In this document: one piece after another, positions 1-64,000 of the stretch
How the letters are laid out: each line of letters begins with the position of its first letter
Position numbering within the stretch: position 1 is the first letter of the stretch
Notes under the pieces: generated by a model
Databases searched by the model: none
Told to the model about the DNA's origin: nothing
Seen by the model: only the letters and a program-made list of their open reading frames with translations
Translations under genes and position numbers: made by a program
Assembly: GCA_000165345.1 (NCBI GenBank)
Contig: CM000429.1
Coordinates: 544,001-608,000, forward strand
Length of the DNA stretch: 64,000 nucleotides
Reading direction: 5' to 3'

Positions 1-191
1 AATAGAAGCAAAGGCGCAATATTTCATCAATATTTGTTTTGTCGCGATTTAGCTGTGCGTTCTGTTTCTTTGCCGTTGCTTTTAGAGATAAGTGCGATCT
101 CAATCCCAGCTCTTTCTCGTAATTCTGCTTGTTGAGGCTCCGAGCCAATCAAATATAGCCAGTTGTGTTGGTTTGCGATGCGAAGTCGAAT

Positions 192-1142
192 TTATTTAAA
201 TGGAATCAAGCTTCCAAACAATATATGCTGTGCAACGGGGAATTTATTTAGTATTTCTGCCACATACATTTTGATCATGCCAGAGTAAATTTTTTCCCAA
301 GTGGGAACGGAAGTTAAACTATATAAAATAGGAGAGCATTCTGCAAAATATACGTTCGTCTTCATATTGAGAATATGTTGTATAGAATTAATATATAACG
401 ATTTTGCAGAGTAAATTTCCAATATAGAGCGATCAAGTATCTGATTTGTAAGCACAGGAAATAGTTCGTTTGAGTTAATTAACTGAGCAGATCCGAATAA
501 AAATGGGAGAAATTGGTAATCATCTAGTCCCCAAACACCCCTTGATCCAGCAGGCTCCAGTAGATATATTGACTGAAGTCTTCTCATTAAAAGGATATAT
601 CTATAGAATACGACCAATATAAGATCAGGAAGATCATTCTTTTGGAAAGCCCCAAGCCTATGAATACACATAAGAAAAAGGATAAAATTAAGCTCATGTC
701 CTGTCCCATAATCAACTCTGGATCTATTTCCGAATGATTCTACAAAATAACTCTTAACCTCTTGCAAATATTCGTCAGAATTTTCCTTTAGAATATCAGA
801 AATATAAGATGTACATGTTTGGTTCGTTTTGTCATACCAAGTTTGAAAAGCCTTATTTCCAAATCTCATCGGCTGTTTTATTGGAGGTATTTCATCAATA
901 TTAGAATCTAATTTGGATAATAATTTAAGAATGTTTATAATTGAGTTAAATCCGATATCAGATCGTTCTTTTCCGCTTTCTTCATATTCGTGTTGCTGTA
1001 CTAATATTTTTCCTTTAATGCTCTCACTCAACAATTTAATAAAATCTATAATATCTGAATGAGTTTTCCCGCAAATAAAGTAATTTAACTGCGTTAAATC
1101 AGTTATTTTAGCTATGCATTCGACTCTTTCAGCCAGACTCAT
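192..1142 (-). CDS. PTPA, phosphotyrosyl phosphatase activator (PP2A activator)
   Basis: 316-aa ORF with an ATG start. It carries the PTPA family hallmarks RVDYGTGHELNFI and GSRGVWGLDDYQFLPFLFGSAQL. Confidence 0.85.
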   Translation of the reverse strand: MSLAERVECIAKITDLTQLNYFICGKTHSDIIDFIKLLSESIKGKILVQQHEYEESGKERSDIGFNSIINILKLLSKLDSNIDEIPPIKQPMRFGNKAFQTWYDKTNQTCTSYISDILKENSDEYLQEVKSYFVESFGNRSRVDYGTGHELNFILFLMCIHRLGAFQKNDLPDLILVVFYRYILLMRRLQSIYLLEPAGSRGVWGLDDYQFLPFLFGSAQLINSNELFPVLTNQILDRSILEIYSAKSLYINSIQHILNMKTNVYFAECSPILYSLTSVPTWEKIYSGMIKMYVAEILNKFPVAQHILFGSLIPFK

Positions 1143-1388
1143 AGGTAATTAGCTTTTTACAAAAACAATTTGATCTGTAGTAAAATAATTTAAATGATTA
1201 TTGTTGATCATTTTGGCGGTCCATGATCAATAAATTTGTTTGGGGTGTTTAATGGAAATTTGACATTGACAAATTTATGCGAAGAAAAAAAACTTATAGC
1301 AGAGGATATAGGGCTATTTTAAGGCATTAGATACAATTAATTCAGAAAAATATAAAGCTCGTATTGCTGTGCTTCAGTTTATTAAAAC

Positions 1389-2797
1389 ATGTCGGATATG
1401 ATCTTAAGCTCAGGAATAGGAAGCCAATCTTCTAGCATCATTCTGGATATCGGTACTCAATCTATTAGAGCAGGATATGGAGGTGACGATTTGCCAAGGA
1501 GTGTAGTTCCTACATGTATTGGAATTCCCAATAAGGAGGTTGATTTAATTGATTCGAATAGACTTTGCAATACCATTTTTCCTCTCAAACCATGGGAGAA
1601 GCGAGACTACATTGAAGTTTTACATCCATTACAATATAATATTCAAGAAAAAGCAATTGAATTTAATGAGGAATACTTAACAAAAATTATTCAAGAATTG
1701 TCTTTATCACAAAAATTTACAAATAGCACCTCTTCATTTTTAACTAAGCACAATTACATTTTTGAACCACTGGATGACAGGATGAATGGCCAAACACTTT
1801 TGATCCCTATTCATTCAACATCAAACCCCAATAATTCTATTAAACTTGCAGAAATTGCATTTGAAAAACTTGAAGTTGCATCGCTATTTACATCAAGAAG
1901 GCCAGTACTTTCTTGTTTTGCTTGTGGTAGGACTTCAGGGATTGTAGTTGACATCGGTGCGTCAGTATCAAATGTTTCTTGCGTTCAAGATGGGCACTGT
2001 ATTCAAGGGAGTATTCAGGAGTATCCTGTTGCAGGAGACTTTTTGGATAATGAAATTTATAAAAAAATACACAAGGTAAACATTATTCCTGAATTTGGAA
2101 TATTCAAAAATGAAGATAAAAATGGGGCAAGTGAATATCATGTACCCTTAACAAATGTTGATGAATCTTACTTAACTTGGGGGATAATGCATGTAATTAG
2201 GGAAATTAAACATTCTAGCCTTTTTTTCCCGAATCCTAATTCAAATAATGAGAATGAGTTTCATCTCCCAGATGGTAATGTAATTGACACTACATCTATT
2301 CGTAACAGCATTCCAAATTTACTTTTTAAATCTGGAAATTCCAATCAAGGCTACCCAGGCATTGTACAAATGGTTATAAATTCAATAACTGAAACTTCAA
2401 ATATCAATAAAGAAATTTCAAGCATTACTTCATCTATTATTCTTGCAGGAGGAACAACATTAATTAATGGATTTGATGCCAAGTTGCACCAAGGAATTAT
2501 CGATCAGAGACCTTCAGTAATATTTAATAACTCTGTAAGTTTTCTGAAATCAAATTACAAAATTTATTCAGCATTTTAGACTGGTCCAGCTCCTAGAATT
2601 GTTGCATCTCCGCGCGCATCAGAAAGATTGGCATCTGCATGGATTGGAGCTTCAATTCTTTCTTCTTTGGGAACATTTCCCCAATTTACAGTTTCAAAGA
2701 GGGTAAGTGTGTTTTGTATATGAACTTCTTATTTTAATTGTTTTTGCAGGACTACCAAGAGTTTGGCCCAAATATTATTAATAAAAAATGCCCATAG
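1389..2797 (+). CDS. Actin-related protein (Arp / actin-like), 3 exons
   Basis: Exons are about 1389..2534, 2580..2702 and 2750..2797. The ORF track stops at an in-frame TAG that sits inside a 45-nt GTAAGT...TTTTAG intron. Splicing it out, plus a second 47-nt GTAAGT...TTTTTGCAG intron, restores the canonical actin C-terminus: ERLASAWIGASILSSLGTFPQFTVSKR then DYQEFGPNIINKKCP*. Compare actin [42 protein letters not shown]. Confidence 0.75.
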
Positions 2798-3055
2798 TCC
2801 TAAATAATAGTATAAGTCATGCTTTTAATCTACTAGTTATCAATCTACTTACAATTATCACAGCTGCCTATCAAAATTTTACTTGAATTTGTTATAATCT
2901 AATAATTTTATTGCCCATAATGAGGAGGCGCCTACCCATTTTTTTCTCTTTCCCCCACATAAGAGTTTAAATGAAACAATTTTCATATCGAAGATTGGAA
3001 ACTGTCGCCATTCAACTAATAAAATTTAAAGAGGTGATATTAGGCACTGGTTCAA

Positions 3056-3844
3056 ATGTATTCCTTAACTAAAAATAGAGATCCTATACAAATTGAGGGA
3101 TTTTGTGGTCAACTCATTTCTGAGACAGAAAAAAAAAGCTATAATGGCAAAATTGAACATAGCTTTAACCCTTATATGAATAATGGTGGTTCATGCGTAG
3201 CCGTAGCAGGGGATGATTTTGTTGTAATCGCCGCAGATACAAGGCTCAGTAAAATGTATAGAATAGCCTCAAGATCAGTTTCTAAAACTTGTCAGTTAAC
3301 AAATAAGTGTATCTTAGCTTGTAGTGGAATGCTTGCAGATATAAATGCACTTAGAAAGACGTTATTAGTAAGTTTCTAAATATTATTAGATAACATTATA
3401 ATCATTTAATTTCAGGCAAAAGTAAAACTATATGAGTTTGAACATAACAAAACGCCCTCTATTAATGCAATTGCTCAATTACTTTCTTGTATATTGTACT
3501 CGAAAAGATTCTTCCCATACTATTCATTTTGTCTACTTTCAGGGTTAGATGAACAGGGTAAAGGTGTTGTTTATGGCTATGATGCAGTGGGTAGTTTTGA
3601 TCAGCATAAATTTGTGGCACTTGGGTCTGGAGGATCGTTAATAACTTCAATCCTTGATAATCAAATATCGGGAAATAATCAGACCTCATTTGAGTCGATT
3701 GATAAAGTTGGAATCATTAATATTGTTAAAGATTCAATTACGAGTGCCAGTGAGAGAGACGTTCATACAGGTGACTCTGCAGAAGTTATTGTTATTGACT
3801 CTTCCGGAATAAGCGTTTCATCATTAAGATTAAGAGAGGATTAA
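3056..3844 (+). CDS. 20S proteasome non-catalytic beta subunit (beta6 / PSMB1 / Pre7-like), 2 exons
   Basis: Exons are about 3056..3367 and 3416..3844, separated by a 48-nt GTAAGT...TTTCAG intron. The spliced product runs FNPYMNNGGSCVAVAGDDFVVIAADTRLS...ALRKTLL | AKVKLYEFEHNK...RFFPYYSFCLLSGLDEQGKGVVYGYDAVGSF...ERDVHTGD. It aligns along its length to PSMB1, including [20 protein letters not shown]. There is no Thr1 active site. Confidence 0.85.
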
Positions 3845-4147
3845 TTTCAAATAATACGATAGGTTATTACAAACTAATAAGTACATAGGCAAACTTTAGT
3901 TATGACCCTAATAAATAGAATCTAAAGATAGCAATTTTTTTAATAAAATTTTAAATTGAATTTAGCTTTGTGTATCGATTTCCCGCAGAACAATTTGATG
4001 GTAGCTCTAATTACAATTCAAATTGTTTGCTCAAAATTTGAAATTATTTATCGGTGTCTTCTTCCGACTAACCAATAATTTATTAGTGAATAATAATCAA
4101 CTTCCACAATATTTGTTTTTTGATGAGCAAATATTGAATATTTAGCG

Positions 4148-6046
4148 ATGGAATCAATTACTAATGATATTTTTGATGAATTAAGTAATGAAATAACTGT
4201 TAAAAATGATGATTTCGGAGACTTCGATATGGAAATCAGCGAAAGAATTGAGTTTCCATTGCTCGTCATTGTAAAACATTTACAATACCAAAACGGTTTA
4301 AAACATAAGGATTTTGCACAATATACACGGTATTGTTCTCGAAAGCTTCATAGATTAAGATCTGGGCTAAAAATGAAATGTGGAAGGAGTAAATTTCAAA
4401 AAAGTTATACTGAATGCAGTGACTACACAAACCATAAACATTTACTACTGTTAATTCTTTTAATCGAGAGAAATTTGAGTTCAGGAGCTGATCTAGGGTG
4501 TGGAACTACTAAAAATGTCAGTGCAAGACTAAATAAAGTAAACAATAGAGGAAGACTGCATGAAATACGCAAGCTGAGGAGAGGATGCAACTTGTCCAAA
4601 CTCCTTGTAGAAGTTGCCAAGAATAGATGCACTCATAGGAGTATTGTTGAAGTTCAAGCCTACCAAAGTTATATTCTCGGTAATTATTATTTGAAATGTT
4701 CAAATTGGGAGAAAGGCGCAATTGAACTGAACAAGTCTTTGAAGCTCTACCAACAGCTTAAACTAGATGTTTCAATATTTGAAAAATATAATATTTTGCC
4801 CCATTATAATATTTCTAAACTATCTAAATCTGAATGTGTCCAAGCTTATGATGATCAAATCATGGAAATGGCACCACTAATTCGACTTTGTTTATATCAT
4901 TGTAAGCGTCTTGATATTTCGGTTCATGTATGCGATAATACAGTTAATGTGCTAAAAAACAATGACTCGCTCAATAATTCAAATATGAAATTTTTTTACA
5001 ATAATAAAGAATATAATGTTCCAATTTCAAATTTGGAAATATTACTAGTCGAATTACAGGAAAATTATAAAGCAGTTAAGGAGTATATTCCTTCTGGAGA
5101 CACTGAGAAAATTCTAAAGCTTCCAGGCAATATAGTAATTGAATTATTCTCTGAAACTTTAATGTCTTCAACCACTTTGAGAAATAAAATTCACGAGGAA
5201 ATGACAAAAGCCAGCGCAAATAATGAAACTTTAGTAATAAATAGTTGTCAATCAAATGAATGGGTTGCGTTCGAATCTTACACTAAAGAATTTAATTCAT
5301 TTGTTTCTATCGAGAGGGATTTAATATTTGTATTCCAGTTGATGGAATACTTCAATAATCCTGAATTTTACACGAAATTGATTTTTCTTAATGATGAACG
5401 TTGGGCAAATATATCACATGAACTTCAGAATTCAACTGCAAAAAAAATCAATTCTTTAAGATATCCTGAAGAGGGAGTTCGTATATGTGACATAGTTAAT
5501 TACACTGTTTCTGAGATCTCTTCTAGCAACAAAGCCACCCATATTTCGGATTTAATAGATATTTTGGAAATTGTAAATAACAATTGCCGCAGCTTGTTTT
5601 TGTCACACTGCTTTGGACAAAAAGGAAAATTTCAAGAAGCATTTGTACTTTGCGACTTGGTGAAGTCACGTCTTGAAATTAAGGAGACGAATTTTAACAA
5701 AATCTATTTAGATAAAGATGAAATATTTCAAAGAATAATTACTCTAATTAAAGAAATCAATCTTAATGTTAATGATATGGCAAACAAGTCATACAACATT
5801 TACCTTTCAAACGCCGCAACTTATGAAACTATACAAATCAAAGCGATGGATTTTAAAAATTCTAATGGAACCCTTAATGATGAAGCAATAAGTCCAAGAG
5901 TTCTTCCGATTCCAGTAAAGCCAATCATGTTTGATATAGCTTCTGATTTTGTTTTATCCCCAGATTTATCAAATAAAATTAAAAAAAATGGGTTAGTGAA
6001 CAAAATTTTCTCGAAAGCTACTTCAAAATTTAGATTATTCAAATAA
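4148..6046 (+). CDS. Signal recognition particle 68 kDa subunit (SRP68)
   Basis: 632-aa ORF. The N-terminal GLKHKDFAQYTRYCSRKLHRLR matches SRP68 GLRHGDYQRYRGYCSRRQRRLR. The C-terminal PIPVKPIMFDIA matches PIPCKPLFFDLA. Confidence 0.8.
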   Translation: MESITNDIFDELSNEITVKNDDFGDFDMEISERIEFPLLVIVKHLQYQNGLKHKDFAQYTRYCSRKLHRLRSGLKMKCGRSKFQKSYTECSDYTNHKHLLLLILLIERNLSSGADLGCGTTKNVSARLNKVNNRGRLHEIRKLRRGCNLSKLLVEVAKNRCTHRSIVEVQAYQSYILGNYYLKCSNWEKGAIELNKSLKLYQQLKLDVSIFEKYNILPHYNISKLSKSECVQAYDDQIMEMAPLIRLCLYHCKRLDISVHVCDNTVNVLKNNDSLNNSNMKFFYNNKEYNVPISNLEILLVELQENYKAVKEYIPSGDTEKILKLPGNIVIELFSETLMSSTTLRNKIHEEMTKASANNETLVINSCQSNEWVAFESYTKEFNSFVSIERDLIFVFQLMEYFNNPEFYTKLIFLNDERWANISHELQNSTAKKINSLRYPEEGVRICDIVNYTVSEISSSNKATHISDLIDILEIVNNNCRSLFLSHCFGQKGKFQEAFVLCDLVKSRLEIKETNFNKIYLDKDEIFQRIITLIKEINLNVNDMANKSYNIYLSNAATYETIQIKAMDFKNSNGTLNDEAISPRVLPIPVKPIMFDIASDFVLSPDLSNKIKKNGLVNKIFSKATSKFRLFK

Positions 6047-6091
6047 CTTCAGCACTATCACATCCACCCTACTACTTTATTTTATTGTGAG

Positions 6092-6970
6092 CTATTTATT
6101 GCACGCAGGAAATAGTACATATCCAATATCTTGTTGCACATACGATATTGATCCAAGAAAATACCTCATATTAAAATCTAATTGAACATCCACTACAAAA
6201 CTTCTCACTACCCCGTTTATGCAATTTGAGCCTAATGTCTCGTTCAAAACTTTTTTCGCACCTTCAAAGTCCACATCACCTTTAATTAGCATTAAAAATT
6301 CGTTTTTTCCAGGAGGTAGCCAGGCACCTAATTTCGCTTCTGCTTCGCCATAACGTCCTAATATATGTTCTAATTGACGGAGATCTTTGTTTTCTGTGAC
6401 TAGCGTCACCTTCTTTGCGATTAGTATTTTATCATTATCTGTGGGTAATTTCTTATTTAATGGGAATATGAAGCCATTTGATAGATCTTTATCCAATATA
6501 GAATGCGAAAAAATATTATTGTTGCTTTTGTTAGGAGTACAAACGAATTTTGTTGAAACAGGAACAAAATTTATATTTCTAATTGAGAGCCTACCGCTCA
6601 GCAAACTTTTATTATATACTGGCATCTTTAGAGTCGCAATAAATGTTCCGTCTGCTGAAACGGTTAATGAGTCTGTTTTGATGGGTAATCCGTAGATATT
6701 CCCTATAAAAATAGGAGGGGGTGCCATCTGTCCAATAGTTATTCCTCCTGAAAATAGAATCAGCAAAAAAACCAACAGTATTAATAACAAAAGTAATATA
6801 TTGTATAGACCTATAGTGATCTTTGAATTTTTTTTCTTTTCTTTAAAAGAAATATCCAGAGACAGAATAGACCATGGCTCTTTGATTGCTGCACAAGCCA
6901 CGTATGGAACAGCTTCATTAATGTCGATTTCATGGCTAAATATACATTTGTAAATCTTTTTAAAAAGCAT
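6092..6970 (-). CDS. Hypothetical type-II membrane protein (single TM helix near N-terminus)
   Basis: 292-aa ORF with an ATG start. A hydrophobic stretch ILLLLLILLVFLLILF is followed by a luminal domain of about 200 aa. I recognised no confident homolog. Confidence 0.4.
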   Translation of the reverse strand: MLFKKIYKCIFSHEIDINEAVPYVACAAIKEPWSILSLDISFKEKKKNSKITIGLYNILLLLLILLVFLLILFSGGITIGQMAPPPIFIGNIYGLPIKTDSLTVSADGTFIATLKMPVYNKSLLSGRLSIRNINFVPVSTKFVCTPNKSNNNIFSHSILDKDLSNGFIFPLNKKLPTDNDKILIAKKVTLVTENKDLRQLEHILGRYGEAEAKLGAWLPPGKNEFLMLIKGDVDFEGAKKVLNETLGSNCINGVVRSFVVDVQLDFNMRYFLGSISYVQQDIGYVLFPACNK

Positions 6971-7075
6971 AAATATTAATTAAATAAGCCCGCTATAAAT
7001 AAACCATAAATCCAGTGTATTTCGAATTTATTCTCGATTCATTTGGATTTAGCAATATTAATTATAATTATTTTT

Positions 7076-8049
7076 CTATAATTCTCTAACTTTAGTTGGA
7101 AACCCGAATCTCTGTCTTAATGCCCTTATTCGTTCCGGCTTAGAATTGATCTTCGATGACTGAAACTGTAAAAATTAAATCAAGCCACTATAGATCAACT
7201 TACTTCTTGGCGAATTAACTTTACTGTCTCGCCCAGGTATCTTTTCACAAGTCCAATTGCCCAATCTTGCACTTCGCTAGTTGTTTGTCTATCATCATCC
7301 TGCCTATGGACGTTTTCTCCCTGGAGCAGTAATCGGTCGGTATTGTCAATTATTCCTAGAATAATTCCGTTATAAATATTAGTTAAATGTATAATCTTTT
7401 TGCCTATATATCTTACCGTAATCTTCGTCTCTATATACGAAGTATTCTTTAACGCAATTATCACCTTTTAATTTCATTTTTCTTTTTGGTTGAGAAGTAA
7501 TTATATTGTTTTTTATTAATTTGTTATTATTTTCGCTTCTCAATCTTCTCCCATAAATTATTGGAGGTAGTATCAATTTTCGTTTTTTTATTCCGATATT
7601 CTTGCTTAAAAATGTAATACTTGAAGAAGTTTTAATAGTTGGAGAGTTTTGAGTTTTGTTCGCAAGATTACTAATTTTATCGCATCCTCTAAATTAAAAT
7701 ATAAAATAATAAATGCAAAGCTTTATACTTACATAATTGTAGGAGTAGGCGTTGAATTGCGCACAATTTCTTCTTCGAATAAATTCTTCGACAAAGTTTC
7801 ATCAAAAATACAAACTTCTTGCTTATTCTCAATATTTCTGTCAACTGTAACTTTCTGAAGTTCCGAATGATTAAATAGCTCTGAGTTACTCAGCTGTCCA
7901 AACTCATTATTTTGCGTGGGAATCAATAGAATTCCTGAATTATTGCATTCATATTGGGATGCATAAAATTTGTCTATCTCCTTTTTTTCGCATGTATATA
8001 TTCCTAAATCTTCTGTCCTCTTTCTTTTTCCATATTTACTCAAGTTCAT
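7076..8049 (-). CDS. Hypothetical 4-exon gene (about 275 aa) joining two ORF-track entries
   Basis: Exons on the minus strand are about 8049..7733, 7688..7417, 7355..7204 and 7159..7076. The introns are 44 nt (GTAAGT), 61 nt (GTAAGA) and 38-44 nt (GTAAGT). ORF 7729..8049 ends exactly at AT|GTAAGT. The frame of ORF 7379..7576 (TTG start) is open back to the first acceptor. The donor GATTACG|GTAAGA links it to the frame of ORF 7195..7464 (GTG start). A final GAA|GTAAGT donor adds a 28-aa basic tail, SSKINSKPERIRALRQRFGFPTKVREL*. Function is unknown. Confidence 0.45.
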
Positions 8050-8647
8050 TTTTATTGAATCAACTAAGTTATCAACTATCTTTATGTTCTAAATTCAATT
8101 GTTAATCAATACAGTCTTAATTATCCGCTTACGTACCTTTCTCCAGTCAAACCCTGTTTCTTTAATTATTTTCTTTATTTCTTCGCTGTAAAGATCACAC
8201 ATTTATTATTGAATTAATATCTATTGCAATATATAGCCTTAACACACTATTTTTTTAAATCCACCTATTAATTAAAAAAACTAATTATGCAATGCATGTT
8301 TATCCACTTGATAATATACCGGTAAACTATCACATGCATACATGCAGGAAAATAAATATTTCAATACGTGTATAATCATTTAACAGCTATCTTTGAAGCC
8401 ATAATGTGATAATTGTTCAAATTCATTCAGTTTTAAGTAATTTTCAAAGAATAATTATATATTTCACAGATTTAAAAGTTGCTTTTTTTTGTCAATTGTG
8501 AACGTGTGTAAAATGTACAGTTTGCTAATAAATAAAGAGGCGTCATGTCTATTCTTGATTTTTTTTTTTTTTTTAATTTATTTAGAATTAAATAAGACAA
8601 GCTATATTTAGTTATACAATAATATTGATGAGATCCAATATAATGAA

Positions 8648-11600
8648 ATGGAAGGTGGGGTAATAAACTTGAAAAAAGAAAGAAGCTCAGTTAGAACATT
8701 CATCAGATTCTGTCCATCTAAAAAAACAATTATCGAAGATTCAAAAGAATGTCAATGGGTATTCAGCACAGGAGATCATGGAAAGTCGATTAGAGCAAGT
8801 AGAAAATCATCTATTTCCAAAACTAGAAGTTGTACTGTCACTGATGAGATATTTAAAGAAGATGCTTGCAATAGCGAAATTTATAGAAAAACTATGTTAC
8901 AGCAGCATGCTGTTGATGTATTAGATGGAATCTCTACGAATATAATAGTTTGCGGCCCTCACAAAACGGGAAAAACCAATTTATTAATTGGTTCTCAAAG
9001 AAGTATTGGGATAGTGCTTCAATCAATATATGATATTTTTGCTGCAATACGATGTTACACAAATGGTATTCATATTAATGAAAAAGGGGTAAATACTGAA
9101 ACAACTGGCAACTTTGATCGACTTTTTGTTGTCAAAGCATCTGTATTAGAAATAGGAGAAGACTCTTCAAACTTTAAATTAGATAATGTTCGTGATTTAA
9201 TAAATCCAGAAAACCCACTACAATTGATTAAAAAATTGGGAGGAGAATTAGGTTATTCTATAAAAGGTGAACATGAACATCTATTTGAGAATGAGGAAAA
9301 ACTAGTGGCATCAATTTTATCTGCTGTAGCAAGAAAAAAAGTTTTAGATGCGATTCGTAGAGAAAGAGTTAATACCAGAAAGAAAAAAAAAACTCCTGAG
9401 CAAATACAAAATACAATATTTGGTGAATTTGGAGAAAGATGGGTTAAAGATGATATGATTGGTAGTTTGTTGATAACTATTTCAGTTGAGTCAGTTGATA
9501 AGTCAGAATTGGAAAATAATATAAGTAAGAATGAAAAAATAGCAAACTCAACCCATGTAAACTATGGTACCTTGCGATTTTTTGAAATTTCATCTTGTAT
9601 TAGCGCAAGCCCAAATTTAAAAGCAGTAATTCCGCTTTTCGGTTTGCTCGATTTAGCATTCGAGATAAGGAAATATTGTTATACAAATGAAAAAAGTAAT
9701 AGAATCAATATTACGAATATTAGTAGTTATATTGCTTCAACCATAATTGATTCAAATTTAACTATAATTGGCACGTTATCTAGGTTTCCTTCAGAGAAAA
9801 AGTGTTGCATTCGCCCTTTAATAGCACCTTACGATAATCAAACAACTGTTCAACCCCATTCAATTTTTGATACATTGCAATTTTTGGAATATATCGGTAA
9901 TAGCATGAAATTTCCCATATATCCTCAAAGAAATTGTTTTAAAAAGCCTTTTGTTCAATCAAAACTAATGGAAGTTTGCAGGAAAAATTTAATGAATGGC
10001 TCCAAGAAAATTCATAGTAAAATGATAATTAAATCAGAAAGAGGAATCTGGCAAAGTGAAAGTAGTGGAAGAGTAACTAGAATTATCCGGCTGCTTACAT
10101 TCATTAATCGTTCAATTGAAGGTTCAGGAATATTGAGAATTTTGATGAGTGGGAATGAAGATGATATTATTCGAATTTACTGCGAAAATATTATTGGATC
10201 TGGTGTAATTGACCTAGATGGATACCAAATTAATAATTCCACTGGAAAATGGTTTCAAATTGATAACTATAAATTACCTGAAAAAGAAAAAGAACAGAGG
10301 AAGAAGTTAGAGTACATGAATCAAATAGAACAGAAATACGGATTGAAAGACAAAAATATTAAAAAGGAAACTTTGCTCATTGATAAAAAGGTCAAATTCG
10401 ACTGTGAAAAAAAAAATGAAAAAGAAATTGAAGATCATATTAAAAAGATGAAAAATCTTGACTTTACAATTGAAAGACCTAAATTTGAAGATAATAACTT
10501 TAAAGAGATTTCAGAAAACAAAGCTCCTAATAAATTTGGAAATAACATTAAATTTGACGAAGTTTTGCTTTCATCAAGTACAAACGAAAGAATTGAAAGT
10601 AGTGAGTCTGATGTAGATATTACTAATATATTCGATTCTACAGCACTTGAGCGTAATAAAGATAAGTTAGATAATGAAGATTTTAATGTAAATCTGTGCG
10701 AACAATTTGATAAGTCAAATAAATCAAAGAAAAAAATATTTATTAGCGAAAACGTAGGCAACAGTAACAATTATTTGAATGTTGACGAATACGTTGGCGA
10801 ATCAAATAATTTTAATGATCAAATAAGTGAAGGAATAGGTCCTGATTCAAACCTATTTGATCCTGTAAAACAATATGAAAAGTTACTAAAAAAAACTATT
10901 TCGCTTAATAAACTACAAAAATCGATTATGGAAAGCCAAAAAAAGGTACTTCAAGATGAATCTTTATATGCAAATAGTAATGCTAATAGCATGAATGATT
11001 ATATTTCTAAGCTAGAAGGGAAGAAACCTTCTAACCGTCTTTCATTAGTTAATAAAAAAGCTATTGAGGCTAGCCAAAAAGCTATTGAAGCTAGTAAAAA
11101 AGCTATTGAAGCTAGTAAACATTTATATGAGAGGGAAGTAAACCACTCGAGAGGAAAAATACATGATCACATACCTGCTTCGAAAAATTTTCCACAAATC
11201 GATATTTATGCACCATCCTATGACTCGGATATTGAATATGACAAATTTCACAACCCAAAAGATATCGTATTTGATTTCAAGTCATCAAACGAAAGCGATG
11301 AAGATCATAAGGAAAGAGTTCTTGAAAGTCATTATAAAAGCAACTTCCCTCATAATAATGAAAGTTGCCCTTGCTGTGACCAACTATCAAAAAGGAGTAA
11401 GTGCCGTTGCCATTATGCGGACGCATCCGTAAATTTCAATGGAATAAGCGAAACATCTGTGAATACTGATAAATCTCTGTTCTTATATTATGAACCAGGA
11501 GCAGGTAAAAATGAACTAATTAAACCAAATGGCAGAAGTTGGGATATTTTTGTTAATGTTCCCAAGAAGTTTGCGAACGTAACAACTCTTGGATTCGAAA

Positions 11601-12544
11601 ATGGGAAAATATTTCAAAGTGATAAACAAGAGTTTGAGAATCCTTTTGAGAACGATGAAAATATTGAAGTCCCAGATTCGAAAATAATAAGTTCATATGA
11701 AGCTTTTTCCGACAAAGATATTTCAAATATTACATCAGAGTTTGATCAAAATTCTTTTCAAACTAAAATAAATCTTGATTCGTTACAAAGAGAAGCTATA
11801 GAAAACAATAAATTAAGTAAAAAAAAGGTGAATTATGAGAGTAACTCAAACGTGGAAAATAAAAATCAAACAATTAAAAATGATATTTTGGACGACCTTA
11901 TGGAGATTAAAAGACAAACTTCAAATCTTAAACATCAGTTCATATTGGATCCCAAATTGTTTAGGCCTCTCTATGAAAGTAACAACCCAGATAAATGTGA
12001 TCTATCAATAAAGAAAATTGATATTGATCAAGAACTAAAAAATGTTGAGAAATATTCCTGTTTTGAGCATAGCTCAAATATAGATAGACTATCTTCGTCC
12101 GCCAATAGCAATGATTTAAACTTTAATTCAAACTTCAATTATTCAGATTATCCCAATTTCAATTTAGAAAATTCATCTCAGGAAAATTCTTTTGAAGGCG
12201 TAACTCCATACAACTCCAAGATTAATCAGCCTTATATTAATAGTTCTTCAAATAACTACTCTGATGACAAATACTTGGAAGAAATAGAAATGGACCTTAA
12301 CGAACAATTGAATAATTTCTCTAAGTATACGAATACAAATTTGTCAAATACACGCCCAAGCGAAAGTAATACAGACAGAAGTATTGAAATTCTCAAACAC
12401 CAGGAAATTCCAATAGAAAACGTTATTCGAGAAGTTGGATGCTGCCATATTAAGTATATTATGCCATTTCCAAAAGATCTAAAACCAAAGATATTTAAAG
12501 GAACTAGCAACTTTCAGTTTCCCTATTTAAGGTCATTATATTAA
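8648..12544 (+). CDS. Divergent kinesin-like protein with degenerate motor motifs and a long low-complexity tail
   Basis: 1298-aa ORF. The N-terminus fits the kinesin motor core: FD-x-F...SEIYRKT...VDVLDGISTNIIVCGPHKTGKTNLLIGS (Walker A GxxxxGKT) and VVKASVLEIGEDSSNFKLDNVRDLINP (compare SYLEIYNE..RDLL). Switch I and II (SSRSH, DLAGSE) are degenerate, reading GTLRFFEISSCISAS. The rest is low-complexity coiled coil. Confidence 0.5.
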   Translation: MEGGVINLKKERSSVRTFIRFCPSKKTIIEDSKECQWVFSTGDHGKSIRASRKSSISKTRSCTVTDEIFKEDACNSEIYRKTMLQQHAVDVLDGISTNIIVCGPHKTGKTNLLIGSQRSIGIVLQSIYDIFAAIRCYTNGIHINEKGVNTETTGNFDRLFVVKASVLEIGEDSSNFKLDNVRDLINPENPLQLIKKLGGELGYSIKGEHEHLFENEEKLVASILSAVARKKVLDAIRRERVNTRKKKKTPEQIQNTIFGEFGERWVKDDMIGSLLITISVESVDKSELENNISKNEKIANSTHVNYGTLRFFEISSCISASPNLKAVIPLFGLLDLAFEIRKYCYTNEKSNRINITNISSYIASTIIDSNLTIIGTLSRFPSEKKCCIRPLIAPYDNQTTVQPHSIFDTLQFLEYIGNSMKFPIYPQRNCFKKPFVQSKLMEVCRKNLMNGSKKIHSKMIIKSERGIWQSESSGRVTRIIRLLTFINRSIEGSGILRILMSGNEDDIIRIYCENIIGSGVIDLDGYQINNSTGKWFQIDNYKLPEKEKEQRKKLEYMNQIEQKYGLKDKNIKKETLLIDKKVKFDCEKKNEKEIEDHIKKMKNLDFTIERPKFEDNNFKEISENKAPNKFGNNIKFDEVLLSSSTNERIESSESDVDITNIFDSTALERNKDKLDNEDFNVNLCEQFDKSNKSKKKIFISENVGNSNNYLNVDEYVGESNNFNDQISEGIGPDSNLFDPVKQYEKLLKKTISLNKLQKSIMESQKKVLQDESLYANSNANSMNDYISKLEGKKPSNRLSLVNKKAIEASQKAIEASKKAIEASKHLYEREVNHSRGKIHDHIPASKNFPQIDIYAPSYDSDIEYDKFHNPKDIVFDFKSSNESDEDHKERVLESHYKSNFPHNNESCPCCDQLSKRSKCRCHYADASVNFNGISETSVNTDKSLFLYYEPGAGKNELIKPNGRSWDIFVNVPKKFANVTTLGFENGKIFQSDKQEFENPFENDENIEVPDSKIISSYEAFSDKDISNITSEFDQNSFQTKINLDSLQREAIENNKLSKKKVNYESNSNVENKNQTIKNDILDDLMEIKRQTSNLKHQFILDPKLFRPLYESNNPDKCDLSIKKIDIDQELKNVEKYSCFEHSSNIDRLSSSANSNDLNFNSNFNYSDYPNFNLENSSQENSFEGVTPYNSKINQPYINSSSNNYSDDKYLEEIEMDLNEQLNNFSKYTNTNLSNTRPSESNTDRSIEILKHQEIPIENVIREVGCCHIKYIMPFPKDLKPKIFKGTSNFQFPYLRSLY
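11057..11119 (+). repeat. 3 x 21-nt in-frame tandem repeat (KAIEAS[Q/K])
   Basis: The unit aaagctattga[g/a]gctag[c/t][c/a]aa repeats three times head to tail inside the kinesin-like CDS. Confidence 0.7.
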
Positions 12545-12747
12545 TAGGATTTCAAATAAATAAATTTAAGTAAATGTGACTAGTATTTTATGATTGTTAA
12601 GTAATTCATTATTTAATTTAAATTGCATTTGCATGTCCACTGAATTAGTCACGTAATGTCTCCGACCAGGTTATATTTATTGATCAATAAAAAAACTGAA
12701 ATAAAAGTTTAAAGAAAGATTAGTTGATGAATTAACTTTTAGGAATT

Positions 12748-15700
12748 ATGCACTCTGTGTGTAGCAACAATGATGACGATAAAAGCGACATATTTTCTGG
12801 TTCAGATTCACATAAATTTGTACCACTGAATCCCAATTTCGCAAAAGAGATCAATGCCTCAATCCCAATGGGAGTATATGGTGGAATTCAAAAAAATGAA
12901 GAACCTTACTTAAACTCCATGAAAAATTCAAGCCTAATGGTTATGGAATTGATTCCTACTCAACAAATTGTCAAGTGCGAGACTCATACTTTACAAAATC
13001 AAGATTTAAATTTTGCTCAGTTAAATAGGGAAGACCTCGTACACAAAGGCAGTTATGATTCATATTCATTTGAAACTATAAAAAATCATTACTTTGATTG
13101 TAGGTATTTACCTAATGAATACACTGATGATAATCTGTTTTTGAAGGATTCTTTTTCTACAAAAAAACAAGGGGAAATTACAATCAAGCAACTAATTAAA
13201 CAAGCATCTGGAATAATCACTGAAGAAGTTGCGAACAACTGTAGAGCAACAGGCATTGGATTAAAACAGGCTGTTTCTGGCGAAATTACTCAAGTGATGA
13301 TTTATACATACTCTGAAAATAACCAGAGAATAACTTATGGCGGATATAATTTCAGGATTTTATTAACGCCTTACAAACTGGACAGTCTAAATAGCCAAGA
13401 TCAAGTTCCATTCATTTCTTTGGAGTTGCTTGATATGAATGAAGTATTTGAGGGAAGTGTAATAGATAATCACGATGGTACCTATACAGCATCTTACATT
13501 TGTAAAAAAGCAGTTCCTCACAAATTAGAAATTGTAGAAAGTAAGAATAAGATTAAAATAGGAGAATCTCCATTTGTGATTCAAGTCACCCCTGGAAAAT
13601 CATATCCGGAATTGTGTTGGGCTGAAGGCGAAGGATTGAAATATTATAATATAGATGAGACAATATCTACTTTCAAAATATATTCTGTAGATAGAATGGG
13701 GAATAAAACGAAAAGAGGAGGCGATAAATATGAGGTATTTGGCGTTGGGGGAATTAAAATTCAACAAATATTAGATTTGAAAAATGGAGAATATGAAGTA
13801 TATTACAAAGTACATAAATGTAACTTAGATGATTATAAGGAAATTAATATTAAATTATTTGGGCAATTTATCAAAACTCCTGCATTTTATCCAGTATCTA
13901 AAGTCTTATTAGATGAAAAAACAATAAATACAAATTATGAGATTGATCAAAATAACTTGTTAAATAAAACTATTTTGAAGTTCGATAATTTGTCCATTGA
14001 TATTAAACCAGCTTACACACTTTCAATGGTATTCAAACACTTTAATGAGATGAAGAAGATGGGGAATGAGATTGACATTTCGATACCCAACTTGGCCCCA
14101 TTTCCAGAAGAAAAAGAAAGCAAAACCAATAGAGAAATAATTAAGAGGCTTGGAATTTTAAATAGTTCAAATAACTTCGAAGTAAATGATGACATGATTT
14201 TAAATGATAAAATTAGAGCTAGTATATTGGATGATTATAAAAATAATATTTTGAAAAATATCACAAATAAGCTGATTAAGAATGAGGAGATTTTGAATGA
14301 TCTGTCTAAAGCTATTATTCTGCATTGCGAAACAGGTAAAAAGCATGATAGAAAACTTGCTAAAGATGAAAAAAAACTAGAGTCTGAATTGGATGAAATA
14401 ACAGATTGCCAACAGAGAATGTTTGCGACGTATTCTTGTTTACAACAAGGTGGTATTGATAGTTTGCCAGTTTCATTTGAATTGGAAGACCCTGGAAAAG
14501 TGAAGTCCCGTCAGACTAAAGATAGAAAATTCTACATAGATACATATAATTTACTAGAAAAGAAGTTTGAAGAAATTAATTTAAGAAAGGAATTATTTGA
14601 GAAAAAAAGGGATGAATACACACAGAAATTACATCGAACGTTGGCAACAAGACAGAAGTCTATAATAAAAACTCAAAGGAGCTATAACAGAATATTGGAT
14701 GAGTTGGACAAAGTTTATTCGCAATTATCAAAAAAACAAACTAGAAGACAAGATTTATACAAAAATTTGAAATCAGATTCACTTAAAGTATATGAAGGAC
14801 TAGAGAATCAAAAAGTATTGGATTTCCATTTAAAGAAAAATACAGTAATAACAATGAATAGTGAAAGACACGAAGTTGATAAGCTTGCAAACCATGATGA
14901 CAATAATAATAATAATAAAAGGATTACCGGGAGGGATAGAAAATATAACAATTACTCTTGCTTAGTCCCCACAGATCCTGAAAGCCCTGCGTTTTGGTTT
15001 GCAGAAGCATCATATCTTAGAGATGAAAAGGAAAAAATCAATCAGTACAAAAAACATGATGATGATTTTAATATAAATAATCTATTAAGTGATAATCCAC
15101 AAAAAATTAAAAGGTGGGATTTAGATGAGGACAGTAGATGGATAAGCTGTCCTTCAAGCGTTTCAATAACATTTTCAACAATGAAAACACCGGAAATACA
15201 ACCTATAAAGCAAAAAGGAATGTTCAAAAATGATATTTATACTGAAAACTTTAATAAAATTAAAAATGAAATTTTATCAGGCGAGAAAAAAGATCCTATG
15301 CTACCTGAAAATATGAATGATGAAGAAATTAATGTTATTATTCAAAAAGATAAGGAAAGAAAGAAGCTATTCAGTAAAATGATAAATACTAAAAAAAGTA
15401 ACGCTTTGGATGATAATTCCAGTCAATGGGTTAATGAACCACCAAGTCCAAGAAAAATTAAATCATTTTATAATAAATATTTGGATTATTACAACGAAAA
15501 ATTATTTAATGTAATTAAAGAAGAATCTAATAATGAAGAATTGAAATATGAAACAGATATAGGCCATGATTACATAGATATTAATTTATTAAATAAAGAT
15601 GTTAAATTAATACCCAAATTATTTTGGGATAAAGATTTTATACTTAAATTAAATGCTGGAGCAACACAGAAAGAAGATTTTGACAAGATAAAGAATGTTT

Positions 15701-16314
15701 GGGAAGATCAGCTAAAAGCAGGCCGTGAAATGAAGAAAAGTATCGAAGCAGAAAAATTAAAGCTGATGAAGTTACTTCCAAAAGATGATTTTAATATTAA
15801 TCATTTAGATGTTATGGAATACCATGACGAAAATAACCTGGTTAACAATATTAAAGATAGTAATATAGTGAAAACTGACTGGAGGCAAATTAATCATACA
15901 TTTAAAAGCGATCCTAGGGATGTTCCATGGGAATTTTTGGATGAGATTTCTAAATTGGACACTATGCCAAGCCAAGAGTTGAATAAGGAAGATTTACAAA
16001 AATATATTGTAGAATCACTGGTATTGAATGGTAAAGGTTTATCTAATATAAAAAATCAAATTAAGGAGAGCTTAATTCAAGAAGAAAAAAGTATTAGGGA
16101 GGCACAAAGTAATAAAATGCCCAACAAAGAATTGGAAAATATTAATAATGAGCAAAAACAAAAATTGGAAGCAAGTAAAAGTAACATTAAAATGTTTGAT
16201 AAATCGAAGAAACTCAAGGCAAATACATTGAATCGTGAAAAAACAAAATTGCTAATAAGTAGAAAAAATTTTGATACGAGGAGAGAGCAGTTCGAGCATG
16301 ACAACATTAAATAA
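12748..16314 (+). CDS. Filamin-repeat (Ig-like) and coiled-coil protein
   Basis: 1188-aa ORF. Two filamin-type repeats are visible: GSVIDNHDGTYTASYICKKAVPHKLEI...IGESPFVIQVTPG and FKIYSVDRMGNKTKRGGDKYEVFGVGG...GEYEVYYKV. A long lysine/glutamate-rich coiled coil follows. Confidence 0.55.
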   Translation: MHSVCSNNDDDKSDIFSGSDSHKFVPLNPNFAKEINASIPMGVYGGIQKNEEPYLNSMKNSSLMVMELIPTQQIVKCETHTLQNQDLNFAQLNREDLVHKGSYDSYSFETIKNHYFDCRYLPNEYTDDNLFLKDSFSTKKQGEITIKQLIKQASGIITEEVANNCRATGIGLKQAVSGEITQVMIYTYSENNQRITYGGYNFRILLTPYKLDSLNSQDQVPFISLELLDMNEVFEGSVIDNHDGTYTASYICKKAVPHKLEIVESKNKIKIGESPFVIQVTPGKSYPELCWAEGEGLKYYNIDETISTFKIYSVDRMGNKTKRGGDKYEVFGVGGIKIQQILDLKNGEYEVYYKVHKCNLDDYKEINIKLFGQFIKTPAFYPVSKVLLDEKTINTNYEIDQNNLLNKTILKFDNLSIDIKPAYTLSMVFKHFNEMKKMGNEIDISIPNLAPFPEEKESKTNREIIKRLGILNSSNNFEVNDDMILNDKIRASILDDYKNNILKNITNKLIKNEEILNDLSKAIILHCETGKKHDRKLAKDEKKLESELDEITDCQQRMFATYSCLQQGGIDSLPVSFELEDPGKVKSRQTKDRKFYIDTYNLLEKKFEEINLRKELFEKKRDEYTQKLHRTLATRQKSIIKTQRSYNRILDELDKVYSQLSKKQTRRQDLYKNLKSDSLKVYEGLENQKVLDFHLKKNTVITMNSERHEVDKLANHDDNNNNNKRITGRDRKYNNYSCLVPTDPESPAFWFAEASYLRDEKEKINQYKKHDDDFNINNLLSDNPQKIKRWDLDEDSRWISCPSSVSITFSTMKTPEIQPIKQKGMFKNDIYTENFNKIKNEILSGEKKDPMLPENMNDEEINVIIQKDKERKKLFSKMINTKKSNALDDNSSQWVNEPPSPRKIKSFYNKYLDYYNEKLFNVIKEESNNEELKYETDIGHDYIDINLLNKDVKLIPKLFWDKDFILKLNAGATQKEDFDKIKNVWEDQLKAGREMKKSIEAEKLKLMKLLPKDDFNINHLDVMEYHDENNLVNNIKDSNIVKTDWRQINHTFKSDPRDVPWEFLDEISKLDTMPSQELNKEDLQKYIVESLVLNGKGLSNIKNQIKESLIQEEKSIREAQSNKMPNKELENINNEQKQKLEASKSNIKMFDKSKKLKANTLNREKTKLLISRKNFDTRREQFEHDNIK

Positions 16315-16447
16315 TTTTTCTTTTTCTTTTTTTAAATTAATAATAATTTATTTAGATATATATATTCGAGCTATAAATTATTCTGATTAATTAAACAAAT
16401 ATATTATTACAAATAGTTATAATTTAGTCGTTTTTTTTTTTTGAAAA

Positions 16448-16984
16448 ATGTGTTGTTCTAGTAAACAAAATGCAATTAGATTGATTAAAGATACCCATGG
16501 AGTACATAGTGCAATTATTCAAGATCCAACTAAAGACGATTTAAATCAAATAAATAATAAAAGCTTGCTTTCAATTGCAATGCAAATGACATTCCATCAA
16601 AGCTTTGAATCAGTTATTTTGTTTGAATCATGGAGAACATCTAATAGATTTGATTATTTCATTTCATGTTTATTCATAATTTTAATGGGGTGTTTTACAA
16701 TGTTCATCTCTTCCATAAACAAAAAATACATTAAAGAGATAAAAAAAAACAGAGTAGAACACGAAAATTTAGGTATAAAAGTTATATGTACGAATGTATT
16801 ATTAACTATTTTGTACTACTTTATGCATTATCTATTAATGCTAATTGCTATGACATTTAATTGGGGATTATTCTTTTCCGTTATTATCGGTCTTTCGATA
16901 GGCTATGGAATATTTGAACTAGGCTCAATAACAAAAAATGAATGTAGCTGCAATAATGACTGCGATTTACCGTCATGTTGTTGA
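16448..16984 (+). CDS. CTR-family copper transporter
   Basis: 178 aa with three TM segments. It has the MxxxM motif (MLIAM) in TM2, GxxxG (GLSIGYG) in TM3 and a Cys-rich C-terminus (CSCNNDCDLPSCC). Confidence 0.65.
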   Translation: MCCSSKQNAIRLIKDTHGVHSAIIQDPTKDDLNQINNKSLLSIAMQMTFHQSFESVILFESWRTSNRFDYFISCLFIILMGCFTMFISSINKKYIKEIKKNRVEHENLGIKVICTNVLLTILYYFMHYLLMLIAMTFNWGLFFSVIIGLSIGYGIFELGSITKNECSCNNDCDLPSCC

Positions 16985-17197
16985 TCACTTGGAATGTTTT
17001 TAGTGATGAGTATTCATAGGCGCTATATTAAGTTGTGTAATAATTTTTCTAGACTAATTGAATCAAAAAATTTTAATTAATCTGAAAATTAAATATTTGT
17101 AAAGTTGATAATTGTTTTTGACTTTATTTTTTCTCATTATTGCAATAATTATATATTTGTTCAATAACAATATATTGTTTTTTGGCTAGTTTTATAG

Positions 17198-18127
17198 ATG
17201 AGCAGACTTCAGCACGAAACAGATGGGGGAAATGAAAGAACAAATAAATCATTGCAATATGAAAACTTTTCTTTAGAATCCCAAAGTATATTTCAAAGAG
17301 AAAGTTTTGATGGTTTCAGAGCTGAAATAGCTAAGTCTGTCACCTCAAATTTACAAACTTCTTATTCATTATTTTTAGGCACTTCAAATATTAAAGGCTA
17401 TTCTTATCAACTTGGACCTTCGTATCAAAGCTCATCAAAAAATACACTCATTTTAGCTAGAGTTAATGATGAAGGGACAGTCAGCGGTCGTTTTTCTCGT
17501 TGCTTTGGAAATAATATTGAGGGTAGAATTTCAATAAATTCGAGCTTGTCAGACGAAAATAAGAACATGAGTGAAGTTTCTATCGATTATAATGGTGAAG
17601 AGAGTAGCTATTCATTAAAAGTTGCATATCAAGGAATATTTTTGCTAAATGGACTATTTTCTCAATTGATCACAAATAAACTGCAATTGGGTGGTGAACT
17701 AACATGGATTGCAGCCAATAATACATCAATAATGTCTTTGGGGTCGCGATATTGCCACGGAAAAAATATTTTTTTTAACCAAATTACAAGGCAACCGGAT
17801 TTCACGAGCCCAGGACGAATTTTCGCAAATATTCACTCACTCAGATCATCTTTCTATAGGAAATTAAGTGATAGGTTATCTTTAGCGAGCGAATTAGAAG
17901 TATCAATACCTAATTTTGAGTCGACATTGCGCTTTGGGTATGAGTACTTATTCAAAACAGCGAGAATTCAAGGGATGATAGATACTTGCGGAAAAATATC
18001 ACTGCAGTGTTTAGATAACAAAGGATTTGGGATTTCTGCTGCAATAGACTACTTAAGAAATGACTACAAGTTTGGATTTATGATGCAATTTTTTCCAAAT
18101 GAAAAAGATGATAAATTAGATGATTAA
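17198..18127 (+). CDS. Tom40-like outer-membrane beta-barrel (porin_3 family)
   Basis: 309 aa and co-linear with Tom40 throughout. GLFSQLITNKLQLGGELTWI matches [24 protein letters not shown]. The C-terminal YKFGFMMQF fits a beta-signal. The sequence has alternating beta-strand periodicity. Confidence 0.65.
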   Translation: MSRLQHETDGGNERTNKSLQYENFSLESQSIFQRESFDGFRAEIAKSVTSNLQTSYSLFLGTSNIKGYSYQLGPSYQSSSKNTLILARVNDEGTVSGRFSRCFGNNIEGRISINSSLSDENKNMSEVSIDYNGEESSYSLKVAYQGIFLLNGLFSQLITNKLQLGGELTWIAANNTSIMSLGSRYCHGKNIFFNQITRQPDFTSPGRIFANIHSLRSSFYRKLSDRLSLASELEVSIPNFESTLRFGYEYLFKTARIQGMIDTCGKISLQCLDNKGFGISAAIDYLRNDYKFGFMMQFFPNEKDDKLDD

Positions 18128-19743
18128 TGAAAGAATTAGTTTTAATTCACATTTTTTTCTTTTTTTTTTTTAAGCGATGTTAAAATATATTAAGTCAGTT
18201 TGATTCAATGAACTTGGACTTACCTAAAAGTGGTAAGCTAATATTTGAAACAACAATAAGAGAAATTGATATTGAATCATGGTGTAAAGAATGCCAAATT
18301 GTTAAAAGAAGATTTCTTGAATTGCGTGAAAGTAGTTTTTTTTTGATTGGAATTCAATTAAGAAGATATTTAAGGGTCAGTTCATTGTTTTGGGAAAGTT
18401 AGAAATTGATTTTAAATATAAACATGGACTAGAATATTGCTCCAGACTAAAATTTAAATACTGTCAAGTGTTGGAGTTATTTAATGAAGATAATTATGCA
18501 AGTAGTATTGAATTTTAAAACCATATATGTATTACATTGAATAAAATTGAAAATAATCCATATATAACTTAACGGATATGCAAGATGTTGAAATTGATGA
18601 GCATTTATTTTCAAAAATACCAATTAAATAATAAAGACAATTATATTTGTGAATCTTTTTTCAGGTGTAAAATGTTTGATAATAGACTCCAAGGATCATC
18701 AAAATTAACAATACTTTGATCTTTTTCCGATTCTAACAAAAATAAGAAGATAGACAACCGAAATTTATTGCCATTCTATCGAGATGAAAGTGCTAAACCC
18801 AATTTGAAATTAACTTATTAAATTCTGATAAAAAATCATTAAAAATCAAATTAATTTGAATAAAAACAATGGCAAGAATATCTCTCAAAAAAAACTTAAG
18901 AATAGCACTTATATGATCTAATTACAAACGGTGAGGAGTTGCCACTTCAGCATGAGATTAAATTACCTAAAATTAACAAAGGCGTTCAAACAAGAATGAA
19001 TAATAGACACCGGAGACATTGAAAGAGTTAATTAGAAGGCTAAAGACTTCTTTAAGATCAGATGGTAAAGAATTATATAGCATAACTAGTGGTTTTTGAA
19101 TCAATTTGATTAATGTATACAAACATTCGAAAACACAGTAAATCTAGATATTAGTAATTCAATGCAAATTAATTACCATTCTATATGAAGCACTTCAGAA
19201 TAATAGAGATAATATTTATAATTTGTTTTTAATAGATATTTACTGTTATAGGTGTTGGCCATTTTACCAATCAATATTTTAAGGAACTTGAGAATTTATA
19301 CGCGGGAGACATACAACAATTTTCCCCACGCCGCCTAATGGCTGCATACATGCATTACTGGAAATTCTGTCTAATGAAACGAGAAAAAATTGTTAATATA
19401 AAATTAACAAAACGTGCTCGCTTGCACAGGATTTATATTCAATTTAGTAAGTATAAGTTGTTTGTTTTGGAAGAATTTTTCTTTATAGATTATACAATTA
19501 TTCGGAATTATAGGCGGGTAAAAAGCGAGTCTGAGAATTTGTGAATTTGTGTACGGTTAATCACTGGAGAATAAATCATAATGTACTTAAGCTAGCAAAA
19601 TTTTTCAACTTCGGGTTCATTAAAACTTTGTTTAAGCGTGCGGACTAGTGAATATTAATTAAAACATATTTACTGTACAACTTTTTCCTAAATCTATATA
19701 ATGCAAACAAAAAAAAAATTAGAGAATTTCAGAATACAATAAG

Positions 19744-22700
19744 ATGGTAATTCAAAAGTTTGTGGATGTCGCAATGTTCCCCGGAACATACTCCTCATAT
19801 GATATCACTTCTTATCCAGAAACAATTTTAATACCTGGGCCAATAGATGCGGACAAAAAAATACCATGTTTTTTTTTTGCTCCGAGATCAAATTCAAAAA
19901 TTTTGGTTATTTATGCGCATGCAAATGGAGTAGATATTGGTGAGATACACAGCAGATTACATTATGTAAGTGAGAGATTAAAAGTAAACATGTTGCTTTT
20001 TGATTATCCAGGATATGGAAAATATGAGGGTAGGTCTGATGAGTCAAGCGTTGACCAGTGTATGAATATACTTTTAAATTTCGCAACACAAGAATTAAAT
20101 TGGCCTATAGAAAATATAATTTTATGGGGATGCTCAATTGGAACTGGACCAAGTACACGCCAGGCAAAAATTTTGAATGAACGAAAAAAGAAACTGGGAG
20201 GACTAGTTTTGCAATGCCCATATAAAAGCATTAAGCACGCAGCAGAGAGCTTAGCAGGGAAAATAGGCCGGTTTTTAATTTCACAAAGATGGAACATTCA
20301 ATCTGAAATAATGGACTGTTCCTGCCCAGTTTTGTGGATTCATGGGAAGAAGGATTCGTTATTCAATTGGCATGGTAGCCTTGAGATGTACAATAATTAC
20401 CACATTCATTTAAGAAGTTGCCATTTCCCAAAAGATGCAAATCATCACTATTTCGATATAGAGGTTGATATAATTCAACCAATTCAGAAATTTATTAATA
20501 AATTTGTATTGCCGAATACTCTCCCAATATTTGATCATGGTTCCATTAGAAATGGAAAGAAAGTTAAGTTAAATATTAATAAGGTATATAGTAGTAAATT
20601 GAACCCATTTAGACCAACTATTTTAGATGTTTATCTTACTAGAAATACAAATGTTAAAGTGTCCAAAGACAATTGTTTGCCAGGAGAAAAAAAATCTAAC
20701 GATACTTCTAACAACAATATTGATGATGAAGGCAATCATATTAGAATTATTGGGCCAAAAGATATAAAATCAATTCTACCGTTTTGGGGAAATAACAAGA
20801 AAGATACAAGCTCTACTATTCATAGCCAGAAAAATATGATTTATTTGGAGGGCGATTTTGCACCTAAATATATTTGGCTAAATGGTGAGGCAGGGGAATA
20901 TATCAAGCATTCACAAGAAAATATCTCTAAAACGAATTCTTCTTCAAGTATTTACCTTTCATCATCAGGGGAAGATGAATTTGAAAATAATAGTGATTAT
21001 GACAATGGATTTTATAGTGATGCCGACTCAAATCAAAGCGATGATTATTCTAACGAAGAATTCAAATGCTACAATAAATTAGTTAATTCAAACATAATCA
21101 GTTCAAATAATATATTTCATAAAAATATTAAACAATGCATTTCTTACAACAATATCAATACAAATGTCTATTCAATTTATAATAATGCATTTGAAAAAAG
21201 CCATAAGCTCAATTTTAGGAAAAGAAATGTTATTTTGAACAACCCAAGTGTATTTAGAATGGAATGTAGGAATCGAATGGAGAGGCTAAATTTCAGATCT
21301 TTCATAAAAAATGAAGAGTTGCTTTTAAATTTCTGGCCAATTACGAATCTTTATTGCTATTTATTTGATCAATATTATCAATTTTTCCAAATAATACTGC
21401 AAAAACTTAAACAAGGTGAATTTTCATTCATAAAAAATGGTAATGATACGTTTTTATCAGTCATTATGTGGGTTAGAAGGCTTTATTATTTATATACTCC
21501 AACATTATTTATGAATTCTATCTATTTATATGATCCTGACTCTGATAAATGGGTTTTAGAAGGTATTACAATAGGTAATATTTATATTCAACTAAAAAAT
21601 ATTGATGGAGTATGTGGCAGGCTGGCAGTAAGATTATTGGATAATTATCCTATATCTAACAGTTTTCCTCCACCTTATTACATAATTGTACCAATTTATG
21701 TGCCCCCAAAGCCATTTTTCCAACCAATTGCTGAATGGATTGTTAGAAATATTTATAGGTTTCACGTATATAATCTAATTAAATTGAATAAATCAACTAA
21801 ATATAGAGAGTTACTCATTTCTCAAAAATACACGAATATAGACTTTTTTAATGACCCAATGAATCAATTGGAAACGAAGTGCCTTTTAGAAGAGCTCTCG
21901 TTTTCAAGTTTACAACATTTTCTTTTGTCAAATACAAGGCCAAAGATTGAGAAGCTTGCATTAATCACAGGTTTTGGGAACTGGATTCCCTTTGGATGGT
22001 GCGAATTCTTCGTTAAGCTATTCGAAACAAATTCAAAACACTATCTTCAGAGGTTATTTTTGAACCACGAAAAGGTAAATATCAATAGTAATGACTTCAT
22101 CAATTTATTGGTTCCATTTTATTTGCCAAGTTTCGTAAATTTAGAAATTATGTTTAGAATAATTAAAACAAAGATAAAGACGAGAGATGAATGGATTGAT
22201 AGCATGAAAACTAATTCAAAAAATGAATTTCAGGAAAATCAAATTAACAGTTTAATTCATCCAGATATATGTAACAACATTTTTAGTAATTTAATGATTG
22301 TGATAAATTCATCAATAAAAATAACAGATGGTTTAAAAATTCGTAGTGATACGAAAAACAAACATTTAGATTTTCAAACAAATACGCAAAACAGCTTTTT
22401 ATTACAAAGCAACCAATTAAATTGGGAAGAAATATTAAGGGATTTTGATTCATTTTCTAATTTTATGTCTCAAATTAATTTCATAACTCCTGATCTTTTC
22501 TTGCCTGGTATCAGCCAGACTTTCAGAGGGAGACAACGCACTGAAAATCAAAAACCAAGTCATGAAAAAACAAATGAATTAATACATTCGACTTCTGATA
22601 ATGTTTTAGAGACAATTCCAATCTTTGGAAACATGGGATTTGATCAAATTAACCAATCTGCTGATACGGATGAGTTTAATTACGAGGAAATACCGGAAGT

Positions 22701-24090
22701 TGATAGCAATAAAATTGAGAAGCTTCACGATGAAATCGAGTCTCCAGAACAAACAATAATGAGATCATTCCAAGGAAAAATTATTGTAATAGATGACTCC
22801 TTAGACGCTATTAAATACGATAATAGTGAAAAAAATTCTTCTGACGGATGTGAAGGGTTGATTGAAAAATCTGCAAATAACGAGTTACCTTTAACTTGGG
22901 AATCTGTATTTTTAGATTCACATGACCCGCTATTAATCATAAACCAATTACAATATCGTGATAGGATATATATGGGTATGTCTCCAACGAATTACATGGT
23001 TCTTCATAGGTCGTTGTATGAGAAATATTCATTTTTGAGATTGAACTATGAATCCGAGTATCTATTTCGCCTATTATGGCATTTTTCTCATTGCTGTATT
23101 TACCATGGAAATTTGCTGAATAGTTCTACTCTAAATAGAGATTTTGAAAGTTCCATTATTCACCCATTACAATGTATCTTGCTAATTATAGGTATTTTAA
23201 GAAGGTCATTGGAGAATCCAAATCATTCTGACTTGAAACAACTCAACTGGGAAAGAGACAATAGCGATGATCAATACTCAGGTTTTAATTCTTCATGTAT
23301 TAATTCAAGCACAAACAAAAAATTGAATGTAGTAGAAAGGATACTTGCAGTTTCTATTGAGTTACTTGAGAATGGAGTTTGCAATCAGATCGTAAATTAC
23401 CAAATGAATTGCAAATCTAATTATGACCCATTTATTCTTGGAAGCAATATTCAAGGTATTTTGGATTCAAAAAATAATGAATCTTTGAATTCTATTTTAC
23501 ATGAAAACGAATCAAACTTAGAGTCTAGTTCCAATTGCAAGAAAAATATTAATTCTACTCTTGAAAAAAATTATGAGGTAAATATAAATAAGGAAGAAAC
23601 AAAAATTTTAAACTGTAAGAATAATCTATCTAATGATTCTTCGTTATCTTCTTCACGTATATCGTCATTAGAATCTGTGATACAAAAAGTTTACGATTGC
23701 AAAATCAATAAAAATGAATTATCAAACACTGATAGAAAACAACCACGCAAAGTTGTTATTTATTCTTCAACAACTAAGTCAATACACAAAGATAATTTTT
23801 TTGGAGAAGAAACGGGAATTCTTAAAAGGATGGTTAAAAATAAGAAGCAGATGAAAGAAACGAGGATTGTTAACATAAACCAGCAATCCAAGAAATTTAA
23901 CACATTTTCTCCTACGTTAGTAGCTAATCAAAATTTAGATAGGCCCCAGAGCCAGAATATTTTGAGATCTATTGGATTAGAATCTACAAACGCATTTTGT
24001 GAAAGAAATCTCGAATCTTACAAGGGTGATAAGCTACAAAGCAAATTTAAGGTTTTTACCTCTTCTCCACTGAGAATATTTAAGAAGTAG
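19744..24090 (+). CDS. Alpha/beta-hydrolase domain (ABHD-like, GCSIG nucleophile elbow) fused to an extension of about 1150 aa of unknown function
   Basis: 1448-aa ORF. The N-terminal 250 aa run ILVIYAHANGVDIGE...ILWGCSIGTGPS...LWIHGKKDSLF, as in BEM46/ABHD12/13-type hydrolases. I recognised no domain in the remainder. Confidence 0.55.
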   Translation: MVIQKFVDVAMFPGTYSSYDITSYPETILIPGPIDADKKIPCFFFAPRSNSKILVIYAHANGVDIGEIHSRLHYVSERLKVNMLLFDYPGYGKYEGRSDESSVDQCMNILLNFATQELNWPIENIILWGCSIGTGPSTRQAKILNERKKKLGGLVLQCPYKSIKHAAESLAGKIGRFLISQRWNIQSEIMDCSCPVLWIHGKKDSLFNWHGSLEMYNNYHIHLRSCHFPKDANHHYFDIEVDIIQPIQKFINKFVLPNTLPIFDHGSIRNGKKVKLNINKVYSSKLNPFRPTILDVYLTRNTNVKVSKDNCLPGEKKSNDTSNNNIDDEGNHIRIIGPKDIKSILPFWGNNKKDTSSTIHSQKNMIYLEGDFAPKYIWLNGEAGEYIKHSQENISKTNSSSSIYLSSSGEDEFENNSDYDNGFYSDADSNQSDDYSNEEFKCYNKLVNSNIISSNNIFHKNIKQCISYNNINTNVYSIYNNAFEKSHKLNFRKRNVILNNPSVFRMECRNRMERLNFRSFIKNEELLLNFWPITNLYCYLFDQYYQFFQIILQKLKQGEFSFIKNGNDTFLSVIMWVRRLYYLYTPTLFMNSIYLYDPDSDKWVLEGITIGNIYIQLKNIDGVCGRLAVRLLDNYPISNSFPPPYYIIVPIYVPPKPFFQPIAEWIVRNIYRFHVYNLIKLNKSTKYRELLISQKYTNIDFFNDPMNQLETKCLLEELSFSSLQHFLLSNTRPKIEKLALITGFGNWIPFGWCEFFVKLFETNSKHYLQRLFLNHEKVNINSNDFINLLVPFYLPSFVNLEIMFRIIKTKIKTRDEWIDSMKTNSKNEFQENQINSLIHPDICNNIFSNLMIVINSSIKITDGLKIRSDTKNKHLDFQTNTQNSFLLQSNQLNWEEILRDFDSFSNFMSQINFITPDLFLPGISQTFRGRQRTENQKPSHEKTNELIHSTSDNVLETIPIFGNMGFDQINQSADTDEFNYEEIPEVDSNKIEKLHDEIESPEQTIMRSFQGKIIVIDDSLDAIKYDNSEKNSSDGCEGLIEKSANNELPLTWESVFLDSHDPLLIINQLQYRDRIYMGMSPTNYMVLHRSLYEKYSFLRLNYESEYLFRLLWHFSHCCIYHGNLLNSSTLNRDFESSIIHPLQCILLIIGILRRSLENPNHSDLKQLNWERDNSDDQYSGFNSSCINSSTNKKLNVVERILAVSIELLENGVCNQIVNYQMNCKSNYDPFILGSNIQGILDSKNNESLNSILHENESNLESSSNCKKNINSTLEKNYEVNINKEETKILNCKNNLSNDSSLSSSRISSLESVIQKVYDCKINKNELSNTDRKQPRKVVIYSSTTKSIHKDNFFGEETGILKRMVKNKKQMKETRIVNINQQSKKFNTFSPTLVANQNLDRPQSQNILRSIGLESTNAFCERNLESYKGDKLQSKFKVFTSSPLRIFKK

Positions 24091-24286
24091 ATCGCTTCTA
24101 CACTAACCTTAGACAAAATTATAAATTAATTTAGTATATCTCTTTAATTTTTTTTTTTTGATAAAATAACTTTTTTTCTAACAAAGCACTACCGCAGTTT
24201 ATTTTCATGTGGACAAGCATTTTAGATTGCTAAAAAAAAAAATTTCAAGGTTGTGTGAAGGTAGCATTTCCTATTCTTTCCTTCTT

Positions 24287-25030
24287 ATGAAGAGTTTATT
24301 CTCATTTGATTTTCTTGGAAAATGCAATTCTCGTTGTTTTAATATTTTATTGACAGGGCCTGCATCATCAGGTAGAACAACATTCCTACTCAGACATTTA
24401 AAAGGTAGGTATGTAGATTCAGCAACAACTGAAAACATTTATTCAGCTGTAATTGAAAGAGAAAATTGTGTACTGAATATTGTTGATAAGGACATTTTTT
24501 CCCAATCCGATAACTCTTATAATTGTACTTTAAAAATCAAAAATAGAAACGAGATTGATAAAAATGGATGCATTGTAAAAAAAAAAGGTAAAGATAAAAT
24601 GCAAATTATTGGTAAAGATACTATAAATGATGAAGATAATAGTAATATTGATGGAATTTTGTTTTTTATTGATTCAAGCGACCATGGTCGAATACCTCTT
24701 GCTAGGAGGCTGTTGATGCAATTATTAAAGAAAGCAAACAAACAAACTCCTATATTAATTATTGCAACAAGGCAAGATATAATCGGCGCATTAGCTCCTG
24801 GAGAATTAGCAGCAAAGCTAAAAATTGAGGATATCGCAAGTATGTTTGAAGACCAAGCCTGGGACTACGGCATTATTGGAGTCTCTGCATATACAGGGTT
24901 GGGCTGCAACGAAGCTTTAGACTGGATTTCGGAAGCCATTTGGAGACATCAGTTATTATGCCATTGCATTCCATTCAACCGTTTTTGTTATAATTTATGT
25001 AACTCTGGCATTTTAATGTTAAATTTTTGA
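24287..25030 (+). CDS. Arf-family small GTPase (possibly SRP-receptor beta-like) with atypical switch II
   Basis: The ORF-track start at 24209 is GTG. The first ATG at about 24287 gives MKSLFSFDFLGK...ILLTGPASSGRTTFL (Arf-type N-helix plus P-loop), FFIDSSD and IIATRQD (NKxD). No canonical DxxGQ is present. An insertion of about 50 aa sits between G1 and G3. Confidence 0.55.
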   Translation: MKSLFSFDFLGKCNSRCFNILLTGPASSGRTTFLLRHLKGRYVDSATTENIYSAVIERENCVLNIVDKDIFSQSDNSYNCTLKIKNRNEIDKNGCIVKKKGKDKMQIIGKDTINDEDNSNIDGILFFIDSSDHGRIPLARRLLMQLLKKANKQTPILIIATRQDIIGALAPGELAAKLKIEDIASMFEDQAWDYGIIGVSAYTGLGCNEALDWISEAIWRHQLLCHCIPFNRFCYNLCNSGILMLNF

Positions 25031-25049
25031 ACCAGCACTTACGAATTAT

Positions 25050-25820
25050 TCAATCTTCTAACCTCGTATTGTATCCTCCGCATGTTTGGCATTTAAGCCC
25101 GTAAGGGTGTGAATAGGTATTACATTTAATATTGCAATCATTACAAAATATATTTACAAGTTCCTTGGATTCCTCAGGTATTGGGGATTCGGCGATCATT
25201 TTATCTATTTCATTCCATATCTGAGAATTGTCTCCCAAGGACTTACTGCAAATTGGACAACGTAGGCTGGTTAGCCCCTTTGCTTCTCCTAGTAGAAGTA
25301 AACAATCCTCATGTATTGTGTGACCACAATTTAAAATTGACACAGTTTTTATTGAATAAAATAGATCTTCTAAGCATAAGGGGCATGGGCGTCTACATGA
25401 ATTCTCAATGCATTTGTGGGTTTCTTTAATGCTCAGTGGGTAGCACATGCAACAAACTTTGCAGTGAAAGTAAGATTCTTGACCACCCACTCTACAAATT
25501 CCGCATTCATCACAATGAAATACATTTTTTTCTATTCCATTGTCGTCCCAAAGGTTGCATTTACTACAAAAGTACTTGGCAAATTGAGTTACATCACATT
25601 TTTTACCAGATTTTTCGCCACACTCTGCGCTATTAATACAAGAGTTACTTGCTGGCTGACGCTTATTACATCTTCTACATACCACTTCTTTAATGCTAAA
25701 TCTATCAACCTCGTGATGGTCTTCTTGGCTCTCATTATGACAATGTCTACACCAATATTCATTATTACAGCATGGTGCAATAATTCTGCACCTAGATTTA
25801 TAGTGTTTACACCCGTCCAT
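25050..25820 (-). CDS. CHY zinc-finger / RING-H2 E3 ubiquitin ligase (Pirh2/RCHY1-like)
   Basis: 256 aa. A CHY finger (GCKHYKSRCRIIAPCCNNEYWCRHCHNE) is followed by a CTCHY zinc ribbon, a RING-H2 (CPLCLEDL...CGHTIHEDC...CPIC) and a terminal zinc ribbon. Confidence 0.8.
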   Translation of the reverse strand: MDGCKHYKSRCRIIAPCCNNEYWCRHCHNESQEDHHEVDRFSIKEVVCRRCNKRQPASNSCINSAECGEKSGKKCDVTQFAKYFCSKCNLWDDNGIEKNVFHCDECGICRVGGQESYFHCKVCCMCYPLSIKETHKCIENSCRRPCPLCLEDLFYSIKTVSILNCGHTIHEDCLLLLGEAKGLTSLRCPICSKSLGDNSQIWNEIDKMIAESPIPEESKELVNIFCNDCNIKCNTYSHPYGLKCQTCGGYNTRLED

Positions 25821-26076
25821 AGACCCGAGTTATTGGATTATTTATAATAACTATATAGTTATTATAAATATAAATATAAGTAATTATATAATTTTTCGGA
25901 TCAGTTTTTTTTTTAACCGCAAAAAATCAATTTATGGCGAAAATTACGCAAACAATCATTCCTAGTAGTTCTTGGCTTTTTTTGATTAAATTTATACATA
26001 TTCTGAATATTTATGGGTAGAATTATCTGTTGAATTGTTAATGAAATAAAGGGTTATTGCTTTTTGATATAAAAAA

Positions 26077-28338
26077 ATGTCAAATCAACAATATTCTCTT
26101 AATAATAATGTATTTCAAAACTTTCAAAGACAAATTTCTTCTCAAAATCAAAGTTCTTCTGAGCAAATATCATCTCAATCTTCAACTTACACTAATCAAA
26201 TGGTTAACAATAATATTAGTTTAATGAAAACGTTTGTGCCTCATACTCAAAATGGTGTTGAAAATGATGGTAGTATTACACAAGTTATTAAATACTTAAG
26301 AAAAAATGGGTATATTGAGACAATTGATACTTTGCTATTTGAAATGAATGAAAATGATAGAAAATTAAAAATTAATTCTCTTGAGAACGAGATGACTGAT
26401 TCTGAAGTTGAAAATTTAATTAATTTTACTAGGAAAATAGATAATATTGACACTCAAGTGATTTCGGATAAATATTCCAAGTTCAGAAATTGGATTCTGA
26501 ATTCGCTATCTTCTGTTCGAGAAGAACTCATTTCTGTTTGTTTTATTGTTTTTGTTAATATCTGCTATATCTTATACAAGAACTCATCTATTGAGAGATA
26601 TAGAAACTTCTTAAATAAGTTTTCAGATGATTTTTCGCTATCTAAATATAGAGAAGCTGTCACATTATTAAGAAATTCAAGTGATTTGGGTTATTTAAAA
26701 AATGCAGAATTGTTGAAACCATTTTTTGGATCGAAATTTCATATCATCCTAAACCGAACATCTATTTCATTATTGAATAACTTCTTATTGTCCCATTGTG
26801 ATACTCTAATTTTAGGAATTATGCAAGAGAAATTGGTTATTCATGCTTTTGATCACAAGACAAATAATAATGACGTTACGCTTACCAGCAGAAATGAAGA
26901 ATTGGGTTGTTTGAAGGAAGTTGGGAATTTTCAGATTGGCGAGCTTTATTCTGAAGACTCCTTATTCATTGAATTTAACTCAAAAAATAACCAAAAAAAC
27001 AATACTTATGGCGACATATCTGTAGTTGCAAAAGATGCATCAAAAGTACTTGAAACTGATATGTCAGGTAAAGGCTATTCCCAAAGTAATTCTATTATCA
27101 ACTGGGGGCTTCATCCTGAGAATTACAGTGGAATAATTTCCAAAGAAAATGAAATGAAAAAATCCAAATTTAATCGATTTGATGACGAAATTACAGAAGA
27201 AATTAAAAACGTTGAAATAGAATTCAATCCCATTAACGATTCAAACAACTCTTTTACGTTTAAATATAAAAAACATTTATATGAAGAAGTATCAAATCGA
27301 AAATTTGTTGATTCTACCCATCTTCCCTCTATAATTTGTAGCAGTTTGGAATGCTCAAATTGTAATGAAATAATTGACATGAATATTTCACATAACCATG
27401 AAGTTGGCGCATATTGTACCGATGATGGCTGTATACAAGTTTTTGATATAGAAAATCCGGAATCAAAGATTGAACCTATATGGATCCATAGAAATAGAGT
27501 ACAGTGTGTAAGGTTTCACCCATGGAATCCGGAGTTTTTATTATCTGCTGGAATCGACAGTATTATTAAACTTTCAATTATTACCAAAGATCAAGAACCC
27601 ACTTTATATCAACTAGTTACATTCTCTGGACATTCAACAAATTCTTGTATTTGGGATCTCAGCTGGGATGATCACGGGATTTCCTTTATTAGTGGCTCAA
27701 GCGACCAAAGTGCAAGATTATGGTGTACATCAAGGACTTATCCAATTCGTATATTTACAGGTCACTTTGGAGATGTTAGATCGGTGTCAATACATCCAAA
27801 CTCTTCTATTACTGTAACTGGTGGCAGCGATAATCAAATTATTATTTGGGATGTACGTACAGGAAAGAAGGAAGGCACAATTCATAACAGAAAAGTTATG
27901 TCAGGAATTATTAATCAGGTCAAATTCAGCCATAATGGATATTTGTTAGCTTCCTCTTCAATTAATAATCAAGCTACTCGCTTTTATTCTCAAAACCAGC
28001 TTATAGTACCAATTTGGGATATTCGTAAATTGTGCAATTCTAATAGAGCTACTGAATTTTATCAGCTTTGTCAATTCCCAAATGATACAATAGATTCAAA
28101 AAAACAAACGTTTGTTAAATCGCTTGATTTTTCATTTGGGAGCCGTGTCATTGCATCTGCAACTAATAGTGGTATAGTTTCTATCTGGGATACAAACGTA
28201 GAGACAAGTTTTAATCAAACGGACAATCCAAACTTAGTTAACAATTCTGCGCAGATTTATAAATTAAAGAACTCAAGTATAAAAAGCCTCAAATTCCTAT
28301 CTAGAAATTTACTATCAATATCGTCTGTAAAGTTATAG
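26077..28338 (+). CDS. TFIID subunit TAF5-like (LisH + NTD2 + WD40)
   Basis: 753 aa. It has a LisH-like SITQVIKYLRKNGYIETIDTLL. The NTD2-like block GSKFHIILNRTSISLLNNFLLSHCDTLILGIMQEKLVIHAFD matches TAF5 TSKFVLRISRDSYQLLKRHLQE...IVQEHLYIDIFD. C-terminal WD40 repeats follow. Confidence 0.65.
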   Translation: MSNQQYSLNNNVFQNFQRQISSQNQSSSEQISSQSSTYTNQMVNNNISLMKTFVPHTQNGVENDGSITQVIKYLRKNGYIETIDTLLFEMNENDRKLKINSLENEMTDSEVENLINFTRKIDNIDTQVISDKYSKFRNWILNSLSSVREELISVCFIVFVNICYILYKNSSIERYRNFLNKFSDDFSLSKYREAVTLLRNSSDLGYLKNAELLKPFFGSKFHIILNRTSISLLNNFLLSHCDTLILGIMQEKLVIHAFDHKTNNNDVTLTSRNEELGCLKEVGNFQIGELYSEDSLFIEFNSKNNQKNNTYGDISVVAKDASKVLETDMSGKGYSQSNSIINWGLHPENYSGIISKENEMKKSKFNRFDDEITEEIKNVEIEFNPINDSNNSFTFKYKKHLYEEVSNRKFVDSTHLPSIICSSLECSNCNEIIDMNISHNHEVGAYCTDDGCIQVFDIENPESKIEPIWIHRNRVQCVRFHPWNPEFLLSAGIDSIIKLSIITKDQEPTLYQLVTFSGHSTNSCIWDLSWDDHGISFISGSSDQSARLWCTSRTYPIRIFTGHFGDVRSVSIHPNSSITVTGGSDNQIIIWDVRTGKKEGTIHNRKVMSGIINQVKFSHNGYLLASSSINNQATRFYSQNQLIVPIWDIRKLCNSNRATEFYQLCQFPNDTIDSKKQTFVKSLDFSFGSRVIASATNSGIVSIWDTNVETSFNQTDNPNLVNNSAQIYKLKNSSIKSLKFLSRNLLSISSVKL

Positions 28339-28515
28339 AATCTTCACATAAATATTTATTTTCCTTTTTCCATTTTTATTTTCTCCGCATGAATTGATTT
28401 TTGACCTAATCAGACATTCTGCCGCAATAGAAATATATTATTGCAAAGAATGAAAATAAAATGACTATTATGATTATGCAAATCTTTTCAACGACTAAAA
28501 GTTAATTTTTTAATC

Positions 28516-31500
28516 ATGAAAATTTCTCTTTCCGGTTATAAAGTAATTAATTTGTTTGATCTTGAGCTTGATCGCTTGACAATAATCTCAAAAAATAAAT
28601 CGTTTCGAATATCGATTAAAAAGTTAAAAATATCTGTTTTCAATTGGTTTACATTTATCATTTTTGTTATTTATATTCTTTTAATAGGCTGCAGACATAT
28701 TGATTTATTTTTCAATTTTTTTTCCAAATTTACTGAGAAGAAAATTGCAAGTTTAAAACTAGATCAAGTAGAAATATATCATTTAAAGAAAGATGGATCT
28801 AGCGTACCAAATGTCAAAAGGTCAAATCTTATTAATTTTGTTTCTTCATATTTTGATTTTGAGCTTTTCAGTGTTTGTCTATTATCAGAATATAAACTAT
28901 TAGGAAAAACATTTTTATTTGGAACTAATATTGGATCTATTTACAAGAAAAATTATTCATTCAGGAAAACTAACATTTTTATACGAAGGATTTCTGTCAG
29001 ATTTAATGAATATTTTGATGATATTTCTACTTACGATATAATTGATTTAATTGGATTGAAAGCATATTTTTTCTCAATTTTAAAAGATCAAGAAACGATC
29101 CTAGCTTTTCCGGGTCTTTTAAACATTGATATGGTAAATTCAAATTATGAATCATTTATCACAATAATTGAGGATAATATTGAAAAGGTATACTCAGGTA
29201 TTTATTTATCAATCCCATTATTAAATTATGTCTTTTTCAACATTAAGTCGTTATTCATAAATAAAAATGGAAGTAGTTTAATTCATAACGTGTTTAATTG
29301 GAAGCTCAAGATTTTGATTAATTTTAAAAGAATATTTTTGGAGACATATGAAAGTAATAAATTATTTCTAACAATTAGTTCTATTGTATTCACTTTAGAA
29401 TATAATATGCACAACTTCTCGCTAGTAATTAAACTTTTGAATTGCTACTTATTAATCAACTTGGAAAACTCTATTCAAATTCTGGAATCTATAATTTATT
29501 TTGATGTTAAAGATAAAATAATAAGAGCGAATATGAAATATTTAAGATTATACTCAAAAGCGATACACTCTAATAGTCTCGACAACTTCATTGATGTAAT
29601 AGAGATTCCAGAAATGAATATATTTTCAACTAAGATCGAGCATTGTCCAGAAAACCTTTCGATTGTATTTTTTACTTGTATTGAATTAAATAGTGAGCTG
29701 CTGATCATTAAATTGACGGGCCTGGATGAAATCTTTTGCCAAAATGTTGAATTTAAAAATGAGATCTCAGATTTGCTTGAATTCTCAAATCAATATTTAT
29801 CAGTATCAGATAACGAAGAGAGTGTTTATACAATTTTCTATACTCTAGAGAGAATTGAAAATAAAAACTTGAATATTCAGATAAACTTTAATTTTAATTC
29901 AAATATTCAACTAATCTATAATATGAATAATATAGAACTAAACATTGAAAGAAGTCAAGCTAATTTAACATTCAACTCAAATGAGAAGTTTCTGAAGATT
30001 ACAGATTTTGAATTAGCCCAGTATAATTATTTATATGAAAATGTGTTTTCAATGAAAATAAAAACCATTTTGCTTAACTTTAAAACTAGTAACAAAAGTA
30101 TATTTTTGCAAGAAATAGTTTTTGAAAAAGAAAGTACAATATGCATTTTCTTAAAAGATATTTCAATATTTACAATAGAAAATTCATGCAATTTGAGTGC
30201 AAAAAATATAAAAATTTATTTATATTTAAATACTTCATTAAATTATAACTCAATATTTACTGTATTTGAAATTGAATACGTCAACTTTATTTTCCAAAAA
30301 ACGATTTATTGCTGGAAATCTATAGAAATATACAAGATAATTATTAAACAATGTTTTTCAAAAGATGAGCCATTATTTTACGAGCTAATAAGAATTGATG
30401 AAGATCCAGTTAAAATTCGTAATGAAAACTTGAGTAACAAATATCTAACAATTTGCATTCCAAAACTGTTATTAGCGGCAAGTAATTATCAGATAATGAA
30501 GCTGAGCAATTTGTTTTCAAATTTTAAGCAAAATTCACTCGTCAAAACTAGGATTAGTCAATTAAATTTGATTATAACATTAAATAATGCAAGTATACAT
30601 TATTACTTTCACACTGAAAATAAATGCACAACATTATTAGCTTATTTTGAGAATGGTAAAATCTTTTTATCAATTAATGATAAGTATGAAATTGACATCA
30701 GCTCAAAATTTAATCGAGTTGAAATAATGGCTGGTGAAGTTCATATTGGTAATGATAAAATAATTAAATTCCCACATTACAGTGAAACTTTGTATTCAAA
30801 ACTTCATAATAGAGACATATATTGCGATATTGTTTATTATGAAATTACGAAAAAGATCAAGACTAATCTACTAATTGATGAAGGCAAAATACAGAATTCT
30901 GGTTTTAAAGACAAAATTTTTCCAATTTTTATTAGTAGTATCGACATTTCTCATAACTTTCATATAAAGTTACGCAAAAATACAAAAATAAGAGTTCATT
31001 ACAACTTTAGTAAAGATTCTTTTCTTGTAAACTCAAATTTGGTCAATAATACGATGCTTATTTTAATAGATGTACATGATTATGTGAATTCCAATGAATT
31101 ATTTTATTCTATCAGCTCTGAAGATAATAAATACAAGCTTTCAACATTTTTGGAAAAGATAAATGATATTTGTTTGTTTGAAATTAGACTTCAATGCCTA
31201 AATATGTTATTAATAAAAGCCCAGCTCGAATCGAAATATTTAATTCTTAATTTGAATGGCATTTTGTTTTCTAACCTTAATTCTTTTGAATTATGTATTG
31301 AAAAGTTTAAGATATTTGTCAAATATCCCAGCAACAATTTCAGCGGAGAATATATAAATTTAATAATAAATAACAATCTAATTAAGGCAAATCTCAAGAT
31401 CCTAGATTCCAAAATGTTTTTTTTTGCTGAAAAACTTATTTTTAATTTAAAATTTCTAATTAGAGAATTCGAATGCAAAATTGAAGCAGTTCAACTCAAA

Positions 31501-34500
31501 GTTTCAAAAAATTTGATAGATGTGGTAGTAGGTATTGCGTTTGACTCGGAATTTAGCCATAAAGAAAATGAATTGTATTCAATTAAGTATTATCGGGGAA
31601 CAAACTCATTTCATTATTTATTCGATTTGAGGCAGTCTCAAGCATTTGTAAATAATCTAATGCTTTTATCAAATGAAGATGTATCAGTTGTTCCTTATTT
31701 TCATATTAACTGTTTAAGTAACGCAAAATTTAATATAAAAAATATTGAAGTACCACTATTTTATAACTCAGAATATTTGCTCGATTTAAATAACTCATTT
31801 TTTGACAAAATATATTCAAGTTATAATGAGCCTTTTTATTCTCGTTATTTCAATGATAACATTTATTCCATCAATTGTAGAATAGATTTAAATGTTTTTA
31901 ACTTGGATAATATCAGCAGCGAAATTCCATACTCCAAATTATGTGATTTTTCGGCAAGCAATGCCACTGTTGGATTAAAAATTTGCTTTTCCTCAAAAGT
32001 GTTCAAAGATTTGATTTTATTTTTTGGCACTAAAGTTCCAACTTGTTCTGATATATTTGAGAGAGCTATCAAAATAAGGAAAAATCAAAAAATTGAGATT
32101 CCATTTGATTTTATTGCTGATTTCCCAAACATGATGGTTTTCAAAGATACAAATTCCATAAATATAATGGAATTTGATTCGGTATTCTCTCAAAATAACT
32201 CAGTAAGTATTATTGACATAATAAAAAATTTGATAGAAAACCCTAAAGCATTTTATTTAGATTACAATTTAATTAATTCCAGTCTTTGTATTGGATTTGA
32301 GTGTATTAATTATCGTGGATCTTGCATTAATATAAATATTTTCAATATTATTAGCGTAATTAATATTTCAGGAGAGTCTCTGAGTTTTAGTTTTTGTAAT
32401 CCATATAACAACAAGCTAGAATACGAATGTATTGTGGAAAATTTGAATCAAGAATTTATTGACAACGTTGACACTAAAATAGATTCAGTTCTGTTAATTA
32501 ATGATCCAATGAAAATAACTCATCGATTTTATATCGAATTTAATAGAGTATCTCGAGCTGAAAATCATTGTTCAATTAAAGAAAATATCATCGAATTAAA
32601 TGAAACAAGATCTCAAACAAATAGTAAGAATTACAGATTATCACTGATTAAAGACAAAATTAGCTTTATTATTATTATTTGGTGCCCATTAATAATAATA
32701 AATTACTCAAACCTTGATTGCATTTTAAAGATTATTAATACAGAAAACCAAGAATACTATTTTCTGGAAGGAAAAATATCTAAAAGCAATTCATGGAATT
32801 CAATAAAAAAAAGAAATTTAAGTAATAAAAGCATTTTTTCACTTTCCAACATTGATCAAAAAGATTTTATTGAGTTAGAAATACAGTCGGGATGTTATGT
32901 TAGTACATTCTCACCATCAAGACAAAGAGAAAACGATATTTTAATAGAAGTAGAAGATTATAAGTATTTATTAAAAAGTAATTTTATTTTAAGTATACTA
33001 GAAAGACATTCAATTAAAATAAAGGTTGTAAAGCTAATGCCGATATGGTCCATTAGAAACAAATCTAACTTCAACATTAGAATTACATATGGAAAGCATG
33101 TTAATATCCCTATTAAATCAAACTCTGGATATCTAGATAATACTTATTTAGTTCGTAATACACATTTTAATTATGACATACAAGAACAAATAAAGATAGT
33201 TTTTGATGAATTTGTTAATTTCTTTTTAATAAACCTAACAAAACATGAACCTTATGAAAGGCTAATTAATTTATATCGTAATGATAAAAATCCAAATAAG
33301 GAATGGAAATTAATTAAAATATCTTTTTACCCAATACAAAACGGCTCTGTTACAAAATTTAATACTGGAATTTATATAGAACTTAATGATTTTAACGAGA
33401 ACGAATCATCTAATTATTTTGTTTTCGAAAATAAGACAAGTTTTACGTATTTGCTGACACAAGCAAATGGCCTACTAGACTTTAATAGCATAGACATAAA
33501 TATTCATAGAAAAGAAAACTTAACACAAAAAATTTGGGAAAACACTTTAATTGAGAAGCTTTCAAAAGTTTCTTTATACGATAATAAAATATTTAATAGT
33601 AAATTTTCAATTTGTTTAGTTCCAGAACAGATTAATAATCAGCTCTTTTTTTGGGCAAAAGAGAGTATTCAAGATAATAGTCCAATTACTGTTAGTTTTT
33701 ATGATGAAACAAATAACTTAAAGGTTACATTAGAACAAATTCCTGCATATTTGTTCATTAATGGAGGAACAAAGCTAATTAGATTCAGTAATTATGATTC
33801 TAATGGAAAAAATAATATATACCAATTTTTATTAAGTATATTTAAGTTTGGGAATGAAGTTACACATATAGTTTTCCATACATCTTCATTTATTCAAACA
33901 CATTATACAATTATTCCTTCATTTTTTATTCAAAGACAAATTGAATACCAATTGGTAGCTAGAGAAGAAATTGCAAACAATTATTTTTTAAATATAAGAA
34001 AATTTGAGTTAATTTTATTTAATGACATTGATTCAGATAAAGTATTAAAAGTAAAATGGACTTCAACTCCAACCAATTCGCCTAAAGAATCTCAGAAAAA
34101 TTTGTCTCTTTTTCCATCACCAAGAAAAAATGAATTGATCGACTTTTCCCCAGTTTTTCATATCCTTTTTGAACGTCTTTCAGTAAATATTCAGGAAGGA
34201 GCAAAGAAACTTGAGTTATTCGACTCAGCATATAAGATTTATTCAAATTTAAATAAAGTTTGCTGTAAAATTTCAAATTATGAGTCCACAATATTCGAGG
34301 TAAATAATCATAGAAGTGAAATAAATCAAAACCAAGTTACAATAATTTTTGATTGCTTTAAATTTAAAAAACGAGTGAATAATAAACCAAAATTTTCTGA
34401 GAAATACCAAATAAAGGATTTAATGATTCAAATACCATTTATGGATTTTAATCTAAACTTGAATATTTACTTCCGTAATTTTTTACATAATTTTGTTACT

Positions 34501-34779
34501 GAAAATCAATCAAACCTAAATAATGCATGCAAACCAACAAATAGTGAATACATTTTGATTATCGACATCTTTCCCTATGAACTGTGCATCAATGAATTAT
34601 TTATCAATAAAAAATTGAGAATCGTGAATTGCAAGCACTCCATTAACTCTCCCAAAAGAATCGCGATTAACGAATTTAACTCAATAATTAACTTATCAAA
34701 ACATCTTCTAAAGAATACAACTTATAATATTGTAAAAACCTTATTAAATAAAAGTCTAAATCCTCTAATATATTTTTAG
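28516..34779 (+). CDS. Giant hypothetical protein (2087 aa) with an N-terminal TM anchor
   Basis: Single uninterrupted ORF with an ATG start. A hydrophobic helix WFTFIIFVIYILLIGC lies at about residues 44-60. The remainder is rich in I/N/F/K/Y/S, a beta-prone composition, with no recognisable catalytic motif. Confidence 0.6.
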   Translation: MKISLSGYKVINLFDLELDRLTIISKNKSFRISIKKLKISVFNWFTFIIFVIYILLIGCRHIDLFFNFFSKFTEKKIASLKLDQVEIYHLKKDGSSVPNVKRSNLINFVSSYFDFELFSVCLLSEYKLLGKTFLFGTNIGSIYKKNYSFRKTNIFIRRISVRFNEYFDDISTYDIIDLIGLKAYFFSILKDQETILAFPGLLNIDMVNSNYESFITIIEDNIEKVYSGIYLSIPLLNYVFFNIKSLFINKNGSSLIHNVFNWKLKILINFKRIFLETYESNKLFLTISSIVFTLEYNMHNFSLVIKLLNCYLLINLENSIQILESIIYFDVKDKIIRANMKYLRLYSKAIHSNSLDNFIDVIEIPEMNIFSTKIEHCPENLSIVFFTCIELNSELLIIKLTGLDEIFCQNVEFKNEISDLLEFSNQYLSVSDNEESVYTIFYTLERIENKNLNIQINFNFNSNIQLIYNMNNIELNIERSQANLTFNSNEKFLKITDFELAQYNYLYENVFSMKIKTILLNFKTSNKSIFLQEIVFEKESTICIFLKDISIFTIENSCNLSAKNIKIYLYLNTSLNYNSIFTVFEIEYVNFIFQKTIYCWKSIEIYKIIIKQCFSKDEPLFYELIRIDEDPVKIRNENLSNKYLTICIPKLLLAASNYQIMKLSNLFSNFKQNSLVKTRISQLNLIITLNNASIHYYFHTENKCTTLLAYFENGKIFLSINDKYEIDISSKFNRVEIMAGEVHIGNDKIIKFPHYSETLYSKLHNRDIYCDIVYYEITKKIKTNLLIDEGKIQNSGFKDKIFPIFISSIDISHNFHIKLRKNTKIRVHYNFSKDSFLVNSNLVNNTMLILIDVHDYVNSNELFYSISSEDNKYKLSTFLEKINDICLFEIRLQCLNMLLIKAQLESKYLILNLNGILFSNLNSFELCIEKFKIFVKYPSNNFSGEYINLIINNNLIKANLKILDSKMFFFAEKLIFNLKFLIREFECKIEAVQLKVSKNLIDVVVGIAFDSEFSHKENELYSIKYYRGTNSFHYLFDLRQSQAFVNNLMLLSNEDVSVVPYFHINCLSNAKFNIKNIEVPLFYNSEYLLDLNNSFFDKIYSSYNEPFYSRYFNDNIYSINCRIDLNVFNLDNISSEIPYSKLCDFSASNATVGLKICFSSKVFKDLILFFGTKVPTCSDIFERAIKIRKNQKIEIPFDFIADFPNMMVFKDTNSINIMEFDSVFSQNNSVSIIDIIKNLIENPKAFYLDYNLINSSLCIGFECINYRGSCININIFNIISVINISGESLSFSFCNPYNNKLEYECIVENLNQEFIDNVDTKIDSVLLINDPMKITHRFYIEFNRVSRAENHCSIKENIIELNETRSQTNSKNYRLSLIKDKISFIIIIWCPLIIINYSNLDCILKIINTENQEYYFLEGKISKSNSWNSIKKRNLSNKSIFSLSNIDQKDFIELEIQSGCYVSTFSPSRQRENDILIEVEDYKYLLKSNFILSILERHSIKIKVVKLMPIWSIRNKSNFNIRITYGKHVNIPIKSNSGYLDNTYLVRNTHFNYDIQEQIKIVFDEFVNFFLINLTKHEPYERLINLYRNDKNPNKEWKLIKISFYPIQNGSVTKFNTGIYIELNDFNENESSNYFVFENKTSFTYLLTQANGLLDFNSIDINIHRKENLTQKIWENTLIEKLSKVSLYDNKIFNSKFSICLVPEQINNQLFFWAKESIQDNSPITVSFYDETNNLKVTLEQIPAYLFINGGTKLIRFSNYDSNGKNNIYQFLLSIFKFGNEVTHIVFHTSSFIQTHYTIIPSFFIQRQIEYQLVAREEIANNYFLNIRKFELILFNDIDSDKVLKVKWTSTPTNSPKESQKNLSLFPSPRKNELIDFSPVFHILFERLSVNIQEGAKKLELFDSAYKIYSNLNKVCCKISNYESTIFEVNNHRSEINQNQVTIIFDCFKFKKRVNNKPKFSEKYQIKDLMIQIPFMDFNLNLNIYFRNFLHNFVTENQSNLNNACKPTNSEYILIIDIFPYELCINELFINKKLRIVNCKHSINSPKRIAINEFNSIINLSKHLLKNTTYNIVKTLLNKSLNPLIYF

Positions 34780-34844
34780 TAATATAAACTATATTTCTAG
34801 GATATTAACACATAATTGATATTTTAAATTTCTGACTTTGAGAA

Positions 34845-36266
34845 TTATATATACCAATATACAACGGCAACAATGCAGTAGCTGATAATTAGCAAAATAC
34901 CTTCAAACCAATTTGATTCACCATCCTGGACAATTCCAATTACAATAAGGTTTGTCAACAGTAAAATTATTGCAGAGACGGGCGTAAATGAAAGCGTCAT
35001 TGGCTTTCCTAATAACCAGCCAACAATGACACTGAACGGAACAACAAATAAAGCAATCTGAGTTGAGCTTCCAATAGCTACTCCAATTGTTAAATCAGTT
35101 TTGTTTTTTATTGCAACTGATACTGCAGTAATGTGTTCGGCAGCATTACCAACAAGTGGAAGTAAAATTACTCCAATAAAATTTTCGGAGAATCGCCATT
35201 CTGAAATGAATCCATTAATTGAATCGACAAGGCATTCACTGATTATAGATATGAGAATAGTACATAATAGTATCAGAACTGTTCCTATTTGCCATGAAAT
35301 AGTAGGTAATTCAAGGCAAACGTCGTATAATTGGTAATTATTAAAGTTTTGTGAAATAATAGGGTAATTCTTATAAATATTGTTATTATATATCTCAATG
35401 TTGGGAAGAGCGTTTGGATATTTAACTGAACTTATATTGTCAATCATATAAGAAGGGTAGCTTTTATCATTTGATGCAACACTTTCATCTCTGAATAGAT
35501 TGATATGCGTATATAATTGAAAGAACAAAAATAATACATAGGTAAATGAAAGTAAAATAGCGGTTAATCTTGATATCATTAAAATATTATGCTGAGGAAG
35601 GTCAAATTGGGCGACAATTGTGGGTATCGAGATTGCCATGCATGATAGCATGAGTAGGGATGTGGAAAACGATGCACCCTTTTCGTTAAATTTCTGGACA
35701 TGATGAAATATCCCACCTGCAAAGAATGACATTCCAAGTACAAGTAATAGGTTAGAAAGTATTGAGCCCAAAAGCGTTCCTTGTACAACCGTGATAAGAC
35801 CTGCTCTAATTCCCTGAACTGTTAAAATAGCTTCAACTGCATTCCCAAATGTTGCATTTAAAAGACCACCAACAACCTCACCTGTATGTAATGCTAATTC
35901 CTCTGTAAATATCCCAAGAAGATTTGCAAGGGGAATTAATGCAATGAAATTGAACCAAAACGTAGCTAGAGCACCCCATTCTAAATAATAACTTAAAACT
36001 CCAAAAGGAACAAATAAAAATAATATATTTAGTTTTGTAAAAAATATATCTAAAACAGCGATTGCATCAGATTTCCAAGTATAATTAGGTATTTTTGTCT
36101 CTTTGAATGAATTCTTACTTATACCTGTGTTCATTAAGTTCTTACATAAATCGTTTTTCTGACTAAAAATACCAACAATATAAGGTAAAGTTGTTCTTCG
36201 ACGTGAAAATGGATCTGACATTGTACGTCTTAAATAAGACGTAGCTCTCATACGTTGAAGAACCAT
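34845..36266 (-). CDS. Ca2+/H+ (cation/proton) exchanger, CAX family
   Basis: 473 aa and multi-TM. Both alpha-repeat signatures are present: GNAVE (ATFGNAVEAIL) and GNAAEH (LVGNAAEHITAV). Confidence 0.9.
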   Translation of the reverse strand: MVLQRMRATSYLRRTMSDPFSRRRTTLPYIVGIFSQKNDLCKNLMNTGISKNSFKETKIPNYTWKSDAIAVLDIFFTKLNILFLFVPFGVLSYYLEWGALATFWFNFIALIPLANLLGIFTEELALHTGEVVGGLLNATFGNAVEAILTVQGIRAGLITVVQGTLLGSILSNLLLVLGMSFFAGGIFHHVQKFNEKGASFSTSLLMLSCMAISIPTIVAQFDLPQHNILMISRLTAILLSFTYVLFLFFQLYTHINLFRDESVASNDKSYPSYMIDNISSVKYPNALPNIEIYNNNIYKNYPIISQNFNNYQLYDVCLELPTISWQIGTVLILLCTILISIISECLVDSINGFISEWRFSENFIGVILLPLVGNAAEHITAVSVAIKNKTDLTIGVAIGSSTQIALFVVPFSVIVGWLLGKPMTLSFTPVSAIILLLTNLIVIGIVQDGESNWFEGILLIISYCIVAVVYWYI

Positions 36267-36927
36267 TCTTAAAAAGGTATGCTTTTCATACGAAATATTA
36301 AAAGATTAACAGTTGTTGAATAAGATTATCGCTACAAAATGCGCTGTGAAATATGTTAGGGACAAATTAGTTATAATCGTTCTTCATTTAAAAAATAATA
36401 CATGTATATAGTGATTCTTTGAAATAAATGGTATATTTTTAGGTAAAGTCAAATTCCAAATTTGTTAATTTGACACCTGTTTATTATTATTATTTTTTTT
36501 GAACAATTGCCACTAAAGTTAATACGTAATTTTTAGATACCGCCTGAAAAGGTGCATTGTAGTTAAATCCAAATTATAGTTACTGCATATGAGCCGCCAA
36601 AATTTATTTTGCAAACGTCCGATTAATTTTCTTTTTATACAAAATATAATAAGCAACGACACAATGAGAATATTAGAATAGATTAAAATGTATTATGTAG
36701 TAGTGTATTTCATTTAATTTGTTTTTTGCTAATGTGCTGAGCAAAAAGTTTTTTTTCGACACTGTAATTTTGCAATATCTATCTGGAGAATTACATCCAA
36801 ATCATGGCGGCAATTGTGGGGATTAAGGAGTTGAGTTCAAACTACATGAAACAGATAGGAAAATGCAGAGACTTTAATGCTGTTTTAAAAAGATCTCTTC
36901 ATAATTTTAATTTCACTACGAACAATA

Positions 36928-38203
36928 ATGAAACGAGGTTTTTTAAAAAATCTCGTAAATAAACGAAGTTATGAACAGAAAAAAAATGAGACATTGAAGG
37001 TAAGGATATGATTTATGCATTGTATAACTCTAGATTGATTCTTAGGTTGAAATAGATGATTTTGAGTTATTTGAATTAATAGGTACAGGAAACTTTACTC
37101 AAGTTTTTCGTGCCTTTGATATAGTCAATAAAACATACGTTGCAATTAAAGTTGCTAACAAGTCACAATTAAGAGCATTGAAAAAAGAAGGTGAAATATT
37201 AAATGAAAAGAAAATATGTACTAAACTAAATAATTCCCGTTCAAGGAATGTAATTAAACTATTAAATTCATTTGCAAATGAAGAAAATGTTTATTTGGTA
37301 TATGAACTTTGTACAGATGGAGAGTTATGGCAAAAAATCCTCCCTATTGGAATAAAACCATTGAGACAAGCAGTTTACTATTTAGCTCAATTATTGATTG
37401 CAATAGAGGATATACACAATTTGAACATAGTTCATCGTGATATTAAAGCAGAAAACTGTTTGCTAATGAAAAATGGACAGCTTAAGTTGGCAGATTTTGG
37501 ATCATCAATTCATTTAGACGATGTTGTTTGCAACTCCCAAAATTGTGGTTCTTCGTGTGAATGCAGATTCACTATAAACAGAGGTAGAAGAGAATTTAAA
37601 TATTTTGTTGGGACGCCGCAGTTCATGGCACCTGAAACTATACGAAATAAGCCACCAACAAAAGCAGTTGATCTATGGAGTTTTGGTTGTACTGTATTCC
37701 AAGTGATTTGCGGATACCCTCCATTTAATGCTCCTAGTGAATTTCTTGTTTTTTGCAGAGTTTTTCAAAATGGATTGAGGTTTCCTCCAGATTTTCCCAA
37801 AGATGCAAAGCTATTAGTAGAGTCTTTACTCAAACAAGAACCTTCTGAAAGAGCGACAATTGAAGAGGTAAAGAAATCCAAATTTTTTGAAGATGTTAAT
37901 TTTAGAGAATTAATAAGTGAAAAAGAATATCTTAATTTTCCACCTTCATTGAAAGATTTATGCCTAATTCAGGTCGCAAAATCATATGAAAAGTATAAAA
38001 CGGAAGATCTAGAAAAGCTAAATGCTTTAGATGATTCAGACACAATTCTGGGAAGATTAAGATTCGAAGCTGAGAGAAAGGAATATGAAGGCCCGCGCGA
38101 TACATGGCAAAGCGAATTTTGCGACCAAATTTTCAATGAGAATATTTCAGGAAACACAAATAATTGCACTTCATCTTCTTCATCTGAAAGCAATAGTGAG
38201 TAA
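36928..38203 (+). CDS. PDK1-like AGC protein kinase (3-phosphoinositide-dependent kinase-1), 2 exons
   Basis: The ORF track starts at TTG 37178 in mid-domain. The frame is open back to an AG acceptor at about 37044-45. Exon 2 begins VEIDDFELFELIGTGNFTQVFRAFDIVNKTYVAIKV, the glycine loop and VAIK motif. Exon 1 is about 36928..36999, MKRGFLKNLVNKRSYEQKKNETLK|, and ends AAG|GTAAGG. The intron is 46 nt. Downstream motifs match PDK1: HRDIKAENCLL, DFG, GTPQFMAPE. Confidence 0.75.
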
Positions 38204-38311
38204 TGTAAAATTAACTAGAACATAACTAGGCGCCTTTTAAGGACTCTGACTCTTATTTAAGGTTTTTTTTCATTAAAACTATGGCGGTTCGCACTCGCGC
38301 CGGGATTAAAA

Positions 38312-38384
38312 TAGGAAGAACGGGAATCGAACCCGTGACCTCTTGCGTGTGAGGCAAGCGTCATAACCCCTAGACCATCCTCCT
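38312..38384 (-). tRNA. tRNA-Val (anticodon CAC)
   Basis: Minus-strand 73-nt cloverleaf. The acceptor is AGGAGGA/TCTTCCT with one G-U pair. The D-arm is GTC..AGGGGTTAT..GAC. The anticodon stem is CTTGC/GCAAG with loop CTCACAC. The variable loop is AGGTC. The T-arm is ACGGG-TTCGATT-CCCGT. The discriminator A is followed by a TTTT Pol III terminator. Confidence 0.75.
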
Positions 38385-38438
38385 GCACCAAGGGGTGCGC
38401 TTGCTAATAAAGCTATTTAAAGCAAAAGGCATAACATA

Positions 38439-38729
38439 TCATTTGTTGGTGCTTTGTAGAATGTTGGCATTAGATTGAAATTTAAATTCTCTTCTACACA
38501 TTGGGCACATTCCAGAATCATTTCTTGCACGTGAAAGCCACTCATGTATACAGTGAAGGTGGAAAGAGTGACCACATTCACCAAATGCTGGCGGACATGA
38601 ATCTCCAGGCTTAAAGCATTGAGGGCATGTTAATTCAAAAGATTCACTGCAAATACTGCAAAGGTCATCACCACACAGCCAATTCCAATACCCTATCATT
38701 CTTAGCTTATTGATTTTGATTCTGGCCAT
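38439..38729 (-). CDS. APC11-like RING-H2 protein (anaphase-promoting complex subunit 11)
   Basis: The 96-aa protein CPQCFKPGDSCPPAFGECGHSFHLHCIHEWL...CPMCRREFKF matches APC11 [31 protein letters not shown]...CPMCRQEWKF. Confidence 0.75.
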   Translation of the reverse strand: MARIKINKLRMIGYWNWLCGDDLCSICSESFELTCPQCFKPGDSCPPAFGECGHSFHLHCIHEWLSRARNDSGMCPMCRREFKFQSNANILQSTNK

Positions 38730-39077
38730 TTCAGTTTCAATTGAGGGAGTTAACTCGTAATATTTGCAAATATAAGATCGTGATATTGTAAACTATTGGT
38801 AGGTAATTCCATAAAAACACAAATATAAGTAAATTAATTTATTTTTGGCTTAAATCTCTTTGATGATTAAATTTTTAGGCAGTACATTATTCCCTAATTA
38901 GTTTCAAAGCGTTATTAGTACTTGCTTTTTTAGGTTACCGCTTCTGCAAAGATCCTAAAATTTTAAGCGGTAGTTGTAAAACTTGAAATAACATAAATTT
39001 TGACTTGTAGGAAGTAGCAGCTTTTAACTATTTGACAGTATGAATTCTATTTTCTTTAAAGTGCATTTAGTTTGAAA

Positions 39078-41675
39078 ATGAGAAATTTAGATCGAGAAAG
39101 AGAACTTAGACGACGCCAGTACCTGGCAGATCGAGAGAAACGTCAATTAGAGTTAGCTGAGAGAGTATTAAAGAGTAAAGAACTACTTTATGCTTCAATT
39201 GGAAAGGAAGTCAATGAAAAAAAAAAGAATGAATTGACTGCAGAGCAAAAAATATTAGCTGAGGCTGGTAAGATGGTTGAGGAGAGAGATACTGATGGCT
39301 CACTATTTGAAACATATATTATGCCGGAAAGTTATGATGAAGATTTACAAAAAAGACTTAGTACAGCAATAATTAAACCTCAAGATAGGTTAGATAAACG
39401 CAGAAAATTTAATAAGTCAGACCACGATATATGGGAGTCAAACCAAGCGAGATCTGGTGATATTTCTTTAGTTGAAAATAACAGACTGTCAACTAGGAAG
39501 GTAATTGACCAAGAGAAAAATTCCAAATCATTAATTCTTTCAGACGGATCTCTGATTGATTTTGAATTACTAGAAACAACAAGCACAGAAGTTAGCAGCG
39601 AATTTTCATCAAGAAACAAAATTATAGAAAGCCAGGACATTGAATTGATTAATGATGTTAGAAACTCTCTACCTGTTGTGAAATTTAAGGAGCAGATAAT
39701 AAAATCTCTGGAAGAACATCCAATATTGATAGTTGTCGGAGAAACTGGTTCCGGAAAAACAACTCAAATACCTCAATACTTATTTGAAGCTGGGTATTAC
39801 AAAAACGGAATAATTGCATGCACTCAACCAAGAAGAGTGGCGGCAATGAGCGTGGCTGCAAGGGTAGCTAAAGAGATGGGTTCTAGACTTGGAGGTTTGG
39901 TTGGATATTCAATAAGGTTTGAGGATTGTACAAGCGAAGAAACTGTTGTCAAATATATGACGGATGGCATTTTATTAAGGGAGTTTCTTTCAGAGCCTGA
40001 TTTAAAAAATTATTCGTGCATATTAATTGATGAAGCACATGAAAGAAGTCTCCACACGGATATTTTGTTTGGACTTGTAAAAGATGTTTCCAGATTCAGA
40101 AATTCAGATATTTATCTTGAAAACGATATTGGAAAGAATGGCAAGATAGAAGGCTGCGCCAATTATAATAAAAATCCCTTTAAATTGATTATATCATCTG
40201 CAACATTGGAAGCAAACAAGTTTAGTGAATACTTTGATAATGCACCAATAATATACATACCAGGTAGACGATTTCCAGTTAACATTTATTATACGAAGTC
40301 CCCTGAAGCAAACTTTATTGACGGGACGGTCGTAACTGTTTTGCAAATTCACTTTTCCCAAATAAAAAGGTCTAATGAAAATATGAGCTCTAAAAAGATC
40401 ATTCCAGTTGGAGGTGATATTCTTTGTTTCTTACCTGGACAACAAGAAATTGAAGAAGCGCAGGCATTATTAGAAAGTAGACTAGTAAATAAAGATCCAA
40501 ATTTACCAGAGCTTATTATACTTCCTATATACTCTTCACTTCCATCTGAACAACAAGCAAAGATTTTTCAAACAACTCCGTACGGGTTTAGAAAGGTTGT
40601 ACTTGCTACAAATATTGCAGAGACAGCATTAACCGTTGATAACATAGGGTTTGTAGTTGATTGTGGATTTTGTAAACAAAATTCATATAACCCAAAGACA
40701 GGTCTAGAAAGTTTAATTACCGTTCCTTGTAGTCAAGCTGCTGCAAACCAAAGATCAGGAAGAGCAGGTAGAGTTCGTCCGGGGAAATGCTTTAGACTTT
40801 ACACTAAGTTAAGTTTTACTACGGAAATGGAAGTATCAAATGTTCCCGAGATTCAGAGATGCAATTTGGGGAACGCTGTTTTAGTAATTAAATCTCTTGG
40901 GATTGATGATTTACTACATTTTGATTTCATGGATCCACCACCTCCAGAAACATTAATTCGCGCATTGGAACTCTTGTATTCATTAGGTGCGCTTGATGAT
41001 AAAGGGGAGCTAACGAAAGTTGGGAGAACAATGGCTGAATTACCTATCGATCCTATGCATGGCAAAATGGTCTTAGCATCTCAAAAGTACAGCGTTGTAA
41101 ATGAAGCAACTACAATAGTATCTATGCTTTCTGTTGGAAATTCGATTTTCATTAGACCAAAAGAAAAAGCTAAGCAGGCAGATAGTATTAGAAAAGCTTT
41201 CACTGTACATGGAGGAGATCTTTTGACACTATTAAATGTATATAACCAATGGCAGAGCAATGATTTTTCTGGATATTGGTGTTATGATAATTTTCTTCAA
41301 GTAAAAAGCCTTAAAAAAGCTCGCGACATTAAAACTCAGATAGATTCGCTTTTAAGTGAAAAATTAGATATTCAGATTTCAAGTAACCCCAATGAGTTAG
41401 AATATATTAGAAAGGCAATCACAGCTGGATTCTTTTTACAATCAGCACGCATTAATAAAGGTGGGAACTATACTACAATCAAGTGGCGCCATATAGTTGA
41501 CATCCATCCTTCTTCAACATTGTTCAATTTAAAGCCGTCAGCAATTACATACACGGAGCTTGTACTTACTACAAAGGAATATATGAGAAATCTTACTGAA
41601 ATAAAGACGGATTGGCTACTTGAGGTTGCTCCTCATTATTATCATACTGATGATTTTAATTCAAAAAGCAGCTAA
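39078..41675 (+). CDS. DEAH-box pre-mRNA splicing helicase Prp2/DHX16-like
   Basis: The ORF-track start at 39072 is TTG. The first ATG is at 39078. GETGSGKTTQIPQYLFEAGY...ACTQPRRVAAMSVAARVAKEMG...GYSIRFEDCTSEETVVKYMTDGILLREFLSEPDL...IDEAHERSLHTDILFGLVKDV is near-identical to the DHX16 core. Helicase-C, HA2 and OB domains follow. Confidence 0.9.
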   Translation: MRNLDRERELRRRQYLADREKRQLELAERVLKSKELLYASIGKEVNEKKKNELTAEQKILAEAGKMVEERDTDGSLFETYIMPESYDEDLQKRLSTAIIKPQDRLDKRRKFNKSDHDIWESNQARSGDISLVENNRLSTRKVIDQEKNSKSLILSDGSLIDFELLETTSTEVSSEFSSRNKIIESQDIELINDVRNSLPVVKFKEQIIKSLEEHPILIVVGETGSGKTTQIPQYLFEAGYYKNGIIACTQPRRVAAMSVAARVAKEMGSRLGGLVGYSIRFEDCTSEETVVKYMTDGILLREFLSEPDLKNYSCILIDEAHERSLHTDILFGLVKDVSRFRNSDIYLENDIGKNGKIEGCANYNKNPFKLIISSATLEANKFSEYFDNAPIIYIPGRRFPVNIYYTKSPEANFIDGTVVTVLQIHFSQIKRSNENMSSKKIIPVGGDILCFLPGQQEIEEAQALLESRLVNKDPNLPELIILPIYSSLPSEQQAKIFQTTPYGFRKVVLATNIAETALTVDNIGFVVDCGFCKQNSYNPKTGLESLITVPCSQAAANQRSGRAGRVRPGKCFRLYTKLSFTTEMEVSNVPEIQRCNLGNAVLVIKSLGIDDLLHFDFMDPPPPETLIRALELLYSLGALDDKGELTKVGRTMAELPIDPMHGKMVLASQKYSVVNEATTIVSMLSVGNSIFIRPKEKAKQADSIRKAFTVHGGDLLTLLNVYNQWQSNDFSGYWCYDNFLQVKSLKKARDIKTQIDSLLSEKLDIQISSNPNELEYIRKAITAGFFLQSARINKGGNYTTIKWRHIVDIHPSSTLFNLKPSAITYTELVLTTKEYMRNLTEIKTDWLLEVAPHYYHTDDFNSKSS

Positions 41676-41791
41676 GTATTTAGCGCTAAAGTATATTTTA
41701 GTTTAAATTTTCTCTAAAGTGAAGTTGAAAATTTAATATTTCATTATTTAGCTCAAGCTTGCACTGTGCATTTATCTTGTCCGAATTTAAT

Positions 41792-42271
41792 ATGCCTCAA
41801 GAGACAGCTCTAATTTATCGCCCTTTGAAACTATCTGACATTTTCAAGATTAACAAAGTTAACTTGGACAGTTTTACAGAGACATACAACATGAATTATT
41901 ATGGAGATTATCTTTCAACCTGGCCTGAACTTTGTTTTGTATGCGAAGCACCAGACCATTCAATAGCGGGCTATCTTGTTTCCAAAGTTGAAGGAGAGGG
42001 CGATCAATGGCATGGCCATGTAACTGCCCTTTCTGTTTCTCAACAATATAGAAATTCGGGTGTTGCAACTAAACTTATGAAATTCTTAGAAGACATAAGC
42101 ACACAGTTGAATTGTCATTTTATTGACTTGTTTGTGAGGCCTTCTAATGAGAAAGCAGTCAAATTTTACAAGCAACTCGGATACTATGTACACCAAACAA
42201 TTCCCTCATATTATACTGATGAAGATGGGTATGACATGAGAAAACTGATTTGCAATAAAAATCTGGAGTAA
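41792..42271 (+). CDS. N-terminal acetyltransferase NatB catalytic subunit (Naa20/NAT5)
   Basis: The ORF track starts at TTG 41759. The first ATG, about 41792, gives MPQETALIYRPLKLSDIFKINKVNLDSFTETY...WHGHVTALSVSQQYRNSGVATKLM...DLFVRPSNEKAVKFYKQLGY. This is co-linear with Naa20. Confidence 0.85.
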   Translation: MPQETALIYRPLKLSDIFKINKVNLDSFTETYNMNYYGDYLSTWPELCFVCEAPDHSIAGYLVSKVEGEGDQWHGHVTALSVSQQYRNSGVATKLMKFLEDISTQLNCHFIDLFVRPSNEKAVKFYKQLGYYVHQTIPSYYTDEDGYDMRKLICNKNLE

Positions 42272-42484
42272 AAGATTGCGATAATAGTGCAAAGAAATGA
42301 CATTAAAGCACACCTTTGATTTAATGAATAAGAAATGTCATTTTATGGCCTAACAGTTTCACTATAAACAAGTCCTCTTTTGATAAACATATTTTTAATG
42401 GTGTGAATCCAAGACATGACGCATGCATTTCATATAGAATAGGCAATTATTTGCAGAAATTGGAAATTAATGAATAATTAGAAA

Positions 42485-43099
42485 ATGGAATCATCAAGTA
42501 TATATGAGATAATTGACAAATTGGAGTAAGTGAGGAAATTGGTTAATTACTTTATTATAATAACTTTACCAGAAACAATGACACGTATTGGGGTTATGAT
42601 GATTTATTTGAGAACTCAGAAGTTCCCACTCCCGAAAGAATTACAAACAAATCAAAACTTTGTGCAATAAATTATTTAGATCCAGAAAAGAATTCCGTAA
42701 GTTCGATAACAAGTGGAGTTTGGACATAAGTAACCTTTGTTGTAGAAAATTGTAGCAAAATCCTCAGTTTTGTTTCGAAAAATTCAAGCAAATGAAAAAA
42801 GAATAAATAGTATGTTAGAGAGTATTGGAACAGATATTAAACATTTCCATATGCTTGCAAAGCAAAGGCAGTTCACAAATAAACCACAAGGTAGGAAGCA
42901 ATTATTTTATACCCCTGAAAAACAATATTCTACTCCTGATTTGTGGCTCACAAAGTCGAACAGTATTTATAATTCGTATTCTTCAAATGCCAAAGAGATT
43001 GTTGAGAATACTTTGGATTACTACCCTAATATAGGTCGTGAATGGTATATTAAGCGATGGAATGATATAAAGTCGATAAAGTTCCAAAAAGGAAATTAA
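42485..43099 (+). CDS. Hypothetical 3-exon gene (about 173 aa) not represented as such in the ORF track
   Basis: Exons are about 42485..42525 (MESSSIYEIIDKL, ending GA|GTAAGT), 42573..42696 (ending TCC|GTAAGT) and 42746..43099. The introns are 47 and 49 nt, with acceptors TTTACCAG and TGTTGTAG. Exon 3 enters the frame of ORF 42770..43099, whose start is TTG, upstream of that TTG. I recognised no homolog. Confidence 0.4.
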
Positions 43100-43154
43100 G
43101 GTATTTTAAAGCTATTAAGTAGTCTGTTAGTATTTGATCAATTTTATTAAACTA

Positions 43155-44666
43155 CTATTGGCTTTGCCTGTGTTTTTTCATTATTTGGGAAAAAGCATCC
43201 AAATATTCCTGCTTTAGTGCGCTATTTGAATTTTCGTTTGTAATTGCATCCCATAGATAACAGGCTTGATTTGCCACATCACCTATCATATGATAAACTT
43301 GAGAGCATCTGTAGTACCCTTTGCTCCATTTGGGATTTATGTAAATACATGATGTAGCATCAAATAAAGCCTTAGAAGAGTCTCCTATCTTTATGTAAGA
43401 AAGAGACCTATTAGAAAGTATACTTGATTTGAGAGTGATTGCACCTTCAGATAAGTTGTTCTTTTTCATCATTAAATGGCTGAGAGCATTTGAATACATT
43501 TCGATTGATTTTTCAAATTGGCCTTCTTTAAAAAATGAATTTGCCTCTGCTTTAAGCCGTTCAGCCTCGACTTCATTGTAATTACTTATATCTTCTAGAT
43601 CCTGTTCAATAATTACTTCAGGAGATATATCGGGCTCAGAAGATTTTTTTTCGTCGTTTAATGAAGAATATTCACTCGATTCAATCGATTCTATGGATTC
43701 AATTTGTGTAGATTGTCCTTGTTCAATTTGCTGAATATTATCAATTTTTATACTATCTAATGCATGACTTTTCAAAATTTCCATGATTTCCTCAGAACAA
43801 CGATTGTTTATTGCATATGAATAAATAGAATTCCCTTTAACAATTTGGTTTGAAGCATCGCATAACTGCAACTTCATGTATTTAATGATTAGTGATAATA
43901 ACTCAACATCATTCTTTTCAACTGCAGCAAAGATTGGTGTATACCCTTCTGAATCCATAGCTTCGGCCAAAAGTGCTCCAGATTTCAAAAGTAATTCGGT
44001 AAGTTCAGTGTTCCCAATTCCAATAGTTATCATAAGAGGAGAAGGAATTAATTTACCTAATGGGGCTTTATTTGGGTTACTCTTATTATTTAAAAGGTAA
44101 CTAATCAACTCTTTATTGTTAGTCATGCAAGCCCATTGAAGAGGAGTTCCAAATTCATCACTACATGTGTTGACAAATAAGTCTATTTCAGATGGGTTTT
44201 CACTTTTTAGGCTGGAAATAATCAGTTTCACCAGGTTGAGGTCTGCAACTTGACATGCATAATGTAACACGTTGCAACCACTTGAATTTTTTCTTGTAAT
44301 TTCGACCCCACTTTTTAACAATGTAGTGACTGATTCAATATCCTGAGCTCTTACTGAAAGAAAAAGTGGGTTTTCATTACTGTTGTCAAGACTATTAACT
44401 ATTCCTGGAGCAAGCTTTATAATAGCCTTTAATGTGTCATTTCTTTTTGCAGAGCAGACAAAATGGCAAACATTTCTTCCATTTCCATCTTTGTACCCCA
44501 ACAAATGCTCTTCAATATCCATTTTTTCTTTAGAGCTCCCGACTAGAGCCACAATATATTTGATTGCCTCTACTGTCGTTCCATTCGTAACGGTACTAAA
44601 TAGACGTGTAATGTCACCATATGCATCTCCTAAATTAGAATCCTCTTTCGATTTAACGCAACTCAT
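43155..44666 (-). CDS. Ankyrin-repeat + TPR-repeat protein
   Basis: 503 aa. The N-terminal half has about five ANK repeats (e.g. GCNVLHYACQVADLNLVKLIIS). The C-terminal 130 aa has TPR-like repeats (AERLKAEANSFFKEGQFEKSIEMYSNAL...WSKGYYRCSQVY). Confidence 0.6.
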   Translation of the reverse strand: MSCVKSKEDSNLGDAYGDITRLFSTVTNGTTVEAIKYIVALVGSSKEKMDIEEHLLGYKDGNGRNVCHFVCSAKRNDTLKAIIKLAPGIVNSLDNSNENPLFLSVRAQDIESVTTLLKSGVEITRKNSSGCNVLHYACQVADLNLVKLIISSLKSENPSEIDLFVNTCSDEFGTPLQWACMTNNKELISYLLNNKSNPNKAPLGKLIPSPLMITIGIGNTELTELLLKSGALLAEAMDSEGYTPIFAAVEKNDVELLSLIIKYMKLQLCDASNQIVKGNSIYSYAINNRCSEEIMEILKSHALDSIKIDNIQQIEQGQSTQIESIESIESSEYSSLNDEKKSSEPDISPEVIIEQDLEDISNYNEVEAERLKAEANSFFKEGQFEKSIEMYSNALSHLMMKKNNLSEGAITLKSSILSNRSLSYIKIGDSSKALFDATSCIYINPKWSKGYYRCSQVYHMIGDVANQACYLWDAITNENSNSALKQEYLDAFSQIMKKHRQSQ

Positions 44667-44937
44667 TTACATAAATTAATTGAATGCCAATATATCAAAA
44701 TAAATTATCTAGTTGCTTGGGTAAAGTTTGTCTTGTAATTTTCGATTTATAATTTTAATATAGTCAGAATTTACTTTTTTTTTCCATTTATGCGCCTTTT
44801 TTTTTCGTGTCAATTTATAAATTAATTTTAACATAAAAAGATATAATATACAAAAATTTGATAGGAAATTGCCATTATCTTAGAGATAAACTTAAGGAAA
44901 ATTATTTTTATTATAGGGTTATTTTAGTAATAAGATA

Positions 44938-45860
44938 ATGACTCGACCTGAAACTCAGGCTCCACCAGAGTTGGTAAGTTTAGTTGCGGATTGCATTTAG
45001 AAGCTAATTAACGGAACAACTTTTCGTAGTATTATAATGAATCAGAGGCTATAAAGTATTCAAAGAGCAGCCGAATTATTGATATTCAAACTAAGTTAAC
45101 AGAGAGAGCAATTGAACTACTTTTATTACCTCAACACCCCTGTTTGATATTGGATATTGGGTGCGGAACTGGAATAAGTGGCTCAGTTTTAGAAGATCAC
45201 AACCACGTTTGGGTTGGAATAGATATTAGCGTAGGCATGTTAAATGTACTGGATATATACGATGATGACTCAGAGTCAACCGGTGATGCTTTACTTGCTG
45301 ATATGGGAGAACTTTTACGGTTCAGACCTGGCGTTTTTGATGGAGCAATAAGTATATCTGTTTTACAATGGCTTTGTAATGCTGATAGAAAATCACATGA
45401 TCCTTATAAGAGGCTTTTAGTTTTCTTTAAATGGCTTTTCAACTCATTAAATAGAGGTTCAAGAGCAGTGTTCCAGTTTTACCCGGATTCCCCTTCTCAA
45501 GTGGAAATGATTACTTCAGCTGCTTTAAAGTCTGGCTTTGGAGGGGGATTAGTGGTTGATTTTCCAAATTCTTCAAAAGCAAAAAAATACTATCTTTGTT
45601 TATGGGCAGGGTTCTATTCTACAATACCTCAAACCCTCCCGCAAGGACTAACAGACGAAAATGATGAAGAAATGACTTCAGCAAGTAATTTGGGAAGATC
45701 AGGATGCAAGTTAAAGACAAAGAAAAGGGGCAACAAAAGAGAGCATAGAGTAAAGTCAAGGGAGTGGATTTTGGAAAAGAAGAATGTTCAGAGACTTAAG
45801 GGCTTTGAAGTCCGTCCAGATTCCAAATATACAGGAAGAAAAAGAAAGAGCGGGTTTTAA
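44938..45860 (+). CDS. Bud23/WBSCR22-type 18S rRNA (guanine-N7) methyltransferase, 2 exons
   Basis: The ORF track starts at TTG 45144, inside the SAM motif LDIGCG. The frame is open back to a CGTAG acceptor at about 45029. Exon 1 is about 44938..44973, [18 protein letters not shown], with a 56-nt intron. The spliced N-terminus [43 protein letters not shown] matches Bud23 [43 protein letters not shown]. The C-terminal KRKSGF is also shared. Confidence 0.85.
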
Positions 45861-45980
45861 CACTTTTATAATATATTATTTGGATCACAATGAGAAGTGT
45901 TCAAGAACTAGTATCTTCGTTGCAAAGTATTATTAGAATAATTAGATTTGCCTATGATTATATATATTAATATTAAAAAG

Positions 45981-46334
45981 CTATTCTGCCATTTCCTCAT
46001 CTTTTTGAATCTCAGTTTTAGTTTCTTTAGATTCTTCAGCTCTACTTATATACAATACGTTGTTGCACCTAATAAATACTTTACCCAACGTTCCTTTCTT
46101 GGTATTGTCTATCCACTCTTCACAGTCATTTAAAAGAATGTTCATATATTCATCAAAGGAAACAAGGGTGCCTTTGTATCTCATGTTTCCCCATTTTAAG
46201 CAAACAATCGCAACCTTGTTTATAAGGCTGGAGAGAAATGGTTTGGGATTTACAGCAACAAGCTAAAAAAGGTTAAATTTAATTCGTTATTAAAAACATT
46301 TCGTGGCCAGCTATATTAAACTTACCCCAGACAT
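45981..46334 (-). CDS. Small nuclear ribonucleoprotein SmF (Sm-fold), 2 exons
   Basis: ORF 45981..46184 (minus) carries Sm1/Sm2 ([32 protein letters not shown]) but lacks the N-terminal strand. The frame is open for 26 more codons up to an acceptor TTTTTTAG at about 46263. The 63-nt intron has a GTAAGT donor. Exon 1 is ATG TCT GGG at about 46334..46326. The product [44 protein letters not shown] matches SmF [41 protein letters not shown]. Confidence 0.8.
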
Positions 46335-46495
46335 CGGAAGCAGATTCAATGGTTGTGGGTTTGATGGTTATTTTTAACTTGAATGTGACTAATTTGTCAA
46401 GCCCAAATTGTAGCGCGCGTGTCGTGAGATCTTGTAGATTTAAATAAAAAATTTTATTATTGTAAACTTTATTGAATCATTAGTATCTGTTTAAG

Positions 46496-47719
46496 ATGAC
46501 GGATAATACTGATGAGTTGAATGATTCCAAGATTTTTTCATGTGAAGGCTGTGGTTCCAACACAAAATCAAAATTATCATGCCCTCAATGCAAGAAGTTG
46601 GGACTAAAGACATCTTTTTTTTGTTCCCAAGTCTGCTTTAAAGAAAACTGGGCCATTCATAAACTAAAACATCAATTAGGAGGAAGTAACAAAGAAGTTG
46701 CTAAAGTTTCTCTTGACTTGGTTAAAAAGAATGTAATCCTAGATGATCCTAGAACATGGGTTAATTGCTCACATATTTCAAAGTTTATAGGCTTTAATGG
46801 TTTCACAGGGCCTTTAAGACCCTATCCAATAAGTATTAAACGAAAGGTTCCAAGCCATATCTTGAGGCCAGACTACGCTGATGATAAGGAGGGAAGACCA
46901 TTTTCTGAATTAAAAAGAAAAAAAAGTTCTGCAATTGTTACAGCAACAGCTGAAGAAATTGAGCTCCTTAGAGAATGTTGTAAGATAGGAAGAGAAGCTC
47001 TTGATATTGCTGCTTCTATGATAAAACCTGGAGTAACAACTGATGCTATTGACGAAGCTGTTCATAATTTCATTATTTCTAAAAACTCTTATCCTTCTCC
47101 ATTGAATTATTGGGAGTTTCCAAAGTCGTGTTGCACCTCTGTTAATGAGATAATATGCCATGGGATCCCTGATTTCAGGCCATTGGAAGAAGGGGATATT
47201 GTAAATGTTGACATTTCTGTATATTATAAAGGAGTACACTCGGATTTAAATGAAACGTTTCCGGTTGGAAAAGTTGACGAGAAATCAATGAAATTAATGA
47301 AAGTGGCTTATCAATGCTTAGAGGAAAGTATCAAGATTTGCAAGCCTGGTACAATGTACAGAGAAATAGGCAATCTGATTCAGTCAATTTGTGATAAACA
47401 AGGCTTTTCTGTTGTAAAAACTTACTGTGGGCATGGAGTTGGAGCTTTATTTCATTGTGCTCCTAATGTGCCTCACTATAAGAATAACAAGGCCGTCGGA
47501 ACTATGAAACCAGGCCATGTATTTACAATTGAGCCAATGATTAATGCAGGTAGATTTGAAGATATAACTTGGCCAGATGATTGGACATCGGCAACATTAG
47601 ATGGAAGTAGATCCGCTCAATTTGAACATACTTTGTTGATTACCGAGACTGGAGTAGAAGTTTTGACTAAAAGATTGGAAAGCTCACCTAAACTTGAAAT
47701 TCTTTCTGAAATAGAGTAG
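46496..47719 (+). CDS. Methionine aminopeptidase type 1 with N-terminal zinc finger (MetAP1)
   Basis: 407 aa. It has an N-terminal C6H2 Zn finger (CEGCGS...CPQCKK...CSQVCFKENWAIHKLKH). The pita-bread domain carries the metal ligands (DISVYYKGVHSDLNET, HGVGALFH, EPM, EHT). Confidence 0.9.
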   Translation: MTDNTDELNDSKIFSCEGCGSNTKSKLSCPQCKKLGLKTSFFCSQVCFKENWAIHKLKHQLGGSNKEVAKVSLDLVKKNVILDDPRTWVNCSHISKFIGFNGFTGPLRPYPISIKRKVPSHILRPDYADDKEGRPFSELKRKKSSAIVTATAEEIELLRECCKIGREALDIAASMIKPGVTTDAIDEAVHNFIISKNSYPSPLNYWEFPKSCCTSVNEIICHGIPDFRPLEEGDIVNVDISVYYKGVHSDLNETFPVGKVDEKSMKLMKVAYQCLEESIKICKPGTMYREIGNLIQSICDKQGFSVVKTYCGHGVGALFHCAPNVPHYKNNKAVGTMKPGHVFTIEPMINAGRFEDITWPDDWTSATLDGSRSAQFEHTLLITETGVEVLTKRLESSPKLEILSEIE

Positions 47720-48003
47720 ATAATTTGTTCCTAATCTCTAATTATTTTTTTATTAATATTAATCTTTATAACTTATTATTTTATTAGAAAATTGCTACAA
47801 TCTATTAATTCGTGTGTAATTAAAAAGTTTTGCCGGTAAAAAAGGTACCGGGAAAAAATTTATTCTAAATTCTTGTCATAAATTTTCGCAAGAACAAAAA
47901 AAAAATAAGATTATTGAACAGATTCAACTGAGACTTAAATTAAGCTGGAATTAAGGGATTCAATATCTTATTATTTAAATTGGTTTTAATTACTACCTTT
48001 GGG

Positions 48004-49071
48004 ATGATGTTGGGAAAGGGAATGAGATCTCCCAAGGCGGAGATTACAGAGTTAACTCCAAACTCAATAAGGTTTACCCTTTCTAACACAGATTTGAGTA
48101 TGGCAAATACTTTGAGAAGAATAATTTTAGCAGAAATTCCAACTCTAGCTATTGATCTTGTTACTATGATAGACAACACATCTGTTTTGCACGATGAATT
48201 TATTGTCCATAGAATGGGTTTGATTCCTTTAGATAGCACAAATATACGTGATTTTAACTTCAAGGATAGATGTGAATGCCAAGAACGCTGCAACAAGTGC
48301 TCTGTTGAGTATTTGTTGGATGTAACATGTGAGGGTGGTGCTACAAGGAATGTAACTCATTATGATATTCAGCCAGTTGCAACTTCTACTTTAGTTCCAA
48401 TGCCTGTCCCAAAGAAGGACGACTCAGTTGATGGCATGAATAATGGAATTTTAATAGCTAAGCTTGGCCCAGGACAGAGAATTGCAATGAGAATGACAGC
48501 TTGTAAGGGTATTGGAAAGTTTCACGCAAAATGGATCCCAGTTTCAGTTGCTACATTCACAAATGAAGCGGATGTGAGAATAAACTATTCTCTTTCTTCT
48601 AATCTAACTTTGAAACAACGTAAGGAAATTGTCAATTGTTGCCCTAAAGATGTTTTTGCTCTGGGAGGTAGTACTTCAAAGACTGAATATGCCTTGAACA
48701 AAAACTCTGCCTATTCTACCAAAACAAAGACAGAGGAACTTCCTGATCTAGAAGTTGTAAGTTCAAAGTCATGCATTTTTTGTAACGAATGTGTAAATCT
48801 AACTAAAAATTACGGTTACATTAATCCTGTCTTGATCAGAGTTGATACTAAACCTGATAAATTTCATTTCTTGGTAGAGTCTACAGGAGCCCTACCTGTC
48901 GAAAGTATTGTAGAACTTGCTTTTGAAATTTTACAAGAAAAATTAAATACTTTAAGTAGAGGAGTTGCTCGCTCTGAAACAGCACAGAGCGGATTGGATA
49001 CTAATGGTTCTGGTGGGGTAAATATTACTGCTGATGAAAGAGCAATGGATTTAGTACTAGACTTATCTTAG
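48004..49071 (+). CDS. DNA-directed RNA polymerase II subunit RPB3
   Basis: The ORF track starts at TTG 47980. The first ATG is at about 48004. [65 protein letters not shown] matches Rpb3 [65 protein letters not shown]. The zinc loop [10 protein letters not shown] is present. Confidence 0.85.
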   Translation: [355 protein letters not shown]

Positions 49072-49285
49072 TTTAAAAATGAGCTTTAAGAACAAAATCT
49101 AGATTCGGCAATAGAACTCTATTAATATATTTATTTGTAGGCTATGATTCTAAAGTTAAATAAACTTTTAAACGAAATTAACTTATTTTTGTAACAAAAT
49201 CAAAAAGCAATAATTTATCTAAATAAAATGTGACCAGCATCTTTTCTGTCGAGGAAAATAATACATCATTAGCAATATTAATTTT

Positions 49286-51568
49286 CTAGTCTTTTAACTC
49301 AAGAACTTGGGATTTCGGGATGCGACGAATCCAATCAAACAGTAGCGCACCGATAGAATCGAGCTTGTTGTTGTTCATAAAATGAATAAATTGCTGCCTA
49401 ATATTCGACAAAGATTCTGCATCAACCCAAGACTCACAAGTCTGTATTAATGTTAGCACATCTGTAAAGTGCCTAGTAATTAAATCATCAGAGAGTATTT
49501 CTGAAAGTATATTATGAATACACCAACTGTCGCTTGGCTTCCCGACTCCTTTGAACCAAGCAGTGATCAGAGGAAATGGAGAAATACCTGGAGATATTGG
49601 GTCAATATAGCAATTGTTAACTCCAATCTTAGAACATGTATTGGATAGCGTATCAGAAAAACATGAAGAAAATGGGTTGTCCTTTAATTCAGAATCTTGG
49701 CTAAGTTCGCCTATGAAGTCTGAAGTTTGAGCGCTTGAAGTCCTAGATCCTGTTCTTAGCAGGTTGTCATGAGGGCTTTCGCCATATAAATGCCTCTCAT
49801 TCTCAATTAATGAAAGGAAATCAAGTGAGTCAGATGATGATGATGATGAAGATGATGAGTATCTTGTTGAAGGGTTTGGAGTATTGTTCTCAGAGTGCTT
49901 TACACTTAAGTCAGCGTTTGTGCCTTTCTGGCCTCGTAATGATTTGGATGAGAGAGAGAGAATTGATTTATATCTATTTGTAAAAAGAGAGTCTCTCTGC
50001 TTTGAAATTTGTATCCAAACGCATGTAAAATAAGTTCCAAGCCATTCGGCTACATCTTGTTGGAGAGAAAAGGAAAATTTAGTTACAAACTTTGTATCTA
50101 CCTCAAGGCTCTTTTTGTACAGTAAATAGAGAGTTAGCGTCCTCAACGGAAAGAACCGGATCTTAATGTCTACATTCAAATGACTGATAGTAATCTGGTC
50201 AAGAGAAATGTTATTATTAAGTGAAGGCTGTAAAATTCTTAAGGTTTCTGAGTTTCTAAATATTGCTTGATTTTCCATTAGGAGCTTTAGTAGTTCATCT
50301 TTATTTTTTTTTACAAACTCATCTATTCTGCATGTCACGAGCAGCCCAGTCTTATTGGGACCACCTGATATTATCGGACAAAACGCTTTGATACCATCGG
50401 AAGATAAATCAAATGTAGCTTCTCCAAGAAAAGTGTTTTCGAAGTAAAACTTAGCTCTAGCTGCAAAACAATTAAAAAAACCGGTACAACGAGTTTTTGG
50501 ATATGCAAAAATTCCAAGTGATGTTACACTAGTAATTGAAGCATCAGGACTTGGTGGAAGTGTTTCCATTGCAAAATTTACTGTTGTTGCAGACCCTTCG
50601 TTATCTTGGTCTGCGTAAAGTTCAAGTTCAATTGGAAACCCACTCATCTCGCCCGTAATTACATGTGGAGAGCTCTGGGCGAATTTATTAATTGTTTTTC
50701 GTTCGCTAATATACCAAAGAGTAGGTTGCCAAACATGTGAAATTGCATCAAAGATATCGTTTTCTTCTGTGACTCCTTTAAGGAAATCCTCAACTTTGGA
50801 AATTTCAGGTGACCATTGAGCTCCAAGAGACTCACAAATTGTATTGATAATCCTTATGCCATAAATTTCACTCTTATTCTTGAAAATTTCTCTAATTATT
50901 CTCCCTCCTTCAAGTGAAATCACTACATCCCTCATCTGGTGATATTGCACCAATTCAAGAAGGAGTTTAAACCCATTCTGAAGTTTTAAAGATAGGTTTA
51001 ATATCTTCTGTCTTATTTTCATGCTAACTATTGAGGATTCACATTCAAACCAGTCAAAACAACTCAACTTCCTGGCTAGCATCGACCAGAATACGTCAAC
51101 ATCAAACTCCTCACCTTCTTGACATTTGGTATTTGAACCAACCATAGGGAGAAACCCCATGTAGTCTAGGGTAATTAATATAATTTCCAAGTTGTCTGGT
51201 GTGAGTTTCCTAAATATACCATTGTTATTATGGCCGTAATCCTGAAAGATAATCTTTGCAATTTCAAAAGTCGTTTGGACTTCTGAGTTACCTTCCAAAG
51301 TAGAGCTTCTTTCACCCAATAATCTGAAATAGTTAAATCTTTTCCCCACTTCCTCAGAAACATGAAAGGTTTGATTTTTCCCCATATCTTCATTATATAC
51401 ACAAATTTCCCATCCAAAACCTTTTTTTGGCTCATCATCTATGCAAGCTTTTTTCGCCTCATTTTCTTCCTTTGAATGGTTTTCTGAGCCCATTTCCATA
51501 CTTGATCTCTTGAGATTTAATTCAAGGTCAAATGGGTCATCTAAAGAGAAAGCCTCATTTTTTTCCAT
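49286..51568 (-). CDS. Hypothetical protein (760 aa) with possible BTB/POZ-like N-terminal region and a poly-Ser tract
   Basis: Long ORF with an ATG start. It contains a (GAT)n-encoded SSSSSSSSDS tract. I recognised no confident homolog. Confidence 0.5.
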   Translation of the reverse strand: MEKNEAFSLDDPFDLELNLKRSSMEMGSENHSKEENEAKKACIDDEPKKGFGWEICVYNEDMGKNQTFHVSEEVGKRFNYFRLLGERSSTLEGNSEVQTTFEIAKIIFQDYGHNNNGIFRKLTPDNLEIILITLDYMGFLPMVGSNTKCQEGEEFDVDVFWSMLARKLSCFDWFECESSIVSMKIRQKILNLSLKLQNGFKLLLELVQYHQMRDVVISLEGGRIIREIFKNKSEIYGIRIINTICESLGAQWSPEISKVEDFLKGVTEENDIFDAISHVWQPTLWYISERKTINKFAQSSPHVITGEMSGFPIELELYADQDNEGSATTVNFAMETLPPSPDASITSVTSLGIFAYPKTRCTGFFNCFAARAKFYFENTFLGEATFDLSSDGIKAFCPIISGGPNKTGLLVTCRIDEFVKKNKDELLKLLMENQAIFRNSETLRILQPSLNNNISLDQITISHLNVDIKIRFFPLRTLTLYLLYKKSLEVDTKFVTKFSFSLQQDVAEWLGTYFTCVWIQISKQRDSLFTNRYKSILSLSSKSLRGQKGTNADLSVKHSENNTPNPSTRYSSSSSSSSSDSLDFLSLIENERHLYGESPHDNLLRTGSRTSSAQTSDFIGELSQDSELKDNPFSSCFSDTLSNTCSKIGVNNCYIDPISPGISPFPLITAWFKGVGKPSDSWCIHNILSEILSDDLITRHFTDVLTLIQTCESWVDAESLSNIRQQFIHFMNNNKLDSIGALLFDWIRRIPKSQVLELKD

Positions 51569-52449
51569 TATAATTATTTACAATTGTTAATTTGTAAATC
51601 AAATAAATATTTAGTCAAATGACTAATTATATAGCTTTAATTTGATGGAGCACAACAAAAGTTGTCTGTATAGGAAATAAAGGAATTCAGTATTTTTAAG
51701 CTCTGATTTTTTTTAGCGTTAGATTTGTTTATTCATCATTCAAAACTTAGTTAATATTAAAATAGTAAACTCATCTATATACTTGTTTTTAGCAAGCAAA
51801 TTTTAAAAAGCAGTTCCCCACTTAATTTATGATTCTTTCCTTTTATTTGCTAAATAAACTATTTGAAAAGCAATGATTAATAATACATATCAAGGAAATA
51901 AGCATATTGGAAAATTCCCGCTTAAAAAAAAACAAACCACGTTACCCCGTATTTATTTGAAAAAAATAAATATTGCAATAATGCCCCCACTGAAGAATCT
52001 CAAATAATTAAGCGAAATGAGTGATTAGAGGATAACTCAAGCAAATAATCTACAACAGATAACATAATAAGTACTTCCAAACAAAAATAAAAGTTGACAA
52101 AAATACTAAGCTAAAAGCTTCAAATGAAAACTGTAACATTATAAACACATACAGAATAGTATATGCCAATTTCTGATTTTCTAAACTAATAGATGTTGAA
52201 CAAAGTGTTCAAATTCTAAATTATTAAAAAAAATTCCAATTTTAGATTATATAATAAAAAAATTAAACCTAATCTCGAGCAGGAATATATCGTTGCTTGA
52301 AAAATACTCATATATCGAGGGTAGTTCAGGAGTAAATTCTTATCAATATTCATTCGGTTTATAAAAAATATAATCCCAATAGGCTTTGAAAGAATTAGCC
52401 TGATATCTTTCAAAGAAATATAGGCGGTGTTAAAAGGATACTAAAAATC

Positions 52450-54531
52450 TTAGTCATCGAGGAAGGAGGAGTAGTATCTTTCAGTATTGTAAAGGCTGCA
52501 AAAAACCTGGTTGCCGCCAAACCAGCGGTTATTAAGTGCAGGAACAGCAATTTGTGCCATGGATGGCGACTCAAATACGACGAAAATACGTACTCTATCC
52601 GAAGGTTTAGAAATATTGTTCGAAACATGTATACGAACGTCGTAAACTTTTCCATATTTACTGCACTCTATTTTAACCTCCTCTTTAAGTTCATCATCAA
52701 TTTCATCAGGGCCAACCATATTTGTAAGCAGAATAATGTTGGTGCTACTAGCAGATCCTGAAATTGCACCGGGGATCTGGTATGGCGCAGGCCCATTGCT
52801 CAATGGATACCCAGGTGGTTGTTGGTATATTGGGAGTGGAGGCGGAGCCACATTAGGCATTTGCATCATTGAAGGTAAAACCATTTGATGAGGAATACCC
52901 ATTGAGGGCATTTGGGAGGGTATCACATTTTGAATAGGATTAATCATAGGTATTTGGCCAACTGTGGCTCCAGAAACTCCTGATTGAGTTCCTCCGCCCC
53001 CACCGCCTACTTGAGGTTTAAGCGCAGTTGCAACATTAACTTTGAGTTGTTTTCCGCCTACTTCAAAGCCATTCATAGTTTCTATCGCAAGTTTTGCTTG
53101 ATCTGCAGTACCAAATTCAATAAAGCCATAGCCACGATGGGTACCTGGCTTTTCTATTGAAGGGATTAATTGGCAACTAAGGATAACACCAAAAGTCTTG
53201 AAAATATGCCTCAGATCGTCAGTTGTAAAAGAGTAGGGAACAGAACCAATATAAATTCTGTTTTGTGAATGAGTTGCAATTCCTGTTCCGTGAGTAGTTT
53301 CTGATTGAATTTGATGATTTTGATGGGTAATATGGTTGTTATTAAAAACAGCAATATTTGGATTAATGACATTCCCTGAGCCCCCTCCTCCTATGCCTCC
53401 GCTTCCGGATTGATTACCATTACTAGATGCCGCATTAGTAGGCCTGCCTACCCTAATTGGTCTTCCTTTTAGTACAAACCTGTTCATTGTGGCCAAAGCC
53501 ATCTCTGCTGACTCCTGTGATGTGTACTCGATAAAGCAGAAGCCTTTAGAGCGGTTGCCTTCTCTGGGCATGTCAATATTCACGATTGGGCCGAATGAGC
53601 CAAAAACCTGCTTAAGATCCGCCTCGTTCAGTGAATAATCCAGAGAACCGACATAGATGCGAGATATCTGACTGCTTTGCCTGGGCCCCGCCCCTGTTGT
53701 TGTACCTGAGCTCACAGTAGAGTTTGCTCCGATACTATTTCCGGATCCTATGGTAGAATGTCCAGGACCCATACCCAAATTAGAATTCGAGTTAGTTACA
53801 ACTCCATTATTTCCAGTTAAGGTACCAGATACCCCTGAGAAATGGCCATGAGGATTTCCTGGTACGGGAGCTAAGTTCGGGGAGTTGCAGCTATTGTTGC
53901 TCTGAGCGTCCCATCCCGAATTTGCTCTTTTCCTGCGTTTCTTATGGCTTGAGTCAATTGTACCTGAATTATGAGGCGAAAAGGAACCGCTGATTTTGCT
54001 AAACTCCTCAACACTCTGACCCTCCTCCAGACTAGGACTCCTAGACCTTCTTCTAGGTATCCTAGGGATACCCTTTATTCCCTGTTTGTCTGATTTTCCA
54101 GAGGCAGAATTATCGGTAACAGTCTCAGTTTCGCCAGGCTCCTCTCCCTCTTCAGAGGCAGCTTCTCCACCTGTCAACAGACCCTCCTCGGTGCGAGATC
54201 CGATACTCAGATCCTTTACCTTACCATTTATTAATTTCCTATCATTTTCGTAACTACTTACATCATCCTCTGATACATCCCCAGTAGGATGCCCATTTAA
54301 GTTAGGATCCGGTACTGAAAGCTCCGTAACATTGGCAGATGCATAGCCTTCTTCCCCAGCTTCAGTTGGGCCCGATTTTTCGAGACTTGCGAGGTCCTTG
54401 GACTCTACTTCCTTATCTGAGAAAGTGCTAAGACTACGGCCTTCCTCCTCCTCCTCAACCTCTTTATTATACCCAACTTCTTCTTCTCCAACCTTCACAA
54501 CTTCAAGCTCAGAAGCTCCTTCATCAATCAT
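52450..54531 (-). CDS. PUF60/FIR-type splicing factor (2 RRMs + C-terminal UHM)
   Basis: 693 aa. RRM1 is RIYVGSLDYSLNEADLKQVFGSFGPIVNIDMP...KGFCFIEYTSQESAEMALATMN. RRM2 is RIYIGSVPYSFTTDDLRHIFKTFGVILSCQL...YGFIEFGTADQAKLAIETMNGFEVGG. The C-terminal UHM is LLTNMV...KIECSKYGKV...RIFVVFESPSMAQIAVPALNNRWFGGNQV. The N-terminus is a long G/S/N-rich low-complexity region. Confidence 0.8.
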   Translation of the reverse strand: MIDEGASELEVVKVGEEEVGYNKEVEEEEEGRSLSTFSDKEVESKDLASLEKSGPTEAGEEGYASANVTELSVPDPNLNGHPTGDVSEDDVSSYENDRKLINGKVKDLSIGSRTEEGLLTGGEAASEEGEEPGETETVTDNSASGKSDKQGIKGIPRIPRRRSRSPSLEEGQSVEEFSKISGSFSPHNSGTIDSSHKKRRKRANSGWDAQSNNSCNSPNLAPVPGNPHGHFSGVSGTLTGNNGVVTNSNSNLGMGPGHSTIGSGNSIGANSTVSSGTTTGAGPRQSSQISRIYVGSLDYSLNEADLKQVFGSFGPIVNIDMPREGNRSKGFCFIEYTSQESAEMALATMNRFVLKGRPIRVGRPTNAASSNGNQSGSGGIGGGGSGNVINPNIAVFNNNHITHQNHQIQSETTHGTGIATHSQNRIYIGSVPYSFTTDDLRHIFKTFGVILSCQLIPSIEKPGTHRGYGFIEFGTADQAKLAIETMNGFEVGGKQLKVNVATALKPQVGGGGGGTQSGVSGATVGQIPMINPIQNVIPSQMPSMGIPHQMVLPSMMQMPNVAPPPLPIYQQPPGYPLSNGPAPYQIPGAISGSASSTNIILLTNMVGPDEIDDELKEEVKIECSKYGKVYDVRIHVSNNISKPSDRVRIFVVFESPSMAQIAVPALNNRWFGGNQVFCSLYNTERYYSSFLDD

Positions 54532-55020
54532 TAGATTAATGTGGTTTCCTATTCGAAAATCCTTATCTTTTTCAATTTAAGGACGAATTGGTGTTGCTTG
54601 TGCTTTTATTACTAAATTATAACTTTTGGTGTAGACAAAGCCAATTTGGCGCTGACAGCTCCCCGCAATGCCTCCTCGTTTTTTACAGCACGAGGTGCAC
54701 CTTACCGCCCAACTTGGCCCAAATTTTAGCCAGTATTTCAATGTAAGGTAGCTCCTCTCTGACGCCCCTCAAAGATTTAATTTCATTTACAGGTGAGGGG
54801 ACTAATTGCTCTCTTAAATTGAGGACTGGCAGAAACTGCATTACTAATTAATAAAAATTTTTGTTCTTTACCAGTTCTCTTAATCGCAATTAGTCTACGA
54901 TAGCAAACTAAGGCTAAAAGCTGTAACCTTTTATTTTCGATTCTGAAGATATAAAAATAGGTAGCAATAAAAATTACGAGAAATTTGAATAACATGAGGA
55001 TAATAGAATAAGAGGGCATA

Positions 55021-57606
55021 ATGGATGATCTACTTTCCAGCATTAAACTCAAGATACTATCTGAAGCACAATCTGAGAACTTAGGTGGTAGCTTCCCAGA
55101 AAACATAAGAAAACTTTTAGGGACGGTTGAGGAAGAGCTCAGAACTGTTAGAGAGTCAGTACTAGAAAGCATTGATATTTCAAACATAAACTATGTAAAG
55201 TCAAAGAAAGAATTGGACTCTCTACAAACAGAAACTGTGGCATTGAGGAAAACAATTGCATCCATTGAAACCAAGGTTGAGGGCGATTTAGGTTCTTCAA
55301 AAGGAGTTTCTGAAATGGAAGAAATAAATAGCATTAAGAGGGACCTAGCGACTCTCAAGAAAGCAAGTATTTTCTTTGAAACTATTGCACAGCTTCACTC
55401 TATATTTGCCGAATTTGATAACTACTTGGTTGAATATGAGTTTGATTTGGCAGCAGACGCCCTAAGTAATGCTGATCAAAAGCTGAATGAGATCAACTTT
55501 GACGACAGCAACATTAACCAAATTGGGTCAGAAAATATTACAGGGAACCGAGCTATACAACAAGTCGAAGAAGAAAAGGACATTTTTGAAGAAGTGAAGA
55601 TTGAGTACCTCCATAGAAGGGGAAGACTTGTGAGTATCGTTGAGCTACTATTTAGATATATTTTCCATTTCGAACGCAACGAAATAAGAATAAGACTGAG
55701 TCTTCCAAGAAGCGTGCTTATGGAGGTGTCAGATTTTAGCCTTGGGTATGACTCAGAAAAGCCTTGTTCAGAAGACGGGGATGAGGTCAGAATCTCTCTT
55801 CAAGACGTCTGGTACTCTCTTATATCACTTGGCGTTGTGAATGAACATGTAGCGTATCTTTCAAAACTTTGTATTGAAAATATTCTAGATCCTCTGGTTT
55901 CCAAATCAAGCAAACTCTCTACAGAGAAAAATTGCGGGTATAAATTGCTTCCCTTTGAAACTAGATTTCACAATGAATGCAAATGGGAATATAAGGTTGT
56001 GTGTAACAAGTCAGGTGACAAAAATAAGGAATTTGATGGAGTAGAAGACTGTGATAACCAACGATCAGTTTATGAACATGCAATTCCTGTTTTAATCTCG
56101 ATTCTTAAGTTTTTATCTGATGACTGCTTTACAGGTAATATTCAAGTGATCTCCTTGTTTGGTAAGTACACCTGGAGTTGGATTTCACCCAGATTATTGC
56201 ACGGTGTTTCTTCAACACCCACCACAAAAGATTGTCAGATTTTGAGAGAATTTGAAGTTCAAGCCAGATCACTTCAAATTATCCCAGCAGGAGAAGACAC
56301 AATTTCAAATTACGTTAACCAACTGGAGACAAGTAGATATGAGGAGAGGAAGTTGCATGCTTTGAACTTCGCAAGGGAGATTATAATGCGCGATGATCCC
56401 TCTATCATTTTAGTTGACGATTCCACAGAAATTGGGTCTCTTACAAATCTGCTTGAGCAATGTGGGGTACAAAAATCAAAGGCAGATAAATGCGATGACC
56501 TTTCAAACCTAATTAGCCTTATTGGTGAAGGAGATCTTATCGGTAATATGGAGATTGATTCATTTTCTTCAATCCAAAATGAAAACGAAAGTTTTCTCCA
56601 ACTTCAAATTTGCGGAGTTAGTTCTTGTGCTCATTCTCTGATTCAAAAGATACATCAGCTTCTCGATGAAGCTCTCTTGGATGCTCAAAAGCATTGCTTA
56701 AGCTCTGCAAAGCAAGGATACTTCCTTGTCAGGGAGTTAGTAATGCTATTTATATTACTCAGACCAACTATTCACAAAGAAAGGTTAGACAGTGATCCTC
56801 TCTTTGCTGCTACATTTTATACAGATTGCACCTATTTAATTCACCATCTAATATTAATTCCTTTCACATATGGTAGTAAATTTCCACCACCAATTCCAAA
56901 TATTGGTTCATTTGTTGACCTCCTATTAACTCTCAGGAAACTTCAAGAAACTGCAATTTCCAGCCTTTTGACCAAAGAGTCTGAATCAATACGTGAGTTA
57001 CTAGAAGAAAAGGCACTTTCAATGGAATCAATGAAGAATATGTCTTTAGATCAAACATTCATAGAAGTTGAAACAATAATTGTTGACATAGTCCAACGGC
57101 TTAAGAGAGTTTCTTCAATGTTTTCTTCCACTCTTCCAATCAATATTTATCTTGAAAGCTTTGGAATTCTTGTTGACGAGACTATAAGAATTACTCTTGA
57201 CCAAGTTTTAAAACTTGCAACCTCTGACGATGTGCAGGATGTTTCACCAGACGATGCGTCTGCCTTAGTCCTTCTATTAAATAACCTGGCATCACAAATA
57301 CAAAGACTTTTTGAATGCCATATATTCAAAATTAATAATAAGGATGGATCAGCATCTAATTTTGGTGTGCACAACTCTAGACTAATATATAATGACCCGC
57401 CTTCCCTTGTTGGCTACCTTAAGCACTGGGAATCTTTCACCGTACTTAGAGATACTCTTGATGCAGATATTGCGAGCGTAGTTCAGCAAAAAAATAAAAT
57501 AAAAGCACTTTTCCAAGATTATGAAATAAGGGGAATCCTAAACTTGAACCCATTTCTCTCATCTAACGTCGATGAGGTATATTATATTATTGTTTCCTCT
57601 ATTTAA
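55021..57606 (+). CDS. ZW10/Dsl1-family tethering/kinetochore protein (tentative)
   Basis: 861 aa. The C-terminal half is co-linear with ZW10. [24 protein letters not shown] matches [51 protein letters not shown] matches [28 protein letters not shown]. The N-terminus is coiled coil. The call rests on recalled similarity only. Confidence 0.4.
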   Translation: [861 protein letters not shown]

Positions 57607-57791
57607 ATCACTATATTATACATTTTTAAGTAGGTTTACTTCATTTTTATATAAATTTTTGTTCTCGCTGTCGTTTTTTGCTAGTTACATTTCGATATAA
57701 GTCTTTAGAATTAAACATGTACTTGGCGCCTTATGTCCTACAATAACTTTTTATTGGGAATTACTTAAGTTGATCTTTTTGGGAATAGCAA

Positions 57792-59687
57792 ATGACTGTA
57801 TATAAGTCTCTACTGAATTCAAATGCACTAAATATTTTTAGAGGATACATAAAAGGTATTTTATCAGATAAAAATGGAGGTTTTAGCCCACGATCAACAA
57901 ACATATGCATATATAAGCAAGTAGCAGATTCACTTTCCAATAATATTAAGGGTCTAGTTCTGCATATTCTTAATGAAGAATTGGAAAAAAATTCAGAAAA
58001 AGAGTTAGCAAGCACAATCGATCTTAACTTAATTGATCTGATTACTGATAATTACTTATATTTAAATGCTCCAATATTGCCACTTGAAAGTCTATTAAAC
58101 AATGAGTTCGAAAGAATAATTAACAGTAGCAAAGATAAGTCTAATAACTTCATAATTATTGAACTCCCAAGACATTTTACGTCGAACTCCTTATTCTTTA
58201 AGAATTCAGCTAATAAACAAGTTGAAGAAGAAGATGGTCTAGACTCTGATAATGAGTTTTGTAAAGAAGTAACACATTTTGGAGTTTTCAACACTACCAC
58301 AGATGATGCCTCCAACAAGCTTGAAGAATCTATTTACAGAGTCTTGAAAAGATTTATTGAACGCGCTATGATGCAAGAAAATTTTAATATTCATTTAATA
58401 ATGCTTTCACCATATTTCAAACCACCTCAATTTTTATTGGGAAAGGGAATGTTCGAGATCTACCTTTCTATTGAATGGGAAGCTAGTAAATCTAATTTAA
58501 TTCAACTAATTAAAGATGTTTTTAAGGGTATTGAAGTTGAGAATGGTGTAATTGAGATGATAATTGCTTCCGTTTCACATCAAGACAGTGCATTTTCCAA
58601 ATTGATCGAATTATGTTTTGAATTAAAACACTCTCTTGCTACTAAATATATTGGGAGAAGGATCTTAAAAAGAGAGGATATAAATTTAAATTGCAAAATG
58701 AAAATTAGAAATGAAGATGCACAAGATTTCTTGCAAAAATATAATTCAAAATTATTAAATTCCTACTATTCTTCTTCTATTGACTCTTTGATTGCAACCA
58801 AAATCTCAATAGATAGTGATTTTGTAGGACTAAATGAGCTTAGAAAATCTATCAAAGATTCAATAAATGCATTAGAGCAGTTTAGTGAACGTTCTGAAGT
58901 TTCAGAAAACGAAATTGATACATATGGATATCCAATATCTTGGTTTTTATGGGGAAGCTCAGGAAGTGGAAAAAGTACTCTTGTCAGAAGTATGGTATCT
59001 ATTAGCCCAAAAGTGAAGGTATTACTTTGTAATGTTATTGATTTAATAAGCCCCTTTCACGGAATTACAACACGTAATCTTAGACGCATATTTAAAAATG
59101 CAATAAATTCTAGACCATGTATATTGGTATTCGATGATATTGAAACTTTGGGAGCTTTTACAAAAAAAGATGATATATCTGAAGGTGAAGTCAGATCAAA
59201 AATTAATAAAGAGCTTGCATCTACTTTTCTATATCTTCTGGATTCAGTTATATCAATTAATCAAGATGGAGATTTAGGTAATGATCTATTGCAACAAATG
59301 AAGATAAACGTACAAGATAGGAGCTTAGAGGAGGCGATTGATCATTTTAATTCTAAAGTATCAAGAAAAGTTGCAGGAATAATGATCATTATGACAAGTA
59401 GAAATAATATGGGTGACTTCTCAACTGAACTTTTACTGAAAGTCCAAAGACATTCTTTTTTACAATTACCATCTACAAAAGAACTTTTAGAAAGTATACG
59501 TGAAAAAGATAATGATGAAGTATCAGCTACTGCAGAAGAAATTGCCAATGAAATTCAGAATCTGCAAGGTGATCGGCTAATTAATGTCAGTGAATTTAAA
59601 ATCCTTGTTCAAAATAAGCTTTATGAAAAATATGCGAGCAGGGAAGCAAATTCAAAAACTTCTGAAAAAAAATCCTTAACTAAATAG
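57792..59687 (+). CDS. Divergent AAA+/P-loop ATPase domain protein
   Basis: 631 aa. Walker A is WFLWGSSGSGKSTLV at about residue 390. Walker B is PCILVFDDIE. The N-terminal 380 aa and C-terminal 120 aa have no recognisable domain. Confidence 0.55.
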   Translation: MTVYKSLLNSNALNIFRGYIKGILSDKNGGFSPRSTNICIYKQVADSLSNNIKGLVLHILNEELEKNSEKELASTIDLNLIDLITDNYLYLNAPILPLESLLNNEFERIINSSKDKSNNFIIIELPRHFTSNSLFFKNSANKQVEEEDGLDSDNEFCKEVTHFGVFNTTTDDASNKLEESIYRVLKRFIERAMMQENFNIHLIMLSPYFKPPQFLLGKGMFEIYLSIEWEASKSNLIQLIKDVFKGIEVENGVIEMIIASVSHQDSAFSKLIELCFELKHSLATKYIGRRILKREDINLNCKMKIRNEDAQDFLQKYNSKLLNSYYSSSIDSLIATKISIDSDFVGLNELRKSIKDSINALEQFSERSEVSENEIDTYGYPISWFLWGSSGSGKSTLVRSMVSISPKVKVLLCNVIDLISPFHGITTRNLRRIFKNAINSRPCILVFDDIETLGAFTKKDDISEGEVRSKINKELASTFLYLLDSVISINQDGDLGNDLLQQMKINVQDRSLEEAIDHFNSKVSRKVAGIMIIMTSRNNMGDFSTELLLKVQRHSFLQLPSTKELLESIREKDNDEVSATAEEIANEIQNLQGDRLINVSEFKILVQNKLYEKYASREANSKTSEKKSLTK

Positions 59688-59770
59688 TCTAATTAGTGGG
59701 ATATCAAATTTCAGAACTAAATCAAGAATTATAAAAATTTATCAATGCTTTATTTTAATTTATATTTATT

Positions 59771-60964
59771 CTACTTTTTTCCTGAATTAGTAACATTGAA
59801 TTTAAAGAAAATTATATCTCCATCTTCGACAACATAATCTTTGCCTTTTTGTAAATATTTTCCTGCAGCTTTAATTGCGGCTTCGCTTCCCAATTCCATT
59901 AGGTCGGTAAATTTGTACACTTCTGCGCAAATGAAGCCTCTCTCAAAGTCAGTGTGGATAATACCTGCAGCTTGTGGAGCTTTTGTTCCACTTCTGATAG
60001 TCCAACATTTAACTTCATCTTCTCCTGCTGTGAAATAATGTAATAAGTTTAGTGCCGAATAACCAGTGTTGATGATTTTGTCGATCATACTCTTAGAGGC
60101 CCCCTTTTCCTTGATGTATGCCATTTTTTCTTCTTCAGTGTGGAGCTCAGCCAAAGCCGCTTCAAACTCAGCACTGTAAGGTATTATTACTCCATCAATG
60201 TGCTCTTTAACCCATTCAGCAATTTTGGGGAGGAACTTATTCTTTTGACGAATATAATCCTTTTCAGAAAGATTTACTAAATAAACAACAGGTTTTGCTG
60301 TCAAAAACTGGTGCTCGTTAAGCAATTCAACCTCTGAGGACTTCCAATCATATTTGCTACTAATCCAGTTGCCAGCCTCAAGGTGAGCATAGACGTCCTT
60401 AAGAATTTGTAAAGCAGCTACTTGTTCCTTCTTTGTTCTGTCTGTCCCATTCTTCGTAAGCCTGTTCAGCTCTGAAATTAGCTTGTCAACTCTCTCTAAA
60501 TCCTTCATCCTCAACTCATTACTGATTGTTTCCAAATCCTTGACAGGGTTAACCTCCCCCTCCGTATGTACAATTTCGTCGCTTTCAAATGCTCGAACTA
60601 CATGATAAATTCCATCAACTGCCTGGATATTGGAAAGAAAAGCGTTTCCAAGACCTTCACCCTTATGAGCTCCTGGGACAAGCCCCGCAATATCGAAGAT
60701 TGTCAAAGTTGCAGGAACTTCACTTTTTGGGCTGAAATGCTTACAAAGTGCTCTAAAACGATCATCTGGTACATTCATCCTCGCCTCATGAGGCTCTATT
60801 GTACAAAATGGAAAATTCTCCGCTGGAACTGCCTGCTTACAAAGTAGGTTGAAAGTTGTTGATTTTCCCACATTAGGCAAGCCTACCAATCCCATCTTTA
60901 GATTCCCCCTGGGTCTCCCCAAAAGCACCTTAACTTCCTTCTGTTCATTCTTTTTTGGTGGCAT
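59771..60964 (-). CDS. Obg-like ATPase 1 (OLA1/YchF)
   Basis: 397 aa. The run LKMGLVGLPNVGKSTTFN...FCTIEPHEARMNVPDDRF...IFDIAGLVPGAHKGEGLGNAFLSNI has G1-G3 and the YchF-specific motifs. The C-terminal TGS domain reads HTDFERGFICAEV. Confidence 0.9.
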   Translation of the reverse strand: MPPKKNEQKEVKVLLGRPRGNLKMGLVGLPNVGKSTTFNLLCKQAVPAENFPFCTIEPHEARMNVPDDRFRALCKHFSPKSEVPATLTIFDIAGLVPGAHKGEGLGNAFLSNIQAVDGIYHVVRAFESDEIVHTEGEVNPVKDLETISNELRMKDLERVDKLISELNRLTKNGTDRTKKEQVAALQILKDVYAHLEAGNWISSKYDWKSSEVELLNEHQFLTAKPVVYLVNLSEKDYIRQKNKFLPKIAEWVKEHIDGVIIPYSAEFEAALAELHTEEEKMAYIKEKGASKSMIDKIINTGYSALNLLHYFTAGEDEVKCWTIRSGTKAPQAAGIIHTDFERGFICAEVYKFTDLMELGSEAAIKAAGKYLQKGKDYVVEDGDIIFFKFNVTNSGKK

Positions 60965-61275
60965 TTTTCAACAGATATTTCGTATTTCACTTAATTAAAT
61001 GTAACAATAATAACTGCAAATTTTATTGCCCTAACTCATTTATTTCCAAATAATTAATATTTGCCATATAAATGGAGTTACCGCCGAATTAAGAGACGCA
61101 TTCCCCCTCGCAAAGCCAATAAATACAATTTATGAATTGATGTAAAATGTCAAAAAAAAACCAGAAAAAATAAGATTTTGTGTGCCTTAACAAAATTAAC
61201 AAATATAAGCTATGCTAATGATTACTTAAGTAATATTAAAATAGATTCCTTTGTAGTTTGTTTTCAATATATCTC

Positions 61276-64000
61276 TTAATTACTAATAGGAACATCCTCT
61301 TGTTGGAGATGTAGGCGAATAACTATATTCATTGCTGCAAGCTCATTTGAAAGATATCTAAAGATATATGGAAGCGTAATAATTCTGCAGGGAGATTTAC
61401 AAACCCTACAAACCGCAATAGGTGGGATGCAATTTGAAAGCTTGCTACTAGACATTGATTGTGCCATAGCCCTCTTTGAAATGGAAGAGATTATAAGTCC
61501 GCATTTTGGACAAACATATGCTCTGTGCTCGTCTGAGCAAATAAGTAACCTATCAACAAGAATAGAGCTGACACCATACGAAATTAGAGAGTCTCTTTCC
61601 ATCTCTCCAAATCTAATACCACCATGTCTTTTTCTTCCCTTAACAGGCTGTCTAGTTAACGCGTCAATTGGACCGGTTGCTCTAACTTGAGCCTTATCAG
61701 CAACCATATGACGAAGTCTTTGATAATAAATAACTCCCATAAAGATATGACATGGGAGCTCTACTCCCGTCATTCCATTATAAAGTGGTTCGCACCCATA
61801 ATATTGGAAACCTGCTCTTTCTAAAGCTTTACCAAAGTAGTCCACAGTAGTCTTTTCACCCGCTTTGTCATCCTCGCAATTCTCTTCAGATCTTGAAAGA
61901 TCATCAGAAATATTAATGTTGAATGGAGTTGCATCCAAACTTCTTGCTCCATGAATACAAGCTGCTTTTCCTCCCATAGACTCTAAGAGCATACCGATAG
62001 TCATACGAGAAGGAAAACCATGCGGATTGAATAGAATATCAGGAACCATACCAGATTCGCTAAATGGCATGTTTTCTTGTGGCCAAAGCATTGAAAGAAT
62101 ACCTTTTTGGCCATGTCTAGAGGCAAATTTATCACCAACCATAGGATTTCTTACGATTCTTAGTTTGATAGACACCTTTTCTCCGTAACCAGAAGAACTT
62201 GAAGCCCCATCTCCTCCCCCTCCACTTAAAGAATCTTGTTGAAGTTCAATAGAAATCCCGCTAGCTATCCTATTAATTTTCTCGACAAATGCAACCTCAT
62301 CGTCATGATAAGTTTGAATAGTTGCATTGGAAGGGCCCCCTCCAGAACCTATACGTTCAACCCTACATATTGGTGAGCCTTTTGTAAGTCTTTGGCCAAT
62401 ATTAGGAAGCCCATCTGCTGAAAGCTCTTTAACAACTAGCTCACCGTCTGGCCCAATATTATGAAAGAAGTAGCTTTCTGCATCACTCTTTTTTGTAGCA
62501 CTAGGAGGAGCTGCTGAAATGATTTTGGTTTTATAGACACAGGCATGGAACATTCCTCTATCATAAGATGATTTGTTAAGAATCATAGCATCCTCCATAT
62601 CATAACCTGAATATGACATTACAGCAACGATTGCATTTGTTCCAGTTGGATATTCAGAAAAACCAAAGGATGAATATCCTTTAGTAATAATAGTTGGCTC
62701 TTGAGGAGTTAAAAGCCTATACATCTTATTGTCGGTTCTATATGGGTGGTTAAGGCAAGGAGTACCCATTGTTTGTTTAAGCATCTGGCACTGATACATA
62801 TTTCTTGGACTTTGGTTATGGTGAGCATAAGGAATAAGGCTTGCAGTAACTGATAGAATTGTTGATGGATGGAGCTCCATGTGAGTGTAGTTAACCGGTA
62901 CAGATGAAAGCACTCTGTCATTATCTTTAATTAGTTTCTTTAAAGCTTTAAGGTCGTTTTTTAGCTGTTCTTCAGACTCAGTATCCGAAATACCAATTAA
63001 TCTTTTTTGAATTTCAAGGAGTTTTGTTGATTTACGAGTCTCTTCTTCCGTTACACCAATATTCATCCATGGTTGGCCAAGCGGCCCAATCCAGTCTACT
63101 TGAGCAGTCTCAAGGTGCATAATTGGTCTTACAAGTCTTCCAGGAGCGGTGAAAATGTAAATTCCTGAAAACATACCAGAATCTGGTGGAACACATGCTA
63201 TTTCTGCATGAACCGGTAATACAGAGGGGTTTGTTTGCCACTTTAAGGTTCTTAATTTATTTTCCCATACCATAAAATCTTCTCTCGGGATATGAAATAA
63301 AACTCTACCATCTAGCATTACAGGAATGGATTTTGTTAAATCTGGTGAATATAAATCATCTCTTGAAGATGACTCTATACCCCAAGTTGAAGAAAGAGAT
63401 CCCAGCCCATCATCGCATGAAATACCATGTGAAATTAAATAATTTCTTAATCGTCTGAGAGTTTCTTGTGAATCCCATTGAGTCACAGGAATACAATCCT
63501 GGGAAAGATGGAGAAGTAAACCGCATGGCTCACCGTCAGGAGTATGTACTGGACAAAGAAATCCCCATGTTTCACCTGTTAATTTTCTGACATCCGTAGT
63601 CTTCATAGTGGTAAAAAACTGTCCTCTATGTACAGCTCTAAAATGGGATAGAAATCTATTAAAATTTAGTCTATCTGCAACAACAGTCCATCCTGATAGT
63701 TGTTGAAGGTCCAATTGAGTGGTTTTCACATTACCTGTTGCCATAAAATATTGGAGACGCTTAGGTATCATGGAAATATTTTTTGATAAAACTGATTTAA
63801 AGTATGCTGTATCTCGAAGCAGGTTAACACCATTTTTACTCTCTTTATTCTTTTCACCACTTTTAGATCTTATCTCAATCAAATATGTAGACCTTATCTT
63901 TTGTAGAAATGAAAAAATTGCATCTTTAAATAGTGCTGAGTATAGGTTTCCTGGAGATAATAATTCTTGATACGCAAAAGAATCTATAGACTCTTCACGA
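61276..64000 (-). CDS. DNA-directed RNA polymerase I second-largest subunit (RPA2/A135), partial (N-terminus beyond window)
   Basis: The minus-strand frame is open to the window edge. The ORF-track start at 63882 is only the first TTG in that frame. The conserved blocks are FRAVHRGQFF, GETWGFLCPVHTPDGEPCGLLLHLS, GKAACIHG, GGIRFGEMERD and a Pol I-type C-terminus (CPKCG...LPYIFRYLSNELAAMNI). Compare A135 VPYVFRYFVAELAAMNI. Confidence 0.9.
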   Translation of the reverse strand, partial: REESIDSFAYQELLSPGNLYSALFKDAIFSFLQKIRSTYLIEIRSKSGEKNKESKNGVNLLRDTAYFKSVLSKNISMIPKRLQYFMATGNVKTTQLDLQQLSGWTVVADRLNFNRFLSHFRAVHRGQFFTTMKTTDVRKLTGETWGFLCPVHTPDGEPCGLLLHLSQDCIPVTQWDSQETLRRLRNYLISHGISCDDGLGSLSSTWGIESSSRDDLYSPDLTKSIPVMLDGRVLFHIPREDFMVWENKLRTLKWQTNPSVLPVHAEIACVPPDSGMFSGIYIFTAPGRLVRPIMHLETAQVDWIGPLGQPWMNIGVTEEETRKSTKLLEIQKRLIGISDTESEEQLKNDLKALKKLIKDNDRVLSSVPVNYTHMELHPSTILSVTASLIPYAHHNQSPRNMYQCQMLKQTMGTPCLNHPYRTDNKMYRLLTPQEPTIITKGYSSFGFSEYPTGTNAIVAVMSYSGYDMEDAMILNKSSYDRGMFHACVYKTKIISAAPPSATKKSDAESYFFHNIGPDGELVVKELSADGLPNIGQRLTKGSPICRVERIGSGGGPSNATIQTYHDDEVAFVEKINRIASGISIELQQDSLSGGGGDGASSSSGYGEKVSIKLRIVRNPMVGDKFASRHGQKGILSMLWPQENMPFSESGMVPDILFNPHGFPSRMTIGMLLESMGGKAACIHGARSLDATPFNINISDDLSRSEENCEDDKAGEKTTVDYFGKALERAGFQYYGCEPLYNGMTGVELPCHIFMGVIYYQRLRHMVADKAQVRATGPIDALTRQPVKGRKRHGGIRFGEMERDSLISYGVSSILVDRLLICSDEHRAYVCPKCGLIISSISKRAMAQSMSSSKLSNCIPPIAVCRVCKSPCRIITLPYIFRYLSNELAAMNIVIRLHLQQEDVPISN

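Follow-up and report, generated by a model that had tools for sequence, protein, structure and literature searches.

A first reading of the bare sequence of this stretch of 64,000 nucleotides (the window) proposed that at least eight of its genes are interrupted by very short introns of uniform build. The locus therefore raises two questions: are these interruptions real spliceosomal introns, and is their architecture peculiar to this place? We consider it nearly certain (probability about 0.97) that the window carries twelve ordinary U2-type introns in seven of its 32 Cryptosporidium parvum genes, that their architecture is that of the whole genome and that the anomalies of the ORF track come from a bacterial ORF caller.

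The window differs from CP029780.1 (chromosome 1 of the C. parvum lineage, about 549,475-613,474) at only 2 of 62,433 nt and shares about 99.9% identity with C. parvum CM109961.1. Judged by this sequence identity, it belongs to chromosome 1 in the nuclear genome of C. parvum or of a near-identical isolate.

Introns and gene models of the window

We count twelve introns of 44-63 nt, spread over seven of the 32 annotated protein-coding genes (Table 1), where at least eight interrupted genes had been claimed. All eleven introns that had been measured are present at the lengths reported, and the micro-exons of 3, 12, 13 (plus 2 nt) and 24 codons had been drawn correctly. The twelfth intron lies at the beginning of gene 3. 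The start of this gene had been placed at 8049 and its first intron overlooked; the real start is at 8202. Only the five-exon model equals the deposited protein, and the models as originally drawn (274 or 276 aa) had no match in the protein collection.

Table 1. Intron-containing genes of the window and their introns
Feature	Position	Strand	Size	Donor...acceptor	Phase	Remarks
Actin-family (Arp) gene	1389-2797 (1389-2534, 2580-2702, 2750-2797)	+	438 aa, 3 exons			identical to QOY43378.1/WKS76150.1
Arp intron 1	2535-2579	+	45 nt	GTAAGT...TAG	0	at 87% of CDS
Arp intron 2	2703-2749	+	47 nt	GTAAGT...CAG	0	at 96% of CDS
Proteasome beta-type subunit gene	3056-3844	+	246 aa, 2 exons			identical to EAZ51346.1/QOY43377.1
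Proteasome intron	3368-3415	+	48 nt	GTAAGT...CAG	0	contains in-frame stop
Gene 3 (CPATCC_0036810 / 1g2520)	7076-8202	-	309 aa, 5 exons			genus-restricted, function unknown; identical to QOY43374.1/KAL5370494.1/WRK30646.1
Gene 3 intron 1	8089-8136	-	48 nt	GTACGT...TAG	0	behind 22-codon first exon (8137-8202)
Gene 3 intron	7689-7732	-	44 nt	GTAAGT...TAG	2	position kept in C. ubiquitum
Gene 3 intron	7356-7416	-	61 nt	GTAAGA...TAG	1	position kept in C. ubiquitum
Gene 3 last intron	7160-7203	-	44 nt	GTAAGT...CAG		
Ser/Thr protein kinase gene	36928-38203	+	409 aa			24-codon first exon (36928-36999); identical to QOY43363.1
Kinase intron	37000-37045	+	46 nt	GTAAGG...TAG	0	
Uncharacterised 172-aa gene (1g2665)	42485-43099	+	172 aa, 3 exons			first exon 41 nt; identical to QOY43359.1/KAL5370509.1
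1g2665 intron	42526-42572	+	47 nt	GTAAGT...CAG	2	
1g2665 intron	42697-42745	+	49 nt	GTAAGT...TAG	0	
Bud23/WBSCR22-type rRNA methyltransferase gene (cgd1_2680)	44938-45860	+	288 aa			12-codon first exon (44938-44973); identical to QOY43357.1, UniRef F0X3T2
Bud23 intron	44974-45029	+	56 nt	GTAAGT...TAG	0	
Sm protein F (SmF) gene	45981-46334	-	96 aa			3-codon first exon (46326-46334, ATGTCTGGG); identical to QOY43356.1
SmF intron	46263-46325	-	63 nt	GTAAGT...TAG	0	

The spliced translations of all seven genes agree with deposited C. parvum proteins at every residue, and retention of any one of the twelve introns leads to premature termination, which shortens each of the seven proteins. Since the match to independently deposited proteins is exact and retention truncates the product, the introns are not due to chance. 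The spliceosome would thus have to excise these 44-63 nt from the pre-mRNA for any of the seven proteins to be made in full.

Splicing also completes the protein domains. The Pfam models Actin, Proteasome and Pkinase are covered in full length only once the introns are taken out. Coverage of the actin model rises from 3-352 to 3-409 of 410 positions, and removal of the second Arp intron gives back an actin-type C-terminus ...SKRDYQEFGPNIINKKCP. The proteasome model is matched over 1-189 of 189 in the spliced protein; of the two raw ORFs, one matches 1-62 and the other 96-189. The kinase covers 2-263 when spliced versus 41-263 in the raw ORF with a TTG start, and in SmF the LSM model is covered over 2-65 of 66. 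The introns are AT-rich, with 26% GC versus 34% in the flanking exons.

Inspection of transcripts had been recommended as a check, and at one of the twelve junctions it speaks for splicing. The Bud23 intron is precisely absent from two transcript-derived contigs (ENA ERZ21845938 and Logan ERR11479899), which align at 44852/44867-44973 and again at 45026-45990; this is the sole junction so seen here. For a gene-3 junction, a scan of metagenome data gave no match. The other eleven are predicted junctions, which draw on exact agreement with annotations stated to be RNA-seq-supported and on comparative and protein-level evidence.

Intron positions in other Cryptosporidium species

All twelve intron positions are conserved in C. 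ubiquitum. GT...YAG is kept there in eleven introns, and the first intron of gene 3 ends in AAG. At the position of the first Arp intron C. ubiquitum has 47 nt with GTGAGT...TAG. The second Arp intron is found in C. ubiquitum (45 nt) and in C. serpentis (82 nt), as is the proteasome intron (48 and 61 nt), and C. serpentis keeps most intron positions of the Arp, proteasome and gene-3 genes. Donor and acceptor positions of gene-3 intron 1 are common to C. ubiquitum and C. serpentis, and the residues NIKIV that follow this intron are conserved in the proteins of C. meleagridis, C. felis, C. serpentis and C. xiaoi. The kinase intron position is shared with C. ubiquitum, C. felis, C. xiaoi and C. 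muris; the last three keep the Bud23 position as well, so that this intron can be followed as far as C. muris. The SmF micro-exon, ATGTCTGGG followed by GT, is found likewise in C. ubiquitum, C. felis and C. xiaoi. Compared with C. ubiquitum, exons are 84.5% and introns 68.1% identical (Fisher p = 4e-21), all exon indels within genes are multiples of 3, and intron lengths differ by 0-6 nt.

These comparisons bear on the reading that the interruptions are sequencing or assembly errors or mark pseudogenes, with GT...AG boundaries by coincidence. Some deposited proteins of relatives do stop at the raw ORF ends, which the original prediction had named as evidence against introns: the 396-aa Arp, a 107-aa proteasome fragment, the 245-aa kinase and the 207-aa methyltransferase of C. 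hominis TU502 and the 252-aa gene-3 protein of C. ubiquitum. Such proteins exist, but they come from legacy or automated annotation that left the genes unspliced, although their loci contain the same introns; they do not reflect biology, and this argument misfires. Moreover, the same interruptions occur in independent assemblies, their positions are conserved across species with the downstream exons under protein-level constraint, all twelve are bounded by GT...AG with eleven GTAAG-type donors and one GTACGT, and one of them is precisely missing from transcript contigs. In our view errors or pseudogenes are therefore an extremely improbable account. The evidence supports the interruptions as real, short, canonical GT-AG spliceosomal introns that had been correctly read.

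Splice signals and genome-wide context

The donors are GTAAGT in nine introns and GTAAGA, GTAAGG and GTACGT in one each. The donor rule of the original prediction, GTAAGT or GTAAGG/GTAAGA, thus holds for its own eleven introns and fails for the twelfth; its YAG acceptors are borne out throughout (TAG 8, CAG 4). The hexamer GTAAGT occurs 26 times in the window; seven copies lie in coding sequence in sense orientation without being used, and as only 9 of the 26 act as donors the motif alone is weak evidence for an intron. The intron 3′ ends are T-rich. A consistent branch-point motif was looked for in the twelve introns and not found, although ten of them match YTRAY, with the 3′ end 5-53 nt away.

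The extended 5′ splice sites are GTAAGT-like and belong to the major (U2-type) class; donors of this type would pair with the 5′ end of U1 snRNA, as judged from their sequence. Minor U12-type introns are characterized by AT-AC termini or a (G/A)TATCCTT donor, a TCCTTAAC branch site and U11/U12 snRNAs. We reject this class, as neither such termini nor such a donor occur among the twelve. An Rfam-based snRNA list for C. parvum contains U1, U2, U4, U5 and U6 only, each single-copy in the genome (PMC9465071).

The introns resemble the published Cryptosporidium set, in which 84% start with GTAAGT (nine of twelve here) and which are short (median 61 nt), T-rich and without a clear branch point (Irimia and Roy 2008, PMC2483917). 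Could the locus nevertheless be special, for example a cluster of intron-rich or co-regulated genes? Reannotations have raised the share of intron-containing genes from 4.3% to 10.8% (PMC4637869), and against this 2015 figure seven of 32 genes (22%) are somewhat many (binomial P = 0.05). The introns of the window, with a median of 47.5 nt, are also shorter than the 213 published ones (median 61 nt), a difference that twelve introns are too few to interpret. Against the newer IOWA-ATCC annotation, however, the density is about average: 1370 intronic regions (PMC9465071) over fewer than 4000 genes (PMC8744675) give roughly 0.35 introns per gene genome-wide versus 12/32 = 0.375 in the window. Intron-containing models (TRM13, Ufm1, EMC7) continue directly outside the window, the GTAAGT bias is documented genome-wide, and the seven genes (Arp, proteasome, kinase, Bud23, SmF and two unknowns) have no functional relation. 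A peculiarity of the locus is thus very unlikely. In our reading the uniform architecture and the partial 5′ bias are genome-wide traits of an intron-poor, compacted genome.

Intron-poor genomes such as that of Saccharomyces cerevisiae have 5′-biased introns and tiny first exons; yeast introns carry a GTATGT donor and are far longer than those described here. The window is similar in that the first intron lies at most 72 nt from the ATG in five of the seven genes, with first exons of 9-72 nt. It differs in its GTAAGT donor and in the Arp gene, whose two introns are 3′-terminal, so that the bias is partial. Most introns had been placed within the first 10-100 nt of the CDS; in fact only five of twelve (four of the original eleven) lie in the first 100 nt. 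The proposed 5′ bias therefore stands for first introns and is weaker overall than claimed.

Annotations, disputed splice sites and the ORF track

The exon-intron structures derived from the raw sequence reproduce those of the IOWA-ATCC annotation (QOY/CPATCC; 2022), whose introns are reported as 100% RNA-seq-supported (PMC8744675), and of related C. parvum assemblies. The first Iowa II annotation (EAK/EAZ/XP_) already modelled introns for the kinase (EAK88599.1, 2004), Bud23 (EAK88598.1, 2004) and the proteasome subunit (EAZ51346.1). It left the Arp gene unspliced (XP_001388168.1, 396 aa); the listed cluster members of SmF and gene 3 include no early accession, and the 172-aa gene is not matched by one either. 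The gaps of this first annotation are the blind spots that the original prediction had described, since mended by reannotation. The twelve introns are thus ordinary and already part of the current reference annotations, and nothing is added to the biology: the GTAAGT consensus, the shortness and the need for splice-aware models are likewise published. The main value of the analysis is quality control, as a eukaryotic gene structure could be read to the base from raw sequence.

The ORF track itself is misleading on this genome. Its blind spots and its TTG/GTG starts result from a bacterial ORF caller (table 11, ATG/GTG/TTG, no splicing) run on a eukaryote. Six non-ATG starts had been noted and are confirmed as GTG or TTG codons (counted among ORFs of 120 aa or more within the range of the original prediction), but introns account for only two of them (37178 and 45144). 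In three cases an ordinary gene with a true ATG (at 24287, 39078 and 41792) has been extended a short way upstream, and the one at 25416 is a spurious antisense ORF. Bacterial-type GTG/TTG initiation was considered and rejected, as the window is apicomplexan nuclear DNA and its annotated CDSs begin at ATG codons (24287, 39078, 41792, 48004) or at upstream micro-exons. The call for a splice-aware model was justified: naive ORF calling overlooks the micro-exons, and the spliced proteins are the deposited ones.

Two splice sites are disputed. The last intron of gene 3 has rival in-frame acceptors which would make it 38 nt (7166) or 53 nt (7151, AAG) long, so that three acceptors lie within 15 nt. 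It measures 44 nt in QOY43374.1 (309 aa) and 53 nt in WKS76154.1, from the assembly nearest to the window, and in KAL3129956.1 (306 aa each). For Arp intron 1 the C. tyzzeri model places the donor, GTAATA, 18 nt farther upstream (2517 rather than 2535). Some introns might therefore be regulated, either by a choice between tandem acceptors in gene 3 that yields isoforms or by retention of 5′-proximal introns as an expression switch, and the split between 309 and 306 aa and the two Arp donors in models of different species would fit. However, C. ubiquitum conserves only the counterpart of the 44-nt acceptor, and different annotation pipelines explain the disagreement more simply. The IOWA-ATCC reannotation names three putative alternatively spliced genes genome-wide (PMC8744675), none of which matches the locus tags recovered for the genes of the window. 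We therefore regard regulation as improbable, and it is equally doubtful that both disputed sites (7151-7203 and 2517/2535) are used in vivo to give small in-frame isoforms. If they were, isoforms would be gained in a parasite with only three genes proposed to be alternatively spliced.

What remains for practical use are the annotation disagreements: the last acceptor of gene 3, the C. tyzzeri Arp donor and micro-exon errors in deposited models of other Cryptosporidium species, for example a 64-aa SmF model of C. xiaoi in which the micro-exon is missing and the C. ubiquitum and C. meleagridis models of gene 3, which read through.

Short introns in the window

Both strands were scanned for GTAAG...AG segments connecting open frames and each locus was then read. 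In this way we recovered all eleven introns of the original prediction, with exactly the lengths claimed, and its interpretation of these segments as short spliceosomal introns is right. After splicing, six genes encode exactly the proteins deposited for C. parvum. The seventh, gene 3 (an uncharacterised, genus-restricted gene), follows once a twelfth intron is added, so that all seven proteins match QOY entries. The description of micro-exons with 3, 12, 13 (plus 2 nt) and 24 codons is correct. The claim of at least eight interrupted genes is too high: 32 genes are annotated in the window and seven contain introns. An eighth was sought among the 32 and none was found.

Introns in the window (positions of the window)
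Gene	Strand	Intron	Length (nt)	Remark
Actin-family gene (Arp)	+	2535-2579	45
Actin-family gene (Arp)	+	2703-2749	47
Proteasome beta subunit	+	3368-3415	48
Gene 3	-	8089-8136	48	added; GTACGT donor, after 22-codon first exon
Gene 3	-	7689-7732	44
Gene 3	-	7356-7416	61
Gene 3	-	7160/7166-7203	44/38
Protein kinase	+	37000-37045	46
172-aa uncharacterised gene	+	42526-42572	47
172-aa uncharacterised gene	+	42697-42745	49
Bud23-type methyltransferase	+	44974-45029	56
Sm protein F (SmF)	-	46263-46325	63

The introns have GT-AG boundaries with a GTAAGT-type donor and a T-rich 3′ end with YAG, and their GC content is 26% versus 34% in the exons. Only the donor of the added gene-3 intron falls outside the proposed set GTAAGT/GTAAGG/GTAAGA. 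YTRAY is matched in ten of the twelve, at inconsistent distances, which agrees with the published lack of a clear branch-point motif in C. parvum (PMC2483917). The introns lie at 3, 4, 6, 7, 8, 32, 42, 45, 75, 87, 91 and 96% of their coding sequences. That most of them fall within the first 10-100 nt was thus overstated, as five of twelve are 5′-proximal; it does hold that the first intron is 5′-proximal in five of the seven genes. Of the 26 GTAAGT hexamers in the window only nine are donors, and seven occur within coding sequence, in sense orientation, without being used. By itself the motif would be unconvincing; the case rests on independent evidence.

Evidence for splicing and its conservation

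Retention of any of the twelve introns leads to a premature stop. Eight have lengths which are not multiples of three and the four in-phase introns each carry in-frame stops. Splicing also completes the Pfam domains: coverage of Actin rises from 3-352 to 3-409 of 410 positions, Proteasome changes from two fragments to 1-189 of 189, and Pkinase is extended from 41-263 to 2-263. An intact 288-aa methyltransferase is encoded on two short contigs, one from an ENA assembly (ERZ21845938) and one assembled by Logan from run ERR11479899. Their alignments cover 44852/44867-44973 and 45026-45990 and skip precisely the 56-nt intron. Since their untranslated flanks match the genome, the contigs derive from spliced transcripts. 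The same contigs reach 45989-45990. The coding sequence of SmF, which converges on Bud23, has its 3′ end at 45981, so the contigs run about 10 nt past the SmF stop codon and the two convergent genes overlap at their 3′ ends.

These are canonical introns of the major spliceosome, whose removal is required for the open reading frame and is seen to be precise at the Bud23 junction. GTAAGT would pair with the 5′ end of U1, and introns as short as these may be recognized by intron definition. The donor sequences rule out U12-type splicing; an Rfam-based list of C. parvum snRNAs comprises only U1, U2, U4, U5 and U6 (PMC9465071).

In C. ubiquitum all twelve introns are found at the same positions, and GT...YAG ends are kept in eleven, the first gene-3 intron ending in AAG. 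Identity between the two species is 84.5% in exons and 68.1% in introns (Fisher p = 4e-21). All exon indels within the genes are multiples of three, and the introns differ in length by 0-6 nt. As far out as C. muris, the introns of the kinase and Bud23 genes keep their positions. For C. serpentis the nucleotide contrast between exons and introns (0.61 vs 0.59) is uninformative as divergence is saturated. In this species the genes for Arp and the proteasome subunit (L019, genomic DNA, 14648-17535) are about 200 and 117 nt longer where the C. parvum exon is continuous, which implies extra introns, either lost in the C. parvum lineage or gained in C. serpentis.

The SmF micro-exon ATGTCTGGG, followed by GT, is found in C. 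ubiquitum, C. felis and C. xiaoi. In C. xiaoi (L022, genomic DNA, about 19098-19450, minus) the protein is annotated with 64 aa from an internal Met, and the 3-codon micro-exon and a GTATGT...TAG intron lie upstream. The micro-exon blind spot thus persists in recent deposited annotation.

At 91% identity between C. parvum and C. ubiquitum, the kinase intron exceeds both its flanking exons (82.5%) and the other introns (61-73%). Its sequence conservation does not extend to C. felis, C. xiaoi or C. muris; there is thus no case for a functional element, and the high identity is probably local chance.

Gene 3 and disagreements between deposited models

In its originally proposed form, gene 3 has no match among deposited proteins. 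According to the annotated gene spans it starts at 8202 and not at 8049, and its homologues hold a conserved NIKIV segment. The five-exon model which includes the added intron is identical to QOY43374.1. A 306-aa model in which GTAAGC at 8132 opens an intron of 57 nt was rejected, as its sequence is absent from the protein collection.

For the last gene-3 intron (7151-7203, minus), a stretch of 15 nt offers three in-frame acceptors, giving 38, 44 or 53 nt. The 44-nt form is used in QOY43374.1 (309 aa), and the 53-nt form, with an unusual AAG acceptor, in WKS76154.1, which comes from the assembly nearest to the window, and KAL3129956.1 (both 306 aa); the 38-nt form occurs in none of the deposited models. 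Only the 44-nt acceptor is conserved in C. ubiquitum. A scan of JGI metagenomes for the spliced junction, allowing all three acceptors, gave zero matches. A second disagreement concerns the first Arp intron (2517-2579, +): the C. parvum model (438 aa) is spliced at GTAAGT, the C. tyzzeri model P0012 (432 aa) at GTAATA, 18 nt further upstream. Since the donor in C. ubiquitum, GTGAGT, sits where that of C. parvum does, the C. tyzzeri model is probably an annotation slip. Both disagreements look like annotation noise, although they could be minor alternative splicing.

It had also been argued that relatives' proteins ending where the raw ORFs end would speak against splicing. Several do end there, yet they stem from legacy or automated annotation that left the genes unspliced, and the same introns are present in those loci. 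Thus, the comparison of homologues gives a false alarm.

A genome-wide pattern and the ORF list

Cryptosporidium introns start with GTAAGT in 84% of cases, have a median length of 61 nt and are T-rich (Irimia and Roy, PMC2483917). With RNA-seq and cDNA, the share of intron-containing genes rose from 4.3% to 10.8% (Isaza et al., PMC4637869). The introns of the CPATCC/QOY annotation are, as its authors state, 100% RNA-seq-supported (Baptista et al., PMC8744675), and 1370 intronic regions are counted in it (Li et al., PMC9465071). With fewer than 4000 genes (PMC8744675) this gives, by our arithmetic, an average of about 0.35 per gene, compared with 12/32 = 0.375 in the window. The locus-wide pattern is therefore the genome-wide one: the introns are ordinary, published and already annotated. 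Already the first C. parvum Iowa II models (EAK/EAZ accessions) contain the kinase, Bud23 and proteasome introns, but leave Arp unspliced. For SmF and gene 3 the cluster members listed include no early accession, nor does any such accession match the 172-aa gene.

The window has 32% GC and long ORFs tightly packed on both strands. It differs from CP029780.1 (GCA_031892065.1, about 549,475-613,474; one protein there is labelled Cryptosporidium sp. 43IA8) at 2 of 62,433 compared bases and is about 99.9% identical to C. parvum CM109961.1, and is thus apicomplexan nuclear DNA of chromosome 1. The uninterrupted ORFs for an Obg-like ATPase and a methionine aminopeptidase both match C. parvum proteins exactly.

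The ORF track applies bacterial rules to a eukaryote. Of its six non-ATG starts between 2535 and 46334, only two (37178 and 45144) mark downstream exons severed from micro-exons. The starts at 24209, 39072 and 41759 belong to short artefactual extensions upstream of the ordinary ATGs at 24287, 39078 and 41792, and 25416 opens a spurious antisense ORF. Likewise, the Arf-like GTPase, DEAH helicase, NAT and RNA polymerase subunit were rejected as spliced genes, having ATGs a few codons downstream of their GTG/TTG "starts". Five ORFs of more than 100 aa are antisense to or overlap annotated genes (25416-25847, +; 54783-55187, 10435-10770, 46910-47239 and 47940-48296, all -) and have no counterpart among the annotated genes of NCBI assemblies; ORF length by itself is therefore unreliable here.

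About 55 nt separate the ANAPC11/Rbx1-like gene (38439-38729, -) from a tRNA-Val(CAC) gene (38312-38384, -) on its downstream side; Rfam and ARAGORN found nothing else over the whole window. The ANAPC11-like gene was rejected as intron-containing, being intronless in C. parvum, and the 118-aa spliced model of C. ubiquitum, which crosses the orthologous tRNA-Val, looks spurious. The 1.6 kb between the Tom40-like porin gene and a 1448-aa gene (18128-19743) are without an annotated protein gene. They hold a 102-codon open frame (about 19236-19541, +), unusual at such AT content, with a GTAAGT at 19447. Its sole database match is one unnamed 98-aa Logan ORF (98% identity), which does not indicate a conserved gene; a long 5′ UTR, a lncRNA and a small lineage-specific gene are all conceivable here. 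Past the right end of the window (L010, genomic DNA, 655-4392), TRM13-like (521 aa), Ufm1 (109 aa) and EMC7-like (172 aa) proteins are longer in eukaryotic annotation than in the prokaryote-style Logan calls, which implies further short introns, in keeping with the genome-wide pattern.

What the first reader, a model, noticed from the sequence alone, without database searches (positions are those of the whole stretch)
7076..8049. Two or three separate ORF calls are one 4-exon gene
ORF 7729..8049 terminates exactly at ATG|TAAGT, where the stop codon is part of a GTAAGT donor. The reading frame of ORF 7379..7576 is open upstream to a TAG|A acceptor 44 nt away in compatible phase. Its 3' part ends GATTACG|GTAAGA. 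A TTCTAG|GA acceptor 61 nt downstream continues in the frame of ORF 7195..7464. That ORF in turn ends GAA|GTAAGT, followed 38-44 nt later by a 28-codon basic tail. Four consecutive phase-compatible junctions with consensus donors are unlikely by chance. The 275-aa product has no homolog I can name, so it is a candidate novel gene.
Basis: seen in the sequence. Interest (0 to 1): 0.55.

Follow-up and report, generated by a model that had tools for sequence, protein, structure and literature searches.

The report
Known five-exon Cryptosporidium orphan gene
The separate small ORFs really are pieces of one spliced gene, but it has five exons rather than four, it is already correctly annotated in newer Cryptosporidium parvum genomes (cgd1_2520), and it encodes a genus-specific, mostly disordered protein of unknown function.

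Summary
The window is Cryptosporidium parvum chromosome 1. The model is incomplete. A 66-nt exon (8202-8137, donor AAG|GTACGT) and a 48-nt intron lie upstream. The gene therefore has 5 exons and 4 introns and encodes 309 aa. That product is 100% identical over its full length to annotated C. parvum proteins (CPATCC_0036810, CPHLJ_1g2520). The authors of the IOWA-ATCC annotation state that its introns are fully RNA-seq supported. The 2004 Iowa II reference annotated only the 106-aa ORF 7729-8049 as cgd1_2520. Seven other Cryptosporidium species keep the four introns at the same positions and phases, with lengths that differ by non-multiples of three. dN/dS is about 0.1. The protein is an orphan. 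Exhaustive HMMER searches, Pfam and PDB find nothing outside the genus. AlphaFold2 predicts disorder with a few helices. It is basic, has NLS-like clusters, and carries a 30-residue invariant C-terminal helix. Published qRT-PCR shows it silent at 2-6 h and rising to 72 h. Resemblances to the INCENP IN-box and to Sororin were tested and not supported. Verdict: a real but already-known gene, a correction of an old annotation, of low interest.

The parts
8137..8202 (-). Exon 1 (66 nt, 22 codons, MCDLYSEEIKKIIKETGFDWRK). The start ATG is at 8202-8200, directly preceded by two in-frame TAA codons. The donor is AAG|GTACGT.
   Evidence: adding this exon gives 100% identity and 100% coverage to the annotated 309-aa protein; it is 66 nt in all 8 species; dN/dS for residues 1-40 is 0.08-0.12.
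8089..8136 (-). Intron 1 (48 nt, GTACGT...TTTAG, phase 0).
   Evidence: the homologous intron is 45-60 nt in seven other species. Retaining it introduces in-frame stops in 7 of 8 species.
7733..8088 (-). Exon 2 (356 nt). It encodes an acidic, poorly conserved region with the conserved islands NSGILLxP and xIFDE.
7689..7732 (-). Intron 2 (44 nt, GTAAGT...TTTAG, phase 2). The TAA 'stop' of ORF 7729-8049 lies inside the donor. A second in-frame AG lies 18 nt further on (exon start 7670). It corresponds to the acceptor used in C. meleagridis, where the upstream acceptor is mutated.
7417..7688 (-). Exon 3 (272 nt). It encodes the basic region with the invariant TSSSxT[FY]LSK motif and the NLS-like clusters KKRKL and PKRKxKL.
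7356..7416 (-). Intron 3 (61 nt, GTAAGA...TTCTAG, phase 1, splitting the Gly232 codon).
   Evidence: One public C. canis model (P0006) retains this intron as a 17-aa insert.
7204..7355 (-). Exon 4 (152 nt). It encodes the most conserved block, H[RK]QDDDRQTTSE[VI]Q[DE]WAIGL..Y..ET, which is predicted to be helical over residues 257-282.
   Evidence: Exon 4 is 152 nt in 7 of my 8 guided models. C. xiaoi came out at 161 nt, from a donor I judge misplaced by 9 nt on inspection of the sequence and the public protein P0009.
7160..7203 (-). Intron 4 (44 nt, GTAAGT...TTTCAG, phase 0). There are three tandem in-frame AGs, giving exon starts at 7165, 7159 or 7150 and products of 311, 309 or 306 aa. Only TTTCAG|TC (7159) is conserved in related species.
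   Evidence: Some assemblies annotate the 306-aa variant. C. meleagridis lacks the first AG.
7076..7159 (-). Exon 5 (84 nt, 27 codons plus TAG at 7078-7076). It encodes the basic tail with invariant R.R.LRQRFGF..K.
   Evidence: Several public models miss this exon and read through the intron instead ('QEVS*').
8203..8647 (.). A 445-nt AT-rich (23% GC) divergent intergenic or promoter region, shared with the kinesin-like gene cgd1_2530 (start 8648, + strand). Three TGCATG/CATGCA cores sit at 8293, 8333 and 8341. These are half-sites of the ApiAP2 GCATGC motif. No full GCATGC, E2F or G-box motif is present.
   Evidence: about 0.2 cores expected from window frequency. The motif identity comes from PMC3734150. 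A regulatory role is inferred, not tested.

Best explanation
**Structure (shown).** The locus 7076-8202 on the minus strand is the C. parvum chromosome-1 gene cgd1_2520. It is an ordinary spliceosomal protein-coding gene of five exons and four short GT-AG introns (48, 44, 61 and 44 nt). Its mRNA encodes a 309-aa, 36-kDa, basic (pI 9.3) protein.

**Protein features (shown).**
- The protein is conserved and under purifying selection across the genus.
- It has no detectable relative outside the genus.
- It has no signal peptide or membrane segment.
- It is predicted to be largely disordered. The exceptions are an N-terminal helical pair (residues 4-40) and two C-terminal helices (257-282 and 289-299).

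**Function (inferred).**
- It is probably a nuclear protein, because it carries three basic clusters, two of which are invariant and NLS-like.
- It probably acts as a non-enzymatic adaptor or regulator.
- Its genus-invariant short motifs would dock it onto conserved partner proteins. These motifs are TSSSxTFLSK, EYxVYRDEDxG, HxQDDDRQTTSExQxWAIGL..Y..ET and RQRFGF.
- Published qRT-PCR shows the transcript absent in the non-dividing early stages (2-6 h). It appears when nuclear division begins (12 h) and keeps rising to 48-72 h, when cultures are dominated by gamonts and gametes.
- My best guess is therefore a role in nuclear or chromosome events of replicating stages, and especially of sexual stages.
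- The partner and the activity are unknown.
For: **Gene model**
- Junction geometry is confirmed.
- The 5-exon product matches P0001 exactly over its full length. P0001 covers QOY43374.1/CPATCC_0036810, WRK30646.1 and KAL5370494.1/CPHLJ_1g2520.
- The IOWA-ATCC re-annotation paper says its introns are 100% RNA-seq supported (PMC8744675).

**Comparative evidence**
- Four introns sit at identical positions and phases in C. meleagridis, ubiquitum, canis, felis, xiaoi, ryanae and serpentis.
- Their lengths differ by non-multiples of 3, and most would introduce in-frame stops if retained.
- Between C. parvum and C. ubiquitum, exons are 77-86% identical and introns 64-68%.
- dN/dS is 0.09-0.14 overall and 0.05-0.10 in the C-terminal half.
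- Synteny is conserved: kinesin-like gene, this gene, 290-aa gene, SRP68, proteasome.

**Chance control**
- 312 codons when spliced, against a maximum of 103 in 300 shuffles.

**Locus identity**
- Published primers for cgd1_2510 and cgd1_2530 map to the flanking ORFs.

**Protein nature**
- No Pfam family.
- No PDB relative at E<=10.
- A profile search of 1.84 billion representatives returned only Cryptosporidium hits.
- A C-terminal-half profile at E<=10 also returned only Cryptosporidium hits.
- AlphaFold2 gave mean pLDDT 38.8, with helices at 4-16, 21-40, 257-282 and 289-299.
- Composition: pI 9.3, GRAVY -0.75, basic clusters KRKR43, KKRK175 and KRK209, and no hydrophobic segment.

**Expression**
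- Mauzy et al. 2012, supplementary data: zero at 2 h and 6 h, about 1e-5 at 12-24 h, rising to 0.6-2e-4 at 48-72 h.
- Cultures sexualise after 36 h, and more than 80% of stages are gamonts or gametes by 72 h (PMC6877471).
Against: - I could not inspect spliced reads directly. RNA support is taken from the annotation paper's general statement, not from this locus.
- The exact acceptor of the last intron is ambiguous in C. parvum. Assemblies annotate 309 or 306 aa, and 311 aa is also open.
- Nuclear localisation, disorder and partner binding are inferences from sequence and a low-confidence model. Low pLDDT with only five aligned sequences may under-predict structure.
- The qRT-PCR primers for cgd1_2520 are not in the held primer file. 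They were designed on the old 106-aa model.
- The gene is not mentioned in the held supplementary tables of two sex-stage studies. A sexual-stage role is therefore only suggested by timing.
Confidence: 0.9

Rival explanations
1. One reading: a four-exon gene starting at ATG 8049 and giving a 274-aa product, with the upstream 66-nt ORF segment being 5' UTR or unrelated.
For: The ATG at 8049 exists and the downstream chain is open. Some public models start there or later, including C. hominis 249 aa, C. ubiquitum 252 aa and C. canis 263 aa. An internal transcription start producing a Met36 isoform cannot be excluded.
Against: - Exon 1 and intron 1 are conserved in position, length (66 nt) and phase in all eight species. 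This includes the species whose public models omit exon 1.
- Its residues (TGFxWxK, SIK) are conserved out to C. serpentis, andersoni and ryanae.
- dN/dS for residues 1-40 is 0.08-0.12.
- The sequence between acceptor 8088 and ATG 8049 is open and in frame.
- The evidence-based annotation uses ATG 8202.
Confidence: 0.05
2. The ORFs are independent small genes, or only the 106-aa ORF 7729-8049 is a gene as in the 2004 Iowa II annotation. On this reading the splice-like motifs are coincidental.
For: The reference annotation XP_628078.1/Q5CSI9 and C. hominis TU502 list only the 106-aa ORF. GTAAGT is not enriched in the window.
Against: - The strongest conservation lies in the parts outside that ORF, in exons 3-5.
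- Conservation stops at the donor and acceptor sites.
- Intron lengths vary by non-multiples of three, yet the joined frame stays open in eight species.
- No shuffle yields a comparable chain.
Confidence: 0.01
3. The protein is an extremely divergent Aurora-kinase scaffold of the INCENP kind. On this reading the C-terminal DDD...WAxG...F region is an IN-box, the N-terminal helices are a localisation module, and the protein possibly works with the adjacent divergent kinesin cgd1_2530.
For: - From memory, later checked: human INCENP has 'DDSTDDE...PTWARG' and a Phe 36 residues after the Trp (sequence confirmed). cgd1_2520 has 'QDDDRQTTSEVQDWAIG' and a Phe 37 residues after the Trp.
- The overall architecture matches: N-terminal helix, disordered middle, short C-terminal motif.
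- The neighbour has a kinesin motor domain.
- Apicomplexan chromosomal passenger complexes (CPCs) lack Survivin and Borealin, and their INCENPs are very divergent (PMC12946202).
Against: - Pfam INCENP_ARK-bind does not hit any orthologue even at E<=10. It scores the human control at 5e-17.
- hhalign of the family profile against the human IN-box gives 0.18% probability over 10 columns.
- The family profile finds none of the INCENP chains present in the PDB set.
- Apicomplexan INCENPs, including one from C. muris, were already identified and carry a conserved CxC motif that is absent here.
- The kinesin's expression falls at 48-72 h while this gene's rises.
Confidence: 0.03
4. The protein is a divergent Sororin-like cohesin regulator. 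On this reading the C-terminal 'E.xxWAxx[LM]xxx[FY]' helix is a Sororin domain and 'RFGF' is a Pds5-binding FGF motif.
For: A pattern resemblance recalled from memory. Human Sororin ends '...TELDEWAAAMNAEFEAAEQFDLLVE' and carries an FGF motif. hhalign aligns exactly that stretch. The protein is disordered, basic and nuclear-looking, and is expressed when nuclei divide.
Against: - hhalign probability is 0.27% over 10 columns.
- Pfam Sororin_C and Sororin_middle do not hit although they recognise the human control.
- The motif order is reversed: FGF comes after the helix.
- No KEN box is present.
- Whether Cryptosporidium has Pds5 or Wapl was not examined.
- No literature links Sororin to Cryptosporidium.
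Confidence: 0.02

Closest known systems
C. parvum 'uncharacterized protein' CPATCC_0036810 / CPHLJ_1g2520 (QOY43374.1, WRK30646.1, KAL5370494.1; UniRef A0A7S7RHU0), locus cgd1_2520
   Same: It is identical: 309 aa, 100% identity and 100% coverage to the five-exon translation of this window.
   Different: Nothing differs. This is the same gene. Sister assemblies (CPCDC_1g2520, CHM_1g2520) choose an acceptor 9 nt further on, giving 306 aa.
cgd1_2520 as annotated in the 2004 C. parvum Iowa II reference (XP_628078.1 / EAK88369.1 / Q5CSI9, 106 aa)
   Same: It is the same locus.
   Different: The old model is a single-exon fragment. It lacks exon 1 and the first 39 nt of exon 2. It also lacks exons 3-5, which hold the most conserved parts of the protein.
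Orthologues in other Cryptosporidium species (meleagridis, ubiquitum, canis, felis, tyzzeri, hominis, serpentis, andersoni, ryanae, xiaoi)
   Same: They share 43-90% identity, the same synteny, the same four intron positions and phases, and the same invariant motifs.
   Different: Many public models are defective. Exon 1 is missing in ubiquitum, canis and hominis. Intron 3 is retained in one canis model. The last intron is read through in meleagridis, ubiquitum and hominis. The C-terminus is wrong in felis.
INCENP IN-box (Pfam PF03941) and Sororin C-terminal region (PF25220)
   Same: Both are short helical docking motifs near the C-terminus of otherwise disordered nuclear cell-division regulators. 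Both have an acidic run followed by W-A. cgd1_2520 has a similar 10-residue string.
   Different: There is no statistical similarity (hhalign 0.2-0.3%, no Pfam hit). The family-specific features are absent or out of order: the TSS or CxC motif for INCENP, and the terminal F..F.L and a preceding FGF for Sororin.

Membership tests
cgd1_2520 orthologue group (Cryptosporidium-specific uncharacterized protein) | Full-length sequence identity or similarity to annotated members | tested here: met
   100% identity and 100% coverage to P0001. 43-90% identity to 8 further species.
cgd1_2520 orthologue group (Cryptosporidium-specific uncharacterized protein) | Conserved genomic position (between the kinesin-like gene and the cgd1_2510 / SRP68 / proteasome block) | tested here: met
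   The gene order is the same in seven species' loci. Flanking-gene primers from PMC3305300 map at 6630-6651 and 11369-11390.
Spliceosomal (U2-type GT-AG) intron-containing gene | GT...AG boundaries that restore one open frame | tested here: met
   There are four introns with donors GTACGT, GTAAGT, GTAAGA and GTAAGT and acceptors TAG, TAG, TAG and CAG. The joined CDS is 930 nt and open.
Spliceosomal (U2-type GT-AG) intron-containing gene | Intron position and phase conserved among species, while intron length and sequence drift freely | tested here: met
   positions and phases are identical in 8 species. Lengths are 44-67 nt and differ by non-multiples of 3. Introns are less conserved than exons.
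Spliceosomal (U2-type GT-AG) intron-containing gene | Spliced transcripts observed | not testable with these tools
   No read data are available here. Support is indirect: the identical model comes from an annotation whose introns are stated to be 100% RNA-seq supported (PMC8744675).
INCENP (chromosomal passenger complex scaffold) | IN-box / INCENP_ARK-bind domain (PF03941) detectable by profile | tested here: not met
   No Pfam hit at E<=10 for three orthologues' C-terminal halves or for the full-length protein. The positive control scored 5e-17. hhalign probability is 0.18%. The family profile finds no INCENP chain in the PDB.
INCENP (chromosomal passenger complex scaffold) | Apicomplexan-type extended IN-box with a conserved CxC motif (PMC12946202) | tested here: not met
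   No CxC occurs in the C-terminal half of any orthologue (alignment). The feature is described.
INCENP (chromosomal passenger complex scaffold) | Binds and activates an Aurora kinase | not testable with these tools
   This needs co-folding with CpARK1 or a pull-down.
Sororin | Sororin_C (PF25220) or Sororin_middle (PF09666) detectable by profile | tested here: not met
   No hit. The human control scored 1.2e-9 and 4.7e-18. hhalign probability is 0.27%.
Sororin | FGF motif that binds Pds5, located N-terminal to the Sororin domain | tested here: inconclusive
   An invariant 'RQRFGF' exists, but it lies C-terminal to the helix. A three-residue pattern is not diagnostic, and binding was not tested.

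The most novel reading that the evidence does not exclude
cgd1_2520 could be a lineage-specific regulator of nuclear division or meiosis. On this reading its genus-invariant acidic-W-A helix and RFGF tail dock onto a conserved mitotic or meiotic machine, such as an Aurora kinase, cohesin/Pds5, or histones. It would be a functional analogue of IN-box or Sororin-type docking motifs that has diverged beyond recognition or arisen independently. It would fill one of the 'missing' regulator slots in apicomplexan cell division, acting mainly in gamonts. My data do not exclude this, but nothing beyond a 10-residue resemblance and expression timing supports it.
Probability: 0.07. Interest if true: 0.55.

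Novelty: already known. Interest (0 to 1): 0.15.

Why it matters
It matters little beyond housekeeping. The case shows that raw-sequence reading can recover a multi-intron gene in a genome where introns are scarce and short. It also shows that the widely used 2004 Iowa II/RefSeq model of cgd1_2520, and several models in other Cryptosporidium species, are truncated or chimeric. Anyone using those proteomes would see fragments instead of one conserved 300-aa protein. That affects orthology tables, expression primers and proteomics databases. The protein is one of many genus-restricted, strongly constrained, late-expressed unknowns. It would become interesting only if experiments tie its invariant C-terminal motif to a conserved partner.

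Tried and rejected
**Searches for relatives (all negative outside the genus)**
- Pfam on the full protein and on five sub-segments at E<=10 gave only noise: DUF6942, NinG and DUF6172, all below cut-offs.
- A profile search of PDB sequences at E<=10 gave no hits.
- An exhaustive HMMER profile search of 1.84 billion representatives gave only Cryptosporidium hits.
- A second search used a profile of the conserved C-terminal half, built from corrected models, at E<=10. It also gave only Cryptosporidium hits.

**Structure**
- AlphaFold2 with a 5-sequence alignment gave pLDDT 38.8. That is too low for a meaningful fold search, so none was run.

**IN-box and Sororin leads**
- Both were tested by hhalign and by Pfam with positive controls. 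Both were rejected as unsupported.

**Literature**
- Full-text search for 'cgd1_2520' found nothing. 'Cryptosporidium' plus 'sororin' also found nothing.
- The Nature 2024 single-cell atlas is not held.
- The held supplements of Tandel 2019 and Tandel 2023 do not mention the gene.
- The polycistron preprint has no held supplements.
- The ARK1/INCENP paper's supplements list only data sources.

**Other checks**
- GTAAGT enrichment as evidence was rejected: 26 observed against 22 expected.
- Co-regulation with the divergently transcribed kinesin was rejected, because the late time-course profiles differ.
- Other short motifs came to mind: ABBA-like 'VCIFDE', RxL, S-T-P, a PP1 RVxF motif and a separase pseudo-substrate. 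I did not pursue them. Such 4-6-residue patterns cannot be tested with these tools and are not uniformly conserved in the genus.
- My guided splice models for the last intron of C. ryanae and C. xiaoi were inferior to the public models, so I did not rely on them.
Full report
**What the window is.** The sequence is about 30% GC with long ORFs. The spliced product of the locus matches Cryptosporidium parvum proteins exactly. Published qPCR primers for cgd1_2510 and cgd1_2530 map to the two flanking ORFs, at 6630-6651 (-) and 11369-11390 (+). The locus is therefore cgd1_2520 on chromosome 1.

**Checking the observation.**
- ...ATTAT|GTAAGT at 7733/7732. The TAA 'stop' of ORF 7729-8049 lies inside the donor.
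- A 44-nt intron ending TTTAG|A, with the exon resuming at 7688.
- GATTACG|GTAAGA at 7417/7416.
- A 61-nt intron ending TTCTAG|GA, with the exon resuming at 7355.
- CAAGAA|GTAAGT at 7204/7203.
- In-frame acceptors at 7165 and 7159, then a basic tail ending at TAG 7078-7076.

Joined, these give an open 825-nt CDS. That is three junctions, not the 'four' the text mentions.

GTAAGT alone is not enriched in the window (26 found, 22.3 expected). The chain as a whole is far beyond chance. A splice-aware longest-ORF search gives 312 codons, against 107 unspliced. The maximum over 300 dinucleotide-preserving shuffles was 103 codons. The only other spliced chains found in real window chunks use a single intron or are artefacts of chunk edges.

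Upstream of its span, ORF 8095-8202 starts with ATG 8202, directly preceded by two in-frame stops. It ends AAG|GTACGT at 8137/8136. The five-exon CDS is 930 nt and encodes 309 aa.

**It is already annotated.** The 309-aa product is 100% identical over 100% of its length to cluster P0001. That cluster covers QOY43374.1 'CPATCC_0036810', WRK30646.1 and KAL5370494.1 'CPHLJ_1g2520'. C. tyzzeri also has a 309-aa member. [quoted passage not shown]

The 2004 Iowa II reference (XP_628078.1 / EAK88369.1 / Q5CSI9) and C. hominis TU502 annotate only the 106-aa ORF 7729-8049. Metagenome and SRA-derived gene calls hold the individual exons as separate small 'proteins' (P0014-P0018).

**Comparative proof of the exon-intron structure.** I fetched the orthologous loci of seven species. 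Synteny is conserved: large kinesin-like gene, this gene, a 290-aa gene, SRP68, a proteasome subunit. Guided spliced models show the following.
- All seven species have four introns at homologous positions.
- The phases are identical: 0 after W-x-K, 2 after P-x-I, 1 inside the Gly after DED[YL], and 0 after [KRH]-[QEK]-E.
- Exon 1 is 66 nt in all eight species.
- Exon 4 is 152 nt in seven of my eight models. C. xiaoi came out at 161 nt, from a donor I judge misplaced by 9 nt.
- Intron lengths range from 44 to 67 nt and differ by non-multiples of three.
- Retaining an intron introduces stops in nearly every case.
- Between C. parvum and C. ubiquitum, exons are 77-86% identical and introns 64-68%.

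dN/dS is 0.14 against meleagridis, 0.11 against ubiquitum and 0.09 against canis. It is 0.05-0.10 in the C-terminal half and 0.08-0.12 for residues 1-40, so exon 1 is coding.

Exon 1 exists upstream of the annotated starts in C. ubiquitum and C. canis. Other public models retain intron 3 (P0006) or read through the last intron ('QEVS*'; P0002, P0003, P0010).

Two local details are worth recording.
- The last intron of C. parvum has three tandem in-frame AGs, giving 311, 309 or 306 aa. Only TTTCAG|TC (7159) is conserved, although some assemblies annotate the 306-aa form.
- C. meleagridis has lost the intron-2 acceptor. It uses an in-frame AG 18 nt downstream, which C. parvum also has, at 7670.

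**What the protein is.** All of the following searches were negative outside the genus.
- Pfam gives nothing above noise.
- The PDB sequence set gives no hit at E<=10.
- An exhaustive HMMER profile search of 1.84 billion representative proteins returns seven hits, all Cryptosporidium.
- A profile of the conserved C-terminal half at E<=10 likewise returns only Cryptosporidium hits.

AlphaFold2 gives mean pLDDT 38.8. It predicts helices at 4-16, 21-40, 257-282 and 289-299 and a weak hairpin at 210-225. The protein is 36 kDa, pI 9.3 and hydrophilic. It has no signal peptide or membrane segment and carries three basic clusters: KRKR43, KKRK175 and KRK209.

Conservation is concentrated in short blocks that are invariant from C. 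parvum to the gastric and bovine lineages.
- TGFxWxK...SIK (N-terminus)
- NSGI..xP
- xIF[DE]
- TSSSxT[FY]LSK..(x)KKR[KR]LI.P
- PKR..KL
- EYxV[YF]RDEDxG..D.TD
- H[RK]QDDDRQTTSE[VI]Q[DE]WAIGL..Y..ET
- R.R.LRQRFGF..K

This is the signature of a disordered adaptor or regulator that works through docking motifs, most probably in the nucleus. That reading is an inference.

**Expression.** In the qRT-PCR time course of Mauzy et al. (PMC3305300, supplementary file 2), cgd1_2520 behaves as follows.
- Undetectable at 2 h and 6 h.
- About 0.4-1.9e-5 at 12 h.
- Lower at 24 h.
- Rising through 36 h to 0.3-1.3e-4 at 48 h and 0.4-2e-4 at 72 h.

HCT-8 cultures sexualise after 36 h, and more than 80% of stages are gamonts or gametes by 72 h (PMC6877471). 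The gene is in expression cluster 14 of PMC3734150, listed as 'hypothetical protein'.

The 445-nt divergent promoter holds three TGCATG/CATGCA cores, against about 0.2 expected. These resemble half-sites of the ApiAP2 GCATGC motif. No full site is present.

The divergently transcribed neighbour cgd1_2530 has a degenerate kinesin motor (PF00225, E=8e-11 on its N-terminal 451 aa). Its transcript peaks at 12 h and 36 h and falls later, so the two genes are not simply co-regulated.

**Leads tested and not supported.** From memory, the acidic-W-A helix resembles two known motifs.
- The INCENP IN-box. The human sequence was verified against the PDB. It has 'WARG' where this protein has 'WAIG', and a Phe 36 residues after the Trp where this protein has one 37 residues after.
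- The Sororin C-terminal region, together with an FGF motif.

hhalign of the family profile against each human sequence aligns only the ten residues SEVQDWAIGL, with probabilities of 0.18% and 0.27%. Pfam recognises INCENP_ARK-bind, Sororin_C and Sororin_middle in the human controls but in none of the Cryptosporidium sequences. A 2026 study had already identified apicomplexan INCENPs, including one from C. muris. Those carry an extended IN-box with a CxC motif (PMC12946202), which is absent here. Both ideas remain unsupported resemblances.

**Verdict.** The model is one exon short, and the gene is not new. It is cgd1_2520, correctly annotated since the IOWA-ATCC re-annotation, and it encodes a Cryptosporidium-restricted, strongly constrained, mostly disordered and probably nuclear protein that is expressed late. 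Its function is unknown. My best guess is a docking or regulatory role in nuclear events of replicating stages, and especially of sexual stages. Interest is low.

Noticed in passing
window 8648-12544 (+), cgd1_2530: This 1298-aa ORF is divergently transcribed from the finding. It gave no Pfam hit when scanned whole. Its N-terminal 451 aa match the Kinesin motor domain over profile positions 12-190 of 327 (E=7.9e-11, 41.9 bits). It appears to be a degenerate or partial kinesin motor with a long low-complexity tail. Its transcript peaks at 12 h and 36 h.
   Followed up: partly
window 3056-3844 (+): Two ORFs (3056-3379 and 3494-3844) join through a GTAAGT...AG intron of about 48 nt (3368-3415) into a chain of about 247 codons. 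It looks like a proteasome beta-type subunit. Synteny in other species shows a PF00227 proteasome gene at this position.
   Followed up: partly
window 1389-2579 (+) and GTAAGT sites at 2535 and 2703: A 396-aa ORF has an actin-related-protein-like sequence. A GTAAGT lies about 45 nt before its stop and another about 125 nt downstream, so its 3' end may also be spliced. This was not examined.
   Followed up: no
window 6092-6970 (-), cgd1_2510: A 292-aa ORF starts only 105 nt downstream of the cgd1_2520 stop, on the same strand. It has no Pfam family and is annotated elsewhere as a hypothetical protein with an N-terminal transmembrane domain. It is conserved in synteny across the genus. The very short same-strand spacing is the kind of case the re-annotation paper flags as prone to read-through or false-fusion transcripts.
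   Followed up: no
window 38312-38384 (-): tRNA-Val (anticodon CAC). It is the only Rfam or ARAGORN hit in the 64-kb window.
   Followed up: yes
L005 1850-1915, L006 1818-1883, L003 5013-5160, L007 2996-3125: Public gene models of the orthologue are defective in several species. C. ubiquitum and C. canis lack exon 1. C. felis has a wrong C-terminus: using the conserved TTTTCAG acceptor restores '...RIRLLRQRFGFSTKVR'. C. meleagridis and C. ubiquitum read through the last intron.
   Followed up: yes
window 28000-34000: GC content drops to about 25% here, against about 30-40% elsewhere in the window. It rises to about 40% at 52-56 kb. This was not examined.
   Followed up: no

What the first reader, a model, noticed from the sequence alone, without database searches (positions are those of the whole stretch)
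42485..43099. Previously uncalled 3-exon gene upstream of a TTG-start ORF
ORF 42770..43099 starts at TTG, and its frame stays open upstream of that codon. A TGTTGTAG acceptor at about 42745 and a TCC|GTAAGT donor at about 42697 (49-nt intron) connect it in phase to an internal exon. A second 47-nt GTAAGT...TTTACCAG intron links that exon to an ATG-initiated 13-codon exon at about 42485. The resulting protein of about 173 aa has no homolog I can name.
Basis: seen in the sequence. Interest (0 to 1): 0.5.

Follow-up and report, generated by a model that had tools for sequence, protein, structure and literature searches.

The report
Known three-exon Cryptosporidium orphan gene
The three-exon gene is real and encodes a strongly conserved 172-residue protein found only in Cryptosporidium, but the identical gene model is already in several public C. 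parvum annotations as a "hypothetical protein", so it is a correct re-discovery.

Summary
The window is Cryptosporidium parvum chromosome 1. Exon 1 is 42485-42525, intron 1 is 47 nt, exon 2 is 42573-42696, intron 2 is 49 nt and exon 3 is 42746-43099. The joined reading frame is 519 nt (172 codons plus stop).

The gene is real. Both introns sit at the same codon positions in seven Cryptosporidium species, while their lengths vary (47-92 and 46-95 nt) and their sequences diverge. dN/dS is 0.02-0.07. Retaining either intron gives an early stop.

It is not new. The identical 172-aa protein is deposited for five C. parvum chromosome assemblies, for example QOY43359.1 (CPATCC_0036650) and WKS76169.1 (CPHLJ_1g2665). 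I found no entry from the 2004 Iowa II annotation and no partner in a 2015 orthologue table.

Function remains unknown. Pfam, NCBIfam, a PDB profile search and a profile search of 1.84 billion proteins found no credible relative outside the genus. A UniRef "Fcf2" name on the C. canis orthologue could not be reproduced. A resemblance to ATG3 is limited to about 18 residues.

The protein has no predicted signal peptide or membrane segment and is basic and partly helical. Within intestinal species it is as conserved as the neighbouring housekeeping enzymes. I infer that it is a non-enzymatic binding subunit.

The parts
42412..42421 (+). Conserved upstream block AGACATGACG, 64-73 nt before the ATG. 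Candidate promoter element or transcription-start footprint.
   Evidence: This is the only alignable block in the 200 nt upstream across 7 species. AGAC[A/G]TGAC is kept in all seven, including C. serpentis. The 9-mer is not enriched elsewhere in the window: 10 matches at up to 1 mismatch against 10.5 expected. Its function is inferred, not shown.
42485..42525 (+). Exon 1: the ATG start plus 13 codons and 2 nt (MESSSIYEIIDKL-E).
   Evidence: An in-frame TAG lies one codon upstream. The exon is 41 nt in all 7 species. Its nucleotide identity to C. parvum is 100% in C. meleagridis and 83-90% in C. canis, C. ryanae and C. bovis, against 51-63% for intron 1 in the last three.
42526..42572 (+). Intron 1: 47 nt, phase 2, GTAAGT...TAAC...TTTACCAG.
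   Evidence: The position is conserved while the length is 47, 47, 47, 51, 70, 74 and 92 nt across the 7 species. Retention gives a stop straight after codon 14.
42573..42696 (+). Exon 2: 124 nt, the acidic and less conserved N-terminal region.
   Evidence: The length is 124, 121 or 118 nt in the other species, always differing by a multiple of 3.
42697..42745 (+). Intron 2: 49 nt, phase 0, GTAAGT...GTAAC...TGTTGTAG.
   Evidence: The length is 49, 49, 49, 46, 46 and 95 nt in six species, and 53 nt in C. canis if the C. parvum-like acceptor is used. Retention gives a stop after 12 extra codons.
42746..43099 (+). Exon 3: 117 codons plus the TAA stop. It holds the basic helical segment and the most conserved core, and it contains the TTG 'ORF' 42770-43099.
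   Evidence: Invariant run G83-W122 and PNIG.EWY in the 7-species alignment. All five exon-3 differences in a second C. parvum lineage are synonymous.
42229..42234 (+). GTATGA inside the upstream N-acetyltransferase ORF. This is the donor used by the fused 304-aa models in older C. hominis and C. meleagridis annotations. Rejected here.
   Evidence: P0008 and P0013 join acetyltransferase residues 1-146 to exon 2 through this donor and the 42572 acceptor, a 344-nt intron. The residues that this splice removes, EDG[YF]DMRK, are conserved in all 7 species.

Best explanation
This is an ordinary spliced protein-coding gene of Cryptosporidium parvum chromosome 1. It lies between the Naa20-type N-acetyltransferase (cgd1_2660) and a convergent ankyrin/TPR gene.

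Shown:
- Two short canonical GT-AG introns (47 nt, phase 2; 49 nt, phase 0) must be removed to join a 41-nt ATG exon, a 124-nt exon and a 354-nt exon into a 519-nt CDS.
- The CDS encodes a 172-aa, 20.3-kDa protein with pI 9.0.
- The exon structure is conserved across the genus and the protein is under strong purifying selection.

Sequence features:
- The protein has an acidic N-terminal third (pI 4.2), a basic middle segment predicted as one long helix (about residues 51-99) and a basic, aromatic-rich C-terminal third.
- It has no hydrophobic segment that could be a signal peptide or membrane span.
- It has no conserved cysteine and no recognisable catalytic motif.

Inferred:
- The protein is a soluble cytosolic or nuclear, non-enzymatic subunit or adaptor. 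I propose that it works by binding partner proteins, or possibly nucleic acid, in a housekeeping process.
- The nearly invariant stretch 83-125 (GTDIKHFH.L.KQRQFT.KPQGRKQLFYTP.K.Y.TPDLWL) and PNIGREWY would form the binding surface.
- Its partner and pathway are unknown.
For: - Gene structure: exact re-derivation. The same model is annotated on 5 C. parvum assemblies.
- Conservation of structure: intron positions are conserved in 7 species, with variable intron lengths that are not multiples of 3 and diverged intron sequences.
- Exons versus introns: exon identity exceeds intron and flank identity, for example 0.83/0.75/0.86 against 0.63/0.62 for C. canis.
- Selection: dN/dS is 0.055, 0.047 and 0.021 against C. 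tyzzeri, C. meleagridis and C. canis. Differences fall mostly at third codon positions, for example 12/7/71. All 6 exonic differences in a second C. parvum lineage are synonymous.
- Synteny: helicase, acetyltransferase and this gene are in the same order in all species.
- RNA evidence: the IOWA-ATCC annotation paper states that its introns are 100% RNA-seq supported (PMC8744675).
- Degree of conservation: identity to C. canis and C. ryanae is about 90% and 76%. The neighbouring DEAH helicase scores 88% and 76%, and the acetyltransferase 84% and 73%.
- Physical properties: pI, hydropathy (maximum 19-residue Kyte-Doolittle mean 0.32) and segment charges.
- No enzyme family: Pfam and NCBIfam give no hits, and the family alignment has no invariant Cys.
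- Structure prediction: a long helix, with low-confidence models of the kind often seen for proteins that fold on binding.
Against: - The functional part is inference from the absence of features. No partner, localisation or expression data for this gene could be retrieved: gene identifiers were absent from searchable texts and no usable supplements were held.
- The low AlphaFold confidence (pLDDT about 50) may simply reflect the 7-8-sequence alignment.
- Identity to the gastric species C. serpentis is only 48%, against 66-67% for the neighbouring enzymes. The 'housekeeping-like' constraint therefore weakens at depth.
- RNA-seq junction reads for this specific gene were not seen directly.
Confidence: 0.9

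Rival explanations
1. The protein is a very divergent, catalytically dead relative of the autophagy E2-like enzymes ATG3/ATG10 (a 'pseudo-E2'). It would modulate ATG8 lipidation in a parasite reported to have ATG3, ATG4, ATG7 and ATG8.
For: - A profile of the conserved part gives one weak PDB hit to human ATG3: 'kqlfytpekqystpdlwltks' against '[21 protein letters not shown]', E = 1.3.
- hhalign against ATG3 alignments gives P = 1.7e-4 (28 columns) and 4.8e-4 (43 columns).
- Against the crystallised ATG3 construct that lacks the flexible region, hhalign gives a colinear 60-column alignment. It places residues 79-104 as an insertion where the construct's 'KQMEE' joins 'DAILQ', P = 6e-4. That this join is the site of ATG3's flexible region comes from memory, not from a tool.
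- The motif alone beats all 150 column shuffles.
- C. parvum is listed as having ATG3/4/7/8 orthologues, and is not among the species listed for ATG5 (PMC3228817 Table S1).
Against: - The hit was found after scanning 177,635 sequences at E about 1, which is what chance gives.
- With the motif removed, neither the N-terminal part (score 12.2 against a null of 9.9 +/- 2.2; 22 of 150 shuffles as good) nor the C-terminal part (67 of 150 and 30 of 120 shuffles as good) resembles ATG3.
- hmmsearch --max with ATG3 profiles gives only 4-11 bits.
- Pfam reported no hit to the ATG3 family PF03987 even at E <= 10, although HMMER's filters drop most matches above about 0.1.
- No cysteine is conserved; by-eye alignment puts 'NIG' where ATG3 has HPC.
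- The protein lacks ATG3's C-terminal helices.
- The models show no strands.
- A canonical ATG3 is already reported for C. parvum.
Confidence: 0.05
2. It is the Cryptosporidium orthologue of Fcf2/DNTTIP2, a small-subunit processome factor, as the UniRef name of the C. canis protein suggests ('Fcf2 pre-rRNA processing C-terminal domain-containing protein').
For: - The UniRef100_A0ABQ8P2M1 name is attached to the C. canis orthologue P0004.
- Size, basic charge and an extended, poorly predicted structure would suit a processome factor.
Against: - Pfam PF08698 (cut-off 27 bits) gives no hit on any orthologue even at E <= 10. The same scan scores a human Fcf2 domain at 138 bits.
- hhalign of the family against a 14-sequence Fcf2 alignment gives probability 0.1%.
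- hmmsearch --max with an Fcf2 profile gives 2.4 bits or less.
- Profile searches of PDB sequences found no matches to the family at E <= 10, and only insecticyanin and ATG3 for its conserved part.
Confidence: 0.02
3. Exons 2-3 are not a separate gene. They would be the 3' end of the upstream N-acetyltransferase, as in the 304-aa fused models of older C. hominis and C. meleagridis annotations. The splice would run from GG|GTATGA at 42229 to the acceptor at 42572.
For: - The fused models are deposited as OLQ18711.1 and PPA62479.1 (C. hominis) and POM82166.1 (C. meleagridis).
- The junction is in phase.
- The 'Acetyltransferase (GNAT) family' name on the 172-aa C. tyzzeri protein probably descends from these models. 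That link is my inference.
Against: - The splice would delete the acetyltransferase C-terminus EDG[YF]DMRK, which is conserved in all 7 species. By my recollection it matches the Naa20 consensus.
- In C. ryanae and C. bovis the Tyr codon that supplies the donor is a Phe codon.
- The 344-nt intron would be far longer than the four introns re-derived at and beside this locus, which are 47-63 nt. The published mean intron length for C. parvum is 84-99 nt (PMC4637869).
- Exon 1 has its own ATG and is conserved at coding-like levels in every species.
- Newer annotations of C. parvum, C. tyzzeri and C. meleagridis separate the two genes.
Confidence: 0.02
4. It is not a functional gene. It would be a chance ORF with chance splice-like signals, or a pseudogene.
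For: There is no homologue outside the genus. The 2004 annotation did not call it.
Against: dN/dS is 0.02-0.07. The frame is intact and the intron positions are conserved in 7 species spanning intestinal and gastric lineages.
Confidence: 0.01

Closest known systems
C. parvum hypothetical protein CPATCC_0036650 (QOY43359.1), the same sequence as CPHLJ_1g2665 (WKS76169.1), KAL3129971.1 and KAL5370509.1; UniProt A0A7S7RHT6
   Same: It is identical in sequence (172 aa) and in genomic span (615 nt, three exons).
   Different: Nothing differs. This is the same gene, and it carries no functional annotation.
Orthologues in other Cryptosporidium species: C. tyzzeri TRY53233.1, C. meleagridis KAK9174461.1 (cmbei_1002663), C. 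ryanae FG386_002946, C. bovis FG379_002706, C. canis OIY81_1355, C. serpentis ACR3K2_00920
   Same: They share the same synteny and the same two intron positions, at 48-99% identity.
   Different: The C. tyzzeri entry is mis-named 'Acetyltransferase (GNAT) family'. The C. canis model (156 aa) uses an in-frame acceptor 42 nt too far downstream and so drops the conserved KIVAKSSVMFRKIQ. C. serpentis has longer introns (92 and 95 nt) and a PIF1 helicase gene inserted downstream.
ATG3 (Pfam PF03987, the active-site domain of the autophagy E2-like enzyme)
   Same: They share a motif of 17-19 residues: LFYTPEKQYSTPDLWL against [16 protein letters not shown]. C. serpentis matches 11 of 17 positions.
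   Different: There is no catalytic Cys or HPC motif. There is no significant similarity outside the motif. The protein is about half the length and lacks ATG3's C-terminal helices.
Fcf2 / DNTTIP2 (Pfam PF08698)
   Same: Only a database name on one orthologue, plus small size and basic charge.
   Different: No sequence similarity is detectable by hmmscan, hmmsearch --max or hhalign.

Membership tests
Spliceosomal short-intron protein-coding gene of Cryptosporidium | GT-AG introns with a GTAAGT-like donor and a Y-rich/YAG acceptor, of a length typical for the genome | tested here: met
   Both introns are GTAAGT...YAG, 47 and 49 nt. Neighbouring genes in the window have GTAAGT...TAG introns of 56 and 63 nt. 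The published mean intron length is 84-99 nt (PMC4637869).
Spliceosomal short-intron protein-coding gene of Cryptosporidium | Joined frame open from ATG to stop; intron positions and reading frame conserved in related species; purifying selection | tested here: met
   The 519-nt ORF is open. Exon 1 is 41 nt in all 7 species and intron positions are conserved. dN/dS is 0.02-0.07.
Spliceosomal short-intron protein-coding gene of Cryptosporidium | Junction-spanning RNA reads | not testable with these tools
   [quoted passage not shown] No transcript-derived contig carrying the uninterrupted ORF was on record.
Fcf2 / DNTTIP2 (PF08698) | Match to the Fcf2 domain profile at or above the Pfam gathering score (27 bits) | tested here: not met
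   No hit at E <= 10 on any orthologue, while the positive control scored 138 bits. hhalign probability is 0.1%. hmmsearch --max gives 2.4 bits or less.
ATG3/ATG10 E2-like enzymes (PF03987) | Catalytic cysteine in an HPC motif | tested here: not met
   There is no invariant Cys in the 7-species alignment. The HPC motif (H65 P66) is invariant in the ATG3 alignment. By-eye alignment puts N-I-G at that position.
ATG3/ATG10 E2-like enzymes (PF03987) | Domain-wide sequence similarity to the E2-like core | tested here: not met
   Only a 17-19-residue motif matches. The N and C parts are indistinguishable from column-shuffled nulls. hmmsearch --max gives 4-11 bits.
ATG3/ATG10 E2-like enzymes (PF03987) | E2-like alpha/beta fold | tested here: inconclusive
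GNAT N-acetyltransferase (the name carried by the C. tyzzeri orthologue and by the fused C. hominis and C. meleagridis models) | Acetyltransferase_1 (PF00583) domain within the protein | tested here: not met
   The 172-aa protein has no Pfam hit. The GNAT domains belong to the separate upstream gene.

The most novel reading that the evidence does not exclude
The protein could be a cysteine-less remnant or derivative of the ATG3/ATG10 E2-like fold. It would keep the conserved beta-hairpin motif (LFYTP[ED]K.Y.TPDLWL) and act as a non-catalytic regulator of ATG8 lipidation. C. parvum is reported to have ATG3/4/7/8 orthologues and is not among the species listed for ATG5 (PMC3228817 Table S1).
Probability: 0.05. 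Interest if true: 0.6.

Novelty: already known. Interest (0 to 1): 0.12.

Why it matters
As a discovery it matters little, because the gene model is already public. It has modest practical value in four respects.
- It independently confirms the three-exon model by comparative genomics across seven species.
- It flags three annotation errors that are propagating through databases. These are the fused 304-aa 'GNAT' models in C. hominis and C. meleagridis, the 'Acetyltransferase' name on the C. tyzzeri protein, and the mis-spliced 156-aa C. canis model with its unsupported 'Fcf2' name.
- It marks a small protein restricted to the genus that, within intestinal species, evolves as slowly as core enzymes. 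That makes it a reasonable candidate for tagging and knockout in a pathogen with few drug targets.
- It shows that bacterial-style ORF lists (the TTG start) mislead in this genome.

Tried and rejected
- **Pfam and NCBIfam scans of five orthologues at E <= 10.** Only noise was returned: DUF2252 at 11 bits and MSP1_beta_N at 14 bits.
- **Profile searches against PDB sequences.** The whole-family profile found nothing. The profile of the conserved part gave two hits at E about 1, insecticyanin and ATG3.
- **Exhaustive profile search of 1.84 billion representative proteins.** It found only Cryptosporidium sequences plus a 5,774-aa repeat protein (P0021). Eighteen copies of 'KKYTTPELHLTLNEPVYPTESS' in that protein add up to a spurious score.
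- **Fcf2 hypothesis.** Rejected.
- **ATG3/ATG10 hypothesis.** I followed it with three hhalign runs, real core sequences of human, Arabidopsis and yeast ATG3 from PDB alignments, and column-shuffle nulls on the N-terminal, motif and C-terminal parts separately. Only the motif survives. My by-eye matches in the N-terminal region were not reproduced against the three-species profile.
- **Rfam at E <= 1 on 41700-43400.** No hits.
- **Literature.** No paper text contains the gene identifiers cgd1_2663, cgd1_2665, CPATCC_0036650, cpbgf_1002663, cpbgf_1002665 or CPHLJ_1g2665. No supplements were held for the IOWA-ATCC annotation paper or the 2026 proteome paper.
- **Conserved upstream 9-mer.** It is not enriched elsewhere in the window.
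- **Look-up of the spliced protein as plain letters.** It succeeded later through the protein id.

Full report
**Where the window comes from**

The window is AT-rich (about 25-40% GC) and carries eukaryotic housekeeping genes. The 503-aa ankyrin/TPR protein encoded on the minus strand at 43155-44666 is found, residue for residue, on an 881-kb NCBI chromosome record (GCA_031892065.1, CP029780.1). The 3.6 kb around the finding is identical to that record. Cluster look-ups name the organism as Cryptosporidium parvum. The upstream neighbour matches 'n-terminal acetyltransferase complex ard1' of C. parvum Iowa II (XP_628091.1). I take that to be cgd1_2660. The region is therefore chromosome 1.

**The observation**

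- The ATG is at 42485, in an AAAATGG context, with an in-frame TAG one codon upstream.
- Exon 1 is 42485-42525 (41 nt).
- Intron 1 is 42526-42572 (47 nt, GTAAGT...TTTACCAG).
- Exon 2 is 42573-42696 (124 nt).
- Intron 2 is 42697-42745 (49 nt, TCC|GTAAGT...TGTTGTAG).
- Exon 3 is 42746-43099.

The joined CDS is 519 nt and translates without a stop into 172 residues. The 'TTG-start ORF' at 42770-43099 is simply the part of exon 3 that a bacterial-style ORF list reports. Retaining either intron introduces an early stop. The two GTAAGT hexamers in this 615-nt locus compare with 0.22 expected on one strand. Two neighbouring genes, a Bud23-type methyltransferase and an LSm protein, have introns of the same style: GTAAGT...TAG, 56 and 63 nt.

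**Is it a real gene?**

Comparative evidence is decisive. I fetched the orthologous loci of C. tyzzeri, C. meleagridis, C. canis, C. ryanae, C. bovis and the gastric species C. serpentis. I then solved their exon structures against the deposited proteins.
- Exon 1 is 41 nt in every species.
- Exon 2 is 124, 121 or 118 nt.
- Both introns sit at the same codon positions.
- Intron 1 is 47-92 nt and intron 2 is 46-95 nt, with diverged sequence.
- Exons are more conserved than introns and flanks.

Nei-Gojobori estimates give dN/dS of 0.055 (C. tyzzeri), 0.047 (C. meleagridis), 0.021 (C. canis) and 0.073 (C. ryanae against C. bovis). Differences are concentrated at third codon positions. In a second C. 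parvum lineage (GCA_045269125.1) the locus differs at seven sites. One is intronic and six are exonic, and all six exonic changes are synonymous. Gene order upstream (DEAH helicase, acetyltransferase, this gene) is the same in all species. The convergent ankyrin/TPR gene lies immediately downstream except in C. serpentis, where a PIF1 helicase gene intervenes.

**Is it new?**

No. A look-up by exact sequence finds the 172-aa protein in NCBI as QOY43359.1 (CPATCC_0036650), WKS76169.1 (CPHLJ_1g2665), KAL3129971.1 and KAL5370509.1, all named 'hypothetical protein'. The gene is called over exactly the same 615-nt span on five chromosome-level C. parvum assemblies. Orthologues are annotated in six other species. 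[quoted passage not shown] That is a general statement and I could not check it for this gene.

No accession from the original 2004 Iowa II annotation carries the protein. The orthologue table of the 2015 re-annotation passes from cgd1_2660 directly to cgd1_2670 (PMC4637869 supplement). 'Previously uncalled' is therefore true only of the early annotations.

**Competing gene models**

Older C. hominis and C. meleagridis annotations contain 304-aa 'GNAT family' proteins. These join acetyltransferase residues 1-146 to exons 2-3, through a GG|GTATGA donor at 42229 and the same acceptor at 42572. I reject that model for four reasons.
- It deletes the acetyltransferase C-terminal motif EDG[YF]DMRK, which is conserved in all seven species.
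- It needs a 344-nt intron.
- It ignores the conserved ATG exon.
- In C. ryanae and C. bovis the codon that supplies the donor is different.

The 'Acetyltransferase (GNAT) family' name on the C. tyzzeri 172-aa protein looks like a leftover of this fusion. The C. canis model (156 aa) uses an in-frame acceptor 42 nt too far downstream. The C. parvum-like acceptor (CTCCAG) is present, and using it restores the conserved KIVAKSSVMFRKIQ to give 170 aa.

**What is the protein?**

Sequence searches found no family.
- Pfam and NCBIfam returned nothing meaningful, even at E <= 10.
- A family profile found nothing among PDB sequences.
- An exhaustive hmmsearch of 1.84 billion representative proteins returned only Cryptosporidium sequences and one repeat protein whose 18 short repeats inflate the score.
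- AlphaFold2 models, full length and residues 56-172, reached only pLDDT of about 50. They show a long helix at about residues 51-99 and short C-terminal helices.

I followed two functional leads.

*Fcf2.* UniRef calls the C. canis orthologue 'Fcf2 pre-rRNA processing C-terminal domain-containing protein'. I built a 14-sequence Fcf2 alignment from a verified Fcf2 domain, which scores 138 bits against PF08698. hhalign gives 0.1% probability and hmmsearch --max gives 2.4 bits or less. The name is not reproducible.

*ATG3.* The conserved-core profile gave a marginal PDB hit (E = 1.3) to human ATG3, over LFYTPEKQYSTPDLWL against [16 protein letters not shown]. hhalign against ATG3 alignments gave P of 2e-4 to 6e-4 with colinear extensions. 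I then split the comparison into an N-terminal part, the motif and a C-terminal part, and compared each with column-shuffled nulls. Only the motif exceeded the null. The other parts were matched or beaten by 22 of 150, 67 of 150 and 30 of 120 shuffles. The family has no conserved cysteine where ATG3 has its catalytic HPC. C. parvum is already reported to possess a canonical ATG3 (PMC3228817 Table S1). I keep this only as a low-probability speculative reading.

**What can be said positively**

The protein is 20.3 kDa with pI 9.0 and is strongly hydrophilic. Its maximum 19-residue hydropathy is 0.32, so a signal peptide or membrane span is unlikely. It has an acidic N-terminal third (pI 4.2), a basic middle segment (pI 10.6) and a basic, aromatic-rich C-terminal third (pI 9.5). 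Residues 83-125 and the PNIG.EWY motif are almost invariant across the genus.

Within intestinal species it is as conserved as the adjacent DEAH-box helicase and the Naa20-type acetyltransferase: about 90% and 76% identity, against 88% and 76%, and 84% and 73%. It is less conserved towards C. serpentis, at 48% against 66-67%.

My best inference is a soluble cytosolic or nuclear, non-enzymatic subunit or adaptor. It would act through a conserved binding surface in a housekeeping process. This step is inferred, not shown.

**Verdict**

The gene is an already annotated orphan restricted to the genus Cryptosporidium. Interest is low. The residual value lies in the annotation corrections and in flagging a slowly evolving parasite-specific protein for experimental follow-up.

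Noticed in passing
window 42412-42421 (context 42403-42427, GTGAATCCAAGACATGACGCATGCA): A block of about 10 nt, AGACATGAC(G), lies 64-73 nt upstream of the ATG in C. parvum. It is conserved in all seven Cryptosporidium species, although the rest of the intergenic spacer cannot be aligned. In C. parvum, C. tyzzeri and C. meleagridis it abuts a GCATGC palindrome. It is a candidate promoter or transcription-start element.
   Followed up: partly
L007 4211-4305 (C. canis, GCA_027243965.1): The deposited C. canis model (KAJ1605864.1, 156 aa) uses an acceptor 42 nt downstream of the conserved one. It thereby drops 14 conserved residues (KIVAKSSVMFRKIQ). Its UniRef name 'Fcf2 ... domain-containing protein' has no detectable sequence basis.
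   Followed up: yes
window 41792-42271 joined to 42573-43099; proteins P0008 and P0013: Older C. hominis (OLQ18711.1, PPA62479.1) and C. meleagridis (POM82166.1) annotations fuse the Naa20-type acetyltransferase to exons 2-3 of this gene (304 aa). The C. tyzzeri 172-aa protein is named 'Acetyltransferase (GNAT) family', probably by propagation from these models.
   Followed up: yes
P0008 residue 243 (window codon 42914-42916): The C. hominis fused model reads LFYIPEK where all seven other species have the invariant LFYTPEK. This is a Thr-to-Ile change inside the most conserved motif. It could be real or a sequencing error.
   Followed up: no
L005 4765-6948 (C. serpentis): A 727-aa PIF1-family helicase gene lies between this gene and the ankyrin/TPR gene in C. 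serpentis. It is absent at that position in the six intestinal species. This is a local synteny difference between gastric and intestinal lineages.
   Followed up: no
window 43100-43154: Only 55 nt separate the stop codons of this gene and the convergent ankyrin/TPR gene. Their 3' UTRs must overlap or be extremely short.
   Followed up: no
window 28001-34000: This stretch has markedly lower GC (about 25%) than the rest of the window (29-40%).
   Followed up: no
window 44974-45029 (+) and 46263-46325 (-): The Bud23/WBSCR22-type methyltransferase and the LSm gene each have one short GTAAGT...TAG intron (56 and 63 nt) very near the 5' end of the CDS. Bacterial-style ORF lists therefore truncate both proteins.
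   Followed up: partly
protein P0021 (5,774 aa, from the representative library): This is a giant repeat protein, apparently from a eukaryote, with a repeat unit of roughly 170 residues. The unit contains 'KKYTTPELHLTLNEPVYPTESS', and its copies produce a spurious cumulative HMMER hit (E = 1e-12) to this family.
   Followed up: partly

Follow-up and report, generated by a model that had tools for sequence, protein, structure and literature searches.

The question raised by this locus was whether a minus-strand open reading frame (ORF) of 67 amino acids (aa) represents a complete gene or the 3' part of a spliced gene for the Sm protein SmF. In the original prediction, which was made from the DNA letters, this ORF was regarded as part of an SmF gene hidden behind a first exon of three codons. 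The window, that is, the whole 64,000-nt stretch of DNA that was analysed, has a GC content of 32%, fitting Cryptosporidium, and the locus was found to match C. parvum chromosome 1 with 100% identity across 6354 bp (CP029780.1, 881 kb long, from assembly GCA_031892065.1). We infer that the locus is almost certainly a single-intron SmF gene (SNRPF orthologue) of Cryptosporidium parvum, located on chromosome 1, whose transcript would be spliced in vivo to give a 96-aa protein.

Gene structure and splice model

On the minus strand, the proposed gene consists of ATG-TCT-GGG (46334..46326), a 63-nt intron (46325..46263) and an in-frame exon 2 (46262..45981). The features of the locus and its flanks were as follows.

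46326..46334, minus strand: putative SmF coding exon 1, Met-Ser-Gly; ATG TCT GGG read in the sequence
46263..46325, minus strand: putative 63-nt GT-AG intron with a T6 tract, a TAG acceptor and 25% GC; GTAAGT donor, TTTTTTAG end
45981..46262, minus strand: putative SmF coding exon 2, 93 codons plus a TAG stop, encoding the predicted helix, strands 1-5 and an acidic disordered tail
45981..46184, minus strand: 67-aa ORF from the internal Met30, the truncated model of the 2004-2007 annotations
46335..46495, no strand assigned: divergent intergenic region between SmF and the methionine aminopeptidase (MetAP) gene, 161 nt, presumed to hold a bidirectional promoter and 5' UTRs
46496..47719, plus strand: methionine aminopeptidase 1 (MetAP1; zf-C6H2 and Peptidase_M24 domains), 407 aa, syntenic in all species
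44938..45860, plus strand: Bud23/WBSCR22-type methyltransferase, 288 aa, convergent with SmF, with a 56-nt intron at 44974..45029

The 67-aa ORF begins with MRYKG. Upstream of its Met, 26 further open codons were seen in the sequence, shut by the TAG of the TTTTTTAG acceptor, just as had been predicted, and the interval ascribed to an intron with a GTAAGT donor is exactly 63 nt long. Joining of the exons gave a 291-nt coding sequence (CDS) for a protein of 96 aa (3+26+67); the predicted length of 95 aa was therefore one residue too short. When the intron was kept, the frame read MSGVSLI*, with more stops after it and a TAG directly before exon 2. Because the retained-intron frame ends in this way, no continuous ORF can provide the N-terminus. 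The GTAAGT...TTTTTTAG interval has the consensus donor extension and the pyrimidine tract of a U2-type GT-AG intron.

All ATG...GT/AG combinations that lie no more than 440 nt upstream and restore the frame into the NPKPFL block were enumerated. There were four in total, including the model with the 63-nt intron, and the combination of a consensus donor with a genome-typical intron length was found only in the ATG-TCT-GGG/GTAAGT model; C. parvum introns average 84-99 nt (PMC4637869). The match of the splice model to the sequence exceeds chance.

Conservation of the intron and the surrounding genes

The orthologous loci of C. muris, C. felis, C. ryanae, C. ubiquitum, C. xiaoi and the Cryptosporidium of Logan run SRR31860986 were compared with that of C. 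parvum. All of the compared loci were flanked by the same two genes, encoding MetAP1 and a WBS/Bud23-type methyltransferase. In all seven lineages, ATGTCNGGG stands directly before a GTAAGT or GTATGT donor, and exon 1 varies only by a silent TCT>TCA substitution in C. ryanae. The acceptor in each of the seven is a pyrimidine-rich YAG followed by CT[TA]-[GA]T[TAG]-GC[TA]. The length of the putative intron was found to vary: it is 63 nt in C. parvum and 74, 62, 70, 69, 60 and 70 nt in the other lineages, with remainders modulo 3 of 0, 1 and 2. Identity to C. parvum was 54-68% for the introns versus 72-86% for exon 2. Retention of the intron would break the frame, by stops or by a frameshift, in six of the seven lineages. 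The putative intron is supported by these conserved splice signals together with its variable length.

Substitutions were also counted by codon position and summed over all species pairs. The counts at codon positions 1/2/3 were 109/38/304 in the 26-codon extension and, similarly, 162/108/505 in the part covered by the old ORF. A protein-coding exon that is joined through a genuine intron shows just such a pattern. The same codon-position pattern assigns the predicted coding to the minus strand. The plus-strand ORFs at 45948..46133 and 46060..46266, which had been dismissed as antisense noise, both exist and both begin with TTG, and no Pfam family was detected in either of them even at E<=10; the dismissal is a reasonable reading. 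Antisense stop-free stretches of 40-97 codons lie opposite SmF in every species, so the mere presence of these ORFs is uninformative either way.

The lineage from Logan run SRR31860986 (positions 1001-1354 of the compared stretch of its contig) has an 82% identical SmF. Its intron is 60 nt long, has a GC content of 52% and contains no in-frame stops; owing to this, the ORF caller read through it and reported a 117-aa protein (P0002). The intergenic region of this lineage has 45% GC, which is much richer than in the other species.

The methyltransferase gene that converges on SmF has a first exon of 12 codons, and the donor of its intron, GTAAGTTTA, is the same as that of the SmF intron. Because this neighbour also combines a short first exon with a 56-nt intron, the architecture of the SmF gene is ordinary for this genome. 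A plain ORF listing gave only a 238-aa piece of the methyltransferase, which started at an artificial TTG. On the other side of SmF, a lone CGCGCGC is found at 46413..46419, about 85 nt upstream of the SmF ATG, in an otherwise AT-rich spacer. A similar GCGC(G/C)C(C)A is present in the same spacer of C. ubiquitum, C. felis, C. ryanae, C. xiaoi and the Logan species. This type of motif, which we take to resemble an E2F-like site, may be a shared element of the presumed bidirectional promoter.

Elsewhere in the window, a tRNA-Val gene (anticodon CAC; 38312..38384, minus strand) was the sole Rfam or ARAGORN match. The GC content was about 25% at 28001..34000 and 30-38% in the remainder of the window.

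Identity of the protein and alternative readings of the locus

The spliced protein was matched by the Pfam LSM family (PF01423) with an E-value of 1.2e-21 over residues 12-76, which corresponds to profile positions 2-65 of 66. In a sequence search of PDB, the ten best distinct matches were all SmF proteins (E 2.4e-25 to 1.3e-20, 77-92 bits) from a thermophilic fungus, C. elegans, human, Chlamydomonas, S. pombe and S. cerevisiae. The next paralogues in PDB were LSm6 (1e-11, 48 bits), SmE (1e-7, 35 bits) and SmG (2e-5, 28 bits); this family comparison bears out the predicted SmF identity. The spliced protein contains both the SmF-typical NPKPFL N-terminus and the IRCNNVLY motif, and NPKPF is invariant as far as a yeast SmF in the alignment of eight sequences (alignment A1). 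SmF/SNRPF proteins (yeast Smx3; PDB chains 3cw1_F, 9l5r_b and 8ro0_f) are 54-60% identical to it over the Sm domain. The PDB SmF chains align from query residue 1, 2 or 6, in agreement with the claim that the spliced protein is co-linear with SmF from its first residue. Conservation extends to the Tyr-Asn-Arg triad, Lys-Trp, Asn71 and Tyr74. The C. parvum protein differs in one extra residue in the loop between strands 1 and 2 (WGN-M versus WG-M) and in a slightly longer acidic tail, which is predicted to be disordered; otherwise, nothing unusual was noted.

An AlphaFold model of the spliced protein was built on alignment A1. The pLDDT was 91-96 over residues 11-70, and the model comprised a helix at residues 10-15 and strands at residues 20-25, 30-39, 45-54, 57-67 and 72-77, which is the same fold of a helix and five strands as that of SmF/SNRPF. 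The acidic tail (residues 80-96) was disordered, with a pLDDT below 50. The top matches of this model in a Foldseek search of PDB were snRNP and spliceosome entries, with a target-normalised TM of about 0.9 to SmF chains; the SmF-named chains among them were 9l5r_b, 8ro0_f, 4pjo_F and 3jb9_I. In human SmF, RNA is contacted by the triad Tyr39-Asn41-Arg65 and by Lys24-Trp25 (Schwer et al. 2016, PMC4986888). These residues were found to align to Y42, N44, R68, K26 and W27 of the C. parvum protein; Y42, N44, R68 and K26 are invariant in alignment A1, and Phe stands in place of W27 in two of its eight sequences. The assignment of the spliced product to SmF is therefore supported by sequence and by predicted fold. 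The helix, strand 1 and K26-W27 all precede Met30, so the 67-aa protein that begins at this residue would be an incomplete Sm domain, and the earlier statement that this ORF lacks the N-terminal strand agrees with the model, in which both the helix and the strand at 20-25 fall outside it.

It could be supposed that the unspliced 67-aa ORF, running from Met30 to the stop, is the true product and that the similarity upstream of it is unexpressed. Indeed, this ORF is present in the sequence with its own ATG, still scores as an LSM domain (E 2.8e-18), and a model of this type was deposited in several records (the original Iowa II and TU502, with a similar one in C. xiaoi). However, its match covers only profile positions 20-65 of 66, and it would be left without the helix, strand 1 and the Lys-Trp contact. 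Moreover, the 26 codons upstream of Met30 evolve as coding sequence and include the NPKPF block, and Met30 itself varies: C. muris, P0012, P0014 and P0015 of alignment A1 have Ile at this position. We consider it extremely unlikely that the short ORF is the product. It is just as hard to credit that the protein is LSm6, of the U6 or mRNA-decay ring, or some other Sm-like paralogue. Among the paralogue families LSm6 comes closest, with the same Sm fold and a similar size, yet its match is much weaker, the ten best PDB sequences scoring 29-44 bits above it; LSm6 also does not have the NPKPFL N-terminus, whereas both SmF-typical motifs are present here, and orthologues are named 'Sm protein F' in UniRef.

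The chance that a different 5' exon, with another start codon and donor, is spliced to the same acceptor appears negligible. Three further ATG...GT combinations within 440 nt would restore the frame, but their donors (GTTTTC, GTCTTT and GTCCCA) are non-consensus, and their introns would be 342-386 nt long, far from the genome mean cited above (PMC4637869). In addition, their start codons lie inside the opposite-strand MetAP coding region, and the deposited orthologues all start with MSG. The three alternative models were rejected on the basis of donors, intron lengths and starts within the MetAP CDS.

For the single-intron SmF gene, the following course of expression is proposed. Transcription would proceed on the minus strand from the short region common with the divergent methionine aminopeptidase gene, and the 63-nt U2-type GT-AG intron would be removed directly after the third codon, joining Met-Ser-Gly to exon 2. 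The resulting 96-aa protein would take the Sm fold, in which a helix at the N-terminus is followed by five bent strands. Judged by homology, it would form the F-E-G subcomplex with SmE and SmG and then take up one place in the seven-membered Sm ring assembled on the Sm site of the U1, U2, U4 and U5 snRNAs. RNA would be contacted by the Tyr42-Asn44-Arg68 triad and by Lys26-Trp27, with one nucleotide probably bound through the triad (PMC4986888). It was also considered whether the first coding exon, of 9 nt, and the intron close to the 5' end, being genus-wide, might act as a feedback sensor that ties SmF output to splicing capacity. If this were true, at low snRNP activity the unspliced mRNA would yield no more than a peptide of 7 residues or the 67-aa form that starts at Met30 and has no helix. 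Such a sensor is very improbable: no finding here requires it, and the neighbouring gene also has a short first exon and an intron of roughly 60 nt.

Gene models in existing annotations

The exact 96-aa protein was found in four C. parvum annotations: QOY43356.1 (CPATCC_000136), KAL5370512.1 (CPHLJ_1g2690), WKS76172.1 and WRK30664.1. The C. parvum records give the gene a length of 354 nt for a product of 96 residues, equal to that of 45981..46334, which implies the same 63-nt intron; the deposited C. parvum models thus present the same gene model, with no difference. Near-identical proteins of 96-97 aa are recorded for C. hominis, C. tyzzeri, C. meleagridis and C. ubiquitum, some of them as 'Sm protein F' in UniRef. 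The MSG exon and the intron position are shared by the orthologues of C. hominis, C. tyzzeri, C. meleagridis, C. ubiquitum, C. felis, C. ryanae and C. muris. The 67-aa ORF, in turn, is an exact match to EAZ51349.1/XP_001388172.1, a 'hypothetical protein' of the original C. parvum Iowa II annotation, and the same truncated model is found in C. hominis TU502 (XP_668388.1) and in C. hominis PPS97008.1. The description of the gene as hidden is thus apt for the old annotations, in which it appears as a 67-aa 'hypothetical protein', but not for the four later ones. As to the suggested check of whether the reference annotation has no SmF gene, the original Iowa II record has the truncated ORF, and the newer annotations carry the exact model.

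This history of a truncated and then repaired SmF model is explained by two reannotations (PMC4637869, PMC8744675). In 2015, the share of intron-containing genes was raised from 4.3% to 10.8% (PMC4637869). The IOWA-ATCC annotation of 2022 comprised 1926 updates, including repairs of the N-termini of Dnmt2 and 523 other genes, and its introns were stated to be 100% RNA-seq supported (Baptista et al. 2022, PMC8744675). As judged from its CPATCC_ tag prefix, QOY43356.1 probably belongs to this RNA-seq-supported annotation of 2022. In the reannotation table, cgd1_2680, cgd1_2690 and cgd1_2700 have no product names (PMC4637869), and the tag CPHLJ_1g2690 suggests that cgd1_2690 is the SmF identifier. 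No paper dedicated to Cryptosporidium SmF or snRNPs was found among the ten best matches of a literature search.

In C. xiaoi, the gene RS030_81390 (JAWDEY010000036.1; positions 850-1195 of the compared stretch) is annotated as a truncated SmF of 64 aa. Apart from this model, truncation persists only in the old Iowa II and TU502 entries and in PPS97008.1. The locus still contains ATGTCTGGG followed by GTATGT, a 70-nt intron and the LVATNPKPFL extension. The truncated models of C. xiaoi and C. hominis could be repaired in the same way as that of C. parvum.

The repair of the gene model is correct but already known: both the SmF gene and its short intron are standard, the correct SmF protein is already available in current annotations, and the importance of the result is small beyond annotation hygiene. 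Because the legacy SmF models of C. parvum Iowa II, C. hominis TU502, PPS97008.1 and C. xiaoi are deprived of the helix, strand 1 and an RNA contact, they are unfit for use. For the genus, the locus illustrates that ORF-only or early models drop the starts of small intron-containing Cryptosporidium genes.
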